Source: an uncultured Bacilli bacterium (GTDB lineage Bacteria; Bacillota_I; Bacilli_A; RF39; UBA660). Taken from it: a DNA stretch of 64,000 bases. The translations under genes and the position numbers were made by a program. The notes beneath the pieces were generated by a model. It saw only the letters and a program-made list of their open reading frames with translations. It ran no database searches and had not been told where the DNA came from. The stretch is from contig CANQQV010000001.1 in the NCBI GenBank assembly GCA_947626095.1, positions 1-64,000 of the forward strand, in the 5' to 3' direction. This document shows, one piece after another, positions 1-64,000 of this stretch; position 1 is the first letter of the stretch, and every line of letters begins with the position of its first letter.

Positions 1-71
1 CAAAAAAATCAACCCGAACGGATTGATTATATGTTAAGTTCAAACTATAAAAGTTCGAACAGAAACGTCAC

Positions 72-145
72 TGGAGCGGGTGATGGGAATCGAACCCACG
101 TTATCAGCTTGGAAGGCTGAAGCTCTACCATTAAACTACACCCGC
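72..145 (-). tRNA. tRNA-Gly (anticodon TCC)
   Basis: Reverse complement GCGGGTGTAGTTTAATGGTAGAGCTTCAGCCTTCCAAGCTGATAACGTGGGTTCGATTCCCATCACCCGCTCCA folds as a cloverleaf with TTCGA T-loop, TCC anticodon and encoded CCA. Confidence 0.97.
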
Positions 146-166
146 AAAATTAAGTAGGCAATATTA

Positions 167-194
167 ATTATAACAGATTTTTCTTAAATTGCAA
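167..194 (-). promoter_or_regulatory. sigma-A-type promoter of tRNA-Gly
   Basis: TTGCAA-16 nt-TATAAT on the minus strand about 20 nt upstream of the tRNA. Confidence 0.7.
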
Positions 195-221
195 GAGTTT
201 AAGCCTACTTTATTTATTTTA

Positions 222-1769
222 TGTTGATTTTCATTTGGAAGTCCGTTTTTAATAAAAAAACGGAAATAAGTCTGATTATAGTATAATAAATCATGTTTCT
301 ATGCAGATGAAGGAGGATTTGAAATTATAATGAAAACATGGAAACATATAAATTTGGAACAAAGAAAAGTTATATCATCTGGCATTGCCCATAATGATAA
401 ATTAATTGAAATTAGTGAAAGACTATCACTAGACCCTAGAAGTATTTCTAGAGAAGTCAGAAGAAATAGAATACCAATTGATTATTCACCAAATATTAAA
501 CCAAACTGTCCCAAACTTGATAGATGGCCTTTAGTTTGCACTAAATGCAAATTAAGATATTCTAATAATTGTCATCATGTTAAGTTTAAATATGATGCTC
601 AAAAAGCTCAAAATAATGCTGATTATAATCTAATTAATTCTAGAAAAGGAATCGATATTGATTCTGAAGAATTCAATAAATTAGATTTTATCATAAAAAA
701 GGGAACAGACGAAAATAAATCAATTTATCAAATTAAAATTGAAAATAACAATGAAATTGATAAATCCATTACTACCTTATATAGATATATTAATAAAGGA
801 TACTTAACTACAAAAAGAATTGATCTGCCTTCTGCTGTTAAATATAAAAAAAGAAAACATAATAAAAAGTATGACTATTCTAACACCACAATTGATAGAA
901 CTGGTCATACCTATTTAGACTATCTGTCATACATTCACAAAAACCCACGTGCTAATGTATGGCAACTAGATTTTCTAGGAGCCATTAAAACAGATAGTAA
1001 ATGTATTTTATCATTTATTTTACCAGAAATCCACTTTACTTTATTAGACATCATCACTAATCCTAATTCTTGCAAAGTTGTAAATTTTTTTGATGAATTA
1101 GAAGAAAAAATTGGAACTGAAAACTTTATTGAATTGATACCAATTATACTAACAGATAGAGATCCTTGTTTTACTGATATTGATGGTATTTGTTTTTCTA
1201 AAATTACTGGTGAAGAAAGATGTAAATTATTTTTTTGTGATCCTTATGTATCTAATCAAAAACCTAATGTAGAAAATATCAACAAGCAAATAAGAAAATT
1301 TTTTCCAAAAGGAAAATCAATTGGTTGTTTATCTAAACAAGATGTTTTTAAAAAAAACATTATTTTACTTAATACTCCTTTGAAATCTTTAGATGGTTAT
1401 ACTCCAAAAGAAACTTTTCAAGTTGTTTATGGTGAAGATTTATTTTTGAAAATATTTGATGTTGTCAATGACGAACGTAAGTGAGTTTATTTTAATCATT
1501 GACAACATATAGGTTATTTTAAAATATTTTAGCAAATAAAGTTTATCTTTATTTGTTACTAATCACATATATTTGCATAGAAACAAAAGCGACAATAAGT
1601 TTAAAAAACGGACTTTAGTCTGTTATTTTCGTCATGGGAAAATTTCAAATTAACAAATCTGTTTCTTTTATTTTATCAACCTTATTTCCGTTTATTCTCT
1701 TAAAAGCGGCATTTAATCTAGGAAAAATTAAAATCCGTTAAAAAACGGACTTTAGTTTAAAAATTTGCG
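222..1769 (+). mobile_element. IS30-family insertion sequence with imperfect terminal inverted repeats and 15-bp target duplication
   Basis: ACTTTATTTATTTTA at 207-221 and 1770-1784; the core AAGTCCGTTTTT lies the same distance inside both ends in inverted orientation; encloses a transposase. Confidence 0.85.
330..1484 (+). CDS. IS30-family transposase
   Basis: N-terminal HTH (SISREVRRN), TTLYRYI motif, DDE-like residues (WQLD, TDRDPCF, QKPNVENINKQIRKFFPKG). Confidence 0.9.
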   Translation: MKTWKHINLEQRKVISSGIAHNDKLIEISERLSLDPRSISREVRRNRIPIDYSPNIKPNCPKLDRWPLVCTKCKLRYSNNCHHVKFKYDAQKAQNNADYNLINSRKGIDIDSEEFNKLDFIIKKGTDENKSIYQIKIENNNEIDKSITTLYRYINKGYLTTKRIDLPSAVKYKKRKHNKKYDYSNTTIDRTGHTYLDYLSYIHKNPRANVWQLDFLGAIKTDSKCILSFILPEIHFTLLDIITNPNSCKVVNFFDELEEKIGTENFIELIPIILTDRDPCFTDIDGICFSKITGEERCKLFFCDPYVSNQKPNVENINKQIRKFFPKGKSIGCLSKQDVFKKNIILLNTPLKSLDGYTPKETFQVVYGEDLFLKIFDVVNDERK

Positions 1770-1781
1770 ACTTTATTTATT

Positions 1782-3143
1782 TTAATGAGAATTAATATAT
1801 TTTCTAACTTCTTCTGCATCATCTAGATGTATTTTTTCATGTCCTATTATTTGATAATCCTCATGTCCTTTACCTAGGATTAAAACTACATCATCTTTCT
1901 TTATCATATCTAAAGCTTTAACTATCGCTTTTCTTCTATCAAGTTCTACTTCAAAATTATTAGTTTTAACCCCAGCTAAAATATCATTCATAATCATTTG
2001 TGGATCTTCTGTACGTGGATTATCACTTGTATAAATAACATAATCAGAGTTTTCTGCAGCTATTCTACCCATAATTGGTCTTTTCTTAGGATCTCTATCT
2101 CCTCCACAACCAACTAAAGTAATTACTCTCCCCTTTTTATTTTCTGTAAATGCATTAATAATCTTTTCTACGGCATCAGGTGTATGAGCATAATCAATAA
2201 CTGCTTCTCCATCTTTAACTTTAATTTGTTCACATCTACCTTTAGGTGGATATACATCTTTAGTTACTTTGATAATCTCCTCTACATCATAACCTAAAGA
2301 ATTAATTAAAGATAAAGCTGTTAAATAATTATATACATTAAATGTACTTCTTAAATTAGTATCTACTTCATATTCCTTACCATCTACACTAAACTTAATA
2401 TGTGTACCATGTTCTGTATCATTATATGAAATAATCTTATAATTATCACCCTTTTTACCTAATGTTTTAACGTTATTATAATCTAACCACTTATCTCCAT
2501 AACTATCATCCATATTAACAATCATAGGACCTTCTAGTTGCTTTAAAATTAACTTCTTAGCTGCTAAATAATTATCCATTGTTATATGATAATCTAAGTG
2601 ATCTTGCGTTAAATTAGTAAAAGCTGCTACTTTATAATTTATTCCTTTAACTCTTTCTTGATGTAATGCATGAGAACTAACTTCCATCATTACGTTCTTA
2701 CAACCCTTTTCTTTAGCTGTTAACATTAATTCATATAAATCTAATATATTAGGTGTTGTATTAGGTAATTCAATAAAATCTTCATCAGGTAAATAAAAAC
2801 CTATTGTACCTATATATCCTGTCTTACTACCTAACTTATTTAATATCTGATAAGTAAGATAAGCCGTAGTTGTCTTACCATTAGTCCCAGTAACTCCTAT
2901 TATATTCATTTCATTAACTTCATCTGCATAAGTATTAGCTACATAATCAGTCAACCATTTATTAGTATCTTCTACTATTTCTTGTTCTATTTTACTATCT
3001 ACTTTATGTTCTACTATTGCTTTAACTGCCCCTAGTTCATAAGCTTTTTCAACATAATCATGACCATCAACAGTTGTACCTGGTATCGCAACAAACGTAT
3101 CACCAGGTTTTATTTTACGAGAATCGATTTTAATATTAATCAT
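1782..3143 (-). CDS. murE: UDP-N-acetylmuramoyl-tripeptide synthetase MurE
   Basis: DSRK, GVTGTNGKTT, MEVSSH, TNLTQDHLDYH, DYAHTPDA, GGDRD, DNPR, GKGHE motifs. Confidence 0.96.
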   Translation of the reverse strand: MINIKIDSRKIKPGDTFVAIPGTTVDGHDYVEKAYELGAVKAIVEHKVDSKIEQEIVEDTNKWLTDYVANTYADEVNEMNIIGVTGTNGKTTTAYLTYQILNKLGSKTGYIGTIGFYLPDEDFIELPNTTPNILDLYELMLTAKEKGCKNVMMEVSSHALHQERVKGINYKVAAFTNLTQDHLDYHITMDNYLAAKKLILKQLEGPMIVNMDDSYGDKWLDYNNVKTLGKKGDNYKIISYNDTEHGTHIKFSVDGKEYEVDTNLRSTFNVYNYLTALSLINSLGYDVEEIIKVTKDVYPPKGRCEQIKVKDGEAVIDYAHTPDAVEKIINAFTENKKGRVITLVGCGGDRDPKKRPIMGRIAAENSDYVIYTSDNPRTEDPQMIMNDILAGVKTNNFEVELDRRKAIVKALDMIKKDDVVLILGKGHEDYQIIGHEKIHLDDAEEVRKYINSH

Positions 3144-3269
3144 AATTATTCACCTCTAGTAATATCATATTAATTTTATTAAAAATATACAATTATATAT
3201 AATCCACAATATTTATTTTATAATATTAAAAATCCACATTTATATAAATTATATTAATTTAAAAAACTC

Positions 3270-3298
3270 TTGCATTTTAATTTAAGTTATATTATTAT
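3270..3298 (+). promoter_or_regulatory. sigma-A promoter of uracil permease-upp operon
   Basis: TTGCAT-17 nt-TATTAT. Confidence 0.65.
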
Positions 3299-3318
3299 TT
3301 TCTAAAGGGTGTAGAGAA

Positions 3319-3447
3319 GTGACAAAAGTTTTAAATGTTAAAAATCAAATAATTAAACATCTTACTACAAACAGAACTTGTCGTGTTGCTGATTCTGTCA
3401 TTGCTTTTGTTATTTCATTTTTAAAGTTAAATATTTTTGTTAATTAA
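3319..3447 (+). CDS. putative 42-aa leader peptide (attenuator)
   Basis: SD-like AAAGGGTG, GTG start, 43 open codons ending at the base of a terminator hairpin; not in the ORF track. Confidence 0.45.
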   Translation: MTKVLNVKNQIIKHLTTNRTCRVADSVIAFVISFLKLNIFVN

Positions 3448-3483
3448 GAAGATTTTCCTTTATAGGATATCTTCTTTTATTTT
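3446..3483 (+). terminator. intrinsic terminator in the 5' leader of the uracil permease gene (attenuator)
   Basis: AAGAAGATTTTCCT-TTAT-AGGATATCTTCTT stem followed by a T-rich tract, between promoter and RBS. Confidence 0.7.
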
Positions 3484-3514
3484 GCTTTCTACATTCAATT
3501 AGAGGAGGAGTTTT

Positions 3515-4930
3515 ATGGAAAAGAAAAAAATGTTAATTGACATCGATGAAAAGCCAAGTATCGGTAAATGGATAGTTCTAGCTATACAACACGTCTTTGC
3601 CATGTTTGGTGCTACAATTCTTGTTCCAATCTTAGTTAACCAAGCAGCTGGTGAAGAAGTATTAACTATTCCCGTTGCTTTAGTTGCATCTGGTATTGGA
3701 ACACTTATTTATATTTTATGTACGAAAGGAAAATCACCTGTTTACTTAGGTAGTTCATTTGCTTTTATCTCACCTATCGCTGCTGCCTTCTTAGTTGGTG
3801 GTATGGGTGGTGCCATGACAGGTATCATGGCTGTAGGTCTAATCTACATTATCGTCGCCCTTATTATCAAGTTTGTTGGTAAAGACTGGTTAGATAAACT
3901 ACTACCACCGATTATTATAGGACCAATGATTATGGTTATTGGTTTCAGTTTAGCACCAAGTGCTATATCAAGTATTGGTATTGATGGAACAACTGCTCTT
4001 GAGTGGAAAGGTTTAGTTGTTGCTTTAGTATCATTCTTAGTAACAGCTTTAGTAATGACTAGAGCTAAAGGATTCTTAAAAGTAATACCATTCTTAGTCG
4101 GTATTGTATCAGGTTATATTGTTGCTATTTGTTTTGGTTTAGTAGACTTCACTGGTTTTAAAGAAGCTGCCTTCTTTAGTCTACCTGCCTTCAAATTACC
4201 ATTTATTCATTATGATTTAAATTTTGCTGCTTTAATTACTATCGCCCCTATTGCTTTAGTAACAATGTGTGAACATATTGGTGACCACACTGCTCTAGGT
4301 AATATTATTGGTAAAGATTTAATTAAAGATCCAGGTCTAGATCGTACTTTACTTGGTGATGGTCTTGCAACATTTGTTGCCGGTTTAATCGGCGGACCTG
4401 CTAATACAACATATGGTGAAAATACTTCCGTTGTTGGTATGACTAAAGTTGCCTCTGTATGGGTAATTGGTCTTGCTGCAATATTCGCTATCGTTATTGG
4501 ATTCTTAGGTAAATTTACTGCTTTAGTTAGTTCAATACCTAACCCAGTACTTGGTGGTGTATCACTTCTATTATATGGCTTTATTGGTATAAACGGACTT
4601 AAAGTCTTAATGGCTAATAAAGTTGATTTTGAAAATCCAAAAAATGTTTTAATCGCATCTACAATGTTAGTTTTAGGATTAGGAGGAGCTGTTATTTCTA
4701 TTACTAGTGGAGACTTAAATGTTCCTATTAAAGGTATGAGTCTTGCTGCTATCTTTGGTATCTTATTAAACTTAATAATCCCAGATTCACCTGTTGAAGA
4801 AGTTGAAGAAGACGCTGAAAAAAAAATAATAGTAGAAGAACCTAAAACTAAAAAAACAACAAAAAAAGTAGTTAAAGAAACTAAATCTTCTAAAACTACA
4901 ACTAAAAAAACAAATACGAAAAAAAGCTAA
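3515..4930 (+). CDS. uraA: uracil permease (NCS2/UraA-PyrP family)
   Basis: QHVFAMFGATILVP, YLGSSFAF, EHIGD, PANTTYGEN motifs; adjacent to upp. Confidence 0.93.
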   Translation: MEKKKMLIDIDEKPSIGKWIVLAIQHVFAMFGATILVPILVNQAAGEEVLTIPVALVASGIGTLIYILCTKGKSPVYLGSSFAFISPIAAAFLVGGMGGAMTGIMAVGLIYIIVALIIKFVGKDWLDKLLPPIIIGPMIMVIGFSLAPSAISSIGIDGTTALEWKGLVVALVSFLVTALVMTRAKGFLKVIPFLVGIVSGYIVAICFGLVDFTGFKEAAFFSLPAFKLPFIHYDLNFAALITIAPIALVTMCEHIGDHTALGNIIGKDLIKDPGLDRTLLGDGLATFVAGLIGGPANTTYGENTSVVGMTKVASVWVIGLAAIFAIVIGFLGKFTALVSSIPNPVLGGVSLLLYGFIGINGLKVLMANKVDFENPKNVLIASTMLVLGLGGAVISITSGDLNVPIKGMSLAAIFGILLNLIIPDSPVEEVEEDAEKKIIVEEPKTKKTTKKVVKETKSSKTTTKKTNTKKS

Positions 4931-4961
4931 AAAGTAATTAATATAAAACTGGAGGAATATT

Positions 4962-5588
4962 ATGAAAGCTATAGAATTAAATCATCCCTTAATTGAACAT
5001 AAATTAGCTATATTAAGAGATAAAAATACTGGAACTAAAGAATTTAGAGAATTAATCAAAGAAATTGGTATGTTTCTTTGTTATGAAGCAATGAAAGATG
5101 CTACTTTAGAAGAAGTAGAAATCGAAACCCCAATTAAAAAAATGAAAACTGGTAAATTAAATGAAGATAAATATGCCTTTGTTCCTATTTTAAGAGCTGG
5201 TATGGGTTTACTAGAAGGAGTAACTAGTGTAATACCTAATGCTAAAATCGGTCATATTGGTATGTATCGTAATGAAGAAACATTTGAACCAGTTAACTAC
5301 TTTTTTAAAGTCCCTAAAGGTATTGAAGAAAGAGAAGTTATTATTCTTGATCCGATGTTAGCAACTGGTGGTTCAGCCTTAGATGCAATTGATTTATTAA
5401 AAAGTAAAGGTGTTAAAAAGATTAAATTCATTTGTATTATAGCTGCTCCTGAAGGAATTATTAAAGTCGAAGAAAAGCATCCAGATGTTCAAATATATTG
5501 TGCACATATTGATGAATATCTAAACGAAAACAAATATATTGTTCCAGGTCTAGGAGATGCTGGTGATCGTATATTTGGTACAAAATAA
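4962..5588 (+). CDS. upp: uracil phosphoribosyltransferase
   Basis: [35 protein letters not shown]. Confidence 0.98.
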
Positions 5589-5611
5589 GTCGATTTATAT
5601 CGACTTTTTTT
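5586..5611. terminator. terminator between convergent upp and asnB
   Basis: AGTCGA-TTTATA-TCGACT stem followed by a T tract. Confidence 0.75.
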
Positions 5612-5628
5612 AATGAAAAAAGAAGCTT

Positions 5629-7449
5629 TTAAGCTTCTTTAAAAAATTGTTCATACCATACTAAGAATGTATATATATTCCAAACTTTTTTATAACAATC
5701 TTTCTTACCAGATTTATGATTTTCTAATAGCTTATTTATTCTTTTAACATCAAAGAACTTATTTGCTATATCTGAATTAAACTTATCTTTTATTTCCTTA
5801 TATAAATCATCTTCTCTTATCCACTCTCTAAGTGGTACTGGAAAACCTAATTTTTTCTTTTTATAAGCTTCATTAGGTATTACTTCTTTAGCTGCCATTC
5901 TTAAAGCTGGTTTAGTCGTTTCTTTATTTACTTTAGCATATACTGGTAACTTACTAGCTACTTTATATACTTCCTTATCTAAGAATGGTGTTCTAGCTTC
6001 TAAACCAAACATCATCGTATTACGATCTACAGCATGTAAGAAATCTCTAACTAACCAAAAATAGAAATCTATTACTTGTCTTTTAACCATATTTGAATTA
6101 TCTTTATATGTTTCATAGAATGGTGCAACTATATCTTTCGTATGTAATTGGTTCTTATTCTTACATATTTTAATTGCTTCTTCATCTCTAAATACTCTAC
6201 CTAAACCGATATTATAATTTTCTAGTTTTTGTCCACGACGCCATACAAAGTTAAATCCTCTTACTTCAGGGAATATTCCTGCTACCATCGATAAACCATG
6301 TCTAATAAAGTAAGGTATCTTCATATACCATTCTTGATCTACTTCTTCTTTATATGTGTTGTAGCCGCCAAATAACTCATCTGCCCCTTCACCCGATAAT
6401 ACAACTTTAACATCTTTAGAAGCTATTTCTGCTACAAAGTATAAAGCTATTGCTGAAGGATCAGCAAGTGGCTCATCCATATGATACATTATCTTAGGAA
6501 AAGCTTTTATATACTCTTCTTTAGTTATTTTTTTTGCCTTATTAGTTATTCCTAATTTACTAGTTAAATCTTTAGCATAAGCTATTTCATCATACTTAGG
6601 ATTATCATAACCAACGGTATACGTTTTATCTGGTCTCGCAATTGATACTAAATAAGAAGAATCAATTCCGCTTGACAAGAATGATCCAACTTCTACATCA
6701 GCAATCTCATGGTGTTTAACTGAATCTCTCATTGCTTTATCTATATCTTTAACTATATCTTCCATTGAATCATTAGTTTCATTAAATTCTAACTCAAAGA
6801 ATTTCTCAATTTTTATTTTATTATCTTTTAATATTAACTGATGCCCTGGTTCTAAACGATAAACTCCTTTAAAGAATGTTTCTTCCGTTGGTGTTGAATT
6901 AAAACATAAATAAGCTGATAATATTTCTTCATTAAATTCTTTTTTAAAATCAGGATGATCTAAGAAGGCTTTTATTTCTGAAGCAAACATAAACGTTTTA
7001 TCATTTTGGTAATAATAGAAAGGTTTAATCCCCCATCCATCTCTTGCACAGAACAATTCTTTTTTATTACTGTCCCAAATCGCAAAAGCAAACATTCCAC
7101 GTAGTTTTTTTGTTAAACTATGTCCCCACTCTTCATAACCATGAACTAATACTTCCGTATCAGAAGAAGTAACAAATTTATGTTTACTTTTCTTTAATTC
7201 TTCTCTTAATTCAAGATAATTATAAATTTCCCCATTAAAAACAATTACAATGCTTTTATCTTCATTATAAATAGGTTGATCACCTGTACTTAAATCGATA
7301 ATAGATAATCTTCGATGTCCTAAAGCACAATTATCATCTAAATAGAATCCTTCAGCATCTGGTCCTCTATGTTCAATACGATCAGTCATTGCTTTTAAAA
7401 CTTTTTTTGTTGGTTTCTTATCACTAACATATCCTGCTATACCACACAT
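5629..7449 (-). CDS. asnB: asparagine synthase (glutamine-hydrolysing) family amidotransferase
   Basis: N-terminal MCGIAG (start placed at this ATG), HRGPD, NGEIYN, LSSGIDSS, SGEGADELFGGY. Confidence 0.93.
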   Translation of the reverse strand: MCGIAGYVSDKKPTKKVLKAMTDRIEHRGPDAEGFYLDDNCALGHRRLSIIDLSTGDQPIYNEDKSIVIVFNGEIYNYLELREELKKSKHKFVTSSDTEVLVHGYEEWGHSLTKKLRGMFAFAIWDSNKKELFCARDGWGIKPFYYYQNDKTFMFASEIKAFLDHPDFKKEFNEEILSAYLCFNSTPTEETFFKGVYRLEPGHQLILKDNKIKIEKFFELEFNETNDSMEDIVKDIDKAMRDSVKHHEIADVEVGSFLSSGIDSSYLVSIARPDKTYTVGYDNPKYDEIAYAKDLTSKLGITNKAKKITKEEYIKAFPKIMYHMDEPLADPSAIALYFVAEIASKDVKVVLSGEGADELFGGYNTYKEEVDQEWYMKIPYFIRHGLSMVAGIFPEVRGFNFVWRRGQKLENYNIGLGRVFRDEEAIKICKNKNQLHTKDIVAPFYETYKDNSNMVKRQVIDFYFWLVRDFLHAVDRNTMMFGLEARTPFLDKEVYKVASKLPVYAKVNKETTKPALRMAAKEVIPNEAYKKKKLGFPVPLREWIREDDLYKEIKDKFNSDIANKFFDVKRINKLLENHKSGKKDCYKKVWNIYTFLVWYEQFFKEA

Positions 7450-7454
7450 CGTAA

Positions 7455-9398
7455 TCACTCACTTCCTAATACGTATGTATAATAATTAGTATCAACTATC
7501 ATTTTACTTATACTAAAGTAATTCGCTACTTTATTATTAATTCTCTTTATATATTCTTGTTCTGTAATACCTTCTAATTCTTTCTTAGCTATATATTCTT
7601 TGGTTGAAGCATTATAAGTACCATAATCAGTCGTCCAACTTCGATTAGAGAATATTGCTATTCCTTCACTATCACTTAATACATCTTTACCAAGAATTAA
7701 TCTTGAATCATAATCTACCCCAAATAAATTTAATAATGTTGGTAAGACATCTATCTGACTACCTACTTTATTTACTTCAACTGGTTTTTCTATTTTATTA
7801 TTCCAAAGAATAAAATTACTTTTATTTACTTCTACTATATCATCTTTTTCATAAGTTGCAACTTCATTCATTTGATCTATTGACAATGTATAAGGATAAT
7901 GGTCACCTACTAAAGCAATTACCGTATCATCCAATTTACCTGTTTCTGCTAATTTATTTACTAATGTTTCTAACATTTTATCTAGTTCCATCTGAGCTGC
8001 CAAATAATATTTAACATTTTTATCATACTCTAAATCTTCTATATATTCTTTATAATGTTGGGCTATATTATCTCCCGCTTCATATGGTGCATGTCCACTA
8101 ACCGTTACATAATACGTTGCAAATGGTTTATCACTATTCATATAATCTTCATAAGTAACATTAACCATTTCTGAATCAAATGGCAACCAATCACAGTTCA
8201 TTCGTTCTTCTAATCCATTACCACAACCAGTATAATTATTAAACCCTAATGTTTCCATTGTTTTATTTCGCTTATAATAGGTATAAGTCCAATCATGATA
8301 ACTTTGTACTTGGTAACCTATCCTACCAAAACTATTACCTATAGCATAAGCTATAGTTGGTTGTTCTTTTTTCCAAGTTCCAAGAATATCTTGAGTAGGT
8401 ATTAAACCTGTCGTTGCTTGAAATTCTCCCCCCGTCGTACTTAAAAATACTGGCGAATAAAAATTATTAAAAACAAATCCCCCATTTATCATTTTATAAA
8501 GGGTTGGCGTTCTTTCTTTATCTACTGCTACTTCATTAAATCCTTCAGCTAAAATAAAGATTAAGTTTTTCCCTCTAAACATTCCAGTATACTTCGTTTT
8601 ATTACTAGCTTGTTGTTTCGCCATATAATTATTTAATGAATTAATCATCTTATTATTAGAAGTTAACTTACTAAAATCAATATCTAAACTATTAAAGCCA
8701 TAATCTATTTCTTCTTCATTTACTTTAGGTTCCTCAATAGGTATTTCATCTTCTATAACAATTTTAGCTTCATACCCAAATAACTGTCTTTTAATATCTA
8801 TTTTAGTATAAGTAAGCATCCCAAAAGTATCTATCAGTGATACTTGATCATCTATATTATAATAAAGTTCTTTAGCATATTTAGTATCATCATTAAAAGG
8901 AATAAAAAGCATATATGTTGATAAGTAAGACATTATTAACATAATAAAAAGAGTAATAATACTTTCTTTATGATATCTCGTTGTATCTAAAAATTTATTA
9001 AAGATTAAACCTAATATTAAAGGTACTAAGAACAAAATAAAAATAAATAGATGAGATATTATTGCATCTTTAATAATATTCGTAAAATCTAATGCTTGAT
9101 TAGCTAAACTAATTGTCGAAAAAGAAAAAGGTGTTGAAAACAAATTAAAAAAGATATATTGTATTTCAAAATATACAGTTATTATAAATACTATCAACAA
9201 ACAAATTATTTTATTAACTCTTTTATTAAAAGCTTTAGCAAGTACTGTTAATAACAAAACAAATGGTAAACTAAAGATAAGCATATAAATAAGATTGCTA
9301 TTTATAAAGTGTTTAGCAATAACTATCTTAGTTAGTAATTCTAAATATAAAATCGTTATAAAAAAGTACGCAAAAGGATGTATTTTAATTTTATTCAT
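7455..9398 (-). CDS. LTA synthase family / sulfatase-domain membrane protein
   Basis: Five N-terminal TM segments, NLIFILAE, TTGGEF, H and GDH metal ligands, SQIDVLPTLLNLFG. Confidence 0.85.
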   Translation of the reverse strand: MNKIKIHPFAYFFITILYLELLTKIVIAKHFINSNLIYMLIFSLPFVLLLTVLAKAFNKRVNKIICLLIVFIITVYFEIQYIFFNLFSTPFSFSTISLANQALDFTNIIKDAIISHLFIFILFLVPLILGLIFNKFLDTTRYHKESIITLFIMLIMSYLSTYMLFIPFNDDTKYAKELYYNIDDQVSLIDTFGMLTYTKIDIKRQLFGYEAKIVIEDEIPIEEPKVNEEEIDYGFNSLDIDFSKLTSNNKMINSLNNYMAKQQASNKTKYTGMFRGKNLIFILAEGFNEVAVDKERTPTLYKMINGGFVFNNFYSPVFLSTTGGEFQATTGLIPTQDILGTWKKEQPTIAYAIGNSFGRIGYQVQSYHDWTYTYYKRNKTMETLGFNNYTGCGNGLEERMNCDWLPFDSEMVNVTYEDYMNSDKPFATYYVTVSGHAPYEAGDNIAQHYKEYIEDLEYDKNVKYYLAAQMELDKMLETLVNKLAETGKLDDTVIALVGDHYPYTLSIDQMNEVATYEKDDIVEVNKSNFILWNNKIEKPVEVNKVGSQIDVLPTLLNLFGVDYDSRLILGKDVLSDSEGIAIFSNRSWTTDYGTYNASTKEYIAKKELEGITEQEYIKRINNKVANYFSISKMIVDTNYYTYVLGSE

Positions 9399-9501
9399 GC
9401 CAACACTTCTTTCATAAACTTTCGTTAGTTATTATACCACAAATTGCCATATATTATTTATTTTAAAGACCAGAAAAAAAGATATTTACGTCATATCTTT
9501 T

Positions 9502-11667
9502 TTAGTTTTTAAGTAATGTTAATTGAACTTTTTGTTTCGCTAAATCAATATTATCAACATAACAAGTTATAATATCACCAACATGTAATATATCATTTGG
9601 ATTTTTAACAAAAGACTTACTCATTTTAGAAATATGTATTAAACCATCATCATGTAAACCAATATCCACAAAAGCCCCAAATGATGCAACATTTCTTACT
9701 GTCCCTTGTAATTCCATTCCTACTTTTAAATCTTCAATATGTAAGACATCACTTTTTAATATTGGTGCTTCTAATTCGTCACGTGGATCTAATCCTGGAT
9801 TTAATAATTCTTTTATAATATCTTCAATTGTATATATATCCGATTTTAATTCACTAGCTAATTTAGAAGCATTTTGTTTCTTTAATTTTTCTTTAAATTC
9901 TTCACTATTAATATCTTTAATATCTAAGTTTAATTTCTTAAGTAAATTATTAGTAACTTCATAACTTTCAGGGTGAATACCTGTTTTATCTAAAGGATTA
10001 GTTCCATCAGGTATACGTAAAAATCCTATTGATTGTTCATATACTTTATCACTCATCCCTTTAATTTTTTTAATTTCTTCACGGGAAGTAATCTTCTTTT
10101 CTTCTTTATACTTATATATATTATCAATAACTGATTTAGTTAAACCAGATACATATTTTAAAATACTTTTAGAAGCTGTATTAATATTAACTCCAACACT
10201 ATTAACTACTTTAGATGTAGTAAAATCTAAAGCTTCTCCTAGTTGCTTTTGATTAACATCATATTGGTATTCTCCAACCCCAATACTTTTAGGATCTATT
10301 TTAACTAATTCTGATAGTGGATCTTGTAATCTACGCCCTATTGATACTGCACTTCTTTTTTCTACCGCTAAATCAGGAAACTCTTCAATTGCTAATTTAG
10401 AAGCACTATATATAGAAGCTCCTGCTTCCGAAGTAATAATATACTTACAAGGTAATTTATAATCATTAATTAATTCGGCACAGAACTTTTCTGATTCTCT
10501 TGAAGCAGTTCCATTACCTATAGATATTATATCTACTTTATACTTTTCAATTAAATTCTTCACAATAATCTTACTTTGTTCAATATATTTATCTTGGTTA
10601 CTACCATTTATAAAAGGTTTAATAACTGTTGAATCTAAATACTTACCAGAAGGATCAACTACAGCTAACTTACAACCATTAACATACCCAGGATCAAAAC
10701 CTAATACCGTCATTCCTTTAATCGGTCTCGTTAAAAGTAAATGTTCTAAGTTAGTCCCAAATGTTTCAATTGCAATTGTCTCCGCTTTCTCTGTTAACTC
10801 TGCTCTTATTTCTCTTTCAATACTAGGTAATATTAATCTCTTTAAAGAATCTTTAATACTATTCTTAACTAATTCTACAACAAAAGAATCTTTATTCTTT
10901 ATTAATTTACCCTCTAAATAAGACTCTATAGCGTCATTATCCATGTCAATTGATACAGTTAATACCTTTTCACTTTCACCTCTATTTAGAGCTAAAACAC
11001 GGTAATGCTTAATATATTTAACACGATCAGTAAACTCATAATACATCTCATATACTTTATTTGGATCTTCAGCATTCTTTTTTACTTTAGAACTAATCAT
11101 TCCATTACTAAAAACATTATATCTAATCCATTTACGATATGAAGCATTATCACTTATCCATTCGGCAATTATATAACCTGCTCCTTCTAACGCACTATTA
11201 GTATCTTTAACATTCTCATTAATAAACTTTTTCGCCATTTCTTCTAATGACCCCGTAACTGGAAAAGCCATAATCATCTTCGCTAAAGGTTCTAACCCAT
11301 TCTTAATCGCTTCTGAAGCTTTAGTCTTTTTCTTTTCTTTATATGGACGATATAAATCTTCTACTTCCGTTAACTTATTACATTTCATAATACTATCTTT
11401 AAGTTCTGGTGTTAATAAACCCTTTTCATCAATTAATCTAATAACATCTTCTTTTCTATTTAAAAGATTCTCTTGATATTTATATTGTTCTTCTATCGCT
11501 CTTATTTGGTCTTCATTTAAATTACCTGTTCTATCTTTACGATATCTAGCTATAAAAGGAATTGTTGCTCCTTCACTTAACATACTTAATACTTCTTTTA
11601 TTTGTCTTTCTTCTAGTCCTAATGAAGAAACTAGAAAACTAATTACTTCTTCCATTTTTATCACCAA
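9502..11667 (-). CDS. tex: Tex-family RNA-binding transcriptional accessory protein
   Basis: GATIPFIARYRK, YqgF-like DPG..GCK, EAGASIYSAS, C-terminal S1 domain (FGAFVDIG). Confidence 0.93.
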   Translation of the reverse strand: MVIKMEEVISFLVSSLGLEERQIKEVLSMLSEGATIPFIARYRKDRTGNLNEDQIRAIEEQYKYQENLLNRKEDVIRLIDEKGLLTPELKDSIMKCNKLTEVEDLYRPYKEKKKTKASEAIKNGLEPLAKMIMAFPVTGSLEEMAKKFINENVKDTNSALEGAGYIIAEWISDNASYRKWIRYNVFSNGMISSKVKKNAEDPNKVYEMYYEFTDRVKYIKHYRVLALNRGESEKVLTVSIDMDNDAIESYLEGKLIKNKDSFVVELVKNSIKDSLKRLILPSIEREIRAELTEKAETIAIETFGTNLEHLLLTRPIKGMTVLGFDPGYVNGCKLAVVDPSGKYLDSTVIKPFINGSNQDKYIEQSKIIVKNLIEKYKVDIISIGNGTASRESEKFCAELINDYKLPCKYIITSEAGASIYSASKLAIEEFPDLAVEKRSAVSIGRRLQDPLSELVKIDPKSIGVGEYQYDVNQKQLGEALDFTTSKVVNSVGVNINTASKSILKYVSGLTKSVIDNIYKYKEEKKITSREEIKKIKGMSDKVYEQSIGFLRIPDGTNPLDKTGIHPESYEVTNNLLKKLNLDIKDINSEEFKEKLKKQNASKLASELKSDIYTIEDIIKELLNPGLDPRDELEAPILKSDVLHIEDLKVGMELQGTVRNVASFGAFVDIGLHDDGLIHISKMSKSFVKNPNDILHVGDIITCYVDNIDLAKQKVQLTLLKN

Positions 11668-11716
11668 TGTTTATTATATCTAAATTTACTATTTATTTCC
11701 ATAGAAAAAAGAGAAC

Positions 11717-12664
11717 TTAATTCTCTTTATCATCTATTTTCTTTTTACTCTTTTTCTTCTTTTCACTAATTGTTTGTTCTTCCATAATAGGGGCACTATT
11801 AGCTGATTCTTCTTTTAATTTATTAATTTCCATAACCCCTGTTTTTTCCATCTCTTCATGATAATTCATCGCCATACCTATAACTAAGATATATGAAAGT
11901 AAATAAGTCCATAACATCAAAATAACGATATTAGCTAAACTACCATAAAAGACTGAATAATTAGCATAATGAGCTATGTAATATGAATAAGCTGCTGTAA
12001 CAAGTATCCAACCAACTGTTGTAAACACTGCTCCCCCATTTACATTACGACTAGGTATCTTTTTATCTGGTGCCATCGTATATATCGTCTTAATAAAGAA
12101 GAAGATAATCACCCATGATAATGGTCCACTCATAAAATGTAATGTTTTAACTACCATCGAGGTTGTCTCGGCATCTAAATTAAAATAATGAATTAAACTA
12201 ATTAAACTTTGTCCAAGTAAGGGGAAAACTAAAATAAATAGAAATAATATAACGATTACTAACTCCATAATAATAGCTTTTAATCTTCTTTTAAAGAATC
12301 CAGAATCTTGAATATTATAAATTGTATTCGAAGCCACTATAATCGAAGCCATTCCATTACTTGCGATAAAATAACCAACACCTAAAGTAATAAAGAAAGT
12401 TGGTGTTATCTTTGTTGCTGTAAGAATTGGTGTTACTAAGTTAGCTACATCTCCACCCAAAACATTAGATATTAACGATTGTACTATATCATTAGATAAT
12501 TTCAAGTAAGAACAAGCATACCCAATAAGTGTAATAGTTGGTACCATTGATAAGAAGATAAAAAATGCTATTTGTCCCGGTAAGATAAGCATCTCTGGAC
12601 GCCAGAATGCTTCCCAAAACCTTTGAAAAAAGTTTTTACGATTCTTTCTTTTCATCTGAACCAT
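11717..12664 (-). CDS. YihY/virulence factor BrkB family membrane protein
   Basis: AFFIFLSMVP, six TM segments, YSVFYGSLANIVILMLW; start may be the later MKRK ATG. Confidence 0.88.
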   Translation of the reverse strand: MVQMKRKNRKNFFQRFWEAFWRPEMLILPGQIAFFIFLSMVPTITLIGYACSYLKLSNDIVQSLISNVLGGDVANLVTPILTATKITPTFFITLGVGYFIASNGMASIIVASNTIYNIQDSGFFKRRLKAIIMELVIVILFLFILVFPLLGQSLISLIHYFNLDAETTSMVVKTLHFMSGPLSWVIIFFFIKTIYTMAPDKKIPSRNVNGGAVFTTVGWILVTAAYSYYIAHYANYSVFYGSLANIVILMLWTYLLSYILVIGMAMNYHEEMEKTGVMEINKLKEESANSAPIMEEQTISEKKKKSKKKIDDKEN

Positions 12665-14693
12665 CTTCTAATTCTTCTTTTTTCGTACGCATATCTTCTA
12701 CTGACTCATTAATTGAATCTTCAATTGTCTTCATATCATTTAATATCATACTATAACCAATAGCAGCCCCATACTCAAATGGTAAATTCTTAAATTCTTT
12801 ATATAATTTTCTTATATAACTAACTACTTGTTTCTCTTGATAACCAACTAAGTATATTAAGAACTCATTACCATCAGTACGCATAATATCAGTATTATCA
12901 AGTTGCGTCTTAATTAAAACATTAGCAGCTGCTTTAATCTGCGCATCACCTTGTTCATAACCTAATGTATCATTAATCTTTTGTACTTCATTTAAATCAA
13001 TAATAATTGTTGCTTGTGGATAAATTGTATTCTTATTCCAACTATTAATATTTTCATTTAAATAATTACGATTCTTTAATGAAGTTAATTGATCAATATA
13101 CTTCATCTTATCTTCTTTTTTAATCTTCTTAGCTATCTTAATCTTCTTCGTTGAACGATAAGCTAAATAAAGAATAATAATAAAGACAATAATAACAATA
13201 ACTGAGTATTTAGCCACTTGACCTAATACTGTACCAGAATTCATCGTATAAGTATGATTATAAGTACCTTTAACTATCACTTCATTAGGATCTAAAGTCT
13301 CAATATATCTATTAAATAATAAACTAAAGATATCATTTTCTCTAACATAAAAATTATATGTATCAGATAATGTATTACTATATCTAACTGTATATTCACT
13401 TAAAATTGATTTCTTATAATAATTATATACTTCACGATCTATTAATAATATCTTTTCATTACGTATAGCTTTCTTTAATTCTTTCTCATTACTATAAGTC
13501 TTTACTTCAACATTACCCATATTAGAAAGATATTTATCTAAAATACTATTAGCACTTACATATACTTCTTCCCCATTTAACGAAGTAATAGCATTAATAA
13601 TTAAAGAATTCTTTTCTGGTGCTACTACTACAAATGATACGTTCATTAATGAATCAATTGCTTGATACTTCGTATCTAAATTATAATAATTATAGAAAAT
13701 ATCTACTTTATTATTAGCAATAGCTTCTGTAAATTTAGCAAAGTTCTTATATTTAACTGGATTTATTTCTGTTTTACTAAAGTCCATAAACCTCGTTAAA
13801 TACTCACTTACTATTCCCCCATAAGAACCACTAATTAATACTTCATATGGACTATTATTAATAAAACCATACGTATATCTCTTAGCTTGCATATTAGCTA
13901 ATTCTTTATCTGAAATAGATAAAGCACTAGTAAATGTTAACAACTCATTTTCATTAATTGATACATTTAGATCTTCTTCTTTATATTCCGCAAAAGTCTT
14001 TTTAATTATATCACTAAAAGTATCATTTTCTTTAACTCTAAAAACCATATATTTATTTAAATCACTAATATGATAATCAATATTATAATTAGATGTTAAA
14101 ATAGACGTTAAATTCTCTTCTAATGGTAAGACAGCATAATCAATATCTTCATTAGTTTCTAACGCATTAAGTAAATCCGTTGATGTCTCATAAGGATTTA
14201 CTACCACATTAGATGTATCTACTAAGTACTTAGATACTAAACTTTCATCTGGTGCTAAAACACCTAAACGACTATCAGATAATTGCGCCAAAGAACTAAT
14301 ATTTTGTTTCTCTTTACTTACTACTACATAATGTTCTGTATAAAACAAAACATCACTATCTAAAAGATCATAAGTGATCATAAAAGCACGATCACTTACT
14401 TCTTCACCAACATTATAAGTAATTGGATTTATATCAATTCCATATTTTTCTTCAACATATCCTACATAATCAAAGAAAACCCCAGTTCCATTTTTCCCAA
14501 ATACATCAAGATTAACTGGTACATAAACACTATGAACTTGATTAATATTCTGCGTAATCCATTCCTTTTCTTCTACTGTTAATTTATCTTCATCATTTAA
14601 TATCTTATAAGTTATAATTCCTAAAGTAGCAATAGCTATAATACTTATTAAGACGATAAAAATGACTTTCTTATACGATTTACCTTTTTTCAT
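12636..14693 (-). CDS. membrane sensor with extracellular solute-binding-like domains and degenerate GGDEF domain
   Basis: Two TM segments; DQLTSLKNR, INDTLGYEQGD, and RTDGNEF in place of RxGGDEF. Confidence 0.8.
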   Translation of the reverse strand: MKKGKSYKKVIFIVLISIIAIATLGIITYKILNDEDKLTVEEKEWITQNINQVHSVYVPVNLDVFGKNGTGVFFDYVGYVEEKYGIDINPITYNVGEEVSDRAFMITYDLLDSDVLFYTEHYVVVSKEKQNISSLAQLSDSRLGVLAPDESLVSKYLVDTSNVVVNPYETSTDLLNALETNEDIDYAVLPLEENLTSILTSNYNIDYHISDLNKYMVFRVKENDTFSDIIKKTFAEYKEEDLNVSINENELLTFTSALSISDKELANMQAKRYTYGFINNSPYEVLISGSYGGIVSEYLTRFMDFSKTEINPVKYKNFAKFTEAIANNKVDIFYNYYNLDTKYQAIDSLMNVSFVVVAPEKNSLIINAITSLNGEEVYVSANSILDKYLSNMGNVEVKTYSNEKELKKAIRNEKILLIDREVYNYYKKSILSEYTVRYSNTLSDTYNFYVRENDIFSLLFNRYIETLDPNEVIVKGTYNHTYTMNSGTVLGQVAKYSVIVIIVFIIILYLAYRSTKKIKIAKKIKKEDKMKYIDQLTSLKNRNYLNENINSWNKNTIYPQATIIIDLNEVQKINDTLGYEQGDAQIKAAANVLIKTQLDNTDIMRTDGNEFLIYLVGYQEKQVVSYIRKLYKEFKNLPFEYGAAIGYSMILNDMKTIEDSINESVEDMRTKKEELEDGSDEKKES

Positions 14694-14695
14694 AA

Positions 14696-15199
14696 CTATT
14701 CACCATCAGTAGTCGTAGTTGTTACTTCACGATTATTGTCCCAAACCATTCCTGTACCATTACTATTATGAGCTCCTTCAACAAAGAATCCGTCACTAGT
14801 AGAAGTAGCTTTCTTCTCTAAATCAATATTAAAATCATAGAATCCTTGTTCATCTTCCGTAAAACTTTCTAATGATTTAGCCGCAATACTCTTTGCTTCT
14901 TCTAAAGAACAATTCTCTTCATAAGTAACTTTTATATAAATTATTTTACCTTCAATAGTTAAATTAACTGCTTTTACTTTTTCATTATTAGCTAAATTAA
15001 CTTTATAATCACTAATTTTACTTTCACTGATTTGATGATCTTCAATACCATCTAAACGATCACCATATTTATCTTTACCTTTTCCAATATAAAAACATTG
15101 AATAAGTATGGTTGTAATAATAACTACACAAACTAATATAACTGCCATTAAAATCGTAAATATACGATGATCCCTATAAAACTTTTTTATTCTTTTCAT
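14696..15199 (-). CDS. hypothetical membrane-anchored protein
   Basis: SD GAGGTGG, N-terminal TM, KYGDRLDGI motif. Confidence 0.75.
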   Translation of the reverse strand: MKRIKKFYRDHRIFTILMAVILVCVVIITTILIQCFYIGKGKDKYGDRLDGIEDHQISESKISDYKVNLANNEKVKAVNLTIEGKIIYIKVTYEENCSLEEAKSIAAKSLESFTEDEQGFYDFNIDLEKKATSTSDGFFVEGAHNSNGTGMVWDNNREVTTTTTDGE

Positions 15200-15283
15200 T
15201 TATATCCCACCTCTTTTAATAGGTATTTAAATTATACTACATTATGCCATTATAAGCAATCAAACGAACTAAAAAAAAAGAAA

Positions 15284-18171
<2,888 letters not shown>

Positions 18172-18189
18172 TTAAATTCTCCCTTTATT

Positions 18190-20280
18190 TTATATTTTCT
18201 TTATACTCTTATGATTCTTCATTAACTTTTTAATTCCATAATTCTTAGCAAAAGCTACCGTTAAGAAATCACCCTTAACTTCTATAACTACACCTCGACC
18301 ATATATCATATGCATAATAACATCCCCATCTTTAAAGTCAACATCCATATTATTATGATATAACTCTTCACGATTAATCTTTTCTTCATCAAGCATCTTT
18401 TCATTTTGAATATCTAATAAATTATCATCTATTTCTTTTATAAATCTACTAGGTGGATTAATAACATCTTTACCATATAACATTCTTCGCTTAGCATTAG
18501 TAATATATAGTTTTTCTTTAGCTCTTGTAATTCCTACATAGCATAATCTTCTTTCCTCTTCTAAGCCTCCCTCTTCTGTAAAAGAGTTTTGATGAGGAAA
18601 TATTCCATCTTCCATACCTATTAAAAAGACAACCGCAAATTCTAATCCTTTTGCACTATGAATCGTCATCAAAGTAACAACATCGTTATCTTCTTCTTGA
18701 TGTTCCGTAATATCAGCAATTAAACTTATTTCTTCTAAGAAATCTGCTAAACTAACTGACCCCGTTTGTTCTTCAAATGTCTTAGTAATAGATTTAAACT
18801 CTTCCAAGTTATCTAATCTTAATTCACTCTCTAAAGTATTATCATTTTGATACTCTTCTCTTATCCCTGTTTCATCTAAGATAATATCAATTAACTCGGT
18901 TAAAGAATGATTATCAGCTTCTTCAGTTAAATGTAAGATTAACTCTTTAAATACTTGCTCTTTCCCTTTACTAATTACACTAAACATCGAAGTATTATTA
19001 TCTCTAGCTTCTTGTTCTAATTTTGTTAAAGTAGCTTCCCCAATCCCTCTTTTAGGTACATTAATAACTCTTCTTAAACTAATTTCATCATTATTATTTA
19101 GTATTAACCTTAAATAACAAATTAAATCTTTAATTTCTTTACGGGAATAGAAATAATAACTACCTACTACTTTATATGGTACATTAGCTTTTAAAAACAT
19201 TTCTTCAACTAAACGTGCTTGCGCATTAGTACGATACAATACCGCGATATCTTTCTTATGATACCCATCATCAACTAATCTCTTTATTTCATCTAATACC
19301 ATTTGGATTTCATGTTTATCATCATAAGCTCTTAAATACTTCGTCTTACTACCTTCTCCATTACTACTCCATAAATTCTTTTCTTTTCTTTCTTTATTAT
19401 TTCTAATAACTGAGTTAGCAGTATCTAAGATATTTTTCGTTGAACGATAATTCTCTTCCAAAGGAATAACTACCGCATCTTTATAATCTTTTTCAAAATT
19501 TAATATATTACGAAAATTAGCTCCTCTAAACATATATATTGATTGATCAGGATCACCAACTATAAATATATTTTTATACTTTCTTGCTAATAACTTCGAT
19601 AATTTATATTGTACTTCATTTGTATCTTGATACTCATCTATTAAAATATACTTAAATTTATCTTGATAACTTTCAAGTATATCTTTATTTTCCATAAATA
19701 ACTTAACTGGTAATCTTAGTAAATCATCAAAATCTACTGAATTATTTTTAGCTAATACATCCATATATTCATAATATACTTTAATAGCTACTTTATCCTG
19801 CGCTGTATTAAATAATCTATTTATTTCATCATCTGTAAGCATTTCATTCTTTATGGTACTAATTTTATTTCTAATATAAGCTGGAGTCGTTAACTTAGGA
19901 TCATAGTCATTATCTTTCATAATCTTTTTGATAATTGTTAATACATCATCACTATCGACAATCGAAAAATTACGATCTAATCCTAGTATTGGCGCATTCT
20001 CCCTAATAATTCTAACTCCCAATGAATGGAAAGTCCCTACAAAAGCATTATTATTAGGTAATAATTTATCTAGTCTTTCTCTCATTTCTTTCGCTGCTTT
20101 ATTAGTAAATGTTATCGCTAAAATATTATATGAAGGGATTCCCTTATTAATTAAATTAGCAATTCTAGTCGTTAACACTCTAGTCTTCCCACTACCAGCT
20201 CCCGCTAAGACTAAGCAAGGTCCATCTATATGATTTACTGCTTCTAATTGTTTATCATTAAGTCCGTTTAAAAAATCCAT
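18190..20280 (-). CDS. pcrA: ATP-dependent DNA helicase PcrA/UvrD
   Basis: AGAGSGKT, TFTNKAA, DEYQD, GDPDQSIY, TIHSAKGLEF, EERRLCYVGITRA; start set at MDFLNG. Confidence 0.96.
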   Translation of the reverse strand: MDFLNGLNDKQLEAVNHIDGPCLVLAGAGSGKTRVLTTRIANLINKGIPSYNILAITFTNKAAKEMRERLDKLLPNNNAFVGTFHSLGVRIIRENAPILGLDRNFSIVDSDDVLTIIKKIMKDNDYDPKLTTPAYIRNKISTIKNEMLTDDEINRLFNTAQDKVAIKVYYEYMDVLAKNNSVDFDDLLRLPVKLFMENKDILESYQDKFKYILIDEYQDTNEVQYKLSKLLARKYKNIFIVGDPDQSIYMFRGANFRNILNFEKDYKDAVVIPLEENYRSTKNILDTANSVIRNNKERKEKNLWSSNGEGSKTKYLRAYDDKHEIQMVLDEIKRLVDDGYHKKDIAVLYRTNAQARLVEEMFLKANVPYKVVGSYYFYSRKEIKDLICYLRLILNNNDEISLRRVINVPKRGIGEATLTKLEQEARDNNTSMFSVISKGKEQVFKELILHLTEEADNHSLTELIDIILDETGIREEYQNDNTLESELRLDNLEEFKSITKTFEEQTGSVSLADFLEEISLIADITEHQEEDNDVVTLMTIHSAKGLEFAVVFLIGMEDGIFPHQNSFTEEGGLEEERRLCYVGITRAKEKLYITNAKRRMLYGKDVINPPSRFIKEIDDNLLDIQNEKMLDEEKINREELYHNNMDVDFKDGDVIMHMIYGRGVVIEVKGDFLTVAFAKNYGIKKLMKNHKSIKKI

Positions 20281-20403
20281 GTTGCATCCTGCTTTCTTTT
20301 TTTTATTATAACATGTATGCCAATTTATTGATAGCATTTTTAATCCTAAAAGCGAACTTTTATTTGCGGTTTAAAGCAAAAGAAAAAAGGGAATAAATCC
20401 CTT

Positions 20404-20691
20404 TTATAGATATTCCATTATTGCAACATTTTTTTCTAACTTAACAATTAAATCTTCATTATCATATTTAGAAAAAATATCATCAAATGTCTTTGTATCT
20501 ATTAAAAACATATTATAAAAACTAGCAAAAGCATCAACATAATTTGTAATACCTAAATTCTTTAAGCAATTAATATTAGTTGTAACTACTTCTTCATTCT
20601 TCTTAAGCTCTTCAATAACTACTTCTGGAATATTTCTATTTAATACCTCTACTATATCTTCAGGAAAACCTAAATTAACTAAATAATTCAT
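20404..20691 (-). CDS. hypothetical protein
   Basis: 95-aa ORF coupled (TAATG) to the upstream gene, with SD GGAGG. Confidence 0.75.
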   Translation of the reverse strand: MNYLVNLGFPEDIVEVLNRNIPEVVIEELKKNEEVVTTNINCLKNLGITNYVDAFASFYNMFLIDTKTFDDIFSKYDNEDLIVKLEKNVAIMEYL

Positions 20692-23099
20692 TAAGCTTCG
20701 CCTCCATCTTTAGTAGATTCACTACCATAAGCATCTATTATTTGTTTTAATACATCCTCAGTTTGTCTTAAATTATATAATACAGCACTTAGTATTAATT
20801 CTTTTTCCTTACCTTCTACTGTATCTCTACCTTTAACTAATACAGCTAAGTTTCTTTCTACTTTATTCTTAGAAACAGGAACATCATTAACTAAATATGT
20901 ATATTCTCCATAAGCTACAACATTTAACTTATTATTAAATATTTCTTTCAAACTATTTAACATTTCTTTTTCTTGATCAGTTAACTCTATATCTTTAAAT
21001 AATGTCGTACTATCATAATAGTTATCTAATACTTCAACCATTTCTTTAGAACCATCTAATAAAGTTGCTATTGAAGCATTAACTTCTTTTCTATCACGAG
21101 GCATATACTCATTAACATCTTGATGATAAGTTCTATAGAACTTAAGTCCATCAACAATATTTTTATTTATAATACCTTCTTCTTCATCTTCAAAAATAGA
21201 TTCATTATTAGCACTAGCATATCTAGTTCTAGCAATTAAAGCATCTACACGATTAGAAAGAACTTCTGGAGTTTCAAATAAATCTTCTAATTTAGCTTCA
21301 ACTAAATCATCAATATCAAATAATAATTCTTTAGAATTTTTAAAGAAAGTTCCTAAAGCATATTTTCCATTTTTTCTTTGAATAGAAAGTAAATAATTCT
21401 TTAATACTTCAACATCTTCTTTAACATTATCTGACTTATATAATACAGCTTGATAATTTCTTAAATCTTTTTCATCAATTTCAAAGCCATTATCAACTAA
21501 AATCTTAATATTATCATTGTACTTACTTACATCTAAAGCTATTAAATGAACATTTTCATCACTAAGTTTATCATTAGTTTCTTCAATAGTCTTAATACGT
21601 TCTTCTAATACTGAATATTCTACTTCTAAACCACTATCTTCAGTTTCTATTAATTCTTTTAATTTGTGTTCATTAATTCCTTTAGCTCTTAACAAAGTAA
21701 CTTTCTTATTTAATTCTTTATCAACTAAATAACTATGATTATTTCTTACTTCATATATTACTTTATCATCTACATTTATACTTCTAAGTATTTCATAATT
21801 TTCTTCAACATGTTTAATATCACAATTACTTAATTCTTCTAATAATTCTTTATTATCTTCTACATATTCTAAATTTAATCCTATATTCTCTAAATTACTC
21901 TTAAGTTCCTTATAAGGGTCTTCCTCTTTTGGTTCTTCTGCAACAACAGTAACCTCTGGTTCTTCTTCCTTAGGTTCTTCATCTATAGCAGTTTCTTCTT
22001 CTAATTCAGATTCTGTTGGATTTTCTTCCTTTACTTCACTAGATAAAACAATTGGTTCTTCTTGTAAATTAAATTCTGGTAATTTAGCTTCTTCATTAGT
22101 TATATCTTGAAATTCTTCTTCAGTATTTTCTTGCTCTTCACTTCTATTTAAACTAGTAATATCTAATATCTGTGTAGGTTCGTCATCTATTACAGAATTT
22201 AAATTTTGATAAGTTTGTGAAGTTAAATCTTCGTTTTCAGGCTCCTCATTTAAATATGCCTCTAAATTAACTTCGCTATTATCTTCTTTAACTGGTTCTT
22301 GAACTACTTCTACTTCCTCTTGTGGTTCTTCAGTTTTTTCTTCAACAACTGGTGGAACAATAACTATTTCAGAATCATTATCCTTTTCTTCTTTAGTTTC
22401 TTCAACTTCTTCTTGTGGTTTACTAAAATCTGGATGTTCTCTATCATCGTAAGTTTCATCAAATTCAATTAAACCATCTTCTGGGAATAAAATAACTTTT
22501 GCTAAAGCAGAAACTTCTCTTGAGTTAAATACACCAAATCTTTCAATTATATCTTTAGCATCTTTAATCGTTAAAGATTCTCTTTCTGCTGCATTAGCAG
22601 ATAAACTTTGTTCTAATAAACCAATCAAATCATTTCTATCTTCTTTAGCTGATTCTAATCTTTCATTTAAATTATTTAATTCATTACTAAGGGTTTCTCT
22701 GGCATGTTTAGCATCTTCAATCGCTCTACCAGCTTTATCAATCTTTTCATTTAATTCATCACAATATAAAGGAGCTTTTTCATTAATAGTATCTAACATA
22801 TTAGTAATATCTAGATTAATACCTATTTCATTTAAAGCACTAAAAGTATCATTACCAATTCCAGTAAATGTTGAACAGAACGCCTCTTTTTGCGTCATAA
22901 AAATAGAAAGTTGACTTTCCATTTCAACCTTAGATAATTCATTATTAGATTGCTTAGATGTTTCTTCTGCAATATTGTCTTCTACTCTCTGAATATCGCC
23001 TTTAATTTGTGAAATAATAACATTGTTTTCACCCTTAAGATTATATAATCTTTCCAACAATTCAGCTAAGTCTTGTGTCATTTTCATCACACTACACAC
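20691..23099 (-). CDS. large acidic coiled-coil hypothetical protein
   Basis: 802-aa ORF with N-terminal coiled coil and central Glu/Pro-rich linker. Confidence 0.75.
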   Translation of the reverse strand: MCSVMKMTQDLAELLERLYNLKGENNVIISQIKGDIQRVEDNIAEETSKQSNNELSKVEMESQLSIFMTQKEAFCSTFTGIGNDTFSALNEIGINLDITNMLDTINEKAPLYCDELNEKIDKAGRAIEDAKHARETLSNELNNLNERLESAKEDRNDLIGLLEQSLSANAAERESLTIKDAKDIIERFGVFNSREVSALAKVILFPEDGLIEFDETYDDREHPDFSKPQEEVEETKEEKDNDSEIVIVPPVVEEKTEEPQEEVEVVQEPVKEDNSEVNLEAYLNEEPENEDLTSQTYQNLNSVIDDEPTQILDITSLNRSEEQENTEEEFQDITNEEAKLPEFNLQEEPIVLSSEVKEENPTESELEEETAIDEEPKEEEPEVTVVAEEPKEEDPYKELKSNLENIGLNLEYVEDNKELLEELSNCDIKHVEENYEILRSINVDDKVIYEVRNNHSYLVDKELNKKVTLLRAKGINEHKLKELIETEDSGLEVEYSVLEERIKTIEETNDKLSDENVHLIALDVSKYNDNIKILVDNGFEIDEKDLRNYQAVLYKSDNVKEDVEVLKNYLLSIQRKNGKYALGTFFKNSKELLFDIDDLVEAKLEDLFETPEVLSNRVDALIARTRYASANNESIFEDEEEGIINKNIVDGLKFYRTYHQDVNEYMPRDRKEVNASIATLLDGSKEMVEVLDNYYDSTTLFKDIELTDQEKEMLNSLKEIFNNKLNVVAYGEYTYLVNDVPVSKNKVERNLAVLVKGRDTVEGKEKELILSAVLYNLRQTEDVLKQIIDAYGSESTKDGGEA

Positions 23100-23173
23100 C
23101 CTCTTATTATAATTAAAATTATAGCAAAAAAGTTATATAGTGTAAATCTTTTTTTCTGAAAATTTCGCCTACG

Positions 23174-23202
23174 CACGATAAACTCGCACACAGAATATAA
23201 TA
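23174..23202 (+). promoter_or_regulatory. candidate promoter of the split ABC operon (sigma-K-like spacing)
   Basis: CACG-16 nt-AATATAATA resembles mACm-N16-CATANNNTA; contains TATAAT but no good sigma-A -35. Confidence 0.3.
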
Positions 23203-23227
23203 ATATTGAAAGTAGGAGGGATTTTTT

Positions 23228-23807
23228 TTGAAAAAAATTATTGTTATTACAACGAGTCTTATACTCATTATTTTCTTAGGATTACTTATGATAAATAATA
23301 AAGATTCTAAGAACAATCTTACTAAAATTAAATTAGCAGAAGTCACCCATAGTATTTTCTATGCACCATTATATGTAGCTATCGAAAATAACTATTTCAA
23401 AGACGAAGGACTAGATATAGATCTAATTTTAACTAGTGGAGCTGATAAAGTAAGTGCTGCCGTTTTATCTAATACTATTGATATTGGCTTTGCTGGTCCA
23501 GAATCAGCTATCTATGTCTATAAAAATGGTGAAAAAGATTACTTAGTAACCTTCGCTGGTTTAACAAAAAGAGATGGTCAATTTATTGTATCCAGAAAAC
23601 CAATTGAAAATTTCACTATTGAAGATTTATATGGTAAAGAAATACTACCTGGTCGCCAAGGTGGCATGCCCATTTTAAACTTCTTAAACGGAGTTAAAAA
23701 CGCCAAAGGTGATATTTCTAAGATAAAAGTTAACTCTAGTATCGACTTTGCTTCTCTATCTGGTTCATTCATCTCTGGTGTTGGCGACTTTGTTAATCTA
23801 TTTGAAC
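23228..23807 (+). CDS. NitT/TauT-family ABC substrate-binding protein (YtlA-like), 5' part, interrupted by element 1
   Basis: SD AGGAGG, TTG start, signal anchor, EVTHSIFYAPLYVA, GPES, LTKRDGQF; family-like sequence stops at DFVNLFE. Confidence 0.92.
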
Positions 23808-23833
23808 TTAGTGTGTAGATAATCACTCACCTA

Positions 23834-24511
23834 TTAAATAGACTTTTTAGAAAATATTTTGTATGAAATATGATAAGATAGAAAATAAAATATAATATTT
23901 AAAACTAAACAAATAATTGGTGAATATTTAAATAGTAATTTTAAATCAACTATATTATATAAATTAGAAAATAATAATAAAATTAAGCTACATATTAATC
24001 CAAATACAAAGATAAGTAAAGCTGGTATTATAGTTGATTGCATTCTTCCTTTTTCAACACCCCATTTATATATACAAGGAATATCTGTACACATTAAAAA
24101 GGAAGAACTAGTAAAAGCAATAAAACAAATTCTTAGCGCATTTCCTAATCCACTTACATGTCCTCTTACTATAATAGTTATAATAAAGCTGATAATGATA
24201 CCACTTATAATAGATATAGCTGATGTAAAAAAAGTAAATAAATATTTAGCTATAACAATATCTTTTCTAGTTATGGTTAAAGATAATAAATAATCATCAG
24301 ATTCAGCATTCTCATCATAAGAAAAGGTCGAAATACTATTCATCCCAAAAAAGATTAAAAAGATTATACTACCTGCAGTAAAGACATCAATTTCAAAAGA
24401 AGCTATAGCAATTAAAATAATAACCATGATAAGACTAAAATAAATATTACTTTTATAGTTTTTAAAAACATATAAATCTTTTAACATTAAACCTTTTATC
24501 GTGTTCATCAT
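23834..24511 (-). CDS. ABC-2 transporter permease
   Basis: IKGLMLKD, TRKDIVIAKY, six TM segments. Confidence 0.85.
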   Translation of the reverse strand: MMNTIKGLMLKDLYVFKNYKSNIYFSLIMVIILIAIASFEIDVFTAGSIIFLIFFGMNSISTFSYDENAESDDYLLSLTITRKDIVIAKYLFTFFTSAISIISGIIISFIITIIVRGHVSGLGNALRICFIAFTSSSFLMCTDIPCIYKWGVEKGRMQSTIIPALLIFVFGLICSLILLLFSNLYNIVDLKLLFKYSPIICLVLNIIFYFLSYHISYKIFSKKSI

Positions 24512-25393
24512 TTATTCTCCTTTAACTAATAAAAGCATAACTTCTTCCAAAGTAGGTTTTCTTAACTTTATTTTTGGATAATTTTTACTAAATGAATTCT
24601 TATTATCAGTTAAAACTAAATACTCATTTTTATATTTTAAATATTTAATATAATCTTTTGCTTTTATTTCATGAAAATCATTAGGAGATATTTCAATTAA
24701 ACCATATTCTTCGTCAAGAATACTTTTAGCAATATCTAAAATAATATTACCATCATCTATAAAAATTATTTCATCAGCTAAATGTTCTAAATCACTAGTT
24801 ATATGAGTTGTTATTAAAATAGAATTCTCTTTATTACTGACAAACTTGCCAAAAATATCAATTATTTCATAACGAAATATTGGATCTAACCCATTAGTTG
24901 GTTCATCAAGAATTAATAATTGTGGTTCATGAGAAATAGCACATATGACTTTTATTTTCATTTTCATACCACTAGAAAATTCTTTGAGTGGTTTATTACA
25001 AGGTATTTTAAATTCTTTAATATAATCATAATATATCTTTTCATTCCAATTATGATAAAACTCTTTCATTAACTTATTTATATCATTAACATTTAAGATA
25101 GGCGAAAAGAAACTATTATCTAAAACAACACCTATTTTTTCTTTATCTGCCTTTGTTAAAGTATTTTGCTCTTTACCAAATATTTTTATCACACCTTGAT
25201 CATAATTTATCAGATTTAAAATAGCTTTAATCGTCGTAGTTTTACCACTACCATTTTTACCAATAAAACCAACTATCTTACCAGCTGGTACTTTAATATT
25301 TACTTTGTTTAAACTAAAATCAAGATACTTTTTAGTTAAATTTACAACTTCTAATTTATTTTTCATATCAATCATCCAATAAAAGTATAACAT
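24512..25393 (-). CDS. ABC transporter ATP-binding protein (exporter type)
   Basis: GKNGSGKTT, FSSGMKMK, LILDEPTNGLD; start probably the later MKNKLE ATG. Confidence 0.92.
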   Translation of the reverse strand: MLYFYWMIDMKNKLEVVNLTKKYLDFSLNKVNIKVPAGKIVGFIGKNGSGKTTTIKAILNLINYDQGVIKIFGKEQNTLTKADKEKIGVVLDNSFFSPILNVNDINKLMKEFYHNWNEKIYYDYIKEFKIPCNKPLKEFSSGMKMKIKVICAISHEPQLLILDEPTNGLDPIFRYEIIDIFGKFVSNKENSILITTHITSDLEHLADEIIFIDDGNIILDIAKSILDEEYGLIEISPNDFHEIKAKDYIKYLKYKNEYLVLTDNKNSFSKNYPKIKLRKPTLEEVMLLLVKGE

Positions 25394-25544
25394 GATATCA
25401 GTAATAAAAAAACACTAGCTTAGTTAGTGTTTTATGCTGAATCTAAACAAAAAAAGAATACATTTTTGTATTCTTTAAGTTAATTCAATGCTTTTTTCTT
25501 CTAACATCTTAGCTAGCAAGTAAGAAATTGAAATTGGAAACAAT

Positions 25545-25730
25545 TCATACTATATCTGTATCTTTTATTTCATCATATAATAAGACAACTGTTGCACAAT
25601 TTTAACTAGTCATTTGTTCAGCTCATGTAAGGGGTGTAGAACATATGGCATTCCAGCTTTATTGACTTAATTTTTTATGTTTTTCATCCATTATTTTAAT
25701 TACCATTTTAGCCATATCTGTATATATCAT
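25545..25730 (-). pseudogene. decayed HD-domain small alarmone hydrolase ((p)ppGpp/(p)ppApp hydrolase-like)
   Basis: Across two frameshifts and stops reads MIYTDMAKMVIKIMDEKHK / VNKAGMPYVLHPLH / AEQMTS*NCATVVLLYDEIKDTDI; ATG overlaps the upstream stop (ATGA). Confidence 0.8.
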
Positions 25731-26119
25731 AAATTCATCCCCTTATGCTGGTCCACGGCAGATACTGTTGGATAGTTATCTTCGAACTCTATTTCATCGA
25801 CTCTTAAATTTCCATATTCGAATTCAGTTATGAAAAAAGGGAATTCTATCCATGCCTTTTTTGTTTCATCAAACTTATAGCTAACATAATTATCATAATC
25901 AACTTTAAATATTGTATATGGTGGATGGGGAAGTTTATAGTATTTACATGAATTTTTAGACTCACTATCAAAGAAATGATAACTTTTAATTTTTTCTATA
26001 TATCCTGGTGAATTTACTTTTTCTTCATATTCTCTAATTGCCTCTATCACATCTTCTTTAGTTACTTCTTTTCCACCTGCTAATAATTTTGTTCCTTCAA
26101 CTTTTGTGTTATCCTTCAT
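25727..26119 (-). CDS. putative immunity protein
   Basis: 130-aa ORF with SD AGGAGG directly downstream of the toxin; role inferred from position. Confidence 0.6.
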   Translation of the reverse strand: MKDNTKVEGTKLLAGGKEVTKEDVIEAIREYEEKVNSPGYIEKIKSYHFFDSESKNSCKYYKLPHPPYTIFKVDYDNYVSYKFDETKKAWIEFPFFITEFEYGNLRVDEIEFEDNYPTVSAVDQHKGMNL

Positions 26120-26136
26120 TTTAATCCTCCTATTTA

Positions 26137-29100
26137 TTATGGACTAGGTACCATTTGCGTATAAACATATACTTTTCCTCCAATGTACTCAGATCCTAAT
26201 ATAATTTTTTTATTTCCTTCGCCAGCATTTAATAACCACTCTACCTCTGAATGATGTGAACTTATATCACCTACATATGCCCCTTTGGTTCCTGGTGGAC
26301 ATGATGTTACTTCAATAATTGGCGAAAACCTTGTAAATCCTTGGCCCAATACTGGCGTTGAACTGGCAAAGCCATTATCTCCTATTTCATAAACACCGCC
26401 ACCTAAAGCGTTTATAGCATCAGATAATTTCTTGCCAGTTAATTGAACACCGTTTGCATCTTTTAGTGCATCACTTACTGTTCCAGCGGCAAGCCAGCTA
26501 ATATCATCAATTCCTCTGTACATTAGTGTTGTTTCATTAAGGTCTGGAGCAGATTCTGATAGATATTTGTATAAAGCGCTAATTTGATCTATATATTCTT
26601 GTTTTATGTGTGAAAAATCTCCAGTTCTTAGTGCATTATTCAGTGCTGTATAATCATTACCAGTAAAAAGTTTCATTCCATCTCTTGCAATAGGATCAGC
26701 TCCCGTCCAAGCATTATAGCTATTTTTAAACACGGTCTCTTTACATACTCTATTCGCATTTTCCCATGAACCACTACCTGGACAAAAATCTGGATGAGCA
26801 CTTATAACGTCCTGTGTCGCATCCCTTGCTTTAATTCCTAATTTTGAATAAAAATCGTTAATCCTATCAGTTATTGCTTTTATTCCTGAAGACGAAGTCA
26901 TACTAACTGCAGTATCAGTAAATGGGAGAGTTTTTAAGTAATATTGAGCCAATGTTCCTCTGGCTGTTACAAATTGGATTGAATTTTCACCATATTTAGA
27001 AGCAATATTTTTCAAAATTTCATCAGCTTTTTTGCCATATTGTCTTAAAGCGGCTTCACTATCGATTACGGCATCGGCTGGTAAACCTGTTTTTTTATAT
27101 TTTATATATCCTTGAGGATATGAATCTATTTGAGCTTCATATGCGTGAACTTCTGGAGCATTAATACCAGCAATCAATTTTTTTGGCTTTGGTGGTTGAG
27201 AGACTTGTTTAATGTAATTATCCACAGCATTATTTAAGTCAGTCTTACTATGATAGGCAAAAGTAACATTGTCTGTGTTATAAATTGATTGGTTTAGTAC
27301 CATAATTTTTTCTGATAAACCTTTTATTTGCGGATCTACATTTGGATTTCTATAAAGTTCATACCAAGAATGATTTCTAAACTCTTTTACGTCAAATGAA
27401 GCTTGAGTGTGGAATTGTACTTCAAGATCTATACCTTCCGGACTAGTAAATGTAACATTTAATCCACTATATGATTTATTACTTCCCCAAGCATTATTCA
27501 TATATCTTATTTGATAGCCATTTTGTTTTATTTTTGCTATTTTCGACAAAACTATATCTTCATAATTACCAGAATCACAAATTAAAGTATATCTTAAACT
27601 ATCATTTACTTGATCTTCAGCAAAAGTAAGGTCACAATGCAAATTATTTACTAACCTGTATAACTTGCTTTCAATACTTCCTTGTGATTTAAATTTTGCA
27701 TTAAGACCAATTAAGTGAGCAGAATCATCTTGTAAACTTTCCATTAAACTAGTTACAGCTGGCTCTATTTGAACTGCTTTAGCTCCAATCTCTTGCGCTT
27801 TTTGTTGAATTGCAGCACGAAGATTTGGATCTATTTCATCCGCTTGTTTTAAACTATTTATATATTCATCTAAAGTCATTCCCTTTTTATGAATATTTTC
27901 CAATAAGTCTACTTGCAACTGATGTTGACGTTTAAGATCCATATTTTTTTGAGCCGCTAATGTATCAGATGGATCTATGCTATTTAATTGTTTTGTATAA
28001 CTATCTTGTAAATCCGCAAGTTCTTTAGCCATAGCTGCACTTTTATCTAATTCTTTTGCAGCATATTCAAATTGTCCTAGAATCTCATCTGATGTATCAA
28101 CTGTTCCTGCTGCCACTTGTTTTGGAACGGCGTTTGCTGAATCATCTATGACATCTGCAATTTGTTTTGTAGCTATACCTGCTGTCTCACCAGATACCAT
28201 TATGGCCGAGGTATCTGCGACTCCTATTGAAGTTGTTGCTTGTTTTGCAGTAGCAGCTGTTGTACCTGAAACTACTGACCTCGCTGAAACATCACCTAAT
28301 GCTTTTATCTTATCAGCTATCAACTTACCATAATGTGCTACATTGTATTCATATGTTCCAATAGTTATATCTGAAAAGCCTTTTGTTCCTCCGAAGTGGA
28401 ACTTTACTTCTTTATCAAGATCTTCAATTAATTGCATTGTTGTGGCATCAACAGAATCACTAGCTGATTTAAATGATAACGTACCATCCGTAGCAAATGG
28501 ATCTGCTACTTGTTGCGTCGCTGTTAAAGCTTTTCTTAATTCTGGTACTTCTGTTAAGAAGCTTATTGCTCCTGCACTTAAGGCCTGAGTTCCTACTGCT
28601 CCCCATCCACCATTATATTCAAATAATGCTTGATATTTTTCAGTAAATGATAATTCATCCCATGTCTTATCATTAACTTTTACGCCATTTTCATCATAAT
28701 TTACTAAATACATTATTTGATCTAAATTATTTTCTGTCGGATTATATAACATTTGCATTAATGGATTTATTAATGCTCCTGATCCGCCATCTACTGTATC
28801 TAATGCAACATGGGATCCGGTTGTTATGAGTTGTCCTTTAAATCCAGCTAAACCTGGAAATTTTAGTGCATTAATTTCTGCTCCTAGGAACATTTCTGCT
28901 CCTTCCCATAATCCCATTGCTGTTCCATATGTTAATCCATCTGATAATGTCGCCCCATCCGCCCATGCATTTTGCGTATTCTTACCAAAACCTGCTGTTG
29001 CTGCAATAACTCCTGATGTTATTGCTTGTTGTGTTATATTTACAGTTGCTACATTACCAACATTTAATGTTGCTAATACCCCTGCACTTGTTCCAGCAGT

Positions 29101-30168
29101 TGTTGCAGCACCAGTTCCAGCTGCTCCAGCTCCCGCGGCTGCTCCACCTATTCCACATGTAGCTAAAGTTAGTAATATTATTCCACCTATATATCCTACT
29201 CCATCAGCTATTTTATATGCTGCGCCTGTCGATTTAAATGGTTCATAAGAATTCTCATCTAACCATTGTCCAACAACATTGTTTTGATGAAATGAATCAA
29301 AAGCATCTGTTACATATTTAGTACTTACAAAATCCATTGTTCCTTGCCATGCTTTCTTTGTTACAGATTGCCAATCTTCATTTCCACTTATTTTTCCACC
29401 TAGCCATTGAATTCCATCGACTATTCCATATATCGGTGTTGCTGCTGCTTGACCTACTATTGATGCGGTATCCACCAAAGCTTCACCGAATTCTCCAACT
29501 CCTTGTACTAATGCTACTGCTGTATTAGCGATAGATGCTCCAGTCTTTTTTAAAGTTTCTATTGGATGCGTTACTGCGTTCCATGCTGACTTACCAACTT
29601 CTTGGGCTTTTCCTGTAATCCAGTTAAAAGCCGACTTTGCTTTGGTAGTTGCCTTTGCAGCTGTATTGCTTATCGCATCTCCTACATCATTTACTACTTT
29701 ACCAATTGTATTTTTAGCTGATTCAAAAAGGTTTGCAACAGCTGACGTCGCTTTGGTTACTACACTTGCCGTAGAATCTTTTATTTCGGAGTCATCCACT
29801 ATTGAATCGCTTACCTTATCTCCAATTAACGCTCCTATTCCTGCTCCTATAGGTCCTAATACCGATCCTAAAAGAGCTCCTTCTAATGTCCCTATTGCTT
29901 TTAAACCTGCGCTTGCTCGATTTTCTACTTTTCTAAAATCTTCAGCCGCTGACGCTATTTGGTCAGATGTTTCATGAATACTAAAATTAACATTATCAAT
30001 ATTAACAGTAATATCATGTAAATCTTTACATACATATAATGATATTAAAGGCTCGACATTATTATTAACTATATTTATATCATTTATTATTTGATTCATT
30101 ATAGGTTCTGTATTTGTTAAAGTGTCATACGCTTTATCATATGTTTCGGGATCCATTTTTATCGCCAT
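26137..30168 (-). CDS. polymorphic toxin (putative type VII substrate) with RelA/SpoT-like synthetase and C-terminal ADP-ribosyltransferase domains
   Basis: Helical N-terminus, Gly/Ala hydrophobic region, KSQGSIESK / DSLRY / YSGLN / EVQFHT, then YTALNNALR / YRG / FASST / EVE. Confidence 0.85.
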   Translation of the reverse strand: MAIKMDPETYDKAYDTLTNTEPIMNQIINDINIVNNNVEPLISLYVCKDLHDITVNIDNVNFSIHETSDQIASAAEDFRKVENRASAGLKAIGTLEGALLGSVLGPIGAGIGALIGDKVSDSIVDDSEIKDSTASVVTKATSAVANLFESAKNTIGKVVNDVGDAISNTAAKATTKAKSAFNWITGKAQEVGKSAWNAVTHPIETLKKTGASIANTAVALVQGVGEFGEALVDTASIVGQAAATPIYGIVDGIQWLGGKISGNEDWQSVTKKAWQGTMDFVSTKYVTDAFDSFHQNNVVGQWLDENSYEPFKSTGAAYKIADGVGYIGGIILLTLATCGIGGAAAGAGAAGTGAATTAGTSAGVLATLNVGNVATVNITQQAITSGVIAATAGFGKNTQNAWADGATLSDGLTYGTAMGLWEGAEMFLGAEINALKFPGLAGFKGQLITTGSHVALDTVDGGSGALINPLMQMLYNPTENNLDQIMYLVNYDENGVKVNDKTWDELSFTEKYQALFEYNGGWGAVGTQALSAGAISFLTEVPELRKALTATQQVADPFATDGTLSFKSASDSVDATTMQLIEDLDKEVKFHFGGTKGFSDITIGTYEYNVAHYGKLIADKIKALGDVSARSVVSGTTAATAKQATTSIGVADTSAIMVSGETAGIATKQIADVIDDSANAVPKQVAAGTVDTSDEILGQFEYAAKELDKSAAMAKELADLQDSYTKQLNSIDPSDTLAAQKNMDLKRQHQLQVDLLENIHKKGMTLDEYINSLKQADEIDPNLRAAIQQKAQEIGAKAVQIEPAVTSLMESLQDDSAHLIGLNAKFKSQGSIESKLYRLVNNLHCDLTFAEDQVNDSLRYTLICDSGNYEDIVLSKIAKIKQNGYQIRYMNNAWGSNKSYSGLNVTFTSPEGIDLEVQFHTQASFDVKEFRNHSWYELYRNPNVDPQIKGLSEKIMVLNQSIYNTDNVTFAYHSKTDLNNAVDNYIKQVSQPPKPKKLIAGINAPEVHAYEAQIDSYPQGYIKYKKTGLPADAVIDSEAALRQYGKKADEILKNIASKYGENSIQFVTARGTLAQYYLKTLPFTDTAVSMTSSSGIKAITDRINDFYSKLGIKARDATQDVISAHPDFCPGSGSWENANRVCKETVFKNSYNAWTGADPIARDGMKLFTGNDYTALNNALRTGDFSHIKQEYIDQISALYKYLSESAPDLNETTLMYRGIDDISWLAAGTVSDALKDANGVQLTGKKLSDAINALGGGVYEIGDNGFASSTPVLGQGFTRFSPIIEVTSCPPGTKGAYVGDISSHHSEVEWLLNAGEGNKKIILGSEYIGGKVYVYTQMVPSP

Positions 30169-30205
30169 TTAAAATCACTCACTTCTTAGCTTATTTAATT
30201 ATGAT

Positions 30206-30493
30206 TTAATTATTTTGACACTCTTGACGTCTCTTTAATTCTTTTTCCTGTTGATTTCTTATTTCCTGAGCTTTAGTTCTTATTGTATTAGATATTGCAT
30301 ATAATCGGTTTCGATATGTTTGTAATTTGTTTATATTATCAGAAATTTTTTTACTTATTTTTTTAGAACTGTTAGAACTATTTTTACTGATTTCTGATAA
30401 AGCTGTAATATAGTCATTTATTACTTCAGTTATTTCTTTAGCTGTTGTTTCTAATTTTGCTGCTAATTCATTTTCTCTACTAACGTTTATCAT
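30206..30493 (-). CDS. small helical protein, putative toxin secretion partner
   Basis: 95 aa, coiled-coil character, between WXG100 genes and toxin. Confidence 0.6.
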   Translation of the reverse strand: MINVSRENELAAKLETTAKEITEVINDYITALSEISKNSSNSSKKISKKISDNINKLQTYRNRLYAISNTIRTKAQEIRNQQEKELKRRQECQNN

Positions 30494-30567
30494 ACTTTCA
30501 CCTTACTTTATATTTTATACTATATTAATTATATAAAAAAAAAGCCATTTATTAAAGGCTTTTTTTA

Positions 30568-30861
30568 TTATACTTCTTCTACTTTTGATTTAGCTGTTGT
30601 TTCAAGTTTTTCATATGCAGGAGCTACAGTATCAGTAAGATATTTTGCACAATCTGTTATAGCTTGTTCAAATGCAGGTCCTCTTGATTTTATGTTATTA
30701 AATGCATCAACTATTTGGTTTGATGCATCAGAATGATAATTATCAGAAACTGAATTAATCAAATCGCCAAATTCTTCAAGTAATTCACCTACTTTTGATG
30801 CTGAGTTTTGTAAACTTGATGCTGCTAAATTACATTCTCCACTTGTAAATTTAAATGCCAT
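30568..30861 (-). CDS. WXG100-like protein (degenerate motif)
   Basis: 97 aa helical hairpin pattern, NYHSDAS at the WxG position, tandem with a WXG100 gene. Confidence 0.7.
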   Translation of the reverse strand: MAFKFTSGECNLAASSLQNSASKVGELLEEFGDLINSVSDNYHSDASNQIVDAFNNIKSRGPAFEQAITDCAKYLTDTVAPAYEKLETTAKSKVEEV

Positions 30862-30876
30862 TTCTTATTCCTCCTA

Positions 30877-31149
30877 CTATAATTCGCTTTCTAGATTTTG
30901 ATAATCTGTTCCAACTGCATTGATTAGTTCACCAAAGTCTCCCATTATTTTGGCAAATTTTTCAAAATCAGCTTTAAAACTTTCAACATTTTGTGTATAT
31001 CTAGTTGCTGACTCTCCGGTCCAACTATTTTTTAAATCATCTATTATTCCATATATGGTACTTATTTCTGTTTGAAATTCTGCTGCCTTTGCACTTATTT
31101 GAGAACCATCGGAAATTAATTTAGCTGGATCTTGGATTTCAATATTCAT
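30877..31149 (-). CDS. WXG100-family type VII secretion target
   Basis: 90 aa, central LKNSWTGESA, C-terminal YQNLE. Confidence 0.88.
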   Translation of the reverse strand: MNIEIQDPAKLISDGSQISAKAAEFQTEISTIYGIIDDLKNSWTGESATRYTQNVESFKADFEKFAKIMGDFGELINAVGTDYQNLESEL

Positions 31150-31309
31150 ATATCATCTTCCTTTTCTATCATTACTACCATTATAACATTAATTATTTTA
31201 TTAGTATAGTTACATGACACTTTTATTTACAACAATAACAAAATATCTTCGTAATACAAAAAGTTGTAAGATAATCTTACAACTTTTATTAATTATTTAT
31301 TTAGTAATA

Positions 31310-32299
31310 TCATAAGTTACAACCAACATCTTTATGATTTAAATCGCCAAATAATGCATAAGTTAAACATTTCAATCCACCCTTACAAAATTCAGCATAT
31401 TCACATTCCTTACAATCGTCTGGTATATCATCATCACGTAAACTTTTTAAAACAGAATTATTCATATATAACTGATACATATTTTCTTTTAATAAATTAC
31501 CTACTACAATTGGCATTCTTCTACAAGGAACTAAATCACCATTTTCTATAACAGTTAACAATGAAACCCCAGCTGTACAATGATACGGCAAATCATTCGT
31601 CATCTGAAATTGCAACGCTCTATACATAGCTATATTCGTTTGACTTTTTTTCAATTTTAAATTTTGTCTTTCTTTCTCCATTATTGCTAAAAATTCTCTT
31701 GTTTGTTCTAAACCCATAACAAAATCTTTATCATATTCTGTTCCTAAAGGTATAAATCTGTCAGACCAAACATTATCTACTTTATATTTTTCGGCATATT
31801 TTATTACTTTAGGAAATTCTTTATAATTAAGTCTTGTAACTGTAAAAGAAACAGAGACAAAAATATTATATTTTTTTAAACATTTTATTGCTTCTGAAAC
31901 CTTTTTATAGACACCTTTCCCACGAACATAATCATTAGTTTTTCTTCCACCTTCTAAACTAACTTGAACATATTCCGGATTATACTCACTTATTCGTTTT
32001 GCTATTTTATCATCAATCAACGTCCCATTAGTAAGAATTGAAAAACTATATAAGTCACTATCTTTTTTAAATTCATCTAAAATTTTAAAAAAGAAAGGAC
32101 AGCATAAAGGTTCTCCACCAGTTAGATTTATATGTCCTTTCATATTAAGTTTCTTCAAAAGTTCTCTATATTGATTAAGAATTATCAATAATTCTTCATA
32201 CTTTAATTGTATAGGTTTATGGTCTTTTTGGTAACAATGTTTACATTTTAAATTACATACTTCACTTAAATGCCACTGCAAAACAAATTTTTTTACCAA
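31310..32299 (-). CDS. radical SAM/SPASM domain protein
   Basis: CNLKCKHC, TGGEP, TNG, SPASM C..GDLVPC..CKEC..CKGG..C; start reassigned to TTG at 32299, 8 nt after GGAGGT. Confidence 0.92.
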   Translation of the reverse strand: MVKKFVLQWHLSEVCNLKCKHCYQKDHKPIQLKYEELLIILNQYRELLKKLNMKGHINLTGGEPLCCPFFFKILDEFKKDSDLYSFSILTNGTLIDDKIAKRISEYNPEYVQVSLEGGRKTNDYVRGKGVYKKVSEAIKCLKKYNIFVSVSFTVTRLNYKEFPKVIKYAEKYKVDNVWSDRFIPLGTEYDKDFVMGLEQTREFLAIMEKERQNLKLKKSQTNIAMYRALQFQMTNDLPYHCTAGVSLLTVIENGDLVPCRRMPIVVGNLLKENMYQLYMNNSVLKSLRDDDIPDDCKECEYAEFCKGGLKCLTYALFGDLNHKDVGCNL

Positions 32300-34395
32300 G
32301 AGCCTCCACCTCCACAAGATGAACAACCTCCACCACAGGAAGAACAACCTCCACCACAAGATGAAGACGATGAAGATGAGGTAGAATGAATTGAATTTGA
32401 TAAATTATTAAAAGAATAATAATTATAATAATCAAAATTACCTTTATCGAGTCTAGAAATTGAAATGTTTTTAAATTTACCTATCCAAATTTTAGAACAC
32501 CCTAAAACATAGGCATAAGGTAAAATATCATAGAAATATTTAGGATTATCTTTAACTAATTTTTTAACTTGTTCTTCGCTTACTGTTTCTAGATAATTTG
32601 CAAATCCATCTATTTCAGCAATTATTTGTTCACCATATTTATTTTTTCTTTTCATTAAAATAATAAAAATAAATATAACAATTAAAGAAATAAATGCTAA
32701 TAAGTAAATAAAATTAAACTTAGGATCTAAATCTTCAAAAACACAAAACGCATAACTAAAATAACATACCCCAATAAAGAACATTACACTTACTATAGCC
32801 ATATTTATATAAGAAGCAGTATCATTTATTTTATCATCTAATTCTTTTTGCAGATTTTCTATTAATTTGTTAAAGTCCATATGAAGAGTTCTACCTTCTG
32901 ATAAGGTAATAACATCACTATTAGCAAATAACTGATTATATATTATTTCTTCATTTGAAGTCATTTCTGGTTTACCGCGAAATGCTTTTTCTTTTATTTG
33001 ATTTGCTTTTTCATCAAGTTCCTCTTGCGTATAATTATTAATAGTATCTGAATTAATTCGAATATATCCTTTTTCAACTAATTGTTTAGTATTAGCATAA
33101 AAATCATCAAAATCTTCATTAATTACACACGAAGTAGAATTACCTTCAAATAAACTATTCATCAATTTTTCATCAGCACTATTATCTGCTTCTTTTAATT
33201 TCGTAATTTTTATTTTTCTATTAATAGCTTTATTAATATCAGTTGAACATAAATTAGTTATTTTTATTTCTTTTTTATCTTCTAACTCATCTATTTCTAT
33301 AAATCCTTTACTTGCTAACTCTATTATAATAGAAATAACTAATCTAATTCCACTATCACTTTTATAAATATAACCAATATCTGCTGAATCATATCCTTCT
33401 GGTGGATAAAACTTAATAGCTTTTTTATCATAACGTTTATTATAATCCTTACCATATATTAACCATTTAATAAAAGCAATTATCGCAAAAATTATTACCA
33501 ACAAACATAACGTTAAAGATAAATAACCATAATTACTCTTAGCCCCTACAAAATATCCTTCAGGTAACTCAATATCAACCGTAAGTGAGTTTTCCAAATC
33601 ATAATCAGATGATAAATTGGCATACAAAGTATTTCCTGAAACATAGTAATCAACATAAGGTGTTATATCCTCACTTCTATATTTATCTGCAAAGAAAGTT
33701 ATTGAATTTTCATCAATAGTTTTTGGCATTGTTATTTCCAAAGAAGCATCATTAATTCTTGTTCCCCAATAATCGCCATATGCATGAAAAATAAATTCAT
33801 CAAATCCTTCAAATGGATCTTCACCCATATCATATTGATAAGTAATAGTATAAGTTTTTAACCCCGTATCTAAAGTTTCATCAGGTGATCCTATTTTAAT
33901 TCTATCTTTGCCATTTACTGTATCAATACTATATTTTTCATCTTCTGCTTTTAAATTTTGAACCTCAGAGATACGTGAAGTAGTATTCCCATCTTTTCCC
34001 GTATATTCCAACAAACCAGGTACAAATTTATATATACCATGATGTCCTGTTTCATAAAAATCAACAGTTATCATTTCTGTAACATCAACTACATTATTTT
34101 CATTTACATTTAATTTAACTTTATATGTTTCTATTGTAAAACCATCAGCAACACTAGAAGAATCTGAAGAATATCTAGAGCTAAGATTTTTTAAATAAGA
34201 TATTCCAGCTATAAATAGAATAATCCAGCCAAATATCATTAAAACTAAACTAAAATTTTTATGCTTTATAATTTTAGACTTTTGTTTTGCTAATAAATGA
34301 GTAAATAACCAAATAATAAATATTGGAACCATTATAAAAAGAGTTAAATATAATACCGCTCTCAAACAACCAGTAATACCATTTAAAATATCCAT
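32293..34395 (-). CDS. DUF2207-family membrane protein with Cys/Gly/Ser repeat tail
   Basis: VTEMITVDF..HHGIY, IGSPD, FYPPEG, ILPYAYVLG; ends SSSCGGGCSSCGGGCSSCGGGGSW. Confidence 0.85.
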   Translation of the reverse strand: MDILNGITGCLRAVLYLTLFIMVPIFIIWLFTHLLAKQKSKIIKHKNFSLVLMIFGWIILFIAGISYLKNLSSRYSSDSSSVADGFTIETYKVKLNVNENNVVDVTEMITVDFYETGHHGIYKFVPGLLEYTGKDGNTTSRISEVQNLKAEDEKYSIDTVNGKDRIKIGSPDETLDTGLKTYTITYQYDMGEDPFEGFDEFIFHAYGDYWGTRINDASLEITMPKTIDENSITFFADKYRSEDITPYVDYYVSGNTLYANLSSDYDLENSLTVDIELPEGYFVGAKSNYGYLSLTLCLLVIIFAIIAFIKWLIYGKDYNKRYDKKAIKFYPPEGYDSADIGYIYKSDSGIRLVISIIIELASKGFIEIDELEDKKEIKITNLCSTDINKAINRKIKITKLKEADNSADEKLMNSLFEGNSTSCVINEDFDDFYANTKQLVEKGYIRINSDTINNYTQEELDEKANQIKEKAFRGKPEMTSNEEIIYNQLFANSDVITLSEGRTLHMDFNKLIENLQKELDDKINDTASYINMAIVSVMFFIGVCYFSYAFCVFEDLDPKFNFIYLLAFISLIVIFIFIILMKRKNKYGEQIIAEIDGFANYLETVSEEQVKKLVKDNPKYFYDILPYAYVLGCSKIWIGKFKNISISRLDKGNFDYYNYYSFNNLSNSIHSTSSSSSSSCGGGCSSCGGGCSSCGGGGSW

Positions 34396-34579
34396 ATTCC
34401 ACCTACAATTAAATTTTAATATCAGTCTTATAACTTTCTCAAACCTTTAATTTACTTTCTAATCTATAATAGGATTATACCACATCCTTCTTTTTCTATC
34501 ATTAAATTAATCCTATTTTTTATTACAACTATCTTTTAACCTTTAAAAAAAAGAACTTTATAAGTTCTTCTAACCTAGT

Positions 34580-35587
34580 TTACTCTAAAATAATTCCATC
34601 AATATAAGAAGATAAATAATTTTCCTCTAATATTAACTTTTTATTATCAATAATAAAATTAGAAACAACTGGAATATTAATATTATCGCCTTTTACTTCA
34701 ATATTTTTTCTATAATAAGTTAATACATTATCATTTATTTCATACGTACCAGTTGAACGTTCAATAGCATAGTAATCACCTTCATCTCTAACGTATACCT
34801 GCATTCTTCCCTCAAATACATTACTATCAACACTTATACCAGGTAAAAATGCAACATGTATTTTTTCATCTTCATTTTCATAGTGAAAAAAAGCTAATAA
34901 TTTGCCTAATTTTTTACCATATTCATTAATCTTTAACATATTACAATAATTCCCATATCTAACATCATAAGTTATTGTATTATATAAGAAATGGTTTTCT
35001 ACTTGATAATCAACTATTGTAATATTAGATTCTTTATCATAGTAATAAGCTGTATTCTTACAAGTGATATGTTCTAATTTATTAACATAATTTTTCATTT
35101 CACTCTTTAAAACGTTACTACCTCTTAAACTCTTAAAAGAATAACTATTCTCATTATATTTCATTAAAAATGAGAACTTAGGTACTCCCAAACTAATCTC
35201 TTCATCACCTTTGTTGTACTCTACTGGTATAACATTATAACCAAAAGGTAAAAGCTTAAATAAAGTAATTAAAACTATCAAAGTAATTGGTATCGCAATA
35301 ATTATATTTCTTCTATTTAACTGCTTCTTTATCTTTACTCTTTCTTCTTCTAATATCTTTTCAATTTTAACATTCCTTTTATTTTCAATTTGCAACAACT
35401 CATAAATATCCGTATCTAATATCTCAGCTAGTTTTTCTAAAATAGCAATATCTGGTAAACAGATTCCTCGTTCCCATTTACTTACTGCTTTATCCGTCAC
35501 AAATAATTTATCTCCTAACTCTTGTTGAGTTAACTTTTTCTTTTTTCTTAGTGTTGCAATATTTAAACCAATCTTTTTTAAATCCAT
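34580..35587 (-). CDS. XRE-family HTH regulator with TM segment and extracellular domain
   Basis: LTQQELGDKLFVTDKAVSKWERG, then a TM segment. Confidence 0.88.
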   Translation of the reverse strand: MDLKKIGLNIATLRKKKKLTQQELGDKLFVTDKAVSKWERGICLPDIAILEKLAEILDTDIYELLQIENKRNVKIEKILEEERVKIKKQLNRRNIIIAIPITLIVLITLFKLLPFGYNVIPVEYNKGDEEISLGVPKFSFLMKYNENSYSFKSLRGSNVLKSEMKNYVNKLEHITCKNTAYYYDKESNITIVDYQVENHFLYNTITYDVRYGNYCNMLKINEYGKKLGKLLAFFHYENEDEKIHVAFLPGISVDSNVFEGRMQVYVRDEGDYYAIERSTGTYEINDNVLTYYRKNIEVKGDNINIPVVSNFIIDNKKLILEENYLSSYIDGIILE

Positions 35588-35689
35588 CGCCCTTCACCAC
35601 TTCTAATTATATACCAATTAATCTCTATTTTATCTCGACTTATGGTTTAGTAAATATTTTTCTAACAAAAAAGTACTCACTTGAGTACT

Positions 35690-38197
35690 TTAATATTCTT
35701 TTACTTCATTCTTAGCTATATCATATACATACGTTTTAATATCATCTTCAAAACCATTAGATCCTACTATAAAAGAATAAAATGAATAATATATTTTACC
35801 TTTATAATATAATCTATTATATATATAAGAATAATCTTTAAAACTTATTTTATCTAATACTTTATTATCAAACGAATTATTAATTACTTTAGCATATTCA
35901 TCATATCTAGTAGTTGAATTTTTATTTAAATTACTAGGTAACAATGAACTAATAAAATAAGCAAATACTTCATCATCATACCATTTAGTATCTTTTTCTT
36001 GTTCATATAATTTAATAAGCATATCTATATAATACATTGTTTCTTTATCCGAATTATCATCAATATGAAAACGATCAGTTAATTCATTAAATTTAATAAT
36101 ATCATCATATGTATAACCAGCCTGAGTAAATTTCTTAAATAATGGATATTTACCTTCTCTACCAAAGAATAAGTTTCTAACAAAATCATCTCCATATAAA
36201 TAACTTAACATATTATACATCATAACTTGTTTAGGATATGTTCCACTAACCATATCATTAAGATAAATAGACGAATTATATTCTGCTCCTCCTTCTACTA
36301 AGAAATTAAAATCAAATCCTAATAAAGCTTCTACCTTTTTCTTCTCTGTGCTTGATAATTTTTCATACTCACTTTCTGAAATATAATCACCTAAATACTT
36401 ATAAACCCCAATCGATGTTAAACTACCTTCTCTATTAATACAATCATCAACAAAATGCGTAAATTCATGATTTATAGTCGAATCATTAACTGGTATTAAT
36501 AATTCAATATTTATCTTATCATTATAATATACTCCCGCTGTATTTTCTTCTTTCATTTCATAAACATCTTTAATAATTAATTGTTTTAAACGATATAAGA
36601 AATAATCTTTATCTAAATGTTCTTTATTAGCAATCACTTCTTGATAACCTAACAAAATATTTCTTTTATAATTCCCTATCCCATTACTATTTTCTACTAC
36701 ATACGCATATTGCTTAAAAAATTCTTGATCTATCTTAATTTCTTCTTTAATACTATCTAACTCATATTTGGTAATTATTTTATCAATATCTATCTTATTA
36801 TAATCATCTACTTTTGAATGTAATTTTTCTTGATTTAAATAATTACCATCCCCTAATAAAAAGTAATCTATTTTATATGAATCTTCAGCTACAATAGCTT
36901 TATCAAATAACTGAATATTATTATATACCGGTTCTATTAATACATTATTCCCATATAATAAACCATATAATCTATCTTTTTCTACATAGCAATAAGATCC
37001 ATTACATTCTATATCATCATATTTATCTGTTACTAGTTTAAAAGATTCATCTACTAAATACCCAGTATCATCATCATGACATACATACAAGTTATCTTTA
37101 TAATAAGAAAACCCATTCTGACAAGTATGATCTACTTTTTCATTCTTTTCATTATAAATAGTTAACTCATCAGTATTAGAATCAACATAATATTTACCAA
37201 CCTTTACTCTTTCTTCTATTTCACCATCAACTAAATAATGCATATCATTATTATCATCTATTATATATAAGTTATCATACGCATCATAATAAACAGATAT
37301 AAAACACTTATCACTAAGTAACTTATTATCTTTAGCTAATTTAAAACCTTTATTACAAGCTGTAAAATCAAATTGATACCCTTGATAATTAATTTTATCT
37401 TCATACTTTATTATATCGGAATTTAAATAAAGATATTTATCACTACCTTGATATAATATTCTTCCTAAGTCACTATCTTCATATTTCGTATATTTATTTA
37501 ATTCATCTTTTTCTGTATCAAGATAATAATAATTATTTTTAATTTCTATTTCTACATATTTATTCATTTTATAATAGCTTATTATATCTATAACTTCATT
37601 AGTCTTTAAATTTATTAGCTTTCCCTTAGTATCATCAGTATATATTACATAAGAGCCATATACATTAAATCTAAAAGAAAATACACTAGTATCTACTCCT
37701 TTAAATAAATCTTTATATATTAATTTATTATCTTCATCATATAAACTATTTTCATATACATAATAACTTTTATTATTATGCCAATCATTACTTATCATAA
37801 TAATATTATTAGATGTTCTAACCAGTTCTCCATTAATATTAAATAGTTTATATTCATCATCTATTTTATAACTATATAACTTAATAATATCCTCTGCTGT
37901 AAATTCTATATTTGCTAAATCTTCTTCTTTAATTTCTATTTCAAACTTTTTATTACCTGTTTCTTTATCAAAAGCAATATACTTATTACCATTATTAATA
38001 TAATAATTAATTTGTTTTACTGAATCATAAGTATAACCAACATATTCTTCTTTACTAACAATATTGTGTTTGAAAAATTGTTCACTATTTGTTTTTTCTA
38101 AATTTTGTTCAAAAATTAAAAAACCATCAATACATATTAAAACAACAAATAATAATCCACTGATAATAATAGCTATATCCTTCTTCTTCATTTTCAC
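35690..38197 (-). CDS. membrane-anchored protein with putative C-terminal zinc metallopeptidase motif
   Basis: N-terminal TM, beta-rich repeats, HEFTH followed by EGGAE. Confidence 0.6.
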   Translation of the reverse strand: MKMKKKDIAIIISGLLFVVLICIDGFLIFEQNLEKTNSEQFFKHNIVSKEEYVGYTYDSVKQINYYINNGNKYIAFDKETGNKKFEIEIKEEDLANIEFTAEDIIKLYSYKIDDEYKLFNINGELVRTSNNIIMISNDWHNNKSYYVYENSLYDEDNKLIYKDLFKGVDTSVFSFRFNVYGSYVIYTDDTKGKLINLKTNEVIDIISYYKMNKYVEIEIKNNYYYLDTEKDELNKYTKYEDSDLGRILYQGSDKYLYLNSDIIKYEDKINYQGYQFDFTACNKGFKLAKDNKLLSDKCFISVYYDAYDNLYIIDDNNDMHYLVDGEIEERVKVGKYYVDSNTDELTIYNEKNEKVDHTCQNGFSYYKDNLYVCHDDDTGYLVDESFKLVTDKYDDIECNGSYCYVEKDRLYGLLYGNNVLIEPVYNNIQLFDKAIVAEDSYKIDYFLLGDGNYLNQEKLHSKVDDYNKIDIDKIITKYELDSIKEEIKIDQEFFKQYAYVVENSNGIGNYKRNILLGYQEVIANKEHLDKDYFLYRLKQLIIKDVYEMKEENTAGVYYNDKINIELLIPVNDSTINHEFTHFVDDCINREGSLTSIGVYKYLGDYISESEYEKLSSTEKKKVEALLGFDFNFLVEGGAEYNSSIYLNDMVSGTYPKQVMMYNMLSYLYGDDFVRNLFFGREGKYPLFKKFTQAGYTYDDIIKFNELTDRFHIDDNSDKETMYYIDMLIKLYEQEKDTKWYDDEVFAYFISSLLPSNLNKNSTTRYDEYAKVINNSFDNKVLDKISFKDYSYIYNRLYYKGKIYYSFYSFIVGSNGFEDDIKTYVYDIAKNEVKEY

Positions 38198-38346
38198 ACC
38201 AACTCTTATATAATACGAATATTATAACAAATAAAATACTTCAATACTATTTCTAACTATATTAATTATTAGTTAAATTTTTTTACACCAAAAAACATCT
38301 AATACCATTATCTCTATTTTATATGATATAATGAAAAAGAATATAG

Positions 38347-41187
38347 GTGATGTTTATGAAAAAGAAAAAATATAAATTTTTAATCAACTTAAGTATAATT
38401 GTTACCTTTTTACTATTTATTTCTATTTATACATATAATAGTCTTAATTTAACAATTTCTAACTCTGCTACAACTTCTCCTACACCTATAGCAACTAATT
38501 CATATACAAGAAAAGAATTACAAAATATGGTAGTAGCTACTGCTAAAAGCTTTTATTATAATGGTAAATACTCTGACTATGAACAACATGGTATGGACAA
38601 TAAAGTAAAAGTCCCAAGTAGTGCTGATAGTGCTTTTTCTAGTTTCGCTTGGCGAAATTTAAATATAACACCTGAAGCAGTAAGTAGATCAAACCGATAT
38701 GCTACCGATTGCTCTGGTCTTATCTTTGCGATATATAATTCTACTTTAGGATATGACTTTTATAATTTAATTCAAAATTATATGGTTGAACAAAATAATT
38801 ATATAAAAACTGATGGTAGTCTATCACATGGTAAAACTAGTCATAACAACTATATAGAATCACTTAATTATGGAATTGGCCCATCAACCTTTAATTTTGT
38901 TAATGCTTCTCGTGTCAAAAATTCAGGTGTTAAAACAGATAGCTCAGTAGTTTACTATTATAACTTCTCTTCAACATATTATTATACAGATACTACTAAA
39001 ACTTATACTAAAGAAAAGAAAACGATAGAAACAGTAGAAAATAATATTCACAACACTCTCCAACCAGGAGACATATATGTTTATCGTCGTAAAAATAACA
39101 GTACTGGCGTATATAGTGGTCATGTCGTCATCTATATAGGCAATAATGAATTTGTTCAATCTATCGGCGATGACTATCCAATTAGTACTAGTGGCGTCGT
39201 TTCAGACTACAAAAAAATGGTTGAATCTGGTCCTAACCACGATACTTCAGTTGTTTTAAGTACTTGGGATGCTGATAGTAGCAAAAATTCAAGAGGAATT
39301 AAAAATTTAAGCCTTCATGATAGTACAACAACTCCTACTGAAGTCGTTATTTTAAGACCGATAAATAACTACTGTAATGGTAATAATTGTACTATTAATA
39401 CTTTAAATGAAAATGCTAAAGCTAGAGCTCAACTAAGTGATGTTGCCATTGAACAATGGATGAGTGAACTAACACCAATCTCTAAAATTATAACTCAATA
39501 TAATTCAGTTAATGTTGGTGACAAAGTTGTCTTCTATTTAGAATTTAATAATAAATCTTCTAGTTCTAAAACAATCAGTGAAATAAGTGTTGAAAGACCA
39601 AATAATACAGAATTTTCATCTGCAGCAAGTGGTTATTCAGGCAAAGATAAAATAGTATGGAAAAATATAACTATTCCTGCTAATTCTAAAAAACAAATAT
39701 TCTACGCTGTCAAAATTTCAAAGAATAGTAACATAACTCATCCTGGCTATAAAATAACAGTTAATGGTACTACTTTAAAAATGGCCAGTCTAACAGTCAC
39801 TGTAAATAATACTATTAATAGCACAAGCGATATTAAACAACTTCAAAATATTGAACCATCAATCACCGCCGATGATGAACTAGAGGCAATTAAAAAAATA
39901 TATAAAAACGGCTTAAAAATGGATATAGATGAAATTGGCACTTACAGTGATATCCAAAAAGATGTTTTCACTAAATATCAGAATAATTACTTTACAAAAA
40001 GTACATCAAACGCAAAAACAAATAAAATGGTTGTTCCAGGTTTATATGGTGGTCGTTTATTAAAAGGTGATACAACCAAAGATCGTGTTAAACTATTTAC
40101 TTTATCTTCTTTAGAAGCTGGAGATATCATCATAACATGGAAAGGTGACACAACTGCCGCTTTCATGTATAATGGTCAAAATAGTGAACAAAGATTCCAA
40201 ATAGCTAGATATCTAGCTGATGAAAAAACTGGTCAAGAGAGAATAATGTATTATAACGATAAACAAGATGAAAAAGATAAAAGTAAAATCATTGAAAACG
40301 CTAACCAAATATTTAGAGAAATCTTTTCTAAAGACTTATTTGTTGTTTTAAGACCAAGTCGTGTTGTTAGTCTTCCATCTAAAACAACAACGACAAAACC
40401 TAGTACAGGTAATAACACTACACCTTCAACTGGTAACAATACAAAACCTTCTACTAACAACAATAACAGCAACAATAACAGCAATAATAATAATAATAGT
40501 AGTAACAACAATACTACAAATAATAACAATAATTCTAGTAATCAAGAAAACAATAATTCAGAAAATGAAACTCCAGAAATTGTTAGTGAAAAAATTGAAG
40601 TTCAAGCTAAAAAAGGTTCTAAATTACCAAACTTAGAGACTCCAAAAAGAACAGGTTATTCCTTTGAAGGTTATTATTCAGAAACAAATGGTAATGGCAC
40701 TAAATATTATAATTCTACTGGAACTAGCGATATTATATGGAATCAAAATTCCACAACTGTCTCAATGTATTCCAACTGGACCCCAAACAAATACACCATA
40801 ACTTATGATTCCAATGGCGGTAAAGGTAATACTACAAATTCTAATCACGTCTACGATTCAAAACAAAAATTAAGTAAAAACACCTATAGCAAAGAAGGCT
40901 ATACATTCCTTGGTTGGAGTACAGATAAAAATGCTACAACAGCTGAATTTTTAGATGAAGAAGTAATAGTTAATTTAACAAGTAATCCAAATGACAATGT
41001 TACATTATATGCTGTTTGGATAGACGATAATGACTTACTACCAAATAAAAATTATATTAATGCTGAAGAGAAAAAAGAAACAGTTAAAGATGCTGGTAGA
41101 ACAAGTAAAATAATTATAATTTCTATTTTAATCATTATTACTTTAAGCATTTTAGGTTACTCGCTTACCAAACTTCTTAAAAGATAA
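38347..41187 (+). CDS. surface protein with NlpC/P60-like domain and InlB-B (Listeria-Bacteroides) repeats
   Basis: DCSGL, LQPGD, GHVVIYIG; Asn-rich linker; RTGYSFEGY and KEGYTFLGW..LYAVW repeats; C-terminal TM. Confidence 0.75.
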   Translation: MMFMKKKKYKFLINLSIIVTFLLFISIYTYNSLNLTISNSATTSPTPIATNSYTRKELQNMVVATAKSFYYNGKYSDYEQHGMDNKVKVPSSADSAFSSFAWRNLNITPEAVSRSNRYATDCSGLIFAIYNSTLGYDFYNLIQNYMVEQNNYIKTDGSLSHGKTSHNNYIESLNYGIGPSTFNFVNASRVKNSGVKTDSSVVYYYNFSSTYYYTDTTKTYTKEKKTIETVENNIHNTLQPGDIYVYRRKNNSTGVYSGHVVIYIGNNEFVQSIGDDYPISTSGVVSDYKKMVESGPNHDTSVVLSTWDADSSKNSRGIKNLSLHDSTTTPTEVVILRPINNYCNGNNCTINTLNENAKARAQLSDVAIEQWMSELTPISKIITQYNSVNVGDKVVFYLEFNNKSSSSKTISEISVERPNNTEFSSAASGYSGKDKIVWKNITIPANSKKQIFYAVKISKNSNITHPGYKITVNGTTLKMASLTVTVNNTINSTSDIKQLQNIEPSITADDELEAIKKIYKNGLKMDIDEIGTYSDIQKDVFTKYQNNYFTKSTSNAKTNKMVVPGLYGGRLLKGDTTKDRVKLFTLSSLEAGDIIITWKGDTTAAFMYNGQNSEQRFQIARYLADEKTGQERIMYYNDKQDEKDKSKIIENANQIFREIFSKDLFVVLRPSRVVSLPSKTTTTKPSTGNNTTPSTGNNTKPSTNNNNSNNNSNNNNNSSNNNTTNNNNNSSNQENNNSENETPEIVSEKIEVQAKKGSKLPNLETPKRTGYSFEGYYSETNGNGTKYYNSTGTSDIIWNQNSTTVSMYSNWTPNKYTITYDSNGGKGNTTNSNHVYDSKQKLSKNTYSKEGYTFLGWSTDKNATTAEFLDEEVIVNLTSNPNDNVTLYAVWIDDNDLLPNKNYINAEEKKETVKDAGRTSKIIIISILIIITLSILGYSLTKLLKR
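40380..40560 (+). repeat. AAT/AAC-rich low-complexity linker (Thr/Asn/Ser)
   Basis: Encodes PSTGNNT repeats and poly-Asn. Confidence 0.8.
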
Positions 41188-41264
41188 GAAATCATTCTTA
41201 TCTTTTTTTAATCAAAATTTGGCAAATTTAAAAATCTTTGTTATATTTTTTATAGGGTGATTAG

Positions 41265-42248
41265 ATGGGTGTTATAACAAAAAGACAATTAACAGCTTTA
41301 CTAACTGGCACTTTAATAGCTGCTAATACTTTTTCTATGTCTACTCACTACTCTAATCTACATCTTAAAAACGCTTACCAATTAACTTCAACAACTGTAT
41401 ATGCTTCATCATATGATTATGCAAACTATCAAGATTTAATGACTGAAACTAACATTCAAGTTCCAATCTATAATGCCATGGTTCCTCAAGGTTTAACCAA
41501 AGTAAACGACAACTTTCTAATGAGTTCATATGATTATAGCAAAACAAGTCCATCAACTATCTATATATATGATAATAATGGCAATCTAGTAAATGAATGT
41601 CCTTTAGATAATAAATCTCATGTTGGTGGTATTTCATACGATCAAAAAAATGATTTAATATGGGTTGCAAGTAGTAGCGGCTATATTAATTCCTATCCAT
41701 GTTCTTCTATCTTCAATTCTTCACAAGAGACTAAATACCAAAATACTTTTAATGTTGGTGAAGGATGTAAAAATTATATTTATCCATGGAAAAATGCCAT
41801 ATCATATTTATCTGTTGATAACAATTATCTATACGTAGGTAGTTTCTCTTTATATAAAAATGGCTTAGTAAAAAAATATTTGATCGAAAACAAAGATGGT
41901 GATATTAATTTATCTTTAGTTAATACTTTTAAAGTTCCAACTAAAGTTCAAGGTTTAACTATCTATCATAAAAATGACCAAGACTACTTAATCCTTAGTC
42001 GATCTTTTGGTGAAAATAATCCATCTATTCTACAAATATATAAATATCAGGAAGACATAGATGATTATACTAATCCTCAAATAAAGAGCGTATGCTATAA
42101 AACAGATGCAATGATGGAACAAATAATTATCGATAACGACTATCTATATGCTGTATTTGAATCATCAGCTTATCCATATCGTTATAGTCCATCAAGCGCT
42201 GATCATCTTCAAAAAACCGATATGTCTTTAGTCTTACTACCTAAATAA
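41265..42248 (+). CDS. secreted beta-propeller-like protein
   Basis: Signal peptide, VPQGL, SHVGGI, KVQGL blade-like motifs. Confidence 0.65.
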   Translation: MGVITKRQLTALLTGTLIAANTFSMSTHYSNLHLKNAYQLTSTTVYASSYDYANYQDLMTETNIQVPIYNAMVPQGLTKVNDNFLMSSYDYSKTSPSTIYIYDNNGNLVNECPLDNKSHVGGISYDQKNDLIWVASSSGYINSYPCSSIFNSSQETKYQNTFNVGEGCKNYIYPWKNAISYLSVDNNYLYVGSFSLYKNGLVKKYLIENKDGDINLSLVNTFKVPTKVQGLTIYHKNDQDYLILSRSFGENNPSILQIYKYQEDIDDYTNPQIKSVCYKTDAMMEQIIIDNDYLYAVFESSAYPYRYSPSSADHLQKTDMSLVLLPK

Positions 42249-43859
42249 TACCTTTACTTCATAATATACTATATATCTTTTAGTTCCCTTAGTATCAAAT
42301 CCTCTTTTAAATTCATAATTATCATTCACTTGTTTATTAAAATAATTTAAATAAATATCTAATATTATTTTACTATCTACTTTATCTACTTCTATTCTCT
42401 TAAGTAATAAACTAATTACATTCTCTAAAATATTATCTATCTTAACTTTAGCTTCTATTACTTCTTTTAATTTAATAATACTTCTATCTTCTTTATTTAA
42501 CTCATCTATCTTTTGTTCTAATAACTTTACCTTTTCATTAAATTCATTATTTTTCTTTTTAAATTCTCTATCACTTATAAGCTCATTTATCTTTAAATCT
42601 AACAACTTATCTTTCTTTATATTTATTCTATTTATTTCCTTTAATATGTCTTTATCTTTCTTACTATCTCTATTTAACTCTTTATAATAATTAACTAAGA
42701 TACTAACAACTTCTTTTAAATTAATATCTAACTTTTTTATTATATCTTTAAATATATAATTAAGTTCTGACTCTCTTATATTAGCTGAATCACAATATTC
42801 TTTACCATATCTTAAATATTCCGAACAAACCCAAGTAACATCTTTATTACTACATCTAAATATTCGCCGATAATATAAAGTCTTATGCTTCTTACAATAT
42901 ATCTTCGAACTATATAAATATTTATTATGATAACTATTTATCTTTTTCTTTCTTGCTTCTAATCTTTGATTAGCTATCTCCCATAACTTATCATCAATAA
43001 TTGGTGGTATTTTTTCTTTGTCTTCATACATTATCCATTCATCTTTTTTAAAGTATTTAATTCTTTTTGTCATATAATCTTCTACTTCTATTTTTTTTCC
43101 ACAATAAAAACCTTTATACTTAGGATTTTCTATCATTCTTGAAATAGTAGCTACTGACCACTTACTACCTTCTCTAGATAATATCTTATCTCTATTTAAT
43201 CTTTTACCTATTTCTGATAATGATAACTTATCTACCACATACCATTCAAATATCTTTCTTACTACTTTAGCTTCTTCATTTATAATAACTAACTTCTTTG
43301 TATTCTTATCTTTTCTATAACCATATAATAAATTATTACCTAGTATTTCTCCTCTTAAAATAGCTCTATTCATCCCAAACTTAACTCTTTCTGATAATCT
43401 TCTTATTTCATCCTGTGCCATTGAAGCCATTATTGTAAGTCTTAATTCTGCATCCGGTAAAGCCGTATTAATATTATCATTAAGAAATAAAACAGCTACC
43501 CCATAAGAAAGTAATTCTCTTGTATATTTAATACTATCTAAGGTATTTCTAGAAAACCTCGATATTTCTTTAGTAACTATTAAATCAAATTTATTCTTTT
43601 TAGCATCTTCTATCATTTTCATAAAGTTATCTCTTTTAATATCACTAGTTCCCGTAATACCTTCATCAATATATCCTGGTATATAAGTCCAATTAGGATT
43701 ATCTTTAATCATTTCTTCAAAATGTTCTTTTTGATTTATTAATGACTTCTTCTGTTCTATATGATTAGTTGAAACTCTCACATAATCAGTTACTCTTAAT
43801 TTAATATTAGTAAGTGAAACTCCCATACTTAATTCTTTACGTACTTGATATAAATCCAT
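42237..43859 (-). CDS. large serine recombinase of element 1
   Basis: YVRVST catalytic Ser, DEGITG, SRFSRN, YGY, Zn-ribbon (CKKH..C..C), coiled coil. Confidence 0.95.
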   Translation of the reverse strand: MDLYQVRKELSMGVSLTNIKLRVTDYVRVSTNHIEQKKSLINQKEHFEEMIKDNPNWTYIPGYIDEGITGTSDIKRDNFMKMIEDAKKNKFDLIVTKEISRFSRNTLDSIKYTRELLSYGVAVLFLNDNINTALPDAELRLTIMASMAQDEIRRLSERVKFGMNRAILRGEILGNNLLYGYRKDKNTKKLVIINEEAKVVRKIFEWYVVDKLSLSEIGKRLNRDKILSREGSKWSVATISRMIENPKYKGFYCGKKIEVEDYMTKRIKYFKKDEWIMYEDKEKIPPIIDDKLWEIANQRLEARKKKINSYHNKYLYSSKIYCKKHKTLYYRRIFRCSNKDVTWVCSEYLRYGKEYCDSANIRESELNYIFKDIIKKLDINLKEVVSILVNYYKELNRDSKKDKDILKEINRINIKKDKLLDLKINELISDREFKKKNNEFNEKVKLLEQKIDELNKEDRSIIKLKEVIEAKVKIDNILENVISLLLKRIEVDKVDSKIILDIYLNYFNKQVNDNYEFKRGFDTKGTKRYIVYYEVKVLFR

Positions 43860-43987
43860 TATTCTTTTCCTAACTCCCCAAGTATTTTATTTTCAACTAT
43901 TTTATAATCTTGATAATTTATCATTCCATCTGTGTATAACTCTCTATTTATTAACAAAGCTATTTCTAAATATAATCTATTATTCAC
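43859..43987 (-). CDS. 42-aa ORF coupled to recombinase 1 (SHOCT-like; candidate directionality factor)
   Basis: GTG-NNRLYLEIALLINRELYTDGMINYQDYKIVENKILGELGKE, stop overlaps recombinase start (TAATG); not in the ORF track. Confidence 0.6.
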   Translation of the reverse strand: MNNRLYLEIALLINRELYTDGMINYQDYKIVENKILGELGKE

Positions 43988-44054
43988 AATTCATCACTTA
44001 CTTAAAGCTATGAATAATAACCATTATTTAGTACTTTCTTACTCTTACATTAAG

Positions 44055-44463
44055 TGAACCAAATGCAACAAAGTTAGAAAAAGAAGGTTTAGGTTATGTC
44101 GTTGGAAGTATTGGTGAATTATCTGGTGAAATGCCATATACTGCTTTCTATGCTCGTCAAAGTTATCTAGATAAAAATGAAGATCTAATAAAAAAATTTA
44201 ACAATGCTATTAATAAAGGTTTAGATTATGTTAAAACGCATAATGAAAAAGAAATTGCAAAAATCATACTACCACAATTTCCAGATACCTCACTTAATGA
44301 TATTGAAGCAATTGTTAAAAGATATAAAGATGCTGATTCATGGCTTAATAATACAACCATAAGTGAAGAATCATATCGAAATTTAGAGAATATAATGATA
44401 GATAATGATTTATTAGATGATTACGTTCCATTTAAAGATTTAGTAATTAATTTAAATGACTAA
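44055..44463 (+). CDS. NitT/TauT-family ABC substrate-binding protein, 3' part
   Basis: Open frame EPNATKLEKEGLGYVVGSIGELSGEMPYTAF... continues the 5' part after excision. Confidence 0.92.
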
Positions 44464-44876
44464 AATCTTAGAAGTTAAAAATATAAGTAAAAAGTTTAAT
44501 ACTACTAAAGGTGAAATAGAAGCTATTAAAGATATTAGTTTTACTGTTAATGAAGGAGAATTTATTGCCATAGTTGGCACCTCAGGTTGTGGTAAAAGTA
44601 CCTTACTTTCCATTTTAGCTAATCTAACCAATCAAACTAATGGTTCTATTAAATATTATAAAGATAATCCTATTATTGGTTACATGCTCCAAGAAGATGC
44701 TTTATTTGAACATTTAAAGATCATTGATAATGTTTATCTCGGTTTAAAAGTTCAACATAAATTAACCGAAGATAACAAACAATATGCTTTAGACTTATTA
44801 AAAAAATATAACTTAGATAAATTCATTAATCAAAAACCAAGCGAATTATCTGGTGGTATGAAACAAAGAGTTGCTT
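44456..44876 (+). CDS. NitT/TauT-family ABC ATPase (YtlC-like), 5' part, interrupted by element 2
   Basis: GTSGCGKST Walker A and LSGGMKQRVA, then an immediate TGA; no Walker B. Confidence 0.93.
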
Positions 44877-44902
44877 GAATACTACAAACACACTTTCACA
44901 TA

Positions 44903-44931
44903 AAAAAACTGATAAAATTATTTATCAGTTT
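44903..44931. terminator. bidirectional terminator just inside the left end of element 2
   Basis: AAAACTGATAAA-ATTA-TTTATCAGTTTT hairpin. Confidence 0.7.
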
Positions 44932-45922
44932 TAATATCTTTAACTTTTTTAGGTTTTATTGCTAAGAAACAAATTGTTCCCGCTATACCTACTAAAGCAA
45001 CTCCAATAACAATCTCAACTATTTTAGAAATTAAACTATCATCATCTTCTGAATCAGTAGATTCTTCATCACTACCATCTTTATCTTCAGTATCATCATC
45101 TGTATCATAGTCATAATCATAATCACCATTATCATTGTTATCATCGTCATCTTGTTTATCATCATCTGTAGACGTTTTATCATCAGAGCTGTTATCATTT
45201 TGATTACTACCATTATTTCCTGAATTGTTTGCTGAACTATTATTGTTATTATTTGATCCATTATTAGAACTTCCCGAATTTGAATTATTACCAGAAGATC
45301 CATTATTATTTGAACCACTATTATTACCAGAAGATTGATTATTATTTTTATCATCATCTTTACTATCATCTGGTTTACTATCTTCACCAGGTTTCTTATC
45401 GTCTTTATCTTCTGTTGTACTACTTACTTTAAAAGTAAATGATTTATCTTTACTTTCTGGAGCAACAGTATTTAATTTCCAAGTATTATCTAGAATCATT
45501 AATTTAGTACACTCTAAACTATACTTCACTTCTTTTGTAGTACCATTTTCAAAAATAATGTTACCTATAACTAGTTCTTTATTGATATTTAATAAATTAT
45601 TTTTATTACTAACTCCACCAGTTGTTACTTTAATGTTTATTGTTTTATTTTTCTCATCATGTGTAACATTTTGTGTATATTCTTTTTTAGTTAGTCCACT
45701 ATCTAAGTTAATCTGTTTGTATTTAACGTTACCACTATATTTAAGTGTTATATCAATACCACCAACAAATCCATCTTCAAAATGAATAGAAGTTTTAATG
45801 TTTCCGTTACTAGTCTCATCAAACACCATTTTAGTAGCAGCTTTAACAGAAGTAAGTGAGATAAAGATGCTTATAAGAAGCAATCCAATAGTTGTAATTA
45901 TTCTCTTTTGCATCTTTATCAT
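44918..45922 (-). CDS. cell-surface anchor protein with cohesin-like domain
   Basis: Signal peptide, about 140-aa beta domain (VGGIDITLKYS, IGNIIF), Asn/Ser/Asp linker, C-terminal TM with basic tail. Confidence 0.55.
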   Translation of the reverse strand: MIKMQKRIITTIGLLLISIFISLTSVKAATKMVFDETSNGNIKTSIHFEDGFVGGIDITLKYSGNVKYKQINLDSGLTKKEYTQNVTHDEKNKTINIKVTTGGVSNKNNLLNINKELVIGNIIFENGTTKEVKYSLECTKLMILDNTWKLNTVAPESKDKSFTFKVSSTTEDKDDKKPGEDSKPDDSKDDDKNNNQSSGNNSGSNNNGSSGNNSNSGSSNNGSNNNNNSSANNSGNNGSNQNDNSSDDKTSTDDDKQDDDDNNDNGDYDYDYDTDDDTEDKDGSDEESTDSEDDDSLISKIVEIVIGVALVGIAGTICFLAIKPKKVKDIKTDK

Positions 45923-48900
45923 CTCCTATCAGTTATTTGCATTCCTGGTAAATTATCATAAGGAACTAAATTATTAACAGTTTTCGATGTACTAGTTAAT
46001 CTTTGACCATCATTTGTCTCTGCATCATTGACACGATATAAATATGCGCGAATAGCTTCTGCATCAGTTAGCATTTTTTCATATTCTTCTTTACTCATAA
46101 TGTATAACCAAGTACCATCAGCAACTTCATATACCGAGCGATCACTATTTAATGTCGCAAATATTAGCTCTTCACCAGCATAAACAATTGTTTCGTTATT
46201 AGCTTTACCAATTAGTATTGCATTCAATGCAGGATTACCACGATATGATCCTTGAATTACAACTGAACCAGCTTTTATTACGCCCTTCTTACCTATTACC
46301 TTGCCATTTTTATCTACTTCGTCTTTTTCACATTCTTTTTCATCTGTTAAGTAACAATAATCACTTTCTAACTTACCTACAGTGGTAATATCAACATTAT
46401 CTCCAGGAGGAGCAATGACATCAATCTCTGCTCCAGATAAACTAGTCTTACTATCAGATTCTATCTTGATATAATTAATTTTATTATAAGTCCATAATTG
46501 ATTCTTGCTATCAGTACCTTCTTTCATAAAGTAAATAGTATCTTCAAGAGTTTCATCACTACCTACTGAAGTGTTAAATGTACCAACAGCTGCTTGTTTC
46601 CAACTATTATTTTCACCATCTTCACTTACATAAATCTTATATTTAGTAATTGTATTAGGATCTATTTGTCCATCAGTAACTAAAGCACGATACTTAATAC
46701 CACTTACAGACATTGGATTATTTAAATTAATAATTACATAAGCATTACCATTATCAGTAGTCATACTAGGTATTTGATTAGCATCATACTTTAATGTTGG
46801 AATCTTCTTAGTACCAATAAAACCAGTATTAATATTGCCATCAATTAAGTTATTAACGCTTAATTTAGAATAATCAAAGTCTTTATCTTCATAATCAACT
46901 TCTTCATTTTCTGCTTGTACATTTGATGAAATAGTAAATGCATCTTTCTTAACACTACCATCATGAGCTATCTTAACTTCTGGTAGAACTACTTCATTAG
47001 TTTTATTTAAATAATAATCATAAGCAACAACTGAATATGTATAAGCACGATTATTTTCTGCTCCTACATTATCAACAAAACTACTTACACCATCTTCATT
47101 TTCTACAAAACCAATAGAAACACCATTACGTAATATTTCAAATCCTAAAATTTTATCGCTATCTTTATTTAAATTAAAATTAATAGTTACACGTTTATCT
47201 TTACTACTAGCTTCAACAACACTAGCTTCTAGAATTTCAGCTCCTTCGCTAATACTTCCAACTTTAGCTAACTTTTGACGCCATGCATTATCATTTAAAT
47301 AATAAATAGCTCTAGTTTCTTTTGAAATACCTTCAATTGAATCAATTTCTTTTTTCAATTTATCATTTGTAACTTTTAATCCCCAAGCTTCAAAGAAATC
47401 TGTTAAATCCTTTTTCGTTGCCATTGAAGCAAACAAGATTGTTAATTCATCTCTTGAATAATTATTTTCATTTTTATAATTTCTTGCAATTCTATTTACC
47501 TTAGCATAGATAGAATTTTCATCTTTAAATGTTTTACCTTCATCATAAGCTAAATGTAATTGCCAATACATACCTAATTGAACAAATACATTTTGTGCTC
47601 GACCAGTCGTATGTGATGTAACTTTTTCATAAATCTTATCATAACCTTGATTTTCTAAACGAGATTCATCATGATCATTACTTGTTTGCGCAAGTAAAGC
47701 ATAAATATTATTTGTAACTTCAGCAAATACTGTATCTTTTAAATTGATTTGGTGTCCAACTTCATGGCTAATTCCCCAACCAAAGTATCCAGTTTTACTA
47801 TCAGTATTTCTACTAGCTTGAACAAGTCCAGCAATTGAACCATATTCAATACCAACATGGTAACCACCAGCATACATAAATGCTCCATAGAACATTTGCA
47901 TGTAGCGAATATTAATTCTAGCTTTAGGCATTCTATCAGTCGATTTTGTATCGTCTGTTTCAATAAATCCTTTTTGACGATAGAAGAAATCCATCATTTC
48001 GTCAAATGCTTCCATAGATTCATATAATCTATTAACTTTTTGTTCTAATGTAGTATTATCATTTTTTAATGCCTCTTCAACAGCAACACTAGATACAGAA
48101 AATAATCCATATTTTGTAACAATTTCTGTTGATCCTAAAACACTAGAAGATTTATCAAATTTACCATCTATTAATTTATTTTCATCAGCATAAACTTTAT
48201 ATTCTGTTCTTAATTTACTATTATATGCTTCTAATTCATTAATATATTCTCTAATTGCATTTTTCTTTTCATCTGTGCTAGTTAGATTAGTTGTATCAAC
48301 CATTGGTATTTTAGTACCACCACTAACACGTACTCTAATCGGCGTATTAGCATTTGGAGTTGATGTATAACGTATATAAACGCTACCACCACGTTCAGCA
48401 TCAGATGCAGAACCAATTTGTTGTATCTCAATTACATTTAATCCTCTTTTTAGTTTCCCAGCTGATTTTTGCCATGCAGCAGCTTCAGCATGATATTGTG
48501 TATATATTAATTCAGCTGTAACATAACCATTTCTATCAACTGGTGCATCACTAGCAACATAGACATTTAGTTTTTCACCAGGTCTAGCTACTATTCCTAA
48601 TGGTTGATAATCACTAATTGTCATTGCAAATCTAACATGATTATTATAATAATTTGATATATTTGGATTTAAAGTAATTATATCATCTATTTTTTCATCA
48701 TTTAAAATCTTTTGTGCATATTCTAAATCTGCTAAAATACTTTCTTTATAAGGATTATCTTCACCATGATCTTGTTCTTCTGCTCTTGCTTTCAACTCGT
48801 TTATCTTATTTTGATCTACATTTTCTTTTAATGTTAATCTAAAGTCATCAGCAAATAAAGCAGCCACCTCATCAACTAATGAATCATACTGATAAAATTT

Positions 48901-51180
48901 AACTTCATCTATTTTTATATCACGTTGATTATTAGCAACAGTTAAACCAAAAGCAACCGCTTTAGCTTCAATAGGATCTTCAAGTTTTAATAAATAATAA
49001 GTACGACCTTGTTTATCAGTTTTAGCTGTTAAAGTACCTGGTACTTCTTGACGATCTTTATTATCATAAATATCATGTGCATCAGCCCAATAATGTACTT
49101 TAATATCATTACTATTTGGTCCACCACTTTTTAATTTAGCACCATAATTATCTGGAATCGTTAAAACAAATTCATCCATTTTATACTTATTATCTAATAC
49201 AAATACTGGTGTTCCAGTATTATATCCATTACTAGCTGAAATCGTCCAATCACTATGATACCAATAAGTATTATAGTCATCATCAACCATTGAATACTTA
49301 TCACCATTAACCATTGTACCTGCTGTATAATGAACTTCTTCAACACGAACTGTCTTACCATCTTTAACTTCATCATTAATTAATTTATATCTAGGTACTA
49401 TAGCAGCACCTCCAACTAAAGTTCTAGCTTCTACCATTGTATAACTATCACTTTCACCGATTGGATTAACACCTATTACATAAGCTTCATAAACTGTATC
49501 AGCATTTAATCCAGTAACAACATAACTATTATTTGTAAGGTTATCCACTAAATTAAACACAGATGTACCTTTTTCACGCCAATATAATTTATAAGATGTT
49601 GTATCATCCATTTTTTTCCAAGAATAAGTAATTTTACCATAACCAGGAGTTGCACTAACATTATCTACTTTTGGTGCTTTACCAGAAGCTTTAGGTGTAC
49701 CTTCATGTTCATCACTCCAGCCACTACGCCATTCTTGATTAGTTGATCTAACTTTTATTTTATAAGTTACATAGTTCTTTAAATCTTCAATCGTAAATTC
49801 AGAGAATGTTGTTTGGAATACTACACCATTTTTAGTACCACCATTAATTTCAATTTCATAACCTGTTACATTAGGAACATCTTGAAATTTAATTGTTAAT
49901 TGTTCACTTTTTGAATCATCAATACGAATATTTTGTGGTGTATAGAATCCCTCTGGTTCTTTTGTTTCTACCTTAACATTATTTAAGAATTCTACTTTAG
50001 CTATATCAGCTAAAGTATTTGAAGAAGTCTCAGTAATAACTATTGTTACTTTTTTAACAGCTACTTGACTGCCTAAATCAACTTTAATAGTTCCTTCAGC
50101 TACTTCATCAGTAAACTTATGAACTCCTTCTTCAGCCTTAGGTGTTGTATTATCAACCACGTATTCATGAGTCTCACCTTCACTGTCTTCTACATATAAT
50201 TTCATTTTTTGTGGTACATTATCTTGTCCAACAGCTATTCTTATTTCACTCATTTCAATAGTTTCTGATTGTTTACTACCTAAATCTAAAGCTAACTTAA
50301 CTGGATTATCTTCTGAAATAGAACCTTCACTATCACTTTTTAGTTGTACTACCTCATTTGAATCAATAAATATATTACTTATGTCACTACCTTCTACAAT
50401 ACTAGTACCTTGTGGTAATTCTACAGCTACATTATCATTACTCATAATTGCACTAGTATCCTCAATTAGTAATTCACCTTTAGAAGAATTCATAACTGCT
50501 GTAATATAATTTAAATCAGCTATATCTACAACACCATCTAGATTTAAATCCTTACTAGTATCGTTATTTTCAATAGCTTCAATCATTATTTTTTCATCTG
50601 CTTCATTTACTTTATTATCGTGATTAACATCACCTATTTCAAATAAACCAGCCGTATTAGATAAACTAACTCTTTTTGAAAAATCTTTTAATGTTACTGG
50701 AACGCTATAAGTAACAAAGTTAGTTCCACTAAATTCTAATGTATATTTACCAGTCTTTAATGAATATAAATTAATACTATAATAAACAATATTATCTTCA
50801 TTTTCACCAGATATGACATTTCCATTAAAATCACGTTTAGTAATTAAAACACGAATATTTTGTTCTTCACCTATATTAACAGTTGTGTTATAAATACCAC
50901 TTTGATCTTTTTCAACGTCATCTAATTTTATTGACCCTTTATTATTATTTTCGTCAATAACACTTAAAGTAATATTTGATTTATTTTTATTTCTAATTGG
51001 TAAAGCTAATTGAAGTTCAACTTCAATATTTCCTTTAGCTTCAATGTTATCTAACTGTACACTATGGGCGACTTCATTATTTAACCCATCCATCGCCATT
51101 ACGATTAATGGCGAAAAACTATTAAATAGCATTGCAACTACCAATAAAATTGATAATATTTTGTTCCATATTTTAATCAT
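45919..51180 (-). CDS. M60-like metallopeptidase with dockerin, FN3 and F5/8-like modules
   Basis: WGISHEVGH..EVTNN, QPLGIVARPGE, GGSVY; GDVNHDNKVNEAD and DLNLDGVVDIAD Ca-loops; two FN3 repeats. Confidence 0.88.
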   Translation of the reverse strand: MIKIWNKILSILLVVAMLFNSFSPLIVMAMDGLNNEVAHSVQLDNIEAKGNIEVELQLALPIRNKNKSNITLSVIDENNNKGSIKLDDVEKDQSGIYNTTVNIGEEQNIRVLITKRDFNGNVISGENEDNIVYYSINLYSLKTGKYTLEFSGTNFVTYSVPVTLKDFSKRVSLSNTAGLFEIGDVNHDNKVNEADEKIMIEAIENNDTSKDLNLDGVVDIADLNYITAVMNSSKGELLIEDTSAIMSNDNVAVELPQGTSIVEGSDISNIFIDSNEVVQLKSDSEGSISEDNPVKLALDLGSKQSETIEMSEIRIAVGQDNVPQKMKLYVEDSEGETHEYVVDNTTPKAEEGVHKFTDEVAEGTIKVDLGSQVAVKKVTIVITETSSNTLADIAKVEFLNNVKVETKEPEGFYTPQNIRIDDSKSEQLTIKFQDVPNVTGYEIEINGGTKNGVVFQTTFSEFTIEDLKNYVTYKIKVRSTNQEWRSGWSDEHEGTPKASGKAPKVDNVSATPGYGKITYSWKKMDDTTSYKLYWREKGTSVFNLVDNLTNNSYVVTGLNADTVYEAYVIGVNPIGESDSYTMVEARTLVGGAAIVPRYKLINDEVKDGKTVRVEEVHYTAGTMVNGDKYSMVDDDYNTYWYHSDWTISASNGYNTGTPVFVLDNKYKMDEFVLTIPDNYGAKLKSGGPNSNDIKVHYWADAHDIYDNKDRQEVPGTLTAKTDKQGRTYYLLKLEDPIEAKAVAFGLTVANNQRDIKIDEVKFYQYDSLVDEVAALFADDFRLTLKENVDQNKINELKARAEEQDHGEDNPYKESILADLEYAQKILNDEKIDDIITLNPNISNYYNNHVRFAMTISDYQPLGIVARPGEKLNVYVASDAPVDRNGYVTAELIYTQYHAEAAAWQKSAGKLKRGLNVIEIQQIGSASDAERGGSVYIRYTSTPNANTPIRVRVSGGTKIPMVDTTNLTSTDEKKNAIREYINELEAYNSKLRTEYKVYADENKLIDGKFDKSSSVLGSTEIVTKYGLFSVSSVAVEEALKNDNTTLEQKVNRLYESMEAFDEMMDFFYRQKGFIETDDTKSTDRMPKARINIRYMQMFYGAFMYAGGYHVGIEYGSIAGLVQASRNTDSKTGYFGWGISHEVGHQINLKDTVFAEVTNNIYALLAQTSNDHDESRLENQGYDKIYEKVTSHTTGRAQNVFVQLGMYWQLHLAYDEGKTFKDENSIYAKVNRIARNYKNENNYSRDELTILFASMATKKDLTDFFEAWGLKVTNDKLKKEIDSIEGISKETRAIYYLNDNAWRQKLAKVGSISEGAEILEASVVEASSKDKRVTINFNLNKDSDKILGFEILRNGVSIGFVENEDGVSSFVDNVGAENNRAYTYSVVAYDYYLNKTNEVVLPEVKIAHDGSVKKDAFTISSNVQAENEEVDYEDKDFDYSKLSVNNLIDGNINTGFIGTKKIPTLKYDANQIPSMTTDNGNAYVIINLNNPMSVSGIKYRALVTDGQIDPNTITKYKIYVSEDGENNSWKQAAVGTFNTSVGSDETLEDTIYFMKEGTDSKNQLWTYNKINYIKIESDSKTSLSGAEIDVIAPPGDNVDITTVGKLESDYCYLTDEKECEKDEVDKNGKVIGKKGVIKAGSVVIQGSYRGNPALNAILIGKANNETIVYAGEELIFATLNSDRSVYEVADGTWLYIMSKEEYEKMLTDAEAIRAYLYRVNDAETNDGQRLTSTSKTVNNLVPYDNLPGMQITDRR

Positions 51181-51358
51181 AATTTCACCTCGCTAATATT
51201 ATATATTATGACTAAATTTCTGACAATAGAATTTTGCAATTTTTTCCCTAAAATACCCTAAAAAGTTCTATATATTAAATTCTTTAATACAATAATATTA
51301 AGTTTTAAAATTTTTATAACTGTTTATAACGATTATATAAATAAAAGGTGAATAAAAA

Positions 51359-51460
51359 ATGTCATATAAAATTATTAATTTATATCAAAATATAAACTCT
51401 GAAATTATTAATTATAAACTATCACTTATTCTTAAATTAATGGAGTCAAATAATGATTAA
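51359..51460 (+). CDS. 33-aa ORF coupled to recombinase 2
   Basis: SD AAAGGTGA, MSYKIINLYQNINSEIINYKLSLILKLMESNND, stop overlaps recombinase start (ATGATTAA); not in the ORF track. Confidence 0.45.
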   Translation: MSYKIINLYQNINSEIINYKLSLILKLMESNND

Positions 51461-52958
51461 AGTTGGTATATATTTAAGATTATCTAAAGAAGATAAAGAT
51501 AAAATAAATATTGAAGACAATAGTGAATCTATTAAAAACCAACGTCATCTTCTTTTAGATTACATCTCTAAACATCAAGATTACATCTTAGTAAATGAAT
51601 ATTGTGATGAAGATTTATCTGGTGCCGGTACATATCGTCCTGAATTTACCAGATTAATTAAAGATTGTGAAAACCACAAACTAGATCTTGTCCTTTGTAA
51701 AAGTCAATCAAGATTCTCTCGTGATATGGAAGTAATTGAAAAATACTTACATAACAAGTTTAATGAATGGCACATTAGATTTATTAGTTTAGCTGATAAT
51801 GCTGATACTAATAATCTCGGTAATAAAAAAGCTCGTCAGATAAATGGTTTAGTTAATGAATGGTATTTAGAAGATATTTCAAATAATATCCGTAGTGCTT
51901 TTAATATTAAAATGAAACAAGGTGAATATATCTCACCTTTTGCTCCTTATGGTTATGAAATATCTTCTAAAGATAATAATAAACTTATTATTGATCCTAT
52001 TGCTTCTTACATAGTAAAAGATATTTATACTTTCTACTTAAAAGGTTATAGCTATACAAAAATAGCTAATTACTTAAATAATAAAAATATCCCTAGTCCC
52101 TCATACTATAAATATCTAAAAGGTAGTAAATTAAATATCATCAGTAATAAACCTCGTAAAGATATTCTCTGGTCTCCTAATGCTATAAAACATATTTTAA
52201 CTAATGAAATATATATTGGTAACTTAGTTCAAGGTAAAAGAACAACTATTAGTTATAAAAATCATAAAATAATTACTAAAGAACAAAGTAAATGGATTAA
52301 GTCATTAAATACCCATGAACCAATAATAAATAAAGATACTTTTACTAAAGTCCAAGAATTAATTAAGCAAAAAGCAAGACCTCTAAAAAACAACAAAATT
52401 ATTCACTCTTTTTCTCATAAAGTCTATTGCCTTCATTGTCACCATTTAATGCGTAAGAAAAATTCTCATACTCACGAATATCTTTTCTGTCCTAATCCTA
52501 ATTGTTCTAACACTTCCATTAGATATGATACTTTAGAACAAATAATCTTATCTAAAATAAATAACTTAGTTAAAAAATACTATAACAAAGATTTACTTAA
52601 TAAATATCTCAATAACCAAGATCAATTAAATAATTTAATAAAAGAACAAAAAGATTTAGAAACTAAAATAATTAATCACCAAAATATCTTATTTAGTATT
52701 TACGAAGATAGATTAAATAAGCTTCTTACTACTACTGAGTTTAAAGACCTAACAACTAACTACCAAAAAAGAAAAACTATCTACCAAAAACAACTAAACC
52801 AAATTACAAAGCAAATCTCTTTATATAATCCCCCTTCTCTTAACTTTAAATCATTTACTAAACTAAATTATCTTATAACTAATGAATTTATCTCTAAGAT
52901 CTTCATTAGTTCAATAAAAAACCAAGTAAGAACAATTAATATTATCTGGAACTTTTAG
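51453..52958 (+). CDS. large serine recombinase of element 2
   Basis: YLRLSKED, SESIKNQ, DEDLSG, RPEF, SRFSRD, APYGY, THEPII, CLHC..CPNPNC. Confidence 0.95.
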   Translation: MIKVGIYLRLSKEDKDKINIEDNSESIKNQRHLLLDYISKHQDYILVNEYCDEDLSGAGTYRPEFTRLIKDCENHKLDLVLCKSQSRFSRDMEVIEKYLHNKFNEWHIRFISLADNADTNNLGNKKARQINGLVNEWYLEDISNNIRSAFNIKMKQGEYISPFAPYGYEISSKDNNKLIIDPIASYIVKDIYTFYLKGYSYTKIANYLNNKNIPSPSYYKYLKGSKLNIISNKPRKDILWSPNAIKHILTNEIYIGNLVQGKRTTISYKNHKIITKEQSKWIKSLNTHEPIINKDTFTKVQELIKQKARPLKNNKIIHSFSHKVYCLHCHHLMRKKNSHTHEYLFCPNPNCSNTSIRYDTLEQIILSKINNLVKKYYNKDLLNKYLNNQDQLNNLIKEQKDLETKIINHQNILFSIYEDRLNKLLTTTEFKDLTTNYQKRKTIYQKQLNQITKQISLYNPPSLNFKSFTKLNYLITNEFISKIFISSIKNQVRTINIIWNF

Positions 52959-52973
52959 TGTCTTTACTACTTT

Positions 52974-53315
52974 CAAAGAGTTGCTTTAATCAGAACACTA
53001 GCTATTAAACCTGATATTCTTCTTTTAGACGAACCATTTTCCGCTTTAGATTTTCCAACTAGTCTCGAAGTAAGTAATGATGTCTATAAAATAATTAAAA
53101 ATGAAAAGAAAACTGCTATTATGGTTACTCATGATATTGCATCAGCCATTAGTATGGCTGATAAGATAATTGTCTTAAGTAAAAGTCCAGCGATAATTAA
53201 AAATATCTATGATATAAACTTAGATAATAAAGATATTCCTACCACTAATCGTCAGGATAATAAATTTAATTACTATTATGATTTAATATGGAAAGATCTT
53301 GATAACATTGTCTAA
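52974..53315 (+). CDS. NitT/TauT-family ABC ATPase, 3' part
   Basis: QRVALIRTLAIKPDILLLDEPFSALD..MVTHDI (Walker B, D-loop, H-loop) in frame with the 5' part. Confidence 0.93.
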   Translation, partial: QRVALIRTLAIKPDILLLDEPFSALDFPTSLEVSNDVYKIIKNEKKTAIMVTHDIASAISMADKIIVLSKSPAIIKNIYDINLDNKDIPTTNRQDNKFNYYYDLIWKDLDNIV

Positions 53316-54090
53316 AGAACAAAAAGCTTTTTTAAAAAAGTATCATCAAAATAAAAGAATTATTCTTTTAATCCAAATTATCATTATTCTTCTTTTCCTT
53401 ATTATATGGGAACTACTAAGTAAATACGGTATTATTAATTCTTTTATTTTTAGTCGCCCATCTAAAGTAATTAAAACTATCTATGATTTATATCTTAAAC
53501 ATCAATTATTTAATCATATCGGTATTACTATTTATGAAACATTAATAGCTTTTATTATTAGTTTACTAATCAGTATTATTCTTTCTATACTATTATATCT
53601 ATATCATAACTTTTACAAAGTAATGGACCCATTCTTAACATGTTTTAATTCCTTACCAAAAGTAGCACTAGGTCCCATGATTATTATTATAGTTGGTGCT
53701 AATATTAAAAGTATTATTGTTACAGCTATTTTAATAAATGTTATGGTTAGTACCATTGTTATTACTAATGGCTTTTATAATACTGATAAAACTAAGTTAA
53801 AACTTATGTTATCTCTAAAAGCTAATAAGTATCAAATTCTTAAATACTTAGTAATACCTAGTTCTTATAAAATTATTATCTCTTCCTTCAAATTAGGGAT
53901 AAGTATGAGTTTAATTGGTGTTGTAACTGGGGAATTCTTAGTTAGTCGTGCTGGCTTAGGTTACTTAATTATATATGGTACTCAAGTTTTTAACTTAGAT
54001 CTTGTAATTAGTGGTATTTTACTTCTCATTATCATCTCTTATATTCTATATAAATTAATTGAATTACTCGAAAAAAAATTATTAAGTTAG
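53299..54090 (+). CDS. NitT/TauT-family ABC permease (YtlD-like)
   Basis: FIFSRPS, NSLPKVALGP, GEFLVSRAGLGYLI. Confidence 0.92.
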   Translation: MITLSKEQKAFLKKYHQNKRIILLIQIIIILLFLIIWELLSKYGIINSFIFSRPSKVIKTIYDLYLKHQLFNHIGITIYETLIAFIISLLISIILSILLYLYHNFYKVMDPFLTCFNSLPKVALGPMIIIIVGANIKSIIVTAILINVMVSTIVITNGFYNTDKTKLKLMLSLKANKYQILKYLVIPSSYKIIISSFKLGISMSLIGVVTGEFLVSRAGLGYLIIYGTQVFNLDLVISGILLLIIISYILYKLIELLEKKLLS

Positions 54091-54096
54091 AAAGCC

Positions 54097-54125
54097 AAAG
54101 AAGTAAATTAAGATTTACTTCTTTG
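54097..54125 (+). terminator. terminator of the ABC operon
   Basis: CAAAGAAGTAAAT-TAAG-ATTTACTTCTTTG perfect stem. Confidence 0.75.
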
Positions 54126-54195
54126 TTGTAAATAAAAAAATATTAAATTTAGATAATAAAACTAATATGTTATAATTTACATAGTAGGTGGTTAA

Positions 54196-55314
54196 ATGAG
54201 TAATGTAAAAAAGGAAAAAGCTTTAGATAATAAGTGTCCTAGTTGTAAGGCCCCTATCTTTTTTAATCCAAGTTTAGGCAAATGGAAATGTGAATATTGT
54301 AATAGTGAATTTACTTTAGAAGAAATCCAAGCTAAAACTAACGCTGGCTCACTAGATAATAACGAACTTCCCAAAGTAAAAGATTCTAAAGCAAAAGAAC
54401 CTGAAGTTGTTGAAGAGGATAACACAAGCTACATTTCTTATCGTTGTGAAAACTGTGGTGCTGAAATTGTTTCTGATGAACAAACTGCAGCTACTTTCTG
54501 TTTATACTGTGGTAATACTGCTATCTTAAAAAATAAACTATCTGGTAAATTTGCTCCTAACTATCTGATTCCTTTTAAAGTTGAAAAAGAAAAAGCCATT
54601 GAAGCTTTTAAAAATTTATCTAATGGTCGACCATTCGTCCCTAAAGATTTTAATAATGAACAAAATATTGAAAAAATTAAAGGATTATATGTTCCATTCT
54701 GGTTATTTGATATAGAAGTATCAGGATCAGTAGATTGTGATGCTACTAATGTTACTAGTTGGACTAGTGGTGATCGTGTCTATACAAAAAAAGATTTCTA
54801 TAAATTATTTCGAACTGGAAGTATGAAATTTAATAATATTCCTGCTGATGGTTCAACTAGATTTGATGATAAAATAATGAATTCTATCGAACCATTCAAT
54901 TTTAAAGAATTAGTACCATATAATCACGCTTATCTATCTGGTTTCTTTGCGGAAAAGTACGATACTGAAGCTGATAAAGTATCCAACTTAGCTGCCGATC
55001 GTGCTAAAGAAACAGCTAAAGATACAATGTATAACGATAGTCAAGGTTATTCCGTTAAGGTAATAACCAACAATACCTTAGTACCAAATATTATTGAAAA
55101 TAAATATGTATTATTACCTGTTTGGATGGTTAATGTTAAATATAAAGATAAATATTATATCTTCGCTATGAATGGTCAAACAGGTGAATTTATTGGTGAT
55201 ATACCACTAGATAAAAACAAAGTAGTTCTTTGGTCCATCTTAATGTTTTTAGGTATCTTTGTTCTTGTTATCGTTATTAGTCTTATATTACATATAATGG
55301 GTGGTGGTGCATAA
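54196..55314 (+). CDS. zinc-ribbon membrane protein
   Basis: CPSC/CEYC and CENCG/CLYCG, YVPFWLF, LLPVW, MNGQTG, C-terminal TM. Confidence 0.8.
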   Translation: MSNVKKEKALDNKCPSCKAPIFFNPSLGKWKCEYCNSEFTLEEIQAKTNAGSLDNNELPKVKDSKAKEPEVVEEDNTSYISYRCENCGAEIVSDEQTAATFCLYCGNTAILKNKLSGKFAPNYLIPFKVEKEKAIEAFKNLSNGRPFVPKDFNNEQNIEKIKGLYVPFWLFDIEVSGSVDCDATNVTSWTSGDRVYTKKDFYKLFRTGSMKFNNIPADGSTRFDDKIMNSIEPFNFKELVPYNHAYLSGFFAEKYDTEADKVSNLAADRAKETAKDTMYNDSQGYSVKVITNNTLVPNIIENKYVLLPVWMVNVKYKDKYYIFAMNGQTGEFIGDIPLDKNKVVLWSILMFLGIFVLVIVISLILHIMGGGA

Positions 55315-56228
55315 TGAAAAAAGTAATTCTTACTATTATCTTATTTTTAATAAGTTTCAATATTTGCTATGCATCTACTAATACTTATGAACGTACAGAA
55401 GATAATCTACGTGTTAATAAGAAATGGAATATCGACAGCCATAATATCGCTGATGTTTTAAGTACACCAAGTGTCGATGCCAACGAAAAAGTATATGACT
55501 TTGCTAATATTCTTACTGATGAAGAAGAAAGAACAATTAAAAATCTAATCGATAATTTTATTGATCATACTGGTTTCGATATGGTCTTTGTCTCTGATAG
55601 TTTTAATTATTATACTGATGATAAAAATGAAGAATACGCAACAAACTTCTACGATTATAATGACTTTGGCCTTGACGATAAATATTATAGTGGTATTATT
55701 CTTTTCCGTAATGCTAATGAAACTGATCCATATTATGGTGCCTATCTATTTGGCGAAGCTCAACTATATTATCCACCAGAAACACTTGATATCATTCTAG
55801 ATGACGTATATTATGATTTTAGTCACAAATATTATTCTTCTGGTATTGAACTATTCCTAGATAAAACAGAATCTTATTATGATGATGGAATACCATATAG
55901 TATGAGAAATTATTATATTGATGATATGGGCTATTTAAAAAAGAAATACGTTCCACCAATTCTTCTAGGTTTAGTAATATCAGGCATTGCTACAGCAATT
56001 ATCATAAGTATTCTAGTTAGTAAAAACAAAATGATTGCTCAAGCCACTAAAGCCGCTGAATATCTTGATCAAAATAGTACTCAATATTCTACAAGATTAG
56101 ATCAATTCCTTACTTCAAATACTACTTCATATGTTAGATCATCAAGTAGTGGCGGTGGTGGTGGAAGCTACCATAGTAGTAGTGGTTCATCTGGTGGTGG
56201 ACACTCAGGCGGCGGACGACATGGTTAA
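55314..56228 (+). CDS. TPM domain-containing protein
   Basis: VYDFANILTDEEE, TM segment, Ser/Gly tail ending HSGGGRHG. Confidence 0.85.
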   Translation: MKKVILTIILFLISFNICYASTNTYERTEDNLRVNKKWNIDSHNIADVLSTPSVDANEKVYDFANILTDEEERTIKNLIDNFIDHTGFDMVFVSDSFNYYTDDKNEEYATNFYDYNDFGLDDKYYSGIILFRNANETDPYYGAYLFGEAQLYYPPETLDIILDDVYYDFSHKYYSSGIELFLDKTESYYDDGIPYSMRNYYIDDMGYLKKKYVPPILLGLVISGIATAIIISILVSKNKMIAQATKAAEYLDQNSTQYSTRLDQFLTSNTTSYVRSSSSGGGGGSYHSSSGSSGGGHSGGGRHG

Positions 56229-56253
56229 AAAAAGTTCTCATAACGAGAACTTT

Positions 56254-57567
56254 TTATTTTGTCTTTTCAATAACAATTAACTTCTTTTTAGGTTTTGGTT
56301 TACTCCTATTTACCCTTTTAACACTACGTGGATTTAAATTTAAATTTCGATTCCCTCCACGTCTATTAGACGTTCTATTAGGTCTTCTAACCTTTTTAAC
56401 ATTACGTGGATTTAAATTTAATTGTTTATTGTTACTACTACTATTTTTCTTCTTAGGATTAATATCAACACTATCAGGTCTAGCTATAACTTTACGATTG
56501 TTTTCTTTTGGAATAATATCTTCTAACTCTTCATTATTCATCTTTTCTTCATAATCTAAATCAATAATCTGATTAGTTGTTTTTTCTTCTTTAGAACCAA
56601 CCTTTTTTCTCTTTTTCTTGGCTTCTTCAACCTTCGTAACTTTAATATGTTGTTCCTTTAAGAAATTATCTTCTACTATAACTTCTTCTGGCTTTTCTTC
56701 CTCTGTTTCCTCTTCTGTAACTTCTTTACTCATACGTTTAAGTACTTTATCTAACTGGTCTATACGATCATCATATTCCTTTATCCTTGTTGTTAAAGGA
56801 TCAGTATCTAATACTTCAACATGATCTTCCCTATACTTCGCTATTTCCTCTTCAGTGGTCGGTAAAGGCACTGGATTTAAAGTAGCATTCCTAATTTTTA
56901 ACTCTTCTTTAATTTTTTCCTTACGTGCTTCTTCATACTCTTCTTGTTGCCTTAAAGCTACATCGCTATTATTTTCTACTACTTCTTTTACCTTATTCTT
57001 AATACTAAATAAATTAAATAATTTATATATCTCAATAAACGTATAAATTGATACTGGAATAAGTAATAAGAATAACCAACCCTTTTGATTAGCTATTAAA
57101 AATTGAATTTTTCCTAAATAAGGAATAATTAATATTTCTTTACCAATAACTTGATCATAACTAACATACAACTTATCAGGTTCTTTATTATTATCACCCT
57201 GTGTACGATATTCGTAGCCACCATCAGGTAACTGATTAACTTCTATAACACGATGTGTAATCGTCATTCCTTCTGAAGTTGAAGCTTTAGATTCATAAGT
57301 AATAATATCGCCAACTTTAATATTCTCTGGTTTATCTTCTCTTATATTTATAACAACATCATAAACTTTAATCGCCGGTGTCATACTTGGACTAACGATT
57401 GTATAAATAGATACCTTCGGACGATAATCTTCATTATTAATATTCATTTGAGAAGATACAATATAATATAATAAGAATAAGGCAATTAAACATATAAAAG
57501 CAATCACTACATAATATAGTAATTTACCAATCATTGAAAATATGTTTTTATTTTGACTACTTGTCAT
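56254..57567 (-). CDS. signal peptidase I (SipW/ER type) with long charged C-terminal tail
   Basis: IVSPSMTP, VGDIITY, ITHRV, TQGDNN (Ser-His dyad type). Confidence 0.85.
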   Translation of the reverse strand: MTSSQNKNIFSMIGKLLYYVVIAFICLIALFLLYYIVSSQMNINNEDYRPKVSIYTIVSPSMTPAIKVYDVVINIREDKPENIKVGDIITYESKASTSEGMTITHRVIEVNQLPDGGYEYRTQGDNNKEPDKLYVSYDQVIGKEILIIPYLGKIQFLIANQKGWLFLLLIPVSIYTFIEIYKLFNLFSIKNKVKEVVENNSDVALRQQEEYEEARKEKIKEELKIRNATLNPVPLPTTEEEIAKYREDHVEVLDTDPLTTRIKEYDDRIDQLDKVLKRMSKEVTEEETEEEKPEEVIVEDNFLKEQHIKVTKVEEAKKKRKKVGSKEEKTTNQIIDLDYEEKMNNEELEDIIPKENNRKVIARPDSVDINPKKKNSSSNNKQLNLNPRNVKKVRRPNRTSNRRGGNRNLNLNPRSVKRVNRSKPKPKKKLIVIEKTK

Positions 57568-57585
57568 TATTTCCCTCTATTTCTG

Positions 57586-58215
57586 CTACTGTTCTAATAA
57601 GCTAGACTTATTATCTGTTTGTTCAATTATAATAGATGCATGATAATAATTATTCGTTTCTTCCAAAGGAATAGTTCCTTGAAATACCACATTTATCGTA
57701 TAAGTCTTCGTCTCGTTAGGCCCTAATTTAATATTATCCATAATTACTTTATCCGATAATGGTAATTGTTTAGTACTACTATTCTCTCCATTACTATCAA
57801 TCGTATAAAATAAATTATTTGAAGATATAAAAGAAGTTTTTATACTAGCTATCTTTATATTAAAAGTAGCTTCTGTATTTCCTTCATTACTAACTTTAAT
57901 TACTTTAGGGGTATTTAACCTATAACCCGTTACAATATTATTTAACTCCATTTTAGGTCCATTAATATATACAACAACTAACGTTTGATAATATATCTTT
58001 TCTGTTTCACTAATATCTTCATGAGCTTTAGTACTACCACGATAAGCCATAAAAGCAAATACCGTACTGACAACAACCGATACTAAAGTTAAAACAAGAA
58101 TAACCAAAAGAGCTATAAACTGTCTTTTTTCACTGCGTTCTTGTGCTTGGATAAGAATGGTATATTGAGTTTCAAGTTCAGATTTAAAATTTTCATTTTT
58201 CTCCATTCTTATCAC
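57586..58215 (-). CDS. putative SipW-dependent (TasA/camelysin-like) secreted protein
   Basis: Hydrophobic signal ending STVFAF, beta-rich VSNEGN and LGPNETKTYTI; upstream of the SipW-like gene. Confidence 0.55.
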   Translation of the reverse strand: MIRMEKNENFKSELETQYTILIQAQERSEKRQFIALLVILVLTLVSVVVSTVFAFMAYRGSTKAHEDISETEKIYYQTLVVVYINGPKMELNNIVTGYRLNTPKVIKVSNEGNTEATFNIKIASIKTSFISSNNLFYTIDSNGENSSTKQLPLSDKVIMDNIKLGPNETKTYTINVVFQGTIPLEETNNYYHASIIIEQTDNKSSLLEQ

Positions 58216-58221
58216 TTCCTT

Positions 58222-58758
58222 CTATTCTTTTATTACAACCTTATAAGTTCCAGTAAATGAACCATTTGCCACATTTAATTGATTAGCAATATTACTAACA
58301 TTTATCTTAAGCGTACATTCATTAGTCTTATTAGTTGCTAATTCTAAATTATCTACAATAACCTCATTCGTTAAAGGCATATCTTTGTTTTCAACCTTTT
58401 CCCCATTACTACAATTAAGTGAATAAGTAAATGTATCATTACTATCCTGCCATGAATTAGATACATTCTGCCACTCTATACGATACTTAATTGCATTTGA
58501 ATTATTATTAGTAATATTAAATTTATACTCTTTATTATAACCAAGATTAATTACTGCTATATTTAATGAATTATTTTCATCATAATTAATAGCTGTTCTT
58601 TTATATATATTCTTATTAGCTAAAACCTTATGGCTATTCGCCTCAGTTCTTACTTCATCATTCATAAACACAAAGAAGCTACTAACTACTGAGGATATAA
58701 AAGTAAGTACGGAAAAAAAACATAATAGTATCACCCATTTTTTGTCCATTCCAATCAC
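58222..58758 (-). CDS. putative SipW-dependent secreted protein, paralog-like
   Basis: Signal peptide, FNITNNN, YSLNC and similar beta pattern. Confidence 0.5.
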   Translation of the reverse strand: MIGMDKKWVILLCFFSVLTFISSVVSSFFVFMNDEVRTEANSHKVLANKNIYKRTAINYDENNSLNIAVINLGYNKEYKFNITNNNSNAIKYRIEWQNVSNSWQDSNDTFTYSLNCSNGEKVENKDMPLTNEVIVDNLELATNKTNECTLKINVSNIANQLNVANGSFTGTYKVVIKE

Positions 58759-58860
58759 CCTTTATTATATATAATAATAGCAAAATAATGCTTCTTTATC
58801 AAGATTATATTTATGTAGATAATATTTAAATATATGCTATAATGATTAATGAGGTGCAAT

Positions 58861-59805
58861 ATGAAATTAAGTATTATAATTCCCTGTAAAAACGAAGAAG
58901 GTAACGTTTCTAACCTTTATGAAGTAATTTCTAAAGTACTAGGTAAAAAGAAATATGAAATAATTTTTATAGATGATGGTTCTAAGGATAATACCTTAAA
59001 TGAACTTAAAAAACTATATGAAAAAGATATGCAACATATTAAAGTTTTATCTTTTTCACGAAATTTTATGAAAGAAGCAGCTATTATTGCTGGTTTAGAA
59101 GCCAGTAGCGGTGAATATACTTGTATTATCGATGGCGACTTACAACAAAATCCTAAATATTTAATAGATATGATGGATTTCTTAGATGATAATAGTGAAT
59201 ATGACGAAGTAGCCATGGTCATGAGTAAAAGAACAGCTGAATCAAAATTCATGTCATTCTGTAAAAACATGTTTTATAAAACCATGAATAAACTATGTGA
59301 AATCAACCTTGAAAATGCCGCATCAGACTTCAGAATGTTTAGAAAAAATGTTAAAGAAGCTTTAATTAGTTTAAGTGAAAGAAATAGATTTTCTAAAGGT
59401 TTATTTAGCTGGATTGGTTTTAATATCAAATATATGCCATATGACGTTGAACCACGTAATTCTGGTAATTCATCATTTGGTTTTAAAGCAAGTCTTAACT
59501 ATGCTATAAATGGTATTATTGCTTTCTCTGATAAACCATTAAAACTCGGTATATCTCTAGGTATATTATCCGTAATATCAAGTTTTATTTACTTAATAAC
59601 AATTATAGTTTTAATGTTATGTTCTGGCTTTGAAATGACTGCTGTTCATGCTCTTATTATCTTAATTTTATTCTTATTTGGTATTCTATTTATCTTACTT
59701 GGTATTATTGGTAAATACTTAGGTACTATTAATTATGAAGTAAGAAAAAGACCATTATATATAGTTAGAGAAAAATTAGGTTTTGATAACGAAACAATAC
59801 TTTAA
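58861..59805 (+). CDS. GT2 polyprenol-phosphate glycosyltransferase (GtrB/CsbB-like)
   Basis: IIIPCKNEE, DDGSKD, FSRNF, DGDLQ, DFR, two C-terminal TM, RPLY; start at ATG after GAGGTG. Confidence 0.9.
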   Translation: MKLSIIIPCKNEEGNVSNLYEVISKVLGKKKYEIIFIDDGSKDNTLNELKKLYEKDMQHIKVLSFSRNFMKEAAIIAGLEASSGEYTCIIDGDLQQNPKYLIDMMDFLDDNSEYDEVAMVMSKRTAESKFMSFCKNMFYKTMNKLCEINLENAASDFRMFRKNVKEALISLSERNRFSKGLFSWIGFNIKYMPYDVEPRNSGNSSFGFKASLNYAINGIIAFSDKPLKLGISLGILSVISSFIYLITIIVLMLCSGFEMTAVHALIILILFLFGILFILLGIIGKYLGTINYEVRKRPLYIVREKLGFDNETIL

Positions 59806-59937
59806 GTATTGTTTTTTTAGTCAATGATAATGTCTACTATATTTAAGTTCCCTTGCATAAAGAAAAGAGAAATACTATAATAATCTTAATGGTAGAATAA
59901 CTATCTTAGTTAAAATTTATTAAATGGAGGTATTAAA

Positions 59938-61077
59938 ATGGGTTTAATTAAAGCTTTAACTAGTTCAACATCTAGTGCTCTAGGTGATCAGTTTAAAGAG
60001 TACGTCACTTGTCCTAGTGTTGATAAAAATGTAATGATTGTCAAAGGTACAGTTAACCATGGCGAAGGTAATAAAAATCCTTCTGAAGGAGTTATTTCTA
60101 ATGGTAGCAAAATTGTTGTTCCTCAAGGATGGGCAATGATGCTAATCGACAATGGTAAAGTTATTGAATTCTCAGCTGAACCTGGTGAATATACTTATGA
60201 TAACAGTAGTGAACCAAGTATATTCTATGGTGGCTTATGGAAAGGTATTGGAGACACATTTAAAACTATTGGTTCAAGGATTACATATGGTGGTCAAACA
60301 GCTAGGGATCAAAGAGTTTACTATGTTAACTTACTTAATGTTTTAGGTAATAAATTTGGTTCACCACAACCTAAAAAAATTACTGATGAAAAATACGGAA
60401 TTATTGAAGTTACATTCTTTGGCGAATATGCCTATAAAGTAGAAGATCCAATTGCTTTAGTAGCTAATGTAATCGGAGCTAATGCTAAAGACCAAGTAAC
60501 TTTCGACGAAGTAATGGGTTCACAATTAAAAAATGAATTCGTTGAACAAATAACTAAAGCTATTACTGAAGTAATGAGACTTAAAAAAGTTTCTTTCGGT
60601 GATATGGGTATGTATGGTAGCGATATTTCAGATAAGATGAATGAAATATTAAGCTCTTCATGGAAAGAAAAATATGGTATTATCGTAACTGATGTTGCTA
60701 TGGGTGATATCAACGTTACTGATGAATCAATGGAAAGAATTAACAAGATTGATGATGCAACTATCTTCTCAGATGCTAAATTACAATCTGGTTTATTGGC
60801 TAACGCTTCTGCTGAAGCTCTTAAAGCTGCTGCAAGCAATGAAAATGGTGCAATGATGGGCTTCGCTGGATTAAACATGGCTAATAATGCCGGTGCTGTT
60901 ATGATGGGTGTTGCTAATCAAAATGCTCAAGCTCAAGCTGCTACTAATCCTGCCCCAGCTCCTACTGCTCCTGTAGCTGGTGCTGTAACAGGTACAGCTC
61001 CAAAATTCTGCCCTAACTGTGGAACACCAACTAATGGTGGAAACTTCTGTGGTAACTGCGGACAAAAATTAAATTAA
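59938..61077 (+). CDS. SPFH-domain protein with C-terminal zinc ribbon
   Basis: ISNGSKIVV, EPGEY, KFG, Ala-rich region, KFCPNCG..NFCGNCG. Confidence 0.85.
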   Translation: MGLIKALTSSTSSALGDQFKEYVTCPSVDKNVMIVKGTVNHGEGNKNPSEGVISNGSKIVVPQGWAMMLIDNGKVIEFSAEPGEYTYDNSSEPSIFYGGLWKGIGDTFKTIGSRITYGGQTARDQRVYYVNLLNVLGNKFGSPQPKKITDEKYGIIEVTFFGEYAYKVEDPIALVANVIGANAKDQVTFDEVMGSQLKNEFVEQITKAITEVMRLKKVSFGDMGMYGSDISDKMNEILSSSWKEKYGIIVTDVAMGDINVTDESMERINKIDDATIFSDAKLQSGLLANASAEALKAAASNENGAMMGFAGLNMANNAGAVMMGVANQNAQAQAATNPAPAPTAPVAGAVTGTAPKFCPNCGTPTNGGNFCGNCGQKLN

Positions 61078-61106
61078 AAAAATCTACGAAAGTAGATTTT
61101 TTTTTT
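61078..61106. terminator. bidirectional terminator
   Basis: AAAAAATCTAC-GAAA-GTAGATTTTTT. Confidence 0.85.
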
Positions 61107-61110
61107 GCTC

Positions 61111-61785
61111 TTAAACTTCTAAATACTTATAAAATAAATTAACTAGTTCTTCATAATCAGAGAATAATTTAACATTACCATCTAAATCAACAATTTCATA
61201 ATCAAAAGAACAACCAATCTCTGTACAAACCATAACCATTGAAAGATCTGTTATATTCTTAACTGATTCAACTAATTCTGGCTTATAATTAGAATCTAAC
61301 ATTTTTTCAATTTGATCATTTCCCGTCGTAACTAAGTATAAATTACCATCACTAGTAATTGCAAATAACATTTCTAAAGCATCTAAGCCATAACTATCAA
61401 TTTTAAAGATATCAACGACGTTAGCAAGATTTAATTTAATTCCTACTGATCCTGAATCTCCAGGTATATCAACTTTATTAACATCACCCATACTATCTTC
61501 ATATTCTAAATATAAATTATTATCCGTACCTAAATCGTATATATATCCACTATTATCTGTACCTTTACCAATCGTAAATGTTTTAACCCAACCTTTTCTT
61601 CCTTTTGCTATATTAGCTAAATAACTTTTATAACGTTCATTTATCGAAGTTTCCTCAGCTTTAACTTCTTCTTTTTGTTCCAGCACAGTAGGACATTCTT
61701 TCTTATTAATAACTTCCGTATTAAGTAAATAACCACCTAATAAAATAACTACTAAACTTAAAACAACAATAACAACATTCTTCAT
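61111..61785 (-). CDS. hypothetical exported protein
   Basis: N-terminal signal anchor, 224 aa. Confidence 0.7.
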   Translation of the reverse strand: MKNVVIVVLSLVVILLGGYLLNTEVINKKECPTVLEQKEEVKAEETSINERYKSYLANIAKGRKGWVKTFTIGKGTDNSGYIYDLGTDNNLYLEYEDSMGDVNKVDIPGDSGSVGIKLNLANVVDIFKIDSYGLDALEMLFAITSDGNLYLVTTGNDQIEKMLDSNYKPELVESVKNITDLSMVMVCTEIGCSFDYEIVDLDGNVKLFSDYEELVNLFYKYLEV

Positions 61786-61820
61786 TTAATCTATCCCTTC
61801 TCTTTTAATTATAATACATA

Positions 61821-62036
61821 TTACTTTTTTAATCTTTTAAACTTATCCATCATTCTTTTTCTTCTAATTTCTTCTTCATCTAAATCTAATTCATACTTAT
61901 CATTTCTTAATATTACAATAGAACCTTCTCTATAACCTTTAGGTAATAAAGTAATATCTATTTCTTTTTTTTCTTTATTTTCAATATTCTCTAATACCGC
62001 AATATTATTTTCAATACGATCAATACTATATTTCAT
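61821..62036 (-). CDS. DUF3006-family protein
   Basis: IDRIENNIAVLE, LPKGYREG; follows a ComEC-like MBL gene as is typical. Confidence 0.85.
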   Translation of the reverse strand: MKYSIDRIENNIAVLENIENKEKKEIDITLLPKGYREGSIVILRNDKYELDLDEEEIRRKRMMDKFKRLKK

Positions 62037-62044
62037 CTTCTCAC

Positions 62045-62938
62045 CTACCCATTCGTATCTGTTTCAAAACCACTAATTTCTATCTTACTCCCATTACTAG
62101 TCAGTAATATAGTTCCTATTTCACTAGTCATATAAATCTTTTTCGTATAATTTCTTATTCTATTTAAAGTATCTTTACTAGGATGTCCATAACTATTTTC
62201 TTTAGCTACTGATATAATAGCATACTTAGGTGTTACTTTATCTAAGAATTCCTTAGTACTACTATAAGCTGATCCATGATGTCCTACTTTTAATACATCA
62301 ACATCAATATTTTTATCTAATAATATCTTTTCTACTTTATCTGTAGCATCCCCCGTAAATAAATAAGAGTATTCACCAAAGATCATCTTTAAAATAATTG
62401 ACGTATTATTTAAATCCGAATCATCTGTTCCTGTATACATAACTTCTAAGTCAGCTTCCCCTAATTTAAATTTATCTCCTATTTTTGGAACCGTTATTTG
62501 TAATCCTTTCTTATCTATCGCATCCAATACATCTTCAAATGTCTTAGTCGTTGTAATAACTTCAGGCATATAAACTGTATCTACATCAAAATTATTTATA
62601 ATATCATCTAAACCACCAATATGATCTTCATGGGGATGAGTTCCAACAACATAATCAAACTTACTTATTCCTAAATCTTTTTTAAAATACTTAACTAACT
62701 TTTCGCCATCTTCATTATTCCCAGCATCAATTAACATATTATGTCCTTGATTAGTTATTAAAATACTATCAGCTTGACCAACATCTATAAAATAAACTTG
62801 TAAATCACTACTTACTGTATTTTTATTTGAATAAGTTTCTTCTTGATTATTACATAGAGAGATTAAATAACCAATAACTGCTACTAAAAATATAAAAGTA
62901 ACTAAATAATTATTCTTTCTTTTTCTTCTTCTACCCAT
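62045..62938 (-). CDS. ComEC/Rec2-like metallo-beta-lactamase-fold hydrolase
   Basis: DVGQADS, THPHEDHIGG, FTGDA, KVGHHGS, YGHP. Confidence 0.9.
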   Translation of the reverse strand: MGRRRKRKNNYLVTFIFLVAVIGYLISLCNNQEETYSNKNTVSSDLQVYFIDVGQADSILITNQGHNMLIDAGNNEDGEKLVKYFKKDLGISKFDYVVGTHPHEDHIGGLDDIINNFDVDTVYMPEVITTTKTFEDVLDAIDKKGLQITVPKIGDKFKLGEADLEVMYTGTDDSDLNNTSIILKMIFGEYSYLFTGDATDKVEKILLDKNIDVDVLKVGHHGSAYSSTKEFLDKVTPKYAIISVAKENSYGHPSKDTLNRIRNYTKKIYMTSEIGTILLTSNGSKIEISGFETDTNG

Positions 62939-62996
62939 AATAAAAACCTACTTTATATAAATATTATACCATGTATAACATTTAAGTAGGTTATAA

Positions 62997-63989
62997 TTAT
63001 TCTTTATTATCTTTTGGTTTTAACATTAGTTTCTTTAGTACTTCTTCTTTACCTTCTTTAGCAATTACCTTATCACTAAACGTAATATCATCATACTTAT
63101 TATTAACATATAAATCTATTAACATATATATAGCATCCATTAAAAATTCACTATCTTGTAATAACATCCTTACTATTTCATCTACTGAATTCTTTTCATA
63201 TACCTCAATATGTTCTTTTAAAACTTTATTATCTTCAACTAAATTAACTAAATATTTACTAGCTCGATAATCAATTAAAGCTAATTGCAAAATTAATTCT
63301 TTAGCATTCTTTTGATCTACTTTAAATAAATTATGCATAAAACCTTCAACACTATAAACAATTCCTTCAGGGAAATTAATCATTATTGTTTGTTTATATA
63401 AACGACTTTGTTCTCTAATACTCTTTACTACCTTATCAATTGTTACATCTTCATTATAAGTATCTAAATCTAACTCATGACAAGGAAATATTTCTTTTAA
63501 TTTTTTATTTTCTGAAGGCGATAATGATCTAACTAAGATAACTTTTCCTAATTCATTTAAATTATAAAAATCATATGAAGCTTTAATCATTGTATTAAAT
63601 AAACCAATATTAGCACTTATCTCTGCTAATAAATCATTAAAATCAACAATATTCCATAACTGGAAGAATATATCTATATCTTCTTCTGTTGCTATTCCTT
63701 CTCTTTGACGATAAGCAAACATCTTATATGCATCTAAATAAACAACACCCATAAAAAATTCACGATATATTTCTAAAGACTTTTCATTAGAATCTTCTAA
63801 AGAATATACATAATCCATTATCTTATCTATACCCTCTTTAGTACTAACTCCAACTAATAAATTTTTTTCAACTATACTATTTATTTTTTCTCTAATACTT
63901 TGATTAAAATTCATTATTTTATACTCTGTCATAACCATTCCCCCAATGGTTCTTATTGTAGCAAATTTTCTTATATTAAAAAAGAGCAA
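62997..63989 (-). CDS. hypothetical protein
   Basis: 330-aa ORF; true start probably at MVMTEY after GGGGGA. Confidence 0.65.
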   Translation of the reverse strand: MLFFNIRKFATIRTIGGMVMTEYKIMNFNQSIREKINSIVEKNLLVGVSTKEGIDKIMDYVYSLEDSNEKSLEIYREFFMGVVYLDAYKMFAYRQREGIATEEDIDIFFQLWNIVDFNDLLAEISANIGLFNTMIKASYDFYNLNELGKVILVRSLSPSENKKLKEIFPCHELDLDTYNEDVTIDKVVKSIREQSRLYKQTIMINFPEGIVYSVEGFMHNLFKVDQKNAKELILQLALIDYRASKYLVNLVEDNKVLKEHIEVYEKNSVDEIVRMLLQDSEFLMDAIYMLIDLYVNNKYDDITFSDKVIAKEGKEEVLKKLMLKPKDNKE

Positions 63990-64000
63990 ATTTTATATAT

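What the first reader, a model, noticed from the sequence alone, without database searches (positions are those of the whole stretch)
23228..54090. One ABC-transporter operon split twice by two independent serine-recombinase elements: a two-excision switch
Seen: the substrate-binding gene breaks at TTT GAA C (23801-23807) and resumes 20,252 bp later (FE|PNATKLEKEG, 327 aa rejoined). The next gene, the ATPase, breaks at LSGGMKQRVA and resumes 8,110 bp later (RVA|LIRTLAIKPDILLLDEPF, 249 aa rejoined). All four half-genes and the permease are free of stops and frameshifts, and each insert has its own intact recombinase at its right end. Known: serine-recombinase elements are excised during development to rebuild genes (skin in sigK, SPbeta in spsM; heterocyst elements such as fdxN). 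Inference: the intact halves suggest selection on the rejoined products, so the transporter is made only after both excisions, an AND gate written in DNA. I do not know of this being described for this operon.
Basis: partly seen in the sequence, partly recalled or inferred. Interest (0 to 1): 0.93.

Follow-up and report, generated by a model that had tools for sequence, protein, structure and literature searches.

The report
Sporulation-linked transporter operon split by recombinase islands
An ABC importer operon found only in spore-forming relatives is cut at two exact codons by two mobile islands, each with its own serine recombinase, and the pieces have stayed under selection, so the operon is most likely rebuilt by excision, as known sporulation genes are.

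Summary
The binding-protein gene is split 193|134 aa by a 20.25-kb island. The ATPase gene is split 140|109 aa by an 8.11-kb island. Each island carries an intact large serine recombinase (LSR) and palindromic att arms.

This is not a one-off. In 14 of the 21 sister species that hold the operon it is interrupted, at four exact sites served by four LSR lineages, with up to three inserts per genome. No piece carries a stop. Split genes evolve at dN/dS about 0.12, like intact ones. LSR1 shows the same tree and the same dS as the host genes in the closest species.

The host has sporulation genes. The binding protein occurs only in SpoIVA-bearing genomes (55 of 55; 0 of 171 without SpoIVA). The operon promoter looks sigma-K-like. 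Each LSR is preceded by a conserved small ORF of about 33-47 codons, and the one before LSR1 is predicted to bind its recombinase.

Best reading: gene-intervening elements of the skin/SPbeta/gin kind in a new target. Excision itself is not shown. Some relatives of the element clearly spread horizontally.

The parts
23175..23202 (+). Promoter-like motif of the operon: AC, 17 nt, AATATAATA, about 10 nt before the ribosome-binding site
   Evidence: Anchored alignment of 16 species. GAATATA(A/C)TA is invariant in 16 of 16. At the -35 position A is conserved in at least 80% and C in 60-80% of the rows. It resembles the sigma-K consensus quoted in PMC3789822 (-35 AC, -10 CATATAAT). No sigma-70 -35 element is seen by eye.
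23228..23806 (+). 5' half of the substrate-binding protein gene (aa 1-193, NMT1 family)
   Evidence: it ends at the codon where intact homologues continue.
23807..44058 (.). Island 1 (20.25 kb), bounded by attL1 and attR1. attP1 is inferred as CATTAAGT-GA-ACTTAATG and attB1 as TTATTT-GA-ACCTAATG.
   Evidence: The same att architecture is seen in all 9 site-1 carriers of the genus.
23834..42248 (.). Cargo of island 1: ABC-2 exporter pair; a 1343-aa protein with a C-terminal ADP-ribosyltransferase domain plus two WXG100 proteins (type VII secretion cassette); radical SAM/SPASM; DUF2207; HTH_3 protein; NlpC/P60 surface protein; unknowns
   Evidence: Pfam. No phage structural or conjugation family was found among the 13 island-1 proteins scanned. 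Only 4-5 of these genes are shared with the sister species' islands.
42237..43859 (-). LSR1, large serine recombinase, 540 aa
   Evidence: Resolvase + Recombinase + Zn_ribbon_recom. The ORF is intact in 9 of 9 site-1 carriers.
43862..43987 (-). smORF1, 42 codons; its stop overlaps the LSR1 start (TAATG). Candidate recombination directionality factor.
   Evidence: Present in 11 of 11 LSR1 elements examined. Predicted to bind LSR1 residues 379-395 and 464-507: score 0.63, best of 3 controls 0.00. No Pfam family.
44059..44463 (+). 3' half of the binding-protein gene (aa 194-327)
44456..44875 (+). 5' half of the ATPase gene (aa 1-140: Walker A through the signature motif LSGGMKQRVA)
44876..52985 (.). 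Island 2 (8,110 bp). attP2 arms GTGTCTTTA..TTCA / TGAA..TAAAGACAC; crossover within AGTTG.
44918..51180 (-). Cargo of island 2: a 1753-aa M60-like peptidase with FN3 and F5/8 type C domains, and a 334-aa anchored low-complexity protein
   Evidence: Syntenic at 61-72% aa identity in the two sister species that also carry both inserts.
51359..51457 (+). smORF2, 33 codons, overlapping the LSR2 start by 8 nt
   Evidence: A related small ORF with the motif EIINYKL..II..ME lies upstream of 5 of 5 LSR2 genes; the G019 copy is divergent. Binding was not tested.
51453..52958 (+). LSR2, large serine recombinase, 501 aa, ending 27 bp before attR2
   Evidence: Intact in 5 of 5 assembled site-2 elements.
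52986..53315 (+). 3' half of the ATPase gene (aa 141-249: Walker B, D-loop, H-loop)
53299..54090 (+). Permease gene, intact here. In 3 sister species it is split near aa 208 by a third LSR lineage.

Best explanation
The window holds a NitT/TauT-type ABC importer operon (binding protein, ATPase, permease). The operon belongs to the sporulation gene set of this lineage. Two unrelated non-phage integrative islands split it, each inserted by its own large serine recombinase at one exact position inside a codon.

Shown:
- The two inserts, their att sites and their intact recombinases.
- Occupancy of the same sites in many species.
- Vertical co-divergence of LSR1 with the host in the nearest species.
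- Purifying selection on the split genes.
- Restriction of the operon to genomes with sporulation genes.

Inferred:
- Because the pieces stay under selection while interrupted, the genes must be rebuilt.
- The rebuilding is precise attL x attR excision by each LSR together with the small protein encoded just upstream of it, which would act as a directionality factor.
- The transporter is made only when both islands are out.

Most likely setting (about 0.4 of the total): excision in the terminally differentiating mother cell during sporulation, as for skin/sigK, SPbeta/spsM and gin/gerE. The spore's chromosome would then keep the islands.
For: 1. Anatomy. LSR domains. The attP1 palindrome surrounds a central GA, and attP2 has inverted arms. 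The joins are in frame and match intact homologues.

2. Recurrence. 21 of the 27 species genomes of the genus hold the operon. Of these, 14 are interrupted: site 1 in 9, site 2 in 8, site 3 in 3, site 4 in 1. Six carry two or three inserts.

3. No decay. Of 114 tblastn fragments, 1 has a stop, and that stop lies in the element-derived att arm, not in the gene.

4. Selection. Among the three species that carry both inserts, dN/dS is 0.10-0.13 at dS 0.51-0.78. Intact pairs give 0.05-0.16.

5. Vertical descent.
- The LSR1 tree shares 6 of 6 splits with the operon tree for 9 taxa.
- An rpoB tree recovers the same host clades.
- LSR1 dS is 0.62-0.65 against host dS 0.61-0.71 for the same pairs.
- The cargo of island 2 is syntenic.

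6. Sporulation link.
- The own genome has Spo0A, SpoIVA and SpoVAC.
- In the genus, the 6 genomes without the operon lack both SpoIVA and SpoVAC, while all 21 with it hold at least one of them.
- Across the class, 55 of 55 SBP-bearing genomes have SpoIVA and 0 of 171 SpoIVA-less genomes have the SBP. Contrasts occur inside five families.
- The promoter is sigma-K-like.
- ytlA/C/D, an ABC importer of unknown function, is listed as sigma-K regulon in B. subtilis (PMC3416734, passages). ytlC and two other ABC parts are sigma-K-dependent in C. difficile (PMC3789822, passages).

7. Excision machinery. smORF1 is present in 11 of 11 LSR1 elements. The complex model scores 0.63, with the best of 3 controls at 0.00. 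That mark was reached by 58 of 80 solved complexes and 2 of 110 mismatched pairs. The runs agree in at least 86% of contacts, and the partner's pLDDT is at least 79. GirX, the directionality factor of the gin element, is likewise a 42-aa protein with no motif (PMC5595907, passages).

8. Precise empty sites. L089 and L090 are 100% identical over 5,756 bp up to site 3; one is occupied and one is empty. L103 and L105 are 99.65% identical over 3,425 bp up to site 2.
Against: - No rejoined or circular junction was observed (see Tried and rejected).
- Orthology to ytlACD was not tested.
- The promoter's first -10 base is A, not C, and the motif also contains TATAAT, so sigma-A is not excluded.
- No sporulation promoter could be established before either LSR. 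A motif shared by the spoIVA and smORF1 upstream regions occurs 5 times in the genome against 3.4 in shuffles.
- LSR1 relatives outside the genus (L148-L158) are 87-98% identical to one another, except L157 at 76%, while their host SBP halves are 63-75% identical. Those 4-8 kb elements have therefore spread horizontally to the same codon.
- The LSR1 of the window's clade groups with that outside group rather than with its sister species G042 and G014.
- The LSR2 tree shares only 1 of 2 splits with the host tree. The host-like clade is not rejected (p-AU 0.216).
- Most of island 1's cargo differs among sister species. One ABC-2 pair is 95-96% identical between G000 and G010, above the level of the host genes.
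- The genome is a metagenome bin, 91% complete with 7.9% contamination.
Confidence: 0.6

Rival explanations
1. Selfish site-specific islands with turnover. The islands integrate into conserved coding sequence of a dispensable operon and simply knock it out. Carriers persist because of useful cargo (type VII toxin cassette, mucin-type peptidase). The apparent selection on the halves comes from the empty-site part of each population, into which the islands keep re-integrating. There is no regulated excision for the host's benefit.
For: - Horizontal spread of near-identical LSR1 elements into divergent hosts at the same codon.
- Occupied and empty forms in backgrounds that are 99.65-100% identical.
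- Variable cargo, and one cargo pair more similar than the host genes.
- The LSR2 of G010 is nearer to that of G018.
- The deep LSR1 tree is not host-like.
- Site 2 lies in the ABC signature motif, an obvious conserved target.
- 24 of 79 SpoIVA-bearing genomes do without the operon.
Against: - LSR1 dS equals host dS, and 6 of 6 splits are shared.
- Island 2 is syntenic and diverged in step with the host.
- Elements as small as 3 kb carry little beyond the LSR and have no transfer genes, so steady re-seeding between cells is hard to explain.
- Four unrelated LSR lineages converge on one 2.5-kb operon. A merely dispensable target does not explain that.
- No stop in any gene piece of the 14 carriers.
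Confidence: 0.22
2. Reversible vegetative switch, like active lysogeny or phase variation. The islands excise and re-integrate in growing cells, turning the importer on and off in part of the population, for example to avoid a phage or a toxic substrate. This would be unrelated to sporulation.
For: - Empty and occupied forms in near-identical backgrounds.
- If the LSR and its putative directionality factor are co-translated, both reaction directions are conceivable.
- Precedents in comK and hlb prophages (abstracts of PMC7397523 and PMC6597384).
Against: - The operon is confined to SpoIVA-bearing genomes.
- The promoter is sigma-K-like.
- Long vertical retention of the islands fits excision in a cell that leaves no descendants better than excision in the germ line.
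Confidence: 0.15
3. Assembly or binning artefact: the islands were joined into the operon by mis-assembly of a metagenome bin.
For: The genome is a bin with 7.9% contamination.
Against: - The same junctions, to the base, occur in 14 separately assembled species genomes and in several metagenome contigs.
- A 2,875-base contig of a public run bridges attR2 with no differences.
- The att arms are palindromic, as LSR sites should be.
Confidence: 0.02

Closest known systems
gin element in gerE of Bacillus cereus ATCC 10987 (GirC recombinase + GirX)
   Same: A non-phage element that splits a coding sequence in a spore former, with an LSR plus a tiny partner protein. GirX is 42 aa with no motif and is needed for excision (PMC5595907, abstract and passages). 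smORF1 here is also 42 codons and is predicted to bind its LSR.
   Different: The target here is an ABC importer operon, not a regulator. The small ORF here abuts and overlaps the LSR start. There are several islands per operon. Excision is not shown. No sequence comparison with GirX or GirC was possible.
skin element in sigK (B. subtilis, C. difficile) and SPbeta in spsM
   Same: An LSR-run element inside a mother-cell gene, excised with a small directionality factor to rebuild the frame (PMC5025042 passages; PMC4191935 and PMC5499854 abstracts and passages). These elements are vertically kept and often degenerate.
   Different: Those are prophage-derived and single per gene, with the directionality factor under a proven sigma-E or sigma-K promoter. 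Here no phage genes were found among the 15 cargo proteins scanned, and regulation is unknown.
Heterocyst interruption elements (nifD, fdxN/XisF, hupL; Calothrix NIES-4101 nifBHDK in 13 parts)
   Same: Several independent elements, each with its own recombinase, interrupt genes of one pathway and must all leave in a terminal cell (abstracts of PMC4874684 and PMC11249958). Both LSRs here hit the XisF model in NCBIfam below its cut-off.
   Different: A different phylum, cell type and pathway. That system also uses tyrosine recombinases and inversions.
Active lysogeny (comK prophage of Listeria, hlb-converting phages of S. aureus)
   Same: An element in a coding sequence whose excision restores the gene without loss of the lineage (abstracts of PMC7397523, PMC6597384 and PMC12607152).
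   Different: Those are functional prophages in non-sporulating settings. Here the elements are small islands in a sporulation-linked operon.
B. subtilis YtlACD / C. difficile ytlC (CD1927)
   Same: A type I ABC importer of unknown substrate, with one binding protein, one ATPase and one permease (PMC11466899 table). It is listed in the sigma-K regulon and among core sporulation genes (PMC3416734, PMC3789822 passages). The window's operon has the same make-up, a sigma-K-like promoter and a sporulation-restricted distribution.
   Different: Orthology was not tested here. That YtlA is an NMT1-type protein is my recollection, not a call.

Membership tests
Large serine recombinase integrative element | Recombinase with an N-terminal resolvase catalytic domain, a recombinase domain and a zinc ribbon | tested here: met
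   all three Pfam domains above their cut-offs in both LSR1 and LSR2.
Large serine recombinase integrative element | Short att sites with inverted arms around a central crossover dinucleotide; hybrid attL and attR flank the element | tested here: met
   attP1 is CATTAAGT-GA-ACTTAATG. attP2 has arms GTGTCTTTA..TTCA / TGAA..TAAAGACAC. attB was read from intact relatives.
Large serine recombinase integrative element | A cognate recombination directionality factor that binds the recombinase | tested here: inconclusive
   smORF1 is conserved in 11 of 11 elements. The complex model scores 0.63 against a best control of 0.00, with contacts at residues 379-395 and 464-507, behind the zinc ribbon. This is a prediction only. 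smORF2 was not tested.
Sporulation gene-intervening element (skin / SPbeta / vfbin / vrin / gin / yin kind) | The host forms endospores | tested here: met
   Spo0A_C, SpoIVA and SpoVAC/SpoVAEB are present in the own genome. This shows the genes only; sporulation itself was not observed.
Sporulation gene-intervening element (skin / SPbeta / vfbin / vrin / gin / yin kind) | The interrupted gene is expressed in the mother cell | tested here: inconclusive
   The SBP occurs in 55 of 55 cases together with SpoIVA, and in 0 of 171 genomes without it. Genus-level co-loss. Sigma-K-like promoter. No expression data.
Sporulation gene-intervening element (skin / SPbeta / vfbin / vrin / gin / yin kind) | Excision during sporulation rebuilds the open frame | not testable with these tools
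   Only assembled contigs of public runs were on offer, and no joint at either site was seen. The predicted joins are in frame and match intact homologues.
Prophage | Phage structural, packaging or lysis genes | tested here: not met
   Pfam scan of 13 island-1 and 2 island-2 cargo proteins: no phage family. PHROGs was not run.
NitT/TauT-family ABC importer | NMT1/SsuA-like binding protein, ABC ATPase and TauC/SsuC-like permease in one operon | tested here: met
   All NCBIfam matches are below the equivalog cut-offs, so the substrate is unknown. The nearest solved relatives are a thiamine-precursor binding protein and an unnamed ABC binding protein.
YtlACD orthologue | Reciprocal best match to B. 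subtilis YtlA, YtlC and YtlD | not tested
   No tool returned the B. subtilis sequences.

The most novel reading that the evidence does not exclude
This importer operon is a family-wide landing pad for at least four recombinase lineages. Each lineage is tamed together with its own micro-ORF directionality factor, and all are removed in the sporulating mother cell. That would be a multi-lock developmental DNA-editing system in gut Bacilli, comparable to heterocyst nif editing. It would imply that the importer is a late mother-cell function. It would also imply that clusters of recombinase interruptions can be used to find mother-cell-only genes in uncultured spore formers. Possible split spoIVA genes in the same class point the same way.
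Probability: 0.4. Interest if true: 0.8.

Novelty: new variant of a known kind. Interest (0 to 1): 0.68.

Why it matters
Gene-intervening elements are known in a handful of sporulation genes, almost all in cultured Bacillus and Clostridium. My paper searches for serine recombinase elements with ABC transporters, intervening elements and ytl genes returned no report of an ABC importer as a target.

Here an uncultured, small-genome gut lineage shows one transport operon hit at four exact sites by four recombinase lineages. The evolutionary evidence indicates that the host still needs the split genes. If excision is developmental, three things follow:
- It adds a transporter to the set of DNA-edited sporulation functions.
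- It gives a natural example of several independent recombinase locks on one operon.
- It supplies several new LSR, att-site and candidate directionality-factor sets with naturally defined sites.

It also gives a testable handle on the unknown role of ytl-type importers in spore formation.

Tried and rejected
Reads. One search found 5 DNA runs from 2 studies of gut metagenomes, all kept as assembled contigs, and no RNA holder was listed. I laid 4 of the 5 on window 34100-54090. No joint at 44875/52986 and no loose end at 44058/9 was listed. The listed joints have sides of only 20-33 bases at AT-rich places and do not sit at att sites. Contigs drop rare forms, so this says nothing about excision. 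Island 1 is too long for both of its ends to fit one call.

Rfam. Only a tRNA at window 75-145 was found, and no riboswitch precedes the operon.

Sigma-70 scan. No minus-strand site lies between attR1 and smORF1. A weak plus-strand site (9 of 12) precedes smORF2. Site counts were below the shuffle means.

A motif shared by the spoIVA and smORF1 upstream regions (GTWCTAAW, 13-15 nt, CATAnnnT) gave 5 genome hits against 3.4 in shuffles. Only those two hits lie before ORFs, and the motif was derived from the same two. I rejected it as evidence.

Naming the transporter. NCBIfam, solved structures and the large protein search (the 120 listed hits carry at most generic names) gave no specific name.

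C. difficile mobile-element paper (PMC3158075, passages): no mention of CD1891 or CD1904.

In operon-less sister genomes the downstream neighbours are kept, but the upstream 802-aa gene is also missing from the 8 kb examined. The loss is therefore not a clean deletion of the operon alone.

Supplementary tables S6-S8 of PMC3789822, which list mapped sigma-K promoters, could bear on the ytlC/CD1891 comparison.


Full report
**What is in the window**

The region 23228-54090 holds three plus-strand genes of one ABC importer: an NMT1-type substrate-binding protein (SBP), an ATPase and a permease.
- The SBP gene stops being SBP at 23806 and resumes at 44059 (193 + 134 aa).
- The ATPase gene stops at 44875, after LSGGMKQRVA, and resumes at 52986 (140 + 109 aa).
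- In sister species with uninterrupted genes the two halves abut exactly, with no residue lost or gained.

The window's genome is a 1.6-Mb, 27% G+C metagenome bin in 34 contigs, 91% complete with 7.9% contamination. It has no second SBP or permease. Titles of related records returned read 'uncultured Bacilli bacterium', 'uncultured Mollicutes bacterium' and 'Candidatus Coprovivens sp.'.

**The inserts are serine-recombinase islands**

Each insert ends with an intact large serine recombinase: LSR1 at 42237-43859 (minus strand, 540 aa) and LSR2 at 51453-52958 (plus strand, 501 aa). Both have Resolvase, Recombinase and zinc-ribbon domains. They are only 23% identical to each other.

Comparing occupied and empty sites across species gives the att sites.
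- For site 1, attP is the palindrome CATTAAGT-GA-ACTTAATG and attB is TTATTT-GA-ACCTAATG.
- For site 2, the attP arms are GTGTCTTTA..TTCA and TGAA..TAAAGACAC, and the crossover falls within AGTTG.

Cargo is not phage-like.
- Island 1 carries an ABC-2 exporter pair, a 1343-aa protein with a C-terminal ADP-ribosyltransferase domain beside two WXG100 proteins, a radical-SAM/SPASM enzyme, a DUF2207 protein, an HTH protein and an NlpC/P60 surface protein.
- Island 2 carries a 1753-aa M60-like peptidase and a 334-aa anchored protein.

**The same sites are occupied across the genus**

The genus has 27 species genomes, and 21 hold the operon. From fetched regions and tblastn:

| Site | Position | Occupied in |
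|---|---|---|
| 1 | SBP aa 193/194 | 9: G000, G005, G010, G014, G042, G004, G013, G003, G007 |
| 2 | ATPase aa 140/141 | 8: G000, G005, G010, G042, G007, G018, G019, G006 |
| 3 | Permease, about aa 208 | 3: G019, G022, G012 |
| 4 | SBP, about aa 146 | 1: G042 |

- Fourteen of the 21 are interrupted, 7 are intact, and 6 carry two or three inserts.
- Sites 3 and 4 each have their own LSR lineage.
- Some pieces lie on separate contigs. Two apparent breaks (G009 ATPase, G012 permease at aa 113-117) are overlapping contig ends, not inserts.
- LSR ORFs are intact in 9 of 9 site-1 elements and in 5 of 5 assembled site-2 elements.
- Island sizes at site 1 range from 2.95 to 20.25 kb. The smallest hold little beyond the LSR.
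- The operon sits between the same neighbour genes in most species, so it is a chromosomal core locus.

**The split genes are under selection, and LSR1 is inherited vertically in the near clade**

Of 114 tblastn fragments of the five gene parts, one has a stop, and that stop lies in the att arm upstream of the junction.

Between the three species that share both inserts (G000, G005, G010):
- dN/dS is 0.10-0.13 at dS 0.51-0.78. Pairs of intact species give 0.05-0.16.
- LSR1 dS is 0.62-0.65 for these pairs, against 0.61-0.71 for the host genes. LSR1 dN/dS is about 0.29.

The trees agree.
- The LSR1 tree shares 6 of 6 internal splits with the operon tree for the 9 carriers.
- An independent rpoB tree recovers the same host clades (G010, G042, G006 and G011 had no rpoB match and are absent from it).
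- The three genes of island 2 are syntenic at 61-72% identity in these species.

If the genes had been dead since that common ancestor, a 2.5-kb operon could not have stayed open at this divergence. That last point is inference.

**Evidence that cuts the other way**

- LSR2 shares only 1 of 2 splits with the host tree. The host-like clade is not rejected (p-AU 0.216).
- In a wider LSR1 tree, all 27 site-1 LSRs form one clade against outgroups. However, the window's clade groups with an out-of-genus set (L148-L158) rather than with its sister species.
- Within that set the LSRs are 87-98% identical, except L157 at 76%, while the flanking SBP halves are 63-75% identical. The five elements measured there are only 4-8 kb.
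- Members of this family therefore do spread horizontally to the same codon.
- Most of island 1's cargo differs between sister species. One ABC-2 pair is 95-96% identical between G000 and G010, above the level of the host genes.

**Population snapshots**

I classified 51 metagenome loci.
- Site 1 was intact in 43, occupied in 3 and unknown in 5.
- Site 2, after reading the junctions, was occupied in 3 (L091, L103, L104).
- Site 3 was occupied in L089.

Two pairs are telling.
- L089 and L090 are 100% identical over 5,756 bp up to site 3, where one has the element and the other the intact permease.
- L103 and L105 are 99.65% identical over 3,425 bp up to site 2.

Precise empty sites thus coexist with occupied ones in near-identical backgrounds. 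This shows recent precise integration or excision, but not which of the two.

**Link to sporulation**

- The own genome has Spo0A, SpoIVA and SpoVAC/SpoVAEB.
- In the genus, the 6 genomes without the operon (completeness 64-96%) have neither SpoIVA nor SpoVAC, while each of the 21 with it has at least one of them.
- In an even draw of 250 scored genomes of the class, the SBP (E at most 1e-20) occurs in 55, and all 55 have SpoIVA. None of the 171 genomes without SpoIVA has it. Twenty-four have SpoIVA without the SBP.
- Relatives are not independent, but the two traits vary together inside five families: f1 22 against 24 of 30, f4 2 against 3 of 6, f8 1 against 1 of 23, f10 7 against 8 of 15, and f25 1 against 1 of 4.
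- The operon's upstream region keeps an AC, 17 nt, then AATA(TAA/TAC)TA in 16 species, while the spacer varies.
- PMC3789822 (passages) gives AC and CATATAAT as the sigma-K elements in C. difficile. [quoted passage not shown]
- PMC3416734 (passages) lists B. subtilis ytlA, ytlC and ytlD as sigma-K core sporulation genes. PMC11466899 (table) describes YtlC2D2A as a type I importer of unknown function.
- Whether the window's operon is the ytlACD orthologue was not tested.

**A candidate directionality factor**

Just upstream of every LSR1 gene lies a conserved ORF of about 42-55 codons. It was found in 11 of 11 elements, including two metagenome contigs, with invariant N14, I23 and Y25. In several elements, this window's among them, its stop overlaps the LSR start. 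It has no Pfam family.

A complex model of LSR1 with this peptide gave a score of 0.63, and the best of 3 controls was 0.00.
- That mark was reached by 58 of 80 solved complexes and 2 of 110 mismatched pairs.
- The runs agree in at least 86% of contacts, and the partner's pLDDT is at least 79.
- The contacts fall at LSR1 residues 379-395 and 464-507, directly behind the zinc ribbon (Pfam 315-372).
- This supports binding but does not show it.

The gin element's GirX is likewise 42 aa with no motif and is required for excision (PMC5595907, passages). The skin RDF of C. difficile is 72 aa and sigma-E/SpoIIID-controlled (PMC5025042, passages). A comparable small ORF precedes 5 of 5 LSR2 genes, but it was not modelled.

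**Reading**

The facts fit the known class of gene-intervening elements in spore formers. An LSR-run element sits inside a gene needed only in a cell that leaves no descendants. It is cut out there with the help of a small directionality factor and is otherwise inherited with the chromosome.

That model explains four things:
- the vertical co-divergence;
- the undiminished selection on the halves;
- the small, gene-poor elements;
- the piling-up of four unrelated recombinase lineages in one operon, since such a gene is a cost-free harbour.

It does not need the two locks to be regulated differently, so the 'AND gate' is structural rather than demonstrated logic.

The main rival is selfish turnover of mobile islands in a dispensable operon. 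The horizontal spread seen in the L148 group keeps that rival alive.

My weights are:
- 0.60 for excision-rebuilt operon, with about 0.4 of the total on the mother-cell setting;
- 0.22 for selfish knock-out with turnover;
- 0.15 for a vegetative reversible switch;
- 0.02 for artefact.

**Novelty**

Intervening elements (skin, SPbeta, vfbin, vrin, gin, yin) and multi-element editing in heterocysts are known.

New here:
- the target, an ABC importer operon;
- four exact sites with four LSR lineages across a genus and beyond it (4 more split SBP genes in other genera of the family);
- up to three inserts in one genome;
- the micro-ORF abutting each LSR.

My searches found no report of this. They cover only the held library, and supplements were closed.

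Noticed in passing
Other genomes of the class: G079:C1 673438-673737 and 765074-765493; G149, G170 and G254 at contig ends: SpoIVA itself looks split. In G079, residues 1-99 and 97-236 lie on the same strand 91 kb apart. In three other genomes, pieces 1-124 and 120-237 each lie about 60 bases from a contig end. These may be spoIVA-intervening elements.
   Followed up: no
window 26137-31149 (minus strand): A type VII secretion style cassette inside island 1. It holds a 1343-aa protein with a C-terminal ADP-ribosyltransferase domain, a 130-aa ORF just downstream that could be its immunity protein, and two WXG100 proteins.
   Followed up: partly
window 31310-34395 (minus strand): A DUF2207 membrane protein ends in a Ser/Cys/Gly-rich tail (SSSS..CGGGCSSCGGGCSSCGGGGSW). 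It overlaps the start of a radical-SAM/SPASM gene, which might mark a peptide-modification pair.
   Followed up: no
window 23834-25393 and L048 15203-16762: The ABC-2 exporter pair at the left end of island 1 is 95-96% identical in protein between G000 and G010. The host operon proteins are about 88% identical, which suggests recent exchange of this cargo module.
   Followed up: partly
L148-L158 (loci), elements of 4-8 kb: An out-of-genus group of site-1 elements has LSRs 87-98% identical to one another (L157 76%) in hosts whose SBP halves are 63-75% identical. This points to recent horizontal spread to the same codon in MAGs from several animal hosts.
   Followed up: partly
G000 contig C28, 783-2366 (locus L137): A third large serine recombinase (527 aa, 31% identical to LSR2) lies beside a collagen-like Gly-X-Y repeat protein. 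Whether it splits a gene was not determined.
   Followed up: partly
Literature: C. difficile 630 genes CD1891, CD1904 and CD1927 (PMC3789822, passages): Three scattered sigma-K-dependent ABC transporter parts are listed, one annotated as a 'fragment'. The ytl-type operon of strain 630 might be split in the same way.
   Followed up: no
G163, G170, G247 and G268: In other genera of the same family the SBP gene is also in two pieces. In G163 and G170 the break is near aa 193-203, 3-4 kb apart. In G247 and G268 it is near aa 146-153, about 8 kb apart. Sites 1 and 4 are therefore used beyond the genus.
   Followed up: no
window 20691-23099 (minus strand): The 802-aa acidic protein upstream of the operon has no Pfam family. 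It is conserved next to the operon in sister species and is missing, with the operon, from the region examined in three operon-less species.
   Followed up: partly

Follow-up and report, generated by a model that had tools for sequence, protein, structure and literature searches.

A candidate T7SSb-type toxin with an alarmone-synthetase-like domain and an ADP-ribosyltransferase module in one chain

Interbacterial toxins are usually seen as one vehicle, one enzyme and one immunity protein. A long open reading frame in the genome of an uncultured Bacilli bacterium (RF39, UBA660) raises the question whether one chain can carry two unrelated toxic enzymes, and how the producing cell would be protected. 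The window analysed here is a stretch of 64,000 nucleotides (contig CANQQV010000001.1, assembly GCA_947626095.1, positions 1 to 64,000). A sequence-only reading of it had proposed an alarmone-synthetase-like domain followed by an ADP-ribosyltransferase (ART) in a WXG100-linked protein. We consider it likely that the cassette encodes a T7SSb-type antibacterial two-enzyme toxin, made up of upstream partners, the toxin of 1343 aa and an immunity protein of 130 aa. This reading builds on protein folds, residue conservation, recurrence of the fusion and gene contexts. The features of the cassette are collected in Table 1.

Table 1. Features of the toxin cassette; positions refer to the window, and L004 is a related metagenome locus.
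Feature	Position	Strand	Remarks
Candidate immunity protein ImmA, 130 aa	25727..26119	(-)	Starts 17 bp downstream of toxin
Toxin ORF, 1343 aa	26137..30168	(-)	Open
ART catalytic domain, residues 1134-1341	26146..26769	(-)	Domain HMM, PF03496
N-terminal helical subdomain of ART module, residues 996-1124	26797..27183	(-)	'artN' HMM
Alarmone-synthetase unit, residues 690-985	27214..28101	(-)	Helical lead and SYNTH core
EAS/SYNTH core, residues 786-962	27283-27813	(-)	Domain HMM built for the analysis
Gly/Ala-rich hydrophobic central region, residues 86-554	28507..29913	(-)	Conserved, 49% identity to L004 toxin
N-terminal helical region, residues 1-90	29899..30168	(-)	Presumed secretion targeting
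Small helical protein, 95 aa	30206..30493	(-)	No family; weak coiled-coil-type Pfam matches only
ESAT-6-like small helical protein, 97 aa	30568..30861	(-)	NCBIfam ESAT6_2, E 2.3e-10
WXG100 protein, 90 aa, first gene of the cassette	30877..31149	(-)	Pfam, 42.1 bits (cut-off 27.3)

All motifs quoted in the sequence-only reading, in the RelA/SpoT-like region as well as in the ART region, are present in the translated toxin, and they are no chance occurrences. Per-domain structure prediction and HMM search agree on the RelA/SpoT-like domain, and residues 786-962 or thereabouts are predicted to form a synthetase fold of the exported alarmone synthetase (EAS) family. In Foldseek, the AF2 model of the EAS unit (pLDDT 90.1) matched SaEAS (8vx3, E 5.6e-9) and Tas1 (6ox6, E 4.5e-6), with Rel, RelP, RelQ and CapRel among the further top matches (E<=1.1e-3). 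SaEAS is the nearest PDB relative both by fold and by sequence (phmmer against chain 8vx3_A, E 4.6e-9 over 135 residues), and Tas1 comes next. The middle region of the toxin also matches the C-terminal domain of the NCBIfam model XopAD/skwp (E 6.5e-26).

The EAS motifs are KFKSQGSIESK (residues 825-835, positions 27664-27696), NDSLRYT (855-861), YSGLN (900-904), LEVQFHT (915-921) and HSWYE (933-937, positions 27358-27372). The domain retains 15 of the 15 columns that are invariant among 47 family members, including K827, K835, D856, R859, Y860, Y900, G902, N904, E916, Q918, H920, T921 and Y936. D856 is aligned with the alanine of the inactive D121A mutant in which SaEAS was crystallised (8vx3; the mutation is described in excerpts of PMC12691689). 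The sequence-only reading took KxK in place of the usual RxK as a reason to doubt synthetase activity. That doubt falls away: the first position is R in 31, K in 7 and another residue in 9 of the 47 family sequences, and R in 15, K in 13 and N in 2 of the 30 closest EAS domains. The substitution is thus ordinary within the family and no argument against activity. The same reading likened two of the motifs to those of (p)ppApp-synthetase toxins of the Tas1/Apk type. According to the excerpts of PMC12691689, AaEAS and VpEAS make (p)ppGpp only, Apk1/Tas1 makes (p)ppApp only and SaEAS makes both, so the motifs do not justify naming (p)ppApp as the product.

The C-terminal part of the toxin, residues 986-1343 (358 aa), is predicted to be a C3/VIP2-like R-S-E ART module, as had been proposed. 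The Pfam model PF03496 (ADPrib_exo_Tox) scores 38.8 bits with the whole protein and 41.3 bits with the fragment, over a cut-off of 23.4. The AF2 model (pLDDT 91.5) matched C3bot1 in Foldseek (E 3.9e-9), and also Certhrax, Plx2a, VIP2, CDTa and the Listeria ART-ARH toxin 8za7 (E 2.4e-8). By sequence, the closest chain in the PDB is 8za7_B (E 0.006). The motifs are YRG (residues 1217-1219, positions 26512-26520), FASST (1267-1271, 26356-26370) and EVE (1308-1310, 26239-26247), and the resulting signature R1218, S1269-S-T1271 and E1308-V-E1310 has R, S, T, E and E invariant in an alignment of 16 sequences. ExE is a mark of Arg-specific ARTs. The 'artN' HMM also finds its subdomain ahead of the ART in P0019, P0088, P0045, P0080 and P0059, all without EAS; the helical subdomain travels together with this ART subtype.

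A tandem of two enzymes had been called unusual, which stands for polymorphic toxins in general but not for this branch of the EAS family. In the clade of the closest EAS domains (support 97), 24 of 30 proteins carry EAS and ART together. All 30 members score at least 89 bits by EAS alone, above the inclusion level of about 83, so the ART half of the query does not account for the make-up of this clade. Five relatives (P0002-P0006) align over 99-100% of the two-domain query, with identities of 36-54%. An ART is also present in 34 of the 150 EAS-bearing proteins examined, and some proteins have three domains. The clade contains at least two ART subtypes, with ART subfamilies 1 and 2 intermixed. 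The same N-terminus and EAS are found with differing C-terminal ARTs (P0003 vs P0021, P0002 vs P0007). This is the pattern of polymorphic toxins, with conserved N-terminal and central parts and a swappable C-terminal toxin domain. Its recurrence makes the EAS-ART tandem look like a purposeful double weapon and not a chance pairing. Among the 399 other genomes of the same class that were scored, the ART module was found in none and the EAS domain in only 4.

At 0.353, vs 0.278 for the window, the GC content of the toxin gene exceeds that of its surroundings, as had been noted. A foreign origin was considered as a reading of this excess and rejected: GC at the third codon position is 0.165, within the 0.06-0.21 range of the neighbours, so the excess lies at codon positions 1 and 2. 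The high GC reflects the Gly/Ala/Thr-rich composition of the protein.

On its upstream side, the toxin gene is preceded by three small genes of WXG100 or helical type. The WXG100 link holds, as the first of them passes both the Pfam WXG100 model and TIGR03930 (45.0 bits, cut-off 44.85). The ESAT-6-like protein scores 40.5 bits with ESAT6_2 (cut-off 100) and 19.3 bits with Pfam WXG100, both below cut-off, and is a candidate co-secretion partner. By size and position, the small helical protein next to the toxin is a candidate Lap-like targeting factor. N-termini homologous to residues 1-90 of the toxin are found in the relatives P0002, P0003, P0007 and P0021. The LXG model PF04740 gave no match to toxin residues 1-200 at E<=10 and is absent from all 19 relatives scanned, and the toxin N-terminus has no sequence match in the PDB. 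The central region shows weak glycine-zipper/DUF1269 matches and an Atlas lead to PT-TG with a score of only 0.85, and possibly has a role in membrane insertion or translocation.

The host genome, a bin that is 91% complete with 7.9% contamination, has two copies of EssC, located on contigs C2 and C5, whose TIGR03928 scores exceed the cut-off (977.6 and 917.7 bits). These are not adjacent to the cassette, which lies outside any T7SS core locus and has PcrA, LigA, an ABC transporter, a radical SAM enzyme and DUF2207 as neighbours. The toxin of L004, to which the central region was compared (Table 1), is situated within a T7SS locus. Upstream of it are two DUF4176 genes and a fragment of an FtsK/SpoIIIE-type gene, which at 22.7 bits stays below the cut-off of 24.0.

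The candidate immunity protein, ImmA, matched no Pfam or NCBIfam family. Its homologues are the first genes downstream of the EAS-ART toxins in two related metagenome loci, L004 and L005, and the family follows EAS-ART toxins with barely related ARTs. Complex models of ImmA with the two-domain unit reached a median ipSAE of 0.82 (runs 0.82, 0.67 and 0.85), against a best of 0.23 among three controls. Contact agreement between runs was at least 71% and partner pLDDT at least 72. Among solved complexes, 58 of 80 came up to the mark set for this score, and among mismatched pairs, 2 of 110; this calibration is only rough for the ImmA model with its custom alignments and three chains. The models support a predicted binding of ImmA to the EAS-ART unit. 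The modelled interface includes the invariant EAS residues K835, D856, Y900, N904 and Y936, plus the ART.

In L004 and L005 the order of the genes is EAS-ART toxin, ImmA homologue, an HD_4 gene of alarmone-hydrolase type and an ADP-ribosylglycohydrolase (ARH) gene. The HD_4 match is 31.6 bits in L004 and 26.8 bits in L005 (cut-off 27.2), and the ARH match has E 9e-72 and 2e-69, respectively. This gene context points to a need for an antidote against each of the two enzymes. Beside the toxin described here there is no HD_4 or ARH gene, only the one small gene downstream. We tentatively entertain, with more doubt than conviction, a stronger version of this reading, in which EAS-ART is a co-evolving killing module whose alarmone flood and Arg-ADP-ribosylation act jointly, and ImmA clamps both active sites. 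A conserved C-terminal core of ImmA would then sit on the synthetase and a variable N-terminal arm on the variable ART, and at some loci enzymatic back-up would come from a small alarmone hydrolase together with an ARH.

What follows on the export of the two-enzyme toxin, on what its enzymes do, make and act upon, and on immunity is inference. In brief, the N-terminal helical region and the small partners would direct the toxin to the EssC machine, and the Gly-rich central region would aid delivery. The C-terminal 650 residues would act as two independent, catalytically competent enzymes. The EAS would pass the pyrophosphate of ATP on to adenine and/or guanine nucleotides at their 3'-OH. The resulting flood of (p)ppApp and/or (p)ppGpp in the target would go along with a drain on its ATP. 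With NAD+ as its substrate, the C3/VIP2-like ExE ART module would modify target proteins, in all likelihood at arginine. ImmA, bound to the two-domain unit, would shield the producer, and back-up protection may come from genes for alarmone hydrolases and ADP-ribosylhydrolases at other places in the genome.

The target could instead be a eukaryotic host or grazer, with the ART acting on e.g. actin, the synthetase draining host ATP, and the downstream protein protecting the producer before export. The nearest solved ART folds include the host-directed C3, VIP2, CDTa and Certhrax. In excerpts of PMC3482391, EAS-type domains occur in plant-directed XopAD effectors, and in excerpts of PMC11699363, Bxa is an ART active in bacterial and host cells. 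We regard a host target as unlikely, since the partner-toxin-immunity layout and the T7SSb context are typical of interbacterial toxins, and the ARH and HD_4 genes of the related loci fit the antibacterial ART and (p)ppApp systems of the same excerpts of PMC11699363. In addition, no component for attachment to host cells or for translocation, for instance a binary-toxin B subunit, was found in the scanned stretches of the window (about 7.5-25.4 kb and 31.3-51.2 kb).

It is quite improbable, in our judgement, that the C-terminal ART is the sole weapon and the EAS-like domain a silent 'pre-toxin' scaffold for folding, delivery or ART presentation. A constant EAS with a varying ART subtype is indeed a pre-toxin pattern. 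Core residues are lost in some relatives (5 substitutions in P0014, 2 in P0009), so the domain is not equally constrained everywhere. Pfam RelA_SpoT (PF04607) also gave no match to the toxin at E<=10; two homologues, P0006 and P0032, reach 21.1 and 17.4 bits, both below the cut-off of 27, and the miss is explained by an EAS branch too divergent for that model. Against a scaffold, the toxin retains all family-invariant residues, including the catalytic Asp and the Glu of ExQFHT, and the HD_4 gene after the L004 and L005 toxins would serve no purpose unless a pyrophosphorylated nucleotide were produced. Single-domain EAS relatives are, moreover, proven toxic synthetases in the excerpts of PMC12691689. 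That the C-terminal domain is an NAD+ glycohydrolase, making the pair a double depletion of ATP and NAD+, is very improbable: ART-fold NADase effectors exist (Tne5 is reportedly one, according to a preprint), but the toxin has the complete R-S-E/ExE transferase signature and the PF03496 match, and the ARH genes after related toxins reverse transferred ADP-ribose and would be useless against NAD+ loss.

On the two-enzyme reading, a whole clade of T7SS-type toxins pairs an alarmone synthetase with an ADP-ribosyltransferase, and the antidote set of related loci consists of a binder, an enzyme of alarmone-hydrolase type and an ADP-ribosylhydrolase. Should the synthetase and the transferase both prove active, they would offer a natural system in which to ask whether two unrelated toxic activities synergise, whether a double hit slows the evolution of resistance in prey, and how a single protein of 130 aa protects the producer from a two-headed toxin.

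T7SS-linked EAS toxins and ART toxins are already known separately. We found no earlier description of this EAS-ART fusion, and 'ADP-ribosyl' has no occurrence in the main text of PMC12691689. Polypeptides with unrelated effector domains in one chain, from repertoires that include RelA/SpoT and ART, are described in excerpts of two papers: the SACTE_5178-type giant actinobacterial toxins and XopAD with two RelA/SpoT copies (Zhang et al. 2012, PMC3482391), and the multi-effector-domain polyvalent proteins of phages (Iyer et al. 2017, PMC5512222). These excerpts hold no T7SS toxin with the regular EAS-then-ART order or a matching three-gene antidote set.

Neutralisation of an Arg-type ART by an ARH is known from Bxa/BAH/Bsi of Bacteroides stercoris, where a small binding protein takes part as well (excerpts of PMC11699363), and, reportedly, from the Listeria Lmo0066 ART-ARH pair (PDB 8za7). 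Bxa and Lmo0066 are single warheads, whereas the toxin here has two enzymes and no adjoining ARH gene. The (p)ppApp synthetase toxins Apk1/Tas1 (T6SS) and Apk2 (MuF phage) share the fold of the EAS domain but are single-enzyme toxins with another delivery route, and their (p)ppApp specificity is not transferable to our toxin. Apk2 is neutralised by a hydrolase and a non-enzymatic binder, as excerpts of PMC11699363 have it, a pair that resembles the HD_4 and ImmA genes of L004 and L005.

AaEAS and the WXG/LXG-linked EAS toxins (Ahmad et al., mBio 2025, PMC12691689, excerpts) belong to the same SYNTH family as the toxin described here, which would extend this recently defined family to multi-enzyme effectors. 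Unlike the LXG-linked members, our toxin has an N-terminus without an LXG Pfam match. AaEAS and the toxin are alike in having a T7SS-type carrier, a targeting-factor gene before and a small immunity gene after (both candidates in our cassette), and a helical stretch, about 100 residues long, ahead of the SYNTH core. In AaEAS, going by the same excerpts, the synthetase is terminal, whereas here it is internal and followed by the ART module.

The toxin of 1343 residues carries two enzyme domains, as the sequence-only reading had proposed for this WXG100-linked protein. For residues 776-937, the C-terminal domain of the NCBIfam model XopAD/skwp scores E 6.5e-26, and a sequence search against solved structures finds chain 8vx3_A at E 4.6e-9; Pfam RelA_SpoT gave no match in the toxin. 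The 8vx3 structure is that of SaEAS, the founding exported alarmone synthetase (EAS) of Ahmad et al. 2025, crystallized in a form with the inactivating D121A change (PMC12691689). SaEAS makes both alarmone types, the LXG-linked AaEAS is toxic and produces (p)ppGpp, and 1,369 EAS candidates were counted, 85 with WXG/LXG domains and 69 with XopAD repeats (PMC12691689). In the sequence alignment, D856 of the toxin lies opposite the D121A alanine of 8vx3_A. An AlphaFold model of residues 690-985, built with 47 family sequences, has a mean pLDDT of 90.1, and Foldseek ranks SaEAS first (E 5.6e-9), followed by Tas1 (4.5e-6) and then Rel, RelP, RelQ and CapRel. The toxin keeps 15/15 invariant columns of the alignment of the 47 sequences.

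A lysine, K825, stands where arginine was expected, and this KxK motif had been read as a doubt on synthetase activity. We reject it as a sign of inactivity because the position varies across the family, with R in 31, K in 7 and other residues in 9 of the 47 sequences; the 30 closest EAS domains have R 15 times, K 13 times and N twice. Judged by this variation, K825 is no defect. A (p)ppApp-type product had also been suggested. The product is not callable from sequence, since the family mixes (p)ppApp-only, (p)ppGpp-only and dual-product enzymes (PMC12691689).

The second enzyme is an ADP-ribosyltransferase (ART). Residues 1162-1316 pass the Pfam ADPrib_exo_Tox model with 38.8 bits against a cut-off of 23.4. 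The model of residues 986-1343 (pLDDT 91.5) matches C3bot1 (E 3.9e-9), Certhrax, Plx2a, the Listeria ART of the pair with an ADP-ribosylglycohydrolase (ARH) in 8za7, VIP2 and CDTa. Structure prediction and profile search, run for each domain, thus match both regions to their folds, SaEAS/Tas1 and C3bot1/VIP2. R1218, S1269, T1271, E1308 and E1310 are invariant across 16 aligned relatives; ExE is the mark of arginine-directed transferases. A helical subdomain at residues 996-1124 accompanies this ART subtype, also in the EAS-less proteins P0019, P0088, P0045, P0080 and P0059, and with it the toxin's ART unit exceeds a bare ART.

The tandem had been considered unusual; it turned out to be recurrent. 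Five proteins among 5.8 billion, searched with residues 760-1343 covering both domains, span 99-100% of both at 36-54% identity. When 1.84 billion cluster representatives were scanned in full, 2758 matched. Domains were typed in the best 150 of these 2758 and in the proteins of the 5.8-billion search, using our own EAS and iterated ART profiles. Among the matches listed, 150 EAS-bearing proteins were typed: 95 have EAS alone and 21 have two to four EAS copies without ART, and the ART-bearing layouts are EAS-ART (28), EAS-EAS-ART (3), ART-EAS-ART (2, P0002 and P0007) and ART-EAS (1). The N-termini and EAS domains of P0002 and P0007 are nearly identical, and their last ARTs are of different subtypes. 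An assembly chimera is rejected, as at least 10 independent proteins of other origin contain the two-domain module.

In a FastTree phylogeny of 180 EAS domains, that of the toxin falls inside a 30-member clade (local support 97). An ART is present in 24 of the 30 clade proteins; these ARTs belong to at least two subfamilies, whose members are interspersed in the tree. As for the six ART-less members, P0010 is truncated within the ART module, P0034 is a fragment, P0025 and P0035 end with the EAS, and P0024 and P0031 have other tails. The two-domain query could enrich ART-bearers, yet all clade members score at least 89 bits on the EAS alone, above the list end of about 83 bits, so the figure of 24/30 is little affected. 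The proteins with EAS and ART scattered outside the clade may well have been enriched in this way. Three relatives (P0011, P0013 and P0014) have a further conserved domain of about 348 residues and no known family after the ART. P0013 and P0014 also have dockerin repeats near the N-terminus, and in P0014 five positions of the EAS core that are invariant elsewhere are substituted.

When the EAS domain alone was the query, a word-indexed search gave 7 proteins, too few for a tally. The related-locus search among genome contigs found no relative, and the metagenome scan gave matches to the EAS part only. The module is rare in reference genomes: among 399 other scored genomes of the class, the EAS domain is found in 4 and the ART module in none.

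Coordinates of the toxin cassette and of other features in the window, at the metagenome locus L004 and on other contigs of the genome
Feature	Coordinates	Strand	Remarks
Toxin ORF	26137-30168	-	Single open frame, 1343 codons
ImmA, candidate immunity gene	25727-26119	-	130 aa, no family; start 17 bp downstream of toxin
Helical protein, third small upstream gene	30206-30493	-	95 aa, no family
ESAT-6-like protein, second small upstream gene	30568-30861	-	97 aa; Pfam/NCBIfam profile searches
WXG100 protein, first small upstream gene	30877-31149	-	90 aa; Pfam 42.1 bits (cut-off 27.3); TIGR03930 45.0 (44.85)
Palindromic hairpin	31259-31287		13-bp stem, between radical SAM and WXG100 genes
DUF2207 membrane protein and radical SAM/SPASM ORF	31310-34395	-	DUF2207 protein of 700 aa; terminal Ser/Cys/Gly tail (…SSSSSSSSCGGGCSSCGGGCSSCGGGGSW)
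Acidic protein	20691-23099	-	802 aa, highly acidic, Glu/Asn-rich, no Pfam family; adjoins PcrA helicase gene
Large serine recombinase	42237-43859	-	
M60-like peptidase	45919-51180	-	1753 aa; FN3 and F5/8 type C domains
Second toxin-like ORF, L004	11580-13823	+	748 aa, C-terminal ART; directly 3' of ARH gene
ART-ARH pair with second PF03496 ART, contig C10 (L020, L023)	61931-63325		488-aa frame, then directly an ARH
Region with ARH gene, contig C5 (L018, L002)	1-7877		ARH of 325 aa, close kin of L004/L005 ARHs; among small helical ORFs

No small frame of at least 60 codons lies between the ImmA gene and the next gene, encoding an ABC transporter ATPase. The wider surroundings (PcrA, LigA, Tex, a GGDEF protein, a radical SAM/SPASM enzyme and DUF2207) are housekeeping or unrelated, so the cassette is an isolated island outside any secretion-system core locus. 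The hairpin is likely a bidirectional terminator and would then mark the beginning of the cassette's transcription unit; a promoter scan gave 28 hits, no more than the 33.7 expected by chance. The radical SAM/SPASM ORF, whose N-terminus is unusually rich in Trp, Arg and Leu, overlaps and comes after the DUF2207 gene, and the two may be a tail-modifying maturase pair. The toxin gene was said to be GC-richer than its surroundings. The excess is real, but its GC3 of 0.165 is within the range of the neighbouring genes, so it reflects amino-acid composition, and horizontal acquisition inferred from it is rejected.

The PF04740-type LXG model matched neither the toxin nor any relative scanned. For the N-terminus, a PDB sequence search gave no meaningful match, and an Atlas search with the Gly-rich central region gave leads below 0.9 only, with PT-TG at 0.85. 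The genome is a 1.6 Mb bin, 91% complete with 7.9% contamination. It encodes two EssC genes above the TIGR03928 cut-off, a small HD_4 frame on contig C6, and ARH genes on C5, C3 and C10; none of these adjoins the toxin. The ART and ARH on C10 are a separate toxin-immunity pair of this genome. The ARH on C5 lies about 2.7 kb downstream of one EssC gene and may be an immunity gene that is orphan or acts in trans.

Two metagenome loci, L004 and L005, encode EAS-ART toxins with EAS domains 43% and 39% identical to that of the window toxin. Their ARTs show marginal similarity to the window ART and are without the helical subdomain. The L004 toxin has the same Gly-rich central region (residues 86-554 of the window toxin, 49% identity). 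Upstream of it lie two DUF4176 genes and a fragment of an FtsK/SpoIIIE-type gene, which at 22.7 bits stays under the 24.0 cut-off. The fragment, the DUF4176 genes and the common central region tie the toxin family to type VII secretion system (T7SS) loci. Three genes follow the toxin in the same order at both loci. The first encodes a small protein without family (168 aa in L004, 137 aa in L005), the second an HD_4 protein, the hydrolase type of RelA/SpoT enzymes (31.6 bits in L004; 26.8 bits in L005, just below the 27.2 cut-off), and the third an ARH (E 9e-72 and 2e-69, respectively). The small protein of L004 is a homologue of ImmA, with 28% identity over 106 residues (pairwise E 2e-7), and of the L005 protein (E 8e-6); direct comparison of ImmA with the L005 protein gave no similarity.

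The EAS unit, the ART module and ImmA were co-folded with ImmA as the scored partner. The median score was 0.82 (runs 0.82, 0.67 and 0.85), with at least 71% of contacts in common and partner pLDDT of at least 72. Of 80 solved complexes, 58 reached the mark used, as did 2 of 110 mismatched pairs; this calibration is only rough here, as we used our own alignments and three chains. Two controls with another partner scored 0.00. The control with another ART and the same partner scored 0.23, the best of the three controls and below the mark, so binding of ImmA to the EAS only is not supported in that run. The model supports binding of ImmA to the EAS-ART unit. The contacts of lowest error are between ART-module residues 42-44, 63 and 266-277 and ImmA residues 12-31, and the interface also includes EAS residues, among them the invariant K835, D856, Y900, N904 and Y936. 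There is a tension here, as the model weights the ART most, yet the loci of the ImmA family have the EAS in common and not the ART. Conservation across this family is confined to the C-terminal half, and one reading is that ImmA would be a bivalent immunity protein. That ImmA is a general EAS immunity protein is not supported: no homologue was found in loci whose toxins end with EAS or another tail (L006-L013 and L024-L027, many of them on short contigs).

A prediction from 2012 had placed RelA/SpoT-like toxin domains on polymorphic toxins of the T7SS (PMC3482391), and their demonstration followed in 2025 (PMC12691689). Proteins with several toxin domains have been described, including SACTE_5178 and XopAD with two RelA/SpoT copies (PMC3482391), as well as phage polyvalent proteins (PMC5512222). 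Also known are ART toxins whose immunity comes from an ARH and a binder (PMC11699363). Our literature search turned up no account of T7SS-type toxins in which an alarmone synthetase is regularly joined to an ART, of a dual-toxin LXG protein or of a combined antidote set; outside this search, such architectures may be listed in supplementary files S1-S4 of PMC12691689 or in the supplement and figures of PMC3482391. The main text of the EAS paper (PMC12691689) does not use the term 'ADP-ribosyl'. We suggest that the proteins described here make up a T7SS-type toxin family with two enzymes, and with three domains in relatives.

A locus with one antidote type per enzyme, such as L004 or L005, is the strongest indirect evidence at hand that both domains are active as weapons. 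In brief, Apk2 is neutralised by a hydrolase and a binder, and Bxa by an ARH and a binder (PMC11699363). The antidote sets of L004 and L005 share the logic of these published single-enzyme systems.
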